DNA of 16,927 nucleotides from Deinococcales bacterium (GTDB lineage: Bacteria; Deinococcota; Deinococci; Deinococcales; JAAFIG01): contig JANNVX010000028.1 of assembly GCA_031414595.1 (NCBI GenBank), forward strand, positions 1 through 16,927, written 5' to 3'. The position numbers and the translations under genes were made by a program. Below, in pieces: positions 1 to 16,927 of this stretch (positions are counted from its first letter, which is position 1; each line of letters begins with the position of its first letter). The notes beneath the pieces were generated by a model, which saw nothing but the letters and a program-made list of their open reading frames with translations, was not told where the DNA came from and did no database searches.

Positions 1-451
1 AACTAAAACCAAGTTTGAATTCATCAATACTGCCACATTTAATCTGGAATTTTGTGTTTCTTAATTGCAGTAGTTCATTTTGATGTTGGTGTTCAGCACG
101 TAAAGCTCGAGTATCACTCCAATCGTCTCGAGTGTCAGGAACGATTGGATACCCTAGAACTTGAGCGATTTCGTTTTGACATGATTGATTGACTTGATGA
201 ATGTTGAGAATCGTAAAGAGCGCTTGTATAACTCCTGAGTACCATTTGCTACGATGAACTCCTGCTGGGTATATACTGGGTAGTGCTTGATGGCATTGAC
301 TGCATCTGTATCGTTGTATTCGTATAATTCTAGTTCCATTCAAATGACGGTTTTTGCAGGTGTAACTGCCTCTACTTTCTTGAGTGCTTTGTTGATGACA
401 ATGAGGGCAGAAAATGCGTATACTGGGTTGGGGAGTGGTTTTTGTTGGCAT
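1..451 (-). mobile_element. Putative IS transposase (N-terminal zinc ribbon plus start of a DDE domain), truncated by the left window edge
   Basis: Manual minus-strand translation from ATG 451 is open to base 2 (150 codons): MPTKTTPQPSIRIFCPHCHQQ...IQRYRCSQCHQ...EIAQVLGYP...KCGSIDEFKLGFS. CPxC...QRYRCxxC followed by an 'IDE' motif resembles IS1/IS6/IS1595-type transposases. Absent from the ORF track because there is no stop in the window. AT-richer than neighbouring genes. Confidence 0.65.
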
Positions 452-570
452 AAACCTAGATTACTCCCTACTTTTTTGGTCAACACACTTTTACCCCTAT
501 CTCCACTCGAGCCACAAAAAAACTCAGTATCTTCGAGGTGTGAAGCTCAAAGATGCCTGCTCTAAAAACC

Positions 571-3015
571 TTATCCCTTGACCACAATGTTCACCAAACG
601 CCCAGTGATATAAATTTCTTTAACTGTTTCTTTGCCGTCCACATATGGCTTGATGCTCTCGAGTCCTCGAGCCAGAGCAATCGCTTCGGCACTGCTGATA
701 TTGCTTGGTGCTTCGGTTTTTCCGCGCAACTTGCCATTGACTTGAACCACCAATTCAAAACTGTCCTTGACCAGTTTACTCGGGTCAAAACTGCGCCAAT
801 GTTCCAAATGCACACTGCTTGTATGCCCTGTCTTATTCCAGATTTCCTCGGCGATGTGTGGCGCATATGGGGCAAGCATGGTGTTAAAAGTCTCGAGCGC
901 AGTTTTCCATTCGGGGGTGTTGTAGACAGGGCTGCGTTTGGCTTTGCCTAAGAAATTACTTAACTCCATCATTGCTGCAATACTGGTATTGAACTTAAAA
1001 AGCTCGGTGTCTTCAGTCACTTTTTTCAGGGCGTAGTTAATCGCATACTCGAGGTCGGACAGACTGGTTGTTTCGTCGCTTCGGTCTGGTTGGTCAAAAA
1101 ATAAACTCCAGACACGCCCGAGCCAATTGGCAAGACCGTTTACGCCTTTGGGTGCCCACGGTCCACCTTGATCCCAAGGTCCAATAAATTGTAAGTAAAG
1201 ACGTACTGTATCTGTGCCGTATTCCCCGACCAAATTCTCAGGGTCTACAACATTGCCCCTAGACTTGCTCATTTTCTCATTGTCTTCGCCCAGAATAATT
1301 CCTTGGTTCATTAAGCGCGTAAAAGGTTCACCGAAGTCAATCAAGCCAAGGTCACGCATCGCTTTTGTCCAGAATCGAGCGTACAGCAAATGCAGAATCG
1401 CATGTTCAATCCCACCCGTGTACCAGTCGGCAGGACCCCATTTATTGACCAGTTCTTGGTTAATCGCACTTGTGGAATTCTTAGGGTCAAGAAAACGGTA
1501 ATAGTACCAACTCGAGTCTACAAACGTATCCATTGTGTCGGTATCACGCACGGCTGCCCCGCCGCACTTTGGGCAGATACAATTCTTCCAATTCTCGAGT
1601 AAGGTTAAAGGACTTTGACCGGTTGGTAAAAACTCTGGGTTCTCAGGCAGTAAAATCGGTAAATCCTCTTCTGGCACAGGAACTTGTCCGCAATCTGGGC
1701 AGTAAATAATTGGAATTGGTGTTCCCCAGTAGCGCTGCCTAGAAATTAGCCAGTCACGCAGCCTGAAGGTAGTTTTAGCTTTGCCTTTACCCGTATTCTC
1801 GAGTTCAGTCAGCATTCGGGCTTTGGCTTCTGTAACCCGTAAGCCATTTAAGAAATCCGAGTTAATGGCAACACCATCGCCAGTAAATGGTTTATTTTCA
1901 TCCCAGTCTGATGGGGTTTGTACAGTACGAATAATCTCGAGACCAAATTTTTTGGCAAAATCCCAATCGCGGGCATCTTGGGCTGGCACGCCCATAATGC
2001 TGCCCGTGCCGTATGTCACCAACACATAATCGGAAATAAAAATTGGGATTTCTTGACCTGTAAATGGGTTGGTGGCATATGACCCCAAGAACACCCCAGT
2101 TTTTTCTTTACCTTCGGCGGTACGGTCAATATCCGAAGCGAGTTTTGCCGCCGCTTGATAGGCACTGACTTCCGCCAGTTTATCGGGCTTGGTCAATGCC
2201 CCTACCATTGGATGTTCGGGCGCAAGTACCATAAAGGTCGCGCCAAAAACTGTATCGGCTCGAGTCGTAAAAACCGTTAAAGTACCGACTGGTGTTGCAA
2301 AATCGAGTTCTGCGCCAACGCTTTTACCAATCCAATTGGTTTGCATGACCCGAACTTTTTCTGTCCACTCGAGACCATCAAAATTCAGTAACTCTTCGGC
2401 ATAATCGGTGATTTTCATGTGCCATTGGCTCATTAAACGGCGTTCAATCAGCGCTCCAGACCTATCGCCACGCCCATCTATGACTTGTTCATTGGCAAGT
2501 ACAGTGTTATCCACCGGGTCCCAGTTGACAAAGGATTCTTTTTTATACGCCAAGCCCTTTTTGTAGAACTGCACAAAAAACCATTGATTCCATTTGTAAT
2601 ACTCGGGGTCGCAAGTTTTTAATTCAGTCGTTTCCCAATCAATCATTGTTCCCATGCGCTTAAATTGACTGGTCATGTACTCGATGTTGCTGTATGTCCA
2701 CTTGGCAGGGTCAATGTTATTTTTAATCGCCGCATTCTCGGCAGGCAAACCAAAAGCATCAAAACCCATTGGGAACAGCACTTCAAAACCTTTCATTCGC
2801 ATAAAACGCGCTCTGGTATCAGGAATAGAAAACGCGTACCAATGTCCAATATGCAAATTACCGCTTGGATACGGGAACATGGTCGGCATGTAGTGCTTGG
2901 GTTTACTCGAGTGCAAATCGGTTTTGTAGAGCTTAGTGGTTTCCCAGTGTTCACGCCAACGCGGTTCGACTTCGTGTGGGTTGTACTTTTCTAAACGTTG
3001 TTTTTCTTCGGTCAT
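571..3015 (-). CDS. leuS: Leucine--tRNA ligase
   Basis: MFPYPSG-LHIGH (HIGH), [33 protein letters not shown] and C-terminal VQVNGKLR. Start moved to ATG 3015 (MTEEKQ), which follows a GAGGA SD; the ORF-track start at 3069 lies inside the terminator hairpin. Confidence 0.98.
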
Positions 3016-3052
3016 AAGTTCCTCAAAATTGATTTGGAAAGAAGGCGAAAAT

Positions 3053-3083
3053 AAAAAAGCCCCAGACATAACACTGGGGCTTT
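3053..3083 (-). terminator. Attenuator intrinsic terminator upstream of leuS
   Basis: Minus strand reads AAAGCCCCAG-tgttatgt-CTGGGGCTTTTTT: GC-rich stem followed by a U-tract, about 40 nt before the leuS start. Confidence 0.85.
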
Positions 3084-3116
3084 ACTCGAGCAGATAATTT
3101 AATCGAGTAAAGCCCC
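3076..3116 (-). promoter_or_regulatory. Antiterminator hairpin of the leuS attenuator
   Basis: Perfect 14-bp inverted repeat GGGGCTTTACTCGA / TCGAGTAAAGCCCC. Its 3' arm overlaps the terminator 5' arm (AAAGCCCC), so the two are mutually exclusive. Confidence 0.8.
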
Positions 3117-3143
3117 TAATAGTGGTAGTCCAGAGCGGATCAT
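3099..3143 (-). CDS. Leu-rich leader peptide (MIRSGLPLLGALLD), probably leaderless
   Basis: ATG ATC CGC TCT GGA CTA CCA CTA TTA GGG GCT TTA CTC GAT TAA: 5 of 14 codons are Leu, directly upstream of leuS, overlapping the antiterminator 5' arm. Confidence 0.8.
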   Translation of the reverse strand: MIRSGLPLLGALLD

Positions 3144-3149
3144 GGATTT

Positions 3150-3179
3150 AGTTTAGCCCACCCAAGGCGGGTTGGTCAA
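3150..3179 (-). promoter_or_regulatory. Sigma70-type promoter for the leuS leader
   Basis: TTGACC (3179-3174), 18 nt, TAAACT (3155-3150), 6 nt, ATG (3143). No SD. Confidence 0.7.
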
Positions 3180-3182
3180 TCG

Positions 3183-4577
3183 TTACTGCACGGCTGCCAA
3201 GGCATCCACCAAACCAGACCCGCAACCTTCTGGGCATTGGCTGCTCGAAAGTGGTGTGGCTGTGGTTTTTAATTTACTGAGAATCTGGGCTGGGGTCAGA
3301 CTTGGATTACGCGCCAACATCAAACTGACCAAACCCGCTACGTGCGGTGTTGCCATGCTTGTGCCTTGGTAATACTGATAAATGTAACTCGAGCCATTGC
3401 TGTTTTTTAAGGTAGATAACACACCATCGTCTTTGATGCCATTGCCGTTGGTATCGGTTTGGGTATCGCCCCCGGGGGCAGCGACATCAATATCCGGTCC
3501 AAAATTACTGTAATAGGCTCGGCTGTTATTGCGGTTCAAGGCGGCTACGGTGATGGTGTTGTTACAAGAAGCAGGGGTGTAGGAACGGGTGTCTTTATTG
3601 CTGTTACCTGCTGCCACCACCACCGAAGCGCCTCGGGCGGTGACATCGTTAATCGCATTTTGTGTAGCCGTGTCGTTGGTGGCACAGGTTTGTCCAGCAC
3701 TCAGGCTGCCACCTAAGCTCATGTTGATTACTTTGGCAGGGTTGGCATTGGCTGGAACTCCAGACACGCTCATTCCAGCCGACCAACGAATCGCATCTAT
3801 AATATCGGCGGTGCTACCACCGCATTTGCCCAGTACCCGAACAGGTAAAATACGGGCATTCCAATTGACCCCAGCCACGCCCACACCGTTGTTGGTGCTT
3901 GCCCCAATTGTACCAGCCACATGCGTACCATGCCAAGAATTAGGATAATTGTACGGAGCGCAATAACCACCATCGCCTGTATCGGTTGCATCGGAATCGC
4001 GTCCACTGCGATCATTGGCTGTGGTTCTTGAACTGATAAAGTCATAACCACCGACCCAACGCGCCACCAAATCAGGGTGATTGGTTTTGCCTGTGTCTAG
4101 CACTGCCACAATCGGGCTACCGCTCCCCGTGGTTAAATCCCAAGCCTGCGGTAATTTCATTGCCCCGTAATGCCATTGATTAACGTAACTTGGGTCGTTG
4201 GGAACTGCCATTGGGTAATACAAATAGTTGGGTTGTGCAAATTCAACATCGGCTCGAGCTTGTAAGCGTTGCAACACCAATTCCAGACTGCTGGCACTTT
4301 GGGTACTGATTCCACTCGAGAAGCCATACAACACTTCGCCACCACTGATATTGCGCTGAGCCGTCAAACTCGCACCCGCCACAGCTAAGTTGGCAGGGGC
4401 AAGGGAATTATTTTTGAAACGCACAATCACTTCGCCTTCAATAAACTGAGGACGATTCTCGAGATTCGAGACTTGATCCATGCTCGGTTGATTGCTCTGC
4501 TCGAGCGTAACCCCGTTACAAGCGACAATAAAAGCTGTGAGAATGCTGGAAATACCTAGGATTTGCCATTGCTTCAT
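3183..4577 (-). CDS. Subtilisin-family (S8) serine protease, predicted lipoprotein
   Basis: Catalytic motifs VLDTG, HGTHVAG and GTSMATPHVAG; oxyanion motif AAGN; N-terminal hydrophobic stretch ending in a lipobox-like FIVAC; prodomain. Start ATG 4577 follows a GGAGG SD. Confidence 0.93.
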   Translation of the reverse strand: MKQWQILGISSILTAFIVACNGVTLEQSNQPSMDQVSNLENRPQFIEGEVIVRFKNNSLAPANLAVAGASLTAQRNISGGEVLYGFSSGISTQSASSLELVLQRLQARADVEFAQPNYLYYPMAVPNDPSYVNQWHYGAMKLPQAWDLTTGSGSPIVAVLDTGKTNHPDLVARWVGGYDFISSRTTANDRSGRDSDATDTGDGGYCAPYNYPNSWHGTHVAGTIGASTNNGVGVAGVNWNARILPVRVLGKCGGSTADIIDAIRWSAGMSVSGVPANANPAKVINMSLGGSLSAGQTCATNDTATQNAINDVTARGASVVVAAGNSNKDTRSYTPASCNNTITVAALNRNNSRAYYSNFGPDIDVAAPGGDTQTDTNGNGIKDDGVLSTLKNSNGSSYIYQYYQGTSMATPHVAGLVSLMLARNPSLTPAQILSKLKTTATPLSSSQCPEGCGSGLVDALAAVQ

Positions 4578-4694
4578 ATAACCTCCCAATGAATTGTGAA
4601 TTGTTGGTGCAGTAGATTACAGCATAAGTTACCGTTTTCGCTACTCGAGGAAAAATCAATAAAATTGTCACAGGCTTTTTATAGAATGTAAGCA

Positions 4695-5897
4695 ATGTGG
4701 CGTTGGTTGGCAATTATTATCGTCTTGGGATTGTACTTGGTGTTTCGCCCAAGTGTCGCGCCATGGTTAATTTGGCTGGGTTTTCTAGGAGCATTGCTAT
4801 GGTTTTTGTACCGCCCAGCCCCTAAAATCGAGGTGCTGCGAATTCTCGAGACGGCGAAAACGTTTACCGAAGAAGCCGTGGCAATTCGGCTCGAGGTGCG
4901 GGTTTCAAGTTGGCTGCCAATGCTTTTGACGCTATCGGAAAACGTCCCTTTGACTTTAATTCCAGACCGCAATGTCGGTTTAAGTGGTTTATTTTGGGGC
5001 AATAGTTCGCACCGTCTCGAGTACCGTGTTTCGCCAAATATGCGTGGTGAATTTAATTTCCCGCCACTGGGCTTAAATTGGAGCGACCCACTGGGCTTAT
5101 TTTTTCGCTTTTGTAAAATACCAGCCAATTCCAGCACATTATTGGTTTACCCGGGCTTACATGCGCTTGAATTACCTGATTTGGTACGTCCACTATTGGC
5201 AGATGGTCCTCGGGCGAAGGTCTTTGGTCTCGAGGATGCGCTTTCCTTGCGTGGGGTCAGGGATTACGTGCCGGGTGATGAGTTGCGCCGTGTTCATTGG
5301 AAACAAACCGCTCGCTTTGGCACAGACAATGGGCGGTACTTGCGGTTGGTGGTACGAGAATACGAACAAGTGGCGGCGACTGGGGTGCATGTTCACCTTG
5401 ATTTAAGTTCTAAAGGCAGGGTCGGCGAAATTTTCTTAGAAAGTGCCACCCGCCTCGCTGCCAGTTTACTCCGCAGCGCCCACACCCAAAATTTGCGGGT
5501 CAGTGTTTCTAGTGCTTTAGCCAGCACCGAAAGCGGCTCGAGTTTTCTAGCTTTGGAACGCACACTGGTTTTACTTGCCACCCTAAAACTCGAGCCAGAC
5601 GCACCTTTATCTGTGCCGTTGCCCGAAGCTGGAGCGAACCTGATTTTAATTACCGAACGCGCCCCCAGTGACCTCATCACTGGCGCAATTCAGGCTCGTG
5701 CCAGAGCCGCGAGGGTTTTGGTGATTGCCATGCCCGAAGGGTTTTACCTCGAGCCGGGCGAATCGGGGCGAGCCGTCCATCACGCGCCACCAGACGAAGT
5801 GCGTGACTTACAAAACAAAGCTGGGGTTCTCGAGGAAGCTGGGGTGCGGGTTGTGGTGCTGCGCGGGGATGACAGTGTGCTTAAGTTAATATCTTAG
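4695..5897 (+). CDS. DUF58 domain-containing membrane protein
   Basis: Two N-terminal hydrophobic helices; DPLGLF, LLVYP and RDYVPGDELRRVHWKQTAR motifs typical of DUF58. TAGAAT lies 7 nt before the ATG. Confidence 0.85.
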   Translation: MWRWLAIIIVLGLYLVFRPSVAPWLIWLGFLGALLWFLYRPAPKIEVLRILETAKTFTEEAVAIRLEVRVSSWLPMLLTLSENVPLTLIPDRNVGLSGLFWGNSSHRLEYRVSPNMRGEFNFPPLGLNWSDPLGLFFRFCKIPANSSTLLVYPGLHALELPDLVRPLLADGPRAKVFGLEDALSLRGVRDYVPGDELRRVHWKQTARFGTDNGRYLRLVVREYEQVAATGVHVHLDLSSKGRVGEIFLESATRLAASLLRSAHTQNLRVSVSSALASTESGSSFLALERTLVLLATLKLEPDAPLSVPLPEAGANLILITERAPSDLITGAIQARARAARVLVIAMPEGFYLEPGESGRAVHHAPPDEVRDLQNKAGVLEEAGVRVVVLRGDDSVLKLIS

Positions 5898-5898
5898 A

Positions 5899-6792
5899 AT
5901 GCCCAAGGATTTTGAGATTTTTGATGATCGTTTCTTAGCGCTTTTGCTGCCAGACAGTCAACTCGAGCAATTAGCCACTGGCACGATTTGGGGCGAAGGA
6001 CCAGCTTATTTTGATGACAGTTTAATCTGGAGTGATATTCCCAATAATCGGTTAATGCGTTGGTCGGCTAAAGATGGTAGCAACGAATTTCTTAAACCAG
6101 CCCATTTTCAAAACGGACACACCCTAGACCAGACTGGGCGTTTACTGGCTTGTTCGCATGGTTTACGGGCAGTTGTGCGGCTCGAGACAGACGGGACTTG
6201 GCAAGTGCTGATAGATTCCCACCAAGGCAAAAAACTCAATTCCCCTAACGATTTGGTAGTTAAATCTGACGGCACAATTTGGTTTAGCGACCCGTCTTAT
6301 GGACTGATTCAACCAAGCGAAGGTTACGGCGGGGTTCAGGAACAGGCTGGCTGTTATGTCTACCGTTTTGACCCAGAAACCCAAGAATTAACGGCGGTGA
6401 TTACCGACATGACCATGCCAAATGGTCTGGCGTTTTCTTTGGATGAAAAAACCTTGTATGTCTCGGATACATCTCGGTCTAACGACCCAAAGGGCAATCA
6501 TCACATCAAAGCCTATCGTGTAACAGAACAGCATGATTGTGTGGATGGTCGTGTTTTTGCGGTGATTGAACCGGGTTTACCTGATGGTTTTCGCTTAGAC
6601 CAGCAAGGTTGGATTTTTACCAGTTCGGGCGATAGTGTGCAAGTTTTTACACCAGATGGTGTGCTGCTCGGTAAAATTCTTGTTCCAGAAACAATTGGCA
6701 ACCTCACCTTTGGCGGTATTGCCAAAAACCGCCTGTTTATTGTCGCCTCGAGCAGCCTATACGCCATCACCTTGAATACCAAAGGTGTCTAG
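5899..6792 (+). CDS. SMP-30/gluconolactonase/LRE family protein
   Basis: WGEGP, WSDIP, LNSPND, WFSDP, PNGLAFS and PDG beta-propeller motifs. Confidence 0.92.
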   Translation: MPKDFEIFDDRFLALLLPDSQLEQLATGTIWGEGPAYFDDSLIWSDIPNNRLMRWSAKDGSNEFLKPAHFQNGHTLDQTGRLLACSHGLRAVVRLETDGTWQVLIDSHQGKKLNSPNDLVVKSDGTIWFSDPSYGLIQPSEGYGGVQEQAGCYVYRFDPETQELTAVITDMTMPNGLAFSLDEKTLYVSDTSRSNDPKGNHHIKAYRVTEQHDCVDGRVFAVIEPGLPDGFRLDQQGWIFTSSGDSVQVFTPDGVLLGKILVPETIGNLTFGGIAKNRLFIVASSSLYAITLNTKGV

Positions 6793-6824
6793 TTGCCTGT
6801 GCCAATTTGCAGTAATCTAAGCAC

Positions 6825-7661
6825 ATGACTGGAAAAACTGTGGTGGTGACAGGGGCAAGCAATGGAATTGGTTTTATAACCGCGCTTGAATTGGCAAAGC
6901 TGGGCGCAAGGGTACTGATGGTGGTGCGGAACGAAGCCAAAGGCAAGGCGAGTCTCGAGACGATCAAAGCTCAAACAGGGCAGACTCCTGAGTTGTTTGT
7001 AGCCGATTTATCGCTGGTGGCGCAAGCCCGCCGTGCGGCTGAAGAAATCAAGGCAGCTGCCCCTAAAATTGATGTCTTGGTCAATAATGCGGGTGGGATT
7101 TTTACCGAACGGCTCGAGACCAGTGAAGGGCTAGAAATGACTTTTGCGCTCAATCATATGGCGTATTTTGTACTGACTACCGCTCTGCTTGATAACTTAA
7201 AAGTGGCTGGCTCGGCTCGAGTCGTCAGTGTTGCAAGTAATGCCCATAGTATGGCGCGGATTCGTTGGGACGATTTGCAGCTCAAGCAAAAATTTACTGG
7301 TTCGGTGGCGTATGGGAATTCTAAATTGATGAATATTTTATTTAGTAACGAACTATCGCGGCTGCTCGAGGGAACAAGTGTCACCAGCAACGCGCTTCAT
7401 CCGGGTGTGGTGGCAACTGGTTTTGCCCAAAATGCAAGTGGGGCTTGGAAATGGTTTTTTAGTTTAGCCAAACCGTTTTTGGTCACGCCAGAAAAAGGGG
7501 CGCAGACCAGTATTTACCTAGCCTCGAGCAAAGAAATCGAAAGTGCCACGGGTTTGTACTGGGATAAAAAACGTCCAGTGCAACCCAGTGCCGCCGCGCT
7601 TGACCAAACCAGCCAAAAGCATTTGTGGCTCGAGTCAGAACGGATTCTAGCAAGCCTGTAA
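6825..7661 (+). CDS. Short-chain dehydrogenase/reductase (retinol dehydrogenase-like)
   Basis: TGASNGIG, VLVNNAG, YGNSK (YxxxK), LHPGVVAT. TAATCT lies 6 nt before the ATG. Confidence 0.92.
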   Translation: MTGKTVVVTGASNGIGFITALELAKLGARVLMVVRNEAKGKASLETIKAQTGQTPELFVADLSLVAQARRAAEEIKAAAPKIDVLVNNAGGIFTERLETSEGLEMTFALNHMAYFVLTTALLDNLKVAGSARVVSVASNAHSMARIRWDDLQLKQKFTGSVAYGNSKLMNILFSNELSRLLEGTSVTSNALHPGVVATGFAQNASGAWKWFFSLAKPFLVTPEKGAQTSIYLASSKEIESATGLYWDKKRPVQPSAAALDQTSQKHLWLESERILASL

Positions 7662-7662
7662 G

Positions 7663-8667
7663 ATGAGACAGGCTTTACTCTCTTGGTACGACGCTTCTGC
7701 TCGAGTCTTGCCGTGGCGCACAGCCAAAGCGGGTTCTCGAGATGCTTACCATGTTTGGCTATCCGAGATTTTACTGCAACAAACCCAAGTTTCTCGAGGG
7801 GTGCTGTATTTCGAGCGTTTCTTAGGGGTTTTCCCAACTGTGCAGGATTTGGCGACTGCACCACTCGACACGGTACTGAAACTCTGGGAAGGGGCTGGTT
7901 ACTATGCCAGAGCCAGAAATCTGCACCGAGCCGCCCAAATCATGGCTCAAAATGGTTTGCCAAATTCAAGTATGGCATGGCTCGAGTTACCGGGGGTCGG
8001 GCGTTACACGGCTGCCGCAATTGCCAGTTTGTCGGGGAATGAAGCTGTTGCCGCCGTGGATGGCAATGTACGGCGGGTTTTGGCTCGGCTGCACAACAGC
8101 TTAAACCCACCAGACCCTTGGTTGTGGGAAACTGCCCAAGCCTTACTCGAGCCAACCCGAGCGGGTGCTTGGAACGAAGCCCTGATTGAATTGGGGGCGT
8201 TAATCTGTGTGCCTAAAAAACCACGCTGTCTCGAGTGTCCGATGTCTGGGTTTTGCCAAGCCTTCAAAGCCCAAACCGTCAACCATGTGCCAAAACCAAA
8301 GCCACGTGCCAAAGTCAAAACTGTTCAAGCGGTGGCTTTGCTGCTGCATCAGCAACAGCATGTCTGGCTCGAGTTACGCCCCAAAAATGGTTTATTGGGT
8401 GGGTTGTATGGTGTACCGCTCGAGCCAGTCCAAACCACGGTTTTAGCTGCCCTCGAGCTACTTTGTCAAAAGTTTGCTGTACCAAACCAAGCTGTGTATC
8501 TTGGCAGTGTCTCGCACACCATGACCCACCGCCAATTTGAAATTGAGGTTTTTGCACTCGAGTCTAAGCAGCCTGATTTGGTCTTACCTGCGTCTCGAGC
8601 GATTGCTAATTTGGATCGTAAAATCCTTGTCTTACTCGAGCGGGGTTTGTTCGTCACGCCTTCTTAG
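7663..8667 (+). CDS. mutY: A/G-specific adenine DNA glycosylase
   Basis: LPWR, VWLSEILLQQTQV, GYYARARNLH, HhH LPGVGRYTA, VDGNVRRV, 4Fe-4S motif C-x6-C-x2-C-x5-C, and a C-terminal NUDIX-like region (GLLGGLY, HTMTH). Confidence 0.95.
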   Translation: MRQALLSWYDASARVLPWRTAKAGSRDAYHVWLSEILLQQTQVSRGVLYFERFLGVFPTVQDLATAPLDTVLKLWEGAGYYARARNLHRAAQIMAQNGLPNSSMAWLELPGVGRYTAAAIASLSGNEAVAAVDGNVRRVLARLHNSLNPPDPWLWETAQALLEPTRAGAWNEALIELGALICVPKKPRCLECPMSGFCQAFKAQTVNHVPKPKPRAKVKTVQAVALLLHQQQHVWLELRPKNGLLGGLYGVPLEPVQTTVLAALELLCQKFAVPNQAVYLGSVSHTMTHRQFEIEVFALESKQPDLVLPASRAIANLDRKILVLLERGLFVTPS

Positions 8668-8691
8668 AAAAAGTGGTTGTAGAATAGGTCT

Positions 8692-9501
8692 GTGCGTGGT
8701 TCTCTTGGGGTTTTTAACTTACTGGATTTGTTGCAGCTTTTATCGCAGAATCAGTCAAAGGGTTGTTTGGTAATTTATCACCCTTCTGAACGTGAAGGAC
8801 GGGTATTTTTTGATTCTGGTCGGATAACCCATGTGGCATTTGGTACGTCTACTGATGCCGAAGCGCTGCATGTGATGCTCAAAGACGAACGCGGCAATTT
8901 TGAATTTCAGCCGTCCAAAGCCCCTGCCAAAAAAACCATTGACCAAGCCTTTGATAACCTGATGCTTGAGGTGATTCGTGGTTTAGACGACGGCGCAAGT
9001 ACCATCGAAAAACAAATTCCAATCCCCGAAGAACTTGATACGCCAAGAATTCTTGATGTCACCAGAGTTAGTGCCTTAACCATGTCCGCCGATGAATTTG
9101 CAGTGGTGCAACTGATTGACGGCGAGCGCTCGGTGGTGACGATTTCCAAAGCTACTTCGCAACCGCTCGAGTATGTCCAGAAAACCTTGGTTCGGCTTGC
9201 CAGTATGGGTTTACTTGAAATCAATAAACGCAAAGCTCGAGTGGCACGGCTGGTGGTTGGGTTATCAAGGGAAATGACAGGGATGCAGGTCTGTGTGGAC
9301 GATATCATTTTGCGGGCTTGGGACAGGCAACATGGTCGCCCGGTCAAAAAAGTGCGAATGCGCGACGAAGGCGGCAGAGAATTTATTTTTGAAGCCATCA
9401 GTGCGCCAAACCTTGGGGCATATGCGCTTTTTTCTAATAATGCGCTCTCGCGTTTTGATTTGCGGGCTGGTGGTAATGTCTTAGTTAAACCCGAAGTGTA
9501 A
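8692..9501 (+). CDS. DUF4388 (PatA_N-like) domain protein
   Basis: N-terminus MRGSLGVFNLLDLLQLL...G.L...GRVFF.SGRITH...G.FEF matches the DUF4388 pattern; central wHTH-like IDGERSV...L. GTG start 6 nt after TAGAAT. Confidence 0.8.
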   Translation: MRGSLGVFNLLDLLQLLSQNQSKGCLVIYHPSEREGRVFFDSGRITHVAFGTSTDAEALHVMLKDERGNFEFQPSKAPAKKTIDQAFDNLMLEVIRGLDDGASTIEKQIPIPEELDTPRILDVTRVSALTMSADEFAVVQLIDGERSVVTISKATSQPLEYVQKTLVRLASMGLLEINKRKARVARLVVGLSREMTGMQVCVDDIILRAWDRQHGRPVKKVRMRDEGGREFIFEAISAPNLGAYALFSNNALSRFDLRAGGNVLVKPEV

Positions 9502-9546
9502 TGTTTAGGTGTAGACTGTTGTCTAAGTTAATCTGAGGAGACAAGA

Positions 9547-10671
9547 ATGGCGCAGAGCGTGACAATTGTGGATTTATTGCGAACGATGGTGGCACGTGGC
9601 GTTTCCGATGTGCATTTGCAAGTTGGTTCGCCGCCAATGGGACGGGTACATGGCACACTGACGGCTTTTCATAGCGAAGCCTTAAAACCAGATCAAACCA
9701 AAATGATTGGCAGAACACTTTTAACCAACGAGCAATGGGAAGAATTTGAGTACCGTCATGAACTCGACTTTGCCTACCTTGTGCCGAATGTGGCGCGGTT
9801 TCGTTGCAATATCTTTAGACAACGCGGCAGTATTGGCTTAGTCATGCGGGTTATCCCTGACGCAATTGCCAGTTTTGAAAGCCTTGGTTTGCCAGCCGAT
9901 GTAATGGAAGATTTTTGTGGCAAAGAACGCGGGATTATCCTGACCACAGGTCCAACAGGTTCAGGCAAAAGTACCACCATGGCAGCCATTATTGACAAAA
10001 TCAACCGTACTTATGCCCATAACATCATCACCATCGAAGACCCGATTGAGTATTTGCATCGCAATCAACGCAGCTTGGTGATTCAACGTGAAGTTGGTTC
10101 GGACACCTCGGACTTTAAGAGCGCCCTAAAGTACGCCATGCGCCAAGACCCAGACGTAATCATGATTGGTGAGATGCGCGACAAAGAAACGGTTGAAGCT
10201 GCGATTACCGCCGCCCAGACTGGTCACTTGGTGCTAAGCACCTTGCACACCCAAGACGCGGTTCGCAGTGTCAACCGTATCATTGATTTTTTCCCACCGC
10301 ACGAACGCGACCAAATCAGAATTTTATTTGCCGAATCCTTGGTTGGTATTTTATCACAGCGCTTGTTGCCTCGAGCCGATGGTTCTGGACGGATTCTAGC
10401 CCTTGAAATCATGATTAACACCCCGTTAATTCGTGAGTACATCAAGGACGAAAATAAAACCCCTGAAATTAAAGATGCAATGCGCGAAGAAAACGACAAA
10501 GGCATGACCACCTTTGACCAGCACCTTGTGAGCTTGTACTTTGGTGGCATGATTTCTTATGAAGAAGGCTTGTCATCATCAACCAGCCCAGATGAGTATA
10601 AACTGATGGTCATGAAAGGCTCAACCGCCGCCAATGCTCACCGTGATAAAAACCTGTCTGTCCCGTCTTGA
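9547..10671 (+). CDS. pilT: Type IV pilus retraction ATPase, PilT/PilU family
   Basis: SDVHL, RFRCNIF, Walker A GPTGSGKST, Asp box EDPIE, Walker B DVIMIGEMRD, His box GHLVLSTLHT. GAGGAG SD. The AIRNLIRE motif is divergent (LIREYIKD), so this may be a second PilT or PilU paralogue. Confidence 0.9.
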   Translation: MAQSVTIVDLLRTMVARGVSDVHLQVGSPPMGRVHGTLTAFHSEALKPDQTKMIGRTLLTNEQWEEFEYRHELDFAYLVPNVARFRCNIFRQRGSIGLVMRVIPDAIASFESLGLPADVMEDFCGKERGIILTTGPTGSGKSTTMAAIIDKINRTYAHNIITIEDPIEYLHRNQRSLVIQREVGSDTSDFKSALKYAMRQDPDVIMIGEMRDKETVEAAITAAQTGHLVLSTLHTQDAVRSVNRIIDFFPPHERDQIRILFAESLVGILSQRLLPRADGSGRILALEIMINTPLIREYIKDENKTPEIKDAMREENDKGMTTFDQHLVSLYFGGMISYEEGLSSSTSPDEYKLMVMKGSTAANAHRDKNLSVPS

Positions 10672-10728
10672 TCAAACCGATGCCAGAATTGCACATCCTT
10701 TTTTTAGCTAAGCGTGTAGACTGATTGC

Positions 10729-11988
10729 GTGAGTGACTGGATTAACACCATGCGGCAATCCGTTGGCGGCAATAGCCACGCTGAAATCAACGCCCCTGAT
10801 GCGGGAATGCTCCTGACTGATACCGAATTGGTCTACATCAACATCGGTGGAATGCAGCGAGCCAGACTTGGTGAAATTGCCAAAGTCAGCCGTGAGAATG
10901 GCGAATTGGTGATTTCATCTGCTCAGCACCCCCTGATTCGTGGCGCAATCAAAACCGATAAAGAAACCCTGTCTAATTTCTTTTCGCAAGTGCGTCAAGT
11001 CGCGGCGTGGTCTCGAGAACGCCGCACCGTGATTATGGATTCGCCCGATGCCACCCCAATGGACTCGAGTTTTGTCGGACGTACCCCAGATGTACCACTA
11101 TCCAGACCAGACCTGCCAGACCCGATAGCCGAAATGCCTATTGCCCCACCTGTCCGTCCTTTGGTGACGGTTTCTCCGTCCGAAGCGCCAAATCCGTTGG
11201 TAAACGCCCCACTGCTTGAACCCATAACCGAGACCACCCAGTCGCTCGGACGAACAGTTGGACTGCCCTCCACTATCCCTCAAGACCGCCCTCGAGTCAC
11301 TGCCGCACTGATTCCAAGGTTCTCCGAAAGTCGCGCTGAACCCGTTAAACTCGAGTACGCTGGGTTCTGGTTGCGTTTTCTGGCATACGTCATTGATGCG
11401 ATTTTGCTTGGTATTGCAAGCACATTTCTTTCCAATCTCTTTACGGGGAATGCCACAGCCGCTCTAACTCGCTTAAGCCAACAAACTGAGAATAGCACCC
11501 TCAGTGGCGAACAAGCCTTGGCTGAATTAACTCAGTTATTACCTGCTTTTACCACTTCGATTGTACTGGCAACCGTGGCGACTACCGTTTTGACTTGGTT
11601 ATATTTTGCATTTTTAGAATCTGGAGAACGTCAAGCCACACTTGGCAAGATGGCACTGGGTCTGATTGTCACCGATGATCAAAACCAGCGTATGAATTTT
11701 GCTCGAGCCTCGGGGCGTTACTTTGCAAAGTCAATTATTCCATTTGCAATCACCATTTTGTCATTGCTAAGTATTGTGCCAGCCCTGACCAGTTTTATCG
11801 CCAGCAGCACCAATGGTGGTACTACCATGAGTGGATTGGCTTTTTTTATAGAGTTGTTAGAACCGCTCAGTTTGATTTTGACTTTTGGTGGTTTGGTACT
11901 GATTATCGCTTATGTGATGGCGGCATTCACGGCTAAAAAACAAGCCCTACATGATTTGATGGCTAAAACGCTGGTCTTGAAAAAATGA
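10729..11988 (+). CDS. RDD family membrane protein with N-terminal soluble domain and Pro-rich linker
   Basis: YAGFWLRFLAYVID, ATLGKMALGLIV and KKQALHDLMAKTLV are RDD hallmarks. GTG start 6 nt after TAGACT. Confidence 0.88.
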   Translation: MSDWINTMRQSVGGNSHAEINAPDAGMLLTDTELVYINIGGMQRARLGEIAKVSRENGELVISSAQHPLIRGAIKTDKETLSNFFSQVRQVAAWSRERRTVIMDSPDATPMDSSFVGRTPDVPLSRPDLPDPIAEMPIAPPVRPLVTVSPSEAPNPLVNAPLLEPITETTQSLGRTVGLPSTIPQDRPRVTAALIPRFSESRAEPVKLEYAGFWLRFLAYVIDAILLGIASTFLSNLFTGNATAALTRLSQQTENSTLSGEQALAELTQLLPAFTTSIVLATVATTVLTWLYFAFLESGERQATLGKMALGLIVTDDQNQRMNFARASGRYFAKSIIPFAITILSLLSIVPALTSFIASSTNGGTTMSGLAFFIELLEPLSLILTFGGLVLIIAYVMAAFTAKKQALHDLMAKTLVLKK

Positions 11989-12055
11989 GTTATTGAGCTA
12001 TGGGCTTTGAGGAAAACCTGTATTCTTGAGTCACCTCTCTTTCCTTTGTTTCAAC

Positions 12056-12084
12056 TTGACGCACTAAGCATTAGATGTTACCCT
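12056..12084 (+). promoter_or_regulatory. Sigma70-type promoter for the asd leader
   Basis: TTGACG (12056-12061), 17 nt, TACCCT (12079-12084, preceded by extended -10 TGn), 6 nt, ATG (12091). Confidence 0.75.
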
Positions 12085-12090
12085 TTTCCT

Positions 12091-12120
12091 ATGAAGTTTG
12101 AGACCACCACGACCATATAG
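12091..12120 (+). CDS. Thr-rich leader peptide (MKFETTTTI), thrL-like, probably leaderless
   Basis: ATG AAG TTT GAG ACC ACC ACG ACC ATA TAG: four consecutive Thr codons plus Ile, upstream of asd and followed by hairpins and a terminator. Confidence 0.85.
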   Translation: MKFETTTTI

Positions 12121-12146
12121 CGACAAGTGTTTACACGCTTGTCGCT
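12119..12146 (+). promoter_or_regulatory. Attenuator hairpin (protector) after the asd leader
   Basis: AGCGACAAGTGT-ttac-ACGCTTGTCGCT forms a 12-bp stem with one G-U pair. Its 3' arm CGCTTGTC can instead pair with GACAGGCG (12159-12166) in the terminator. Confidence 0.75.
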
Positions 12147-12147
12147 T

Positions 12148-12174
12148 CCCGCCATTTAGACAGGCGGGTTTTTT
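12148..12174 (+). terminator. Attenuator intrinsic terminator upstream of asd
   Basis: CCCGCC-atttagaca-GGCGGG-TTTTTT. Confidence 0.85.
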
Positions 12175-12210
12175 ATTGAGAAAAAGGTACAAGGCAAAAG
12201 GAGATAGAAG

Positions 12211-13227
12211 ATGAAATTAGCAATTGTAGGTGCAAGCGGGGCAGTTGGACATGAGCTTTTAAGTGTTCTCAAGAAATCTAGTCTGAAGTACGATGAGTTG
12301 CGGCTTTATGCCAGTCCTCGGAGTGCAGGTACGGTTCTGACTTGCCGAGGACAGACATTAACCGTGGAGGTCATGCCCGAGGGTAAAATAGATGCCGATG
12401 TGATCCTGGCTTCGGCGGGTGGCAGCATTTCTAAAAGTCAAGCGCCGATTTGGGCAGAGGGCGGCGCAGTGGTGATAGATAACTCGAGTGCTTTTCGGTA
12501 CGATGATGCCATTCCCTTAATTGTTCCAGAAATCAACGGCGATGTACTCGAGACTCACGACTGGACTAAGGGCGGGATTGTGGCTAATCCAAATTGTACG
12601 ACTGCTATTGCGGTCATGGCACTTGCACCGATTCATCAAAAATACGGGATTAAACGCGCCATCATCAGCACCTACCAAGCCACCTCGGGGGCTGGGGCAA
12701 AAGGCATGAGTGAACTGCTTGAGCAGACCAAGAATGCTTTAGATAATAAACCCGTTATAAACGAAGTTTTTGCCCATAGCATTGTCTTTAATGTGATTCC
12801 CCACATAGATTCTTTTCAAGACAACGGCTACACCAAAGAAGAAATGAAAGTCGCATGGGAAACCCGTAAAATCATGCGAGCGCCCGATATTCGCCTAAGC
12901 TGCACTGCCGTGCGAATCCCGACGCTTCGTACCCACTCGGAAGCCATTACCCTCGACCTCGAGAAGCCAGCTTTGCCTGATGATGTTCGTGCTTTGCTAG
13001 GGACTGCTGCTGGTGTCGAAGTGCGCGATGACCCAAGCCAAAAACTCTACCCGATGCCGCTAACCGCCAGTGGCAAGTATGATGTCGAAGTCGGACGTAT
13101 CCGTAGCAGTGAAGTCTTTGACGGTGGTATAGATTTATTCGTGGCTGGCGACCAACTCTTAAAAGGAGCAGCCCTGAATGCCGTTCAAATTGCCGAGTAC
13201 ATGCAGCAAAAAGGGTTAATTAAATAA
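12211..13227 (+). CDS. asd: Aspartate-semialdehyde dehydrogenase
   Basis: [23 protein letters not shown] (catalytic Cys), [40 protein letters not shown]. Confidence 0.97.
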
Positions 13228-14118
13228 ATGATGATTACCCCGATTCATTTTGCATTGATTCTCTTTGTGGTTTTTAATTGGGGACTGAGTTTTGTGGTGA
13301 TTCATCTTGGTTTGCAGGGCGTACCACCGTTACTACTGGCAACGCTGCGCTTTGCATTGGCAGCAGTGCCGTTCGTGTTTTTTATTCGCCGTCCTAACAT
13401 ACCAACCATGTGGTTCGCAGCTTACGGGATTTGTACTGGTGTGATTCAGTTTGGAGTGGCATTCACCGCCATGAACATTGGGATTAGTGCGGGCTTAGCG
13501 AGTTTAGTGATTCAAATGAATGGTTTATTTACAGTTGTTCTCTCGAGTCTATTTTTTGCTGAACGCATCAAATGGTATCAGTGGCTTGGGCTGGGCGTGG
13601 CATTTAGTGGCATTGCTTTAATTGGCACAACTAAGGACTCGAGTGCTACCGTACCCGCGATTTTACTGATTCTCATCGCTGCGCTTGGTTGGGCAAGTGC
13701 CAATCTGATTGTGCGGCACGTCTCGAGCCTGAGTCCCAAACCAGATTTATTTGCTTTTGCAGTGCATGGCAATGCGTATGCACCACTGCCGCTTCTGGGG
13801 CTTTCTTTGCTGCTCGAGGGCGGTACAAGGGATTGGGCTGCGCTAACGCACTTAAGTTTAACTTCTGGTTTAAGTGCTTTGTACCTCGCGTGGATTGCGA
13901 CTGTGGTTTGCTTTGGGGCGTGGGCATTTTTAATTGGGCGTTATGGTGCTTCAAACATTGCACCGTTTAGTTTGCTTGTGCCAGTCTTTGGCATGGTCTT
14001 AAGTGCGCTGATGCTCGGCGAACAATTTACCAGCATAAAGTTAATATCAGCTTTCTTGGTGGTACTTGGTTTAATCATCAATATTTTTGGCGCAAGAATC
14101 CCTTGGAGGAATTTATGA
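13228..14118 (+). CDS. EamA/DMT-family transporter
   Basis: About 10 hydrophobic helices; WGLSFVVI, PPLLLATLRF, GLASLVIQ and APFSLLVPVFG motifs. Abuts the asd stop codon. Confidence 0.9.
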   Translation: MMITPIHFALILFVVFNWGLSFVVIHLGLQGVPPLLLATLRFALAAVPFVFFIRRPNIPTMWFAAYGICTGVIQFGVAFTAMNIGISAGLASLVIQMNGLFTVVLSSLFFAERIKWYQWLGLGVAFSGIALIGTTKDSSATVPAILLILIAALGWASANLIVRHVSSLSPKPDLFAFAVHGNAYAPLPLLGLSLLLEGGTRDWAALTHLSLTSGLSALYLAWIATVVCFGAWAFLIGRYGASNIAPFSLLVPVFGMVLSALMLGEQFTSIKLISAFLVVLGLIINIFGARIPWRNL

Positions 14119-14603
14119 ATTACGCAACACTTTTAGAAACCCCAACTTTGGCTGGTGCATTAGAAGAACTCGATGCCATGCTGGTGTCTGGGCAGGACAC
14201 TTTTTTAGACTTTGAAGATGACGAACTCGAGCAACCCGTTAAAGAAGGCAAATGGTCACGCAAAGAAATTATTGGGCATTTAATAGATAGTGCGCTAAAC
14301 AATGTACAACGTTTTACCAGAGCGCAGATTCCCGCGCATCTCGAGGCTGGTGTTTTGGTTACGGCTGGTTACGCTCAAAATGATTGGGTCGCACTTGCCA
14401 AGTACAACCAACGTGACCGTCTTGCCATGATGGAACTCTGGGACACCTTAAACGAACATATTCTCGAGGTGATGCGTGATGCAACCCCGCAAAGTTTAGT
14501 TGTGCCAATTAAAATTGGTGATGGTGAACCGATGTCACTTGAGGATGTATTTATCAGTTACGTTGGGCATGTGAAGCATCATTTGGCACAATTAACGCCG
14601 TGA
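14115..14603 (+). CDS. DinB/YfiT-family protein
   Basis: GKWSRKEIIGHLIDS...HVKHHLAQL His pattern. ATG 14115 follows a GGAGG SD and forms an ATGA overlap with the EamA stop. Confidence 0.88.
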   Translation: MNYATLLETPTLAGALEELDAMLVSGQDTFLDFEDDELEQPVKEGKWSRKEIIGHLIDSALNNVQRFTRAQIPAHLEAGVLVTAGYAQNDWVALAKYNQRDRLAMMELWDTLNEHILEVMRDATPQSLVVPIKIGDGEPMSLEDVFISYVGHVKHHLAQLTP

Positions 14604-14885
14604 TTTTTTGCGGTAGGCTTCGCCACGTTTCTCGATTCCTTCAATAAAAAGCGTGGGTGGCTCGAGTTCGACATCCAAGTAAATGCGTAAATCCCCAACT
14701 CGAAAGCGGTAAGCTGCGATGTATCCACCTCCTAAAAATTCAATGTCTCCAACAGCCGTTTCAGCAAGTCTTTGGAGTGCTTCAACCACCCGCAAAGCAT
14801 TCTCAGCACTCAGGGCATTGAGTGTTTTTTGGGCATTGCGTTTGAAACTCAAGGTATACGGTACAAGCTCGGTTCTAATTGCCAC
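14592..14885 (-). CDS. Type II toxin, RelE/ParE family
   Basis: 97 aa with AQKTLNAL...YRFRVGDLRI...KRGEAY, a RelE-like pattern. Overlaps the 3' end of the upstream small ORF. Confidence 0.85.
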   Translation of the reverse strand: MAIRTELVPYTLSFKRNAQKTLNALSAENALRVVEALQRLAETAVGDIEFLGGGYIAAYRFRVGDLRIYLDVELEPPTLFIEGIEKRGEAYRKKSRR

Positions 14886-15174
14886 GTTGTCTCTTTTGCA
14901 AATCTTTAAGAATCACATCAAGACCAACATATTCGCCTCTACCAGCACGACGCTCGAGAATGGCTTGTTGCACATCTTCGGGGGCAGCTTCTTGAACAGG
15001 ATTTTCTTTCGCCAAACGCAGTTTAATCGTCAAAGGATGCTCTGGTTCTGGCAGATTGGTTTCTTTCAGCCACGTCTCCAAGGCTTGACGACGAGTACGA
15101 ATACCGCGTTGACGACGAAAAATATCAATCTTTGCCAAAGCATTTTTGGAAATCGCTTTCTCAAGCAGGGTCAT
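14875..15174 (-). CDS. Putative cognate antitoxin
   Basis: 99 aa ORF upstream of and overlapping the toxin by 11 nt. Basic N-terminus; C-terminus EDVQQAILERRAGRGEYVGLDVILKDL resembles antitoxin tails. TAGAAT lies 6 nt before the ATG. Confidence 0.7.
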   Translation of the reverse strand: MTLLEKAISKNALAKIDIFRRQRGIRTRRQALETWLKETNLPEPEHPLTIKLRLAKENPVQEAAPEDVQQAILERRAGRGEYVGLDVILKDLQKRQRGN

Positions 15175-15197
15175 GAAAACATTCTAAGGGGTTTTTT

Positions 15198-16595
15198 ATG
15201 GATTTAATAGTTATGAAGTTCGGCGGTACACTCATGGGCAGCACAGAAGCAATCAAGCGTAGCGCCAGTTTAGTGGCTGTCAGCATCAAAAACGGTTCTC
15301 GAGTGGTGGTTGTGCCGAGTGCCATGAGTGGTGTGACTGACCAACTGATTAAGATTGCCAGCAGTGCCGAACAAGGACAAATTGATTTTGCCAATGATGA
15401 AATTGGTTTTATTAAAAAACGTCACCTCGAGACGGCGGTAGCACTGGCAACTCGAGAAGATGGACTGCATAAATTAGAAGCCATGTTTGATAGTTTGTCG
15501 CAAACGATTAACGGAATTTATTTGTTGCGCGAACTTTCTAAACGCAGTAAAGATTTGATTGTCTCGTTTGGTGAACGCCTCAGCGCCCCTCTGATGAGCG
15601 CCGCCCTCGAGCAGCAAGGAGTTCCAGCCCATGACCTGACGGGCGGACAAGCTGGAATGTTGACCAACAATAATTTTGGCAATGCCCGTCCGATGCCAGA
15701 AGCCTATAACCGTATTCCTAAGCGGCTCGAGGGGTTATTTCAGCAAAATGTCACGCCAGTCGTCACGGGGTTTATTGGCGAAACCGACAAAGGCGCAATC
15801 ACCACCCTTGGGCGCGGCGGCTCGGATTACACCGCTACGATTCTTGGCGCAGCCTTAAACGCTGCCGAAGTCTGGACTTGGAAAGACGTGGATGGGGTCA
15901 TGACCACCGACCCACGTATTGTGCCAGAGGCACAGAATCTCGAGCAGTTAAGCTATGCCGAAATCATGGAAATGGCATATTTTGGCGCAAAAGTGCTGCA
16001 CCCTCTAGCGGTTGTACCTTTGCAAGAAAAAGGCATTCCTCTGCGGGTTAAAAGTGCTGCCGACCCGAGCTTTGCCGGAACGCTGGTCTCGAGTGAATCG
16101 CGCCCCTTAAAAAATGGCGTAAAAGCGGTGACTGCGGTTAGAAACGCCAACATCATAGATATTGGTGGAGCGGGTATGGTCGGGGCAGCCAATATCACTT
16201 CTCAGATTTTTGATGTGCTGGCAGATTTGGATGTCCATGTGATTATGATTTCTCAGTCCTCGAGCATGGCAAATATTTCGATTGTGGTGCAACAAGCCGA
16301 TGGCAAACGGGCATTGGAAGCCTTACAAAAACAATTTGCAGAATCCGACAGCGTAGGCAAAATCGAATTCTGGGAAGCGATTAGTGTAATTGCGATAGTC
16401 GGCGAAGGAATGCGCGGTACAAAAGGTGTAGCCGCAAAACTCTTTACGGCTGTGGCAAACGAAGGCATCAGCATTGACATGATTTCTCAAGGCTCGAGTG
16501 AGTTAAATATTTCTTTGGCAATAGATGATGTTCATACGGTTCAGGCGGTGAAAGCCATTCATAAAGCCTTTGGCTTAGACAAACTCGAGGTATGA
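15198..16595 (+). CDS. lysC: Aspartate kinase (monofunctional, two ACT domains)
   Basis: VMKFGGT, VVVPSAMSGVTD, SFGERLS, TTLGRGGSDYTA, DVDGVMTTDPR, FGAKVLHP and C-terminal ACT repeats (MISQ..S..NIS). Confidence 0.95.
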   Translation: MDLIVMKFGGTLMGSTEAIKRSASLVAVSIKNGSRVVVVPSAMSGVTDQLIKIASSAEQGQIDFANDEIGFIKKRHLETAVALATREDGLHKLEAMFDSLSQTINGIYLLRELSKRSKDLIVSFGERLSAPLMSAALEQQGVPAHDLTGGQAGMLTNNNFGNARPMPEAYNRIPKRLEGLFQQNVTPVVTGFIGETDKGAITTLGRGGSDYTATILGAALNAAEVWTWKDVDGVMTTDPRIVPEAQNLEQLSYAEIMEMAYFGAKVLHPLAVVPLQEKGIPLRVKSAADPSFAGTLVSSESRPLKNGVKAVTAVRNANIIDIGGAGMVGAANITSQIFDVLADLDVHVIMISQSSSMANISIVVQQADGKRALEALQKQFAESDSVGKIEFWEAISVIAIVGEGMRGTKGVAAKLFTAVANEGISIDMISQGSSELNISLAIDDVHTVQAVKAIHKAFGLDKLEV

Positions 16596-16596
16596 A

Positions 16597-16790
16597 ATGT
16601 ATTACTTTGAACCTGTCACCCTCGAGGGCAAACACATCCGACTCGAGCCACTAGACCCAAGTGTTCACGCCGCGCCGATGTACGAATTCTTTGAACCTAG
16701 AGTCACTGAATTCTTGTCTCGAGGTGGTTCGCCAGTCGAGACCGCAACCGACTTACAAGCCCATCTCGAGTTACTAAACGCCATTCCTAA
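16597..16790 (+). pseudogene. GNAT (RimJ/RimL-like) acetyltransferase, 5' part, apparently interrupted
   Basis: The N-terminus FEPVTLEGKHIRLEPL is typical of RimJ/RimL GNATs, usually 170-200 aa. After about 64 codons the frame runs into AT-rich and REP sequence and stops at 16893. Confidence 0.6.
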
Positions 16791-16848
16791 GGATTTGTCC
16801 CAGAATAACTTCCCGATTTCAATTAAACCAAGAACATACAATTGGTCA

Positions 16849-16926
16849 CAGGGCGGACACGGGGGTCCGCCCCTACCTGACGTATTTTTATGATTTTTGT
16901 AGGGACAGACCCCTGTGTCTGTCCTG
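16849..16926. repeat. Inverted doublet of GTAG-family REP elements (REPIN-like)
   Basis: Copy 1 (16849-16876, minus) GTAGGGGCGGACCCCCGTGTCCGCCCTG; copy 2 (16899-16926, plus) GTAGGGACAGACCCCTGTGTCTGTCCTG; 22-nt spacer. Each is GTAG plus a hairpin. Confidence 0.85.
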
Positions 16927-16927
16927 C

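Follow-up and report, generated by a model that had tools for sequence, protein, structure and literature searches.

CTCGAG as a hyper-abundant palindrome of the HIP type in a family of Deinococcota

Introduction

Restriction sites are normally avoided. In a stretch of 16,927 nucleotides from a Deinococcales bacterium (contig JANNVX010000028.1; the whole stretch is called the window here), the six letters of the XhoI/PaeR7I site, CTCGAG, occur in and between the genes in great excess, which raises the question of what creates and keeps them. The sequence-only reading of the window had proposed an iterated palindrome resembling cyanobacterial HIP1 (GCGATCGC), kept genome-wide outside the cyanobacteria. 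Highly iterated palindromes (HIPs) are exact short palindromes that are 15- to 300-fold over-represented, lie in and between genes, are conserved in position and extend across clades with exceptions (PMC5861425, PMC4390886). A periodic distribution on a scale of 10-90 kb also counts among the features of the class. We found no published report of CTCGAG hyper-abundance, and the main text of PMC4390886 contains no occurrence of the word. The lineage was assigned to Deinococcota because the named LeuRS records nearest to the product of the window's leuS were Deinococcota MAGs.

Results

Abundance of CTCGAG in the window and in the genome

By motif search, CTCGAG occurs exactly 84 times in the window (first at 106, last at 16765-16770), the number counted earlier by hand, and every coordinate named at that time was among them. 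Base composition gave ~3.7 expected copies, close to the four estimated before, and 200 dinucleotide-preserving shuffles of the window averaged 1.94 copies and never exceeded 6. The features considered are as follows.

106..16770, no strand: all 84 CTCGAG copies, 5.0 per kb (motif search and shuffles)
506, 3085, 4644, 14661, 16621, 16642, 16718, 16765: the 8 of 84 copies outside the listed ORFs (ORF and frame assignment of each site)
506..511, no strand: intergenic CTCGAG between a DUF6431 fragment and leuS (ORF assignment)
571..3069, minus strand: leuS, 11 copies (7 Leu-Glu, 2 x-Arg-x, 2 x-Ser-Ser)
7663..8667, plus strand: MutY-like gene, the densest of the window, 12 copies, 11.9 per kb
9547..10671, plus strand: PilT-like ATPase gene, the sparsest of the window, 1 copy (10370), 0.9 per kb
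15198..16595, plus strand: aspartokinase gene, 10 copies across all three frames

Each of the 15 listed ORFs contained at least one site and eight sites lay outside them, which bears out the claim that the word occurs in genes and intergenic DNA alike. The use of all three frames was also as described, with frames 0, 1 and 2 accounting for 44, 17 and 15 of the 76 ORF sites; the site at 7981 encodes Leu-Glu, those at 7700, 7736 and 7793 encode x-Arg(CGA)-x, and those at 6747 and 12483 encode x-Ser-Ser.

The genome (G000; 4.49 Mb in 120 contigs) contained 23,235 copies, about one per 190 bases. The observed-to-expected ratio (O/E) was 23.9 under a zero-order, 43 under a first-order and 18 under a second-order Markov model, so that the earlier figure of about 20-fold holds genome-wide and, with the whole family enriched as well, confinement to one contig was ruled out. 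CTCGAG was the top hexamer by 3-fold and was not matched by many others: the next hexamer without overlap to it, AAAAAA, had 5,616 copies, and GAGCTC, which uses the same codons, had just 6.

The excess was restricted to the complete word. In CTCGA pentamers of the genome, G came next in 90%, and CTCGAG outnumbered each of its transition neighbours ~20-fold, all six of which had an O/E of 1.06-1.26 with no position favoured. Under a reversible mutation model, we infer from this that each site has a scaled advantage in fixation of ~ln 20, or about 3. Across the genome, the flanks carried <0.05 bit of information at each position; the hexamer itself is therefore the unit, as had been supposed. 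Interspersed repeats of the REP or MITE type are likewise present in high copy number throughout a genome; this explanation was rejected on the basis of the uninformative flanks, the equal density in genes and the unrelated contexts of the pairs 7 bp apart (101 pairs, of which the first 40 were inspected).

CTCGAG overrides codon choice and has altered proteins

The density was 5.16 per kb in coding and 5.26 per kb in non-coding DNA of the genome, with genes defined as ORFs and not by a gene caller. The 20,480 coding copies were distributed over the frames as 12,147/4,022/4,311, and the 59% in the Leu-Glu frame, together with the baseline of ~1 per kb to which the CTC and GAG codons raise the word in the high-GC genus g9, are what could be cited for a by-product of base composition or of codon or dipeptide usage. 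Permutation of synonymous codons within genes, however, left 2,015 +/- 40 copies (10 replicates), one tenth of the observed count, and permutation of codon order left 905. These shuffles and the equal non-coding density already refuted a by-product, and the near absence of GAGCTC speaks against it as well. An assembly artefact is opposed by the presence of the word in 41 genomes of the order and also in contigs from 4 sequencing runs of one study, from which this DNA probably originates; such origins of the word can practically be dismissed. The statement that codon or dipeptide bias is insufficient was thus confirmed.

Wherever the protein sequence permitted the word, it was frequently used: among the pairs and triplets able to encode it, CTCGAG accounted for 59.9% of Leu-Glu (n=20,279), 46.7% of [SPTA]-Arg-[VADEG] (n=8,612) and 36.6% of x-Ser-[Ser/Arg] (n=11,786). 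Away from CTCGAG, CTC made up only 7.9% of the Leu codons and GAG 20.8% of the Glu codons.

The abundance of CTCGAG is strong enough to have altered protein sequences. The Leu-Glu dipeptide was 2.22-fold over expectation in the genome, compared with 0.98 for Glu-Leu. LeuRS contained 7-11 Leu-Glu pairs in the family of the window (f1) versus 0-6 in 15 outgroups, and at five of the seven Leu-Glu sites of the window's leuS most of the 15 outgroup proteins have other residues (LD/ID, HE/HP, LR, VR, SE/EP). Site density dropped with rising protein conservation (Spearman -0.76, n=11 window genes). The MutY-like protein, encoded by the densest gene, is among the less conserved in the window, and the PilT-like ATPase, encoded by the sparsest, has 99% identity with its nearest relatives.

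Distribution across Deinococcota and conservation of the sites

CTCGAG hyper-abundance is a trait of the whole family f1 and is patchy elsewhere in Deinococcota. All 19 genomes of the family, from 5 genera, carried 4.3-6.8 copies per kb, in a comparison in which most genomes were incomplete MAGs and related genomes were non-independent samples. Outside the family, G042 carried 3.6 per kb, and two members of genus g23 carried 8.6 (G156) and 7.0 (G157), compared with 0.3 in their congener G158; the 111 genomes of genus g7 had 0.01-0.36 per kb. The proposed comparison across the phylum therefore gave enrichment in the entire family and a patchy pattern beyond it.

The sites were kept in place above background. 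Among window genes, compared in genome pairs that were not independent, the sites of G000 were shared with relatives in 41/42 and 94/122 cases, whereas hexamers in general were identical in 68.5% and 42% at that divergence. For further relatives the shared sites were 32/60, 40/104 and 13/40, versus hexamer identities of 22.5%, 12.8% and 7.8%. The background would give 51.4 shared sites where 94 of 122 were seen and 13.6 where 40 of 104 were seen, so the check in orthologues that had been suggested came out in favour of conserved sites.

Methyltransferases and restriction-modification systems

In the model that Elhai put forward for HIPs, a methyltransferase would mark CTCGAG, the mark would guide the strand choice of mismatch repair, mutations that lose a site would be corrected, mutations that make one would escape, and the word would accumulate. 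In line with this, CTCGAG is one of the classical type II restriction-modification sites, and so are the HIP1 core and the alternate HIPs (PMC4390886), and a methyltransferase of matching specificity was present whenever an alternate HIP was abundant (PMC4390886). G000 has at least 23 DNA methyltransferase ORFs, each hyper-abundant genome examined, including all four others (G013, G011, G157 and G042), encodes several, and the non-hyper-abundant G158 had no match to any of the four methyltransferase families searched there. Any DNA replicating in the cell would be subject to such a drive, in agreement with the spacers described below.

The enzymes themselves point the other way. None of the 23 methyltransferases of G000 (PF02384, PF01555, PF00145, PF07669) had an ortholog in all of G013, G011, G157 and G042, and the best matches among these four genomes, with 60-66% identity, were in G157 only. 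PF01555 had no match in G013, a closed genome, or in G042, and each of these two genomes has a sole C5 enzyme, in surroundings that are lower in GC than the sampled genome and contain few CTCGAG or none. The D12 enzymes of family f1 belong to at least three unrelated types, and that of G000 forms a GATC-type pair with a MutH-like nuclease. Within the families searched, no conserved cognate methyltransferase was found across the hyper-abundant genomes.

Very-short-patch repair acting with an m5C methylase was rejected: Vsr (PF03852) was found in 0/19 genomes of family f1, although the same HMM matched 2 other genomes, and there was no depletion of the variants derived from T:G mismatches, since CTTGAG (O/E 1.06) and CTCAAG (O/E 1.08) were like the other transition variants. 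That these two are not in excess also runs contrary to m5C deamination under the repair drive. An XhoI-type restriction-modification system was likewise rejected. The XhoI-family nuclease (PF04555) was found in 7/364 genomes of the phylum, 0/19 of family f1 and 0/3 of g23, and was absent from G042; in 6/7 Deinococcota loci it is adjoined by an N6_N4 methylase, which had no ortholog in G000, G011 or G157, where the best match over most of its length had 26-29% identity. Thus the window shares the six letters of the XhoI/PaeR7I site, but the sites are enriched here and the nuclease is absent from f1, g23 and G042.

The earlier idea of an orphan methyltransferase with biased repair therefore gained no support from conserved methyltransferases, Vsr or XhoI-type systems. 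As specificity is unreadable from sequence, it was weakened only; non-orthologous methyltransferases of the same specificity, or families outside the search, could supply CTCGAG methylation. We regard the repair drive as a rather unlikely source of the word.

CTCGAG in CRISPR spacers

Phages and plasmids are what CRISPR spacers sample for the most part. In G000, G003 and G006 together, 108 spacers contained 21 CTCGAG, against 18.2 expected at host density and 0.73 from spacer composition, and the spacers of G000 also mirrored the avoidance of GGCC by the host (0 found versus 7.0 expected). The mobilome thus shares CTCGAG, as judged from spacers at host-like density in these three genomes. The result is uneven because G013 had 1 copy in 36 spacers and G042 had 5 in 102, against 5.0 and 10.3 expected at host density, and 8 of the 9 spacer copies of G000 came from one array. 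The spacers may derive from integrated elements that have the history of the host.

Discussion

CTCGAG belongs with the highly iterated palindromes, because its O/E is at least 15 and it is the top word of its length, it occurs in all frames and between genes, and its sites are conserved. The proposal of the sequence-only reading survived the shuffles and the whole-genome, family and hexamer-uniqueness tests. Like HIP1, CTCGAG is an exact word, over-represented (O/E 23.9), genic and intergenic, conserved in position and clade-wide with exceptions. It differs from HIP1 in length (6 versus 8 nt), in phylum (Deinococcota versus Cyanobacteria), in density (5,200 per Mb versus 300-2,700 per Mb; PMC4390886, Table 2) and in that HIP1 goes with DmtA and DmtC, whereas for CTCGAG no conserved cognate methyltransferase was found. 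HIP1 proper, GCGATCGC in Cyanobacteria, was rejected given the Deinococcota lineage and only 3 copies of CGATCG in G000. The alternate HIPs GGCGCC, GCsGC and rCCGGy show that an iterated word is replaceable by another restriction-type palindrome within a clade (PMC4390886). The patchiness of CTCGAG in genus g23 resembles such replacement, although the alternate HIPs are all cyanobacterial.

We consider it fairly probable that a directional force acting at the level of the DNA generates and maintains this HIP-type palindrome, which is family-wide and patchy in the phylum. The force would read the complete hexamer, would prevail over codon choice and compel amino-acid replacements where the proteins tolerate them, and would act on the mobile DNA of the lineage as well as on the chromosome. 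Its agent may be a host protein, probably a symmetric dimer, that binds or processes duplex CTCGAG, and DNA bearing the word would consequently fare better in repair, recombination or DNA exchange, by analogy with methylated HIP1, which increases transformation and recombination in cyanobacteria. No protein reading CTCGAG was identified, so the agent is one that we purely infer, and it was judged not to be a vertically inherited restriction-modification methyltransferase because none was found. A more speculative and doubtful extension is that CTCGAG density marks 'own' DNA in family f1 and some other Deinococcota, read by a putative host protein without a dedicated inherited methyltransferase. 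This protein would favour word-rich DNA in repair, in recombination or in its survival within the cell, and phages and plasmids would have been forced to load the word. If true, this would be a self/non-self discrimination unlike restriction-modification and oriented Chi sites, and a second, independent system for solving the 30-year-old HIP1 problem. CTCGAG here is a counterpart of HIP1, itself still unexplained, that occurs in a different phylum and at higher density.

A directional force of this kind was weighed against a nucleoid-organising protein, as Xu et al. proposed for HIP1, and against a Chi-like signal shielding DNA from a helicase-nuclease. The conservation of sites above background parallels the finding of Xu et al. 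for HIP1 (PMC5861425), the depletion of pairs 8-11 bp apart even in non-coding DNA (O/E 0.39) is as expected of a protein footprint, and a nuclease-protection signal would select CTCGAG in phages too. In the window, leuS contains one pair at a spacing of 8 bp (658/666). The gaps beyond 20 bp are close to random (CV 0.99), which opposes a nucleoid site: the spacing check proposed earlier returned near-random gaps and no sign of a short-range structural ruler. Chi needs an orientation that a palindrome does not give, and PDDEXK_1 helicase-nucleases are not co-distributed with the word, being present in 12/18 other family f1 genomes versus 20/22 outside, with only a 256-aa match in G000. A Chi-type recombination signal was rejected on these grounds, namely the palindrome, the short match and the distribution of the long helicase-nucleases, and the nucleoid and Chi-like readings together appear quite improbable.

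The directional force has also to be distinguished from an uptake or recombination signal spread by molecular drive, in which a machinery favouring CTCGAG-bearing DNA would spread the word by homologous exchange among kin, as for DUS in Neisseria, USS in Pasteurellaceae or the role proposed for HIP1. DUS and USS are genome-wide words kept by whole-word bias, genic at a cost to proteins and common to related species, and CTCGAG resembles them in all of these respects. They are 9-12 nt long, non-palindromic and present at ~1 per kb, and their uptake has been shown experimentally, whereas CTCGAG is a palindrome of 6 nt at ~5 per kb. The hexamer is thus far below the length of known uptake words, and to our knowledge it has no receptor. 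The genera that we take to be Thermus and Deinococcus, presumably naturally competent, are without enrichment, and the spacers of genus g1 are at host-like CTCGAG density, which uptake spread does not predict for lytic phages. On these points uptake seems improbable.

In favour of uptake are the symmetry of the variants over the whole site, the even spread over genes and intergenic spacers, the cost that falls on the less constrained proteins and the sharing of CTCGAG by several genera. Methylated HIP1 gave >100-fold more transformation in Synechococcus PCC 7002 (10.1101/2024.09.10.611283), and proteins of secretion and competence correlate with the abundance of HIP1 (PMC13756078). Two stretches of low density, both annotated as variable loci, are also as expected of uptake. 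Low-density stretches numbered only 4 among 1,620 windows of 5 kb; the two annotated ones are a surface-polysaccharide cluster of 37.6% GC and the region around an RHS toxin gene, and such stretches are counted in favour of CTCGAG accumulating with residence time.

Abundance, unit and spacing of CTCGAG

The sequence-only reading had counted about 84 copies of the palindrome CTCGAG in the window; the number was exactly 84 and the coordinates were as claimed, while 200 dinucleotide-preserving shuffles of the window gave a mean of 1.94 copies and a maximum of 6. The copies were said to lie in genes and in intergenic DNA alike, and this was the case: each of the 15 listed ORFs (15/15) contained at least one copy and 8 copies lay between ORFs. 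The reading frames assigned to the individually named copies were also correct. Among the genes of the window, the density was lowest in the PilT-like gene (0.9 per kb) and highest in the MutY-like gene (11.9 per kb).

ORFs of the window
leuS; subtilase; DUF58; SMP30; SDR; MutY-like; DUF4388; PilT-like ATPase
RDD; asd; EamA; DinB_2; hypothetical; aspartokinase; DUF6431 fragment

The genome to which the window belongs as contig C28 (G000; 4.49 Mb in 120 contigs, 47.2% GC, 94% complete) contained 23,235 copies, exceeding the expectation 23.9-fold at zero order, 43-fold under a first-order Markov model and 18-fold under a second-order one. Thus, the enrichment proposed from the window held genome-wide and was not confined to its contig. 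CTCGAG was the commonest hexamer of the genome by a threefold margin, with hexamers overlapping it on the ranks just below; AAAAAA, with 5,616 copies, was the first that did not overlap it, so that no other hexamer matched it. A Markov model of maximal order gave a ratio of just 1.16, which is uninformative as a counter-argument because CTCGA and TCGAG hardly occur outside CTCGAG; 90% of the CTCGA pentamers continued with G.

The positions flanking CTCGAG carried less than 0.05 bit, which upheld the view that the unit is the 6-mer. Fifteen of the sixteen octamers NCTCGAGN were present at 1,108-1,905 copies, the exception being CCTCGAGG with 178. The scarcity of this 8-mer palindrome resembles that of an avoided 8-bp restriction site with CTCGAG at its core. 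The avoidance may be specific to the genus of G000, since TCGAGG and CCTCGA were among the commonest flanks in sampled stretches of two other dense genomes, G157 (genus g23) and G042 (outside the family f1 of the window).

The gaps between sites were near geometric (mean 191, CV 0.99), with a deficit of pairs less than 21 bp apart, a mild excess at 60-300 bp, a mild deficit at 300-1,000 bp and 11 gaps longer than 2 kb against about 1 expected. The deficit of pairs at 8-11 bp was also found in non-coding DNA (O/E 0.39), where 7-bp pairs were at expectation, and the tandem CTCGAGCTCGAG was absent from the genome (0 against 118 expected). Windows of 5 kb held a mean of 26 sites (sd 6.4), and only four stretches were site-poor. 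Two of them were annotated as follows.

C46:27.5-42.5 kb, surface-polysaccharide gene cluster, 37.6% GC
Stretch around the ORF C14:27187-38127 (L324:6187-17127; 3,646 aa), which is of polymorphic-toxin type and combines RHS repeats with a PT-HINT domain

Surface-polysaccharide clusters and RHS/PT-HINT toxin genes are typical variable, horizontally acquired loci, and these two fit an accumulation of CTCGAG over residence time.

Distribution in Deinococcota

The closest named LeuRS genes were those of Deinococcota MAGs at 91% identity, followed by others at 55-60%; no 16S rRNA gene was found in the G000 assembly. The stretch was present in assembled contigs of four sequencing runs of one study, with small shares in seven more. 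CTCGAG was counted in 364 Deinococcota genomes, among them the unpublished G327, from which none of the statements here derives; the enrichment extends across the whole family f1, with all 19 genomes (5 genera) at 4.3-6.8 sites per kb. In genus g23, the density was 8.6 per kb in G156 and 7.0 per kb in G157, whereas G158, placed in the same genus by the tool, had 0.3 per kb and an O/E of 0.9 in its sample. G042 had 3.6 per kb, and several genera of two further families showed moderate enrichment (2-3.5 per kb). Densities were 0.01-0.36 per kb in genus g7 (111 genomes) and about 0.6-1.6 per kb in genus g9, the latter near its GAGCTC control; these genera are presumably Deinococcus and Thermus, respectively. 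In sampled stretches of the dense relatives, whose GC ranged from 47% to 67%, CTCGAG was the top hexamer and non-coding DNA was dense as well.

Of the 22 densest genomes, 18 had no more than 30 copies of GAGCTC, which has the same half-sites everted. It was retained in some moderately enriched genera, so its loss is not obligatorily linked to CTCGAG. The near-absence of GAGCTC and the missing tandem CTCGAGCTCGAG may be due to a SacI-type restriction system or may belong to the CTCGAG mechanism.

The avoidance of palindromes in G000 was extreme: GGCC had 152 copies (O/E 0.01), GATC had an O/E of 0.14, and 31 of the 64 palindromic hexamers had at most 100 copies (TGCGCA 2, GGCGCC 3, CGATCG 3, GAGCTC 6). 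At least 23 ORFs for DNA methyltransferases accompany this avoidance.

Coding sequences, proteome and turnover of sites

The gene set of G000 was built from long ORFs without a gene caller and comprised 3,876 ORFs, which together span 88% of the genome. The coding part had 5.16 sites per kb and the non-coding part 5.26 per kb. Within-gene synonymous permutation of the codons left 2,015 +/- 40 sites (10 replicates, maximum 2,082) and permutation of the codon order left 905 +/- 19 (5 replicates), compared with 20,480 in the real genes. The permutations and the equal non-coding density bear out the earlier claim that codon or dipeptide bias alone is insufficient. The spelling CTC-GAG was used in 59.9% of the 20,279 Leu-Glu pairs, while outside CTCGAG, CTC made up 7.9% of the Leu codons and GAG 20.8% of the Glu codons. 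Peptide contexts compatible with CTCGAG in the two remaining frames contained it in 46.7% and 36.6% of cases.

CTCGAG has shifted the proteome. Relative to amino-acid composition, Leu-Glu was present at 2.22 times the expectation and Ser-Ser at 1.5, with Glu-Leu at 0.98. LeuRS contained 7-11 Leu-Glu pairs in the family members compared with 0-6 in the outgroups, and most of the 15 outgroup enzymes carried other residues at five of seven Leu-Glu sites. Higher protein conservation went with lower site density among 11 window genes (Spearman -0.76, p 0.006).

The sharing of sites was analyzed in codon alignments of the window genes with loci of family members, from which L001 was dropped as a duplicate of G004 loci. 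At equal divergence, sites of G000 were common to relatives far above the identity of any hexamer, so conservation in orthologues, as raised by the sequence-only reading, was confirmed; the gene-relative pairs counted here are non-independent.

G000 sites shared with relatives, by protein identity (observed/total; expected)
94% or more: 41/42; 28.8
88-94%: 94/122; 51.4
80-88%: 32/60; 13.6
65-80%: 40/104; 13.6
below 65%: 13/40; 3.3

Many sites are still lineage-specific, and therefore CTCGAG is both kept and renewed. Among its one-letter variants, the six transition neighbours had an O/E of 1.06-1.26 and the twelve transversion neighbours 0.16-0.70, and no position stood out. This flat profile speaks against a repair enzyme specific for a single mismatch and in favour of a force recognizing the complete hexamer. 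CTCGAG was about 20 times as common as each transition neighbour, and under a reversible mutation model the scaled fixation bias would be about 3. By inference, we favour a fixation bias acting on the whole site, which would be mediated by a host factor reading duplex CTCGAG.

Search for a responsible enzyme

The main rival to a whole-site fixation bias is the methylation-drive model. A CTCGAG-specific methyltransferase had been suggested by the sequence-only reading; methyltransferases were indeed present, with at least 23 ORFs of four Pfam families in G000, but a conserved cognate one was not found. The profiles PF07669, PF00145, PF01555 and PF02384 were run on G013 (closed), G011, G157, G042 and G158. 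None of the 23 methyltransferases of G000 had orthologs in all of the dense genomes G013, G011, G157 and G042. G158 (2.3 Mb, 95% complete), which has no CTCGAG excess, had no match to the four families, and its congener G157, with 7 sites per kb, had matches in all four, including five to the C5 family. The specificity of a methyltransferase is not readable from sequence.

Several candidate agents were rejected. A TaqI-like methylase on contig C4 (663 aa; HTH, N6_Mtase and TaqI_C) was present in only 3 of the 19 family genomes, and for another TaqI-like enzyme, encoded on contig C89 (2.1 kb), G013, G011 and G042 lacked a counterpart and G157 had just a partial match at 24% identity. PF01555 had no match in G013 or G042. 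The C5 methylases shared no common ortholog; G013 and G042 had one C5 gene each, both genes were free of CTCGAG, and their loci were lower in GC than the remainder of each genome's sample and contained CTCGAG rarely or not at all. D12 methylases were matched in 18 of the 19 family genomes, but belonged to at least three unrelated types. Vsr was found in none of the 19 family genomes (0/19). XhoI-family nucleases were found in 7 of the 364 genomes and in none of the hyper-abundant ones; a 340-aa N6_N4 methylase adjoined the nuclease in 6 of the 7 loci, and its best matches in G000, G011 and G157 reached at most 29% identity over most of the length. AddAB/RecB-type helicase-nucleases were not co-distributed with CTCGAG. 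From four families and a few enzyme types searched in mostly incomplete genomes, we conclude that no conserved restriction-modification-type enzyme is likely to explain CTCGAG.

One D12 locus of G000 had a recognizable partner.

C1:26904-28484 (L317:5905-7484), D12-class adenine methylase followed by a MutH/Sau3AI-like nuclease of 207 aa

The two are likely a GATC restriction-modification pair, and a GATC-type system fits the GATC depletion of this genome (O/E 0.14). The methylase was 61% identical to one in G034, a member of another family, which suggests horizontal transfer.

CTCGAG in CRISPR spacers and viral contigs

Three CRISPR arrays of G000 had 35-nt repeats containing CTCGAG.

C11:14152-16119, CRISPR array, 28 repeats
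C82:70753-71695, CRISPR array, 14 repeats
C101:44-1632, CRISPR array, 21 repeats

The repeat was present in no other family genome. It recalls a Synechocystis CRISPR repeat in which HIP1, the prototype highly iterated palindrome (HIP) of cyanobacteria, is reportedly embedded (PMC6604393). The 58 spacers (2,117 nt) contained 9 CTCGAG, compared with 9.5 predicted at host density and 0.43 by spacer composition (P about 9e-10 against composition), and one array supplied 8 of the 9. The spacers had no match in the rest of their own genome, and they mirrored the avoidance of the host (GGCC 0 against 7.0 expected; GATC, CCGG and CTAG too). Further spacers were taken from arrays adjoining Cas1 in four other genomes.

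CTCGAG sites/spacers in arrays adjoining Cas1
G003 (genus g1): 10/43
G006 (genus g1): 2/7
G042: 5/102
G013: 1/36

In all five genomes together, the spacers held 27 sites, where 33.5 would be expected from host density and 2.0 from composition. The DNA met by these CRISPR systems thus carries CTCGAG, fully in genus g1 (that of G000) and less elsewhere. The spacer content speaks against restriction at CTCGAG and points to a force, or to a need under selection, acting on any DNA that lives in the cells, an argument that is weakened if the spacers derive from integrated elements.

Two spacers had no protospacer match in viral contigs. When viral contigs were scanned for sets of three sites inside 78 bp, at least 120 loci were returned, and the result was uninformative. 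Among the matches listed, the dense contigs were mostly of high GC and rich in GAGCTC as well; they point to a codon effect. They were unrelated to G000, with just 8 weak tblastn matches at 28-44% identity.

Comparison with highly iterated palindromes

The enrichment of CTCGAG is real and strong; it is of the HIP kind with another word, not a new kind of thing. To our knowledge, cyanobacteria are so far the only group for which HIPs have been described, and the debate over function continues between repair drive, nucleoid structure and DNA uptake. The closest described phenomenon in the accessible parts of the literature is HIP1 with the alternate HIPs of cyanobacteria (PMC4390886, PMC5861425, 10.1101/2024.09.10.611283, PMC13756078), from which the present case differs, as far as those parts go: it concerns another word in another phylum, its density is higher, and no cognate methyltransferase could be demonstrated. 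In the main texts of the full-text literature, there was no report of CTCGAG as an iterated palindrome among the matches listed. A 2026 hot-spring methylome preprint (10.64898/2026.06.24.734251) describes methylated CTCGAG in Armatimonadota and in one host-phage subnetwork, and the part of its text available draws no tie to Deinococcota.

The Deinococcota thus provide a second HIP case in an unrelated phylum, with a different word, a higher density and a measurable effect on the proteome. Two departures from the cyanobacterial picture, that no conserved cognate methyltransferase was found and that CTCGAG is present in CRISPR spacers, narrow the models. Natural contrasts are at hand, with two congeners saturated and a third without enrichment, and with graded densities across families; therefore the question is testable by comparative genomics and methylome sequencing. 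In practice, cloning or mapping with XhoI would shred such genomes, and CTCGAG could be exploited for composition-based binning and for the detection of horizontal transfer.

Assembly-related observations

Both ends of the window's contig are copies of one repeat of about 141 bp.

1-141 and 16787-16927, copies of the repeat
2-451, ORF adjoining the repeat, weak DUF6431 match

Copies with 92-100% identity lie at many contig ends of G000 and inside contigs, and G001 and G006 have the repeat as well. It probably represents the terminus of a mobile element whose many copies interrupt the assembly. The leuS matches in the same-genus MAGs G005, G004 and G003 (89-97% identity) each contained one in-frame stop (TAA or TGA), which may be due to assembly errors or strain mixtures.
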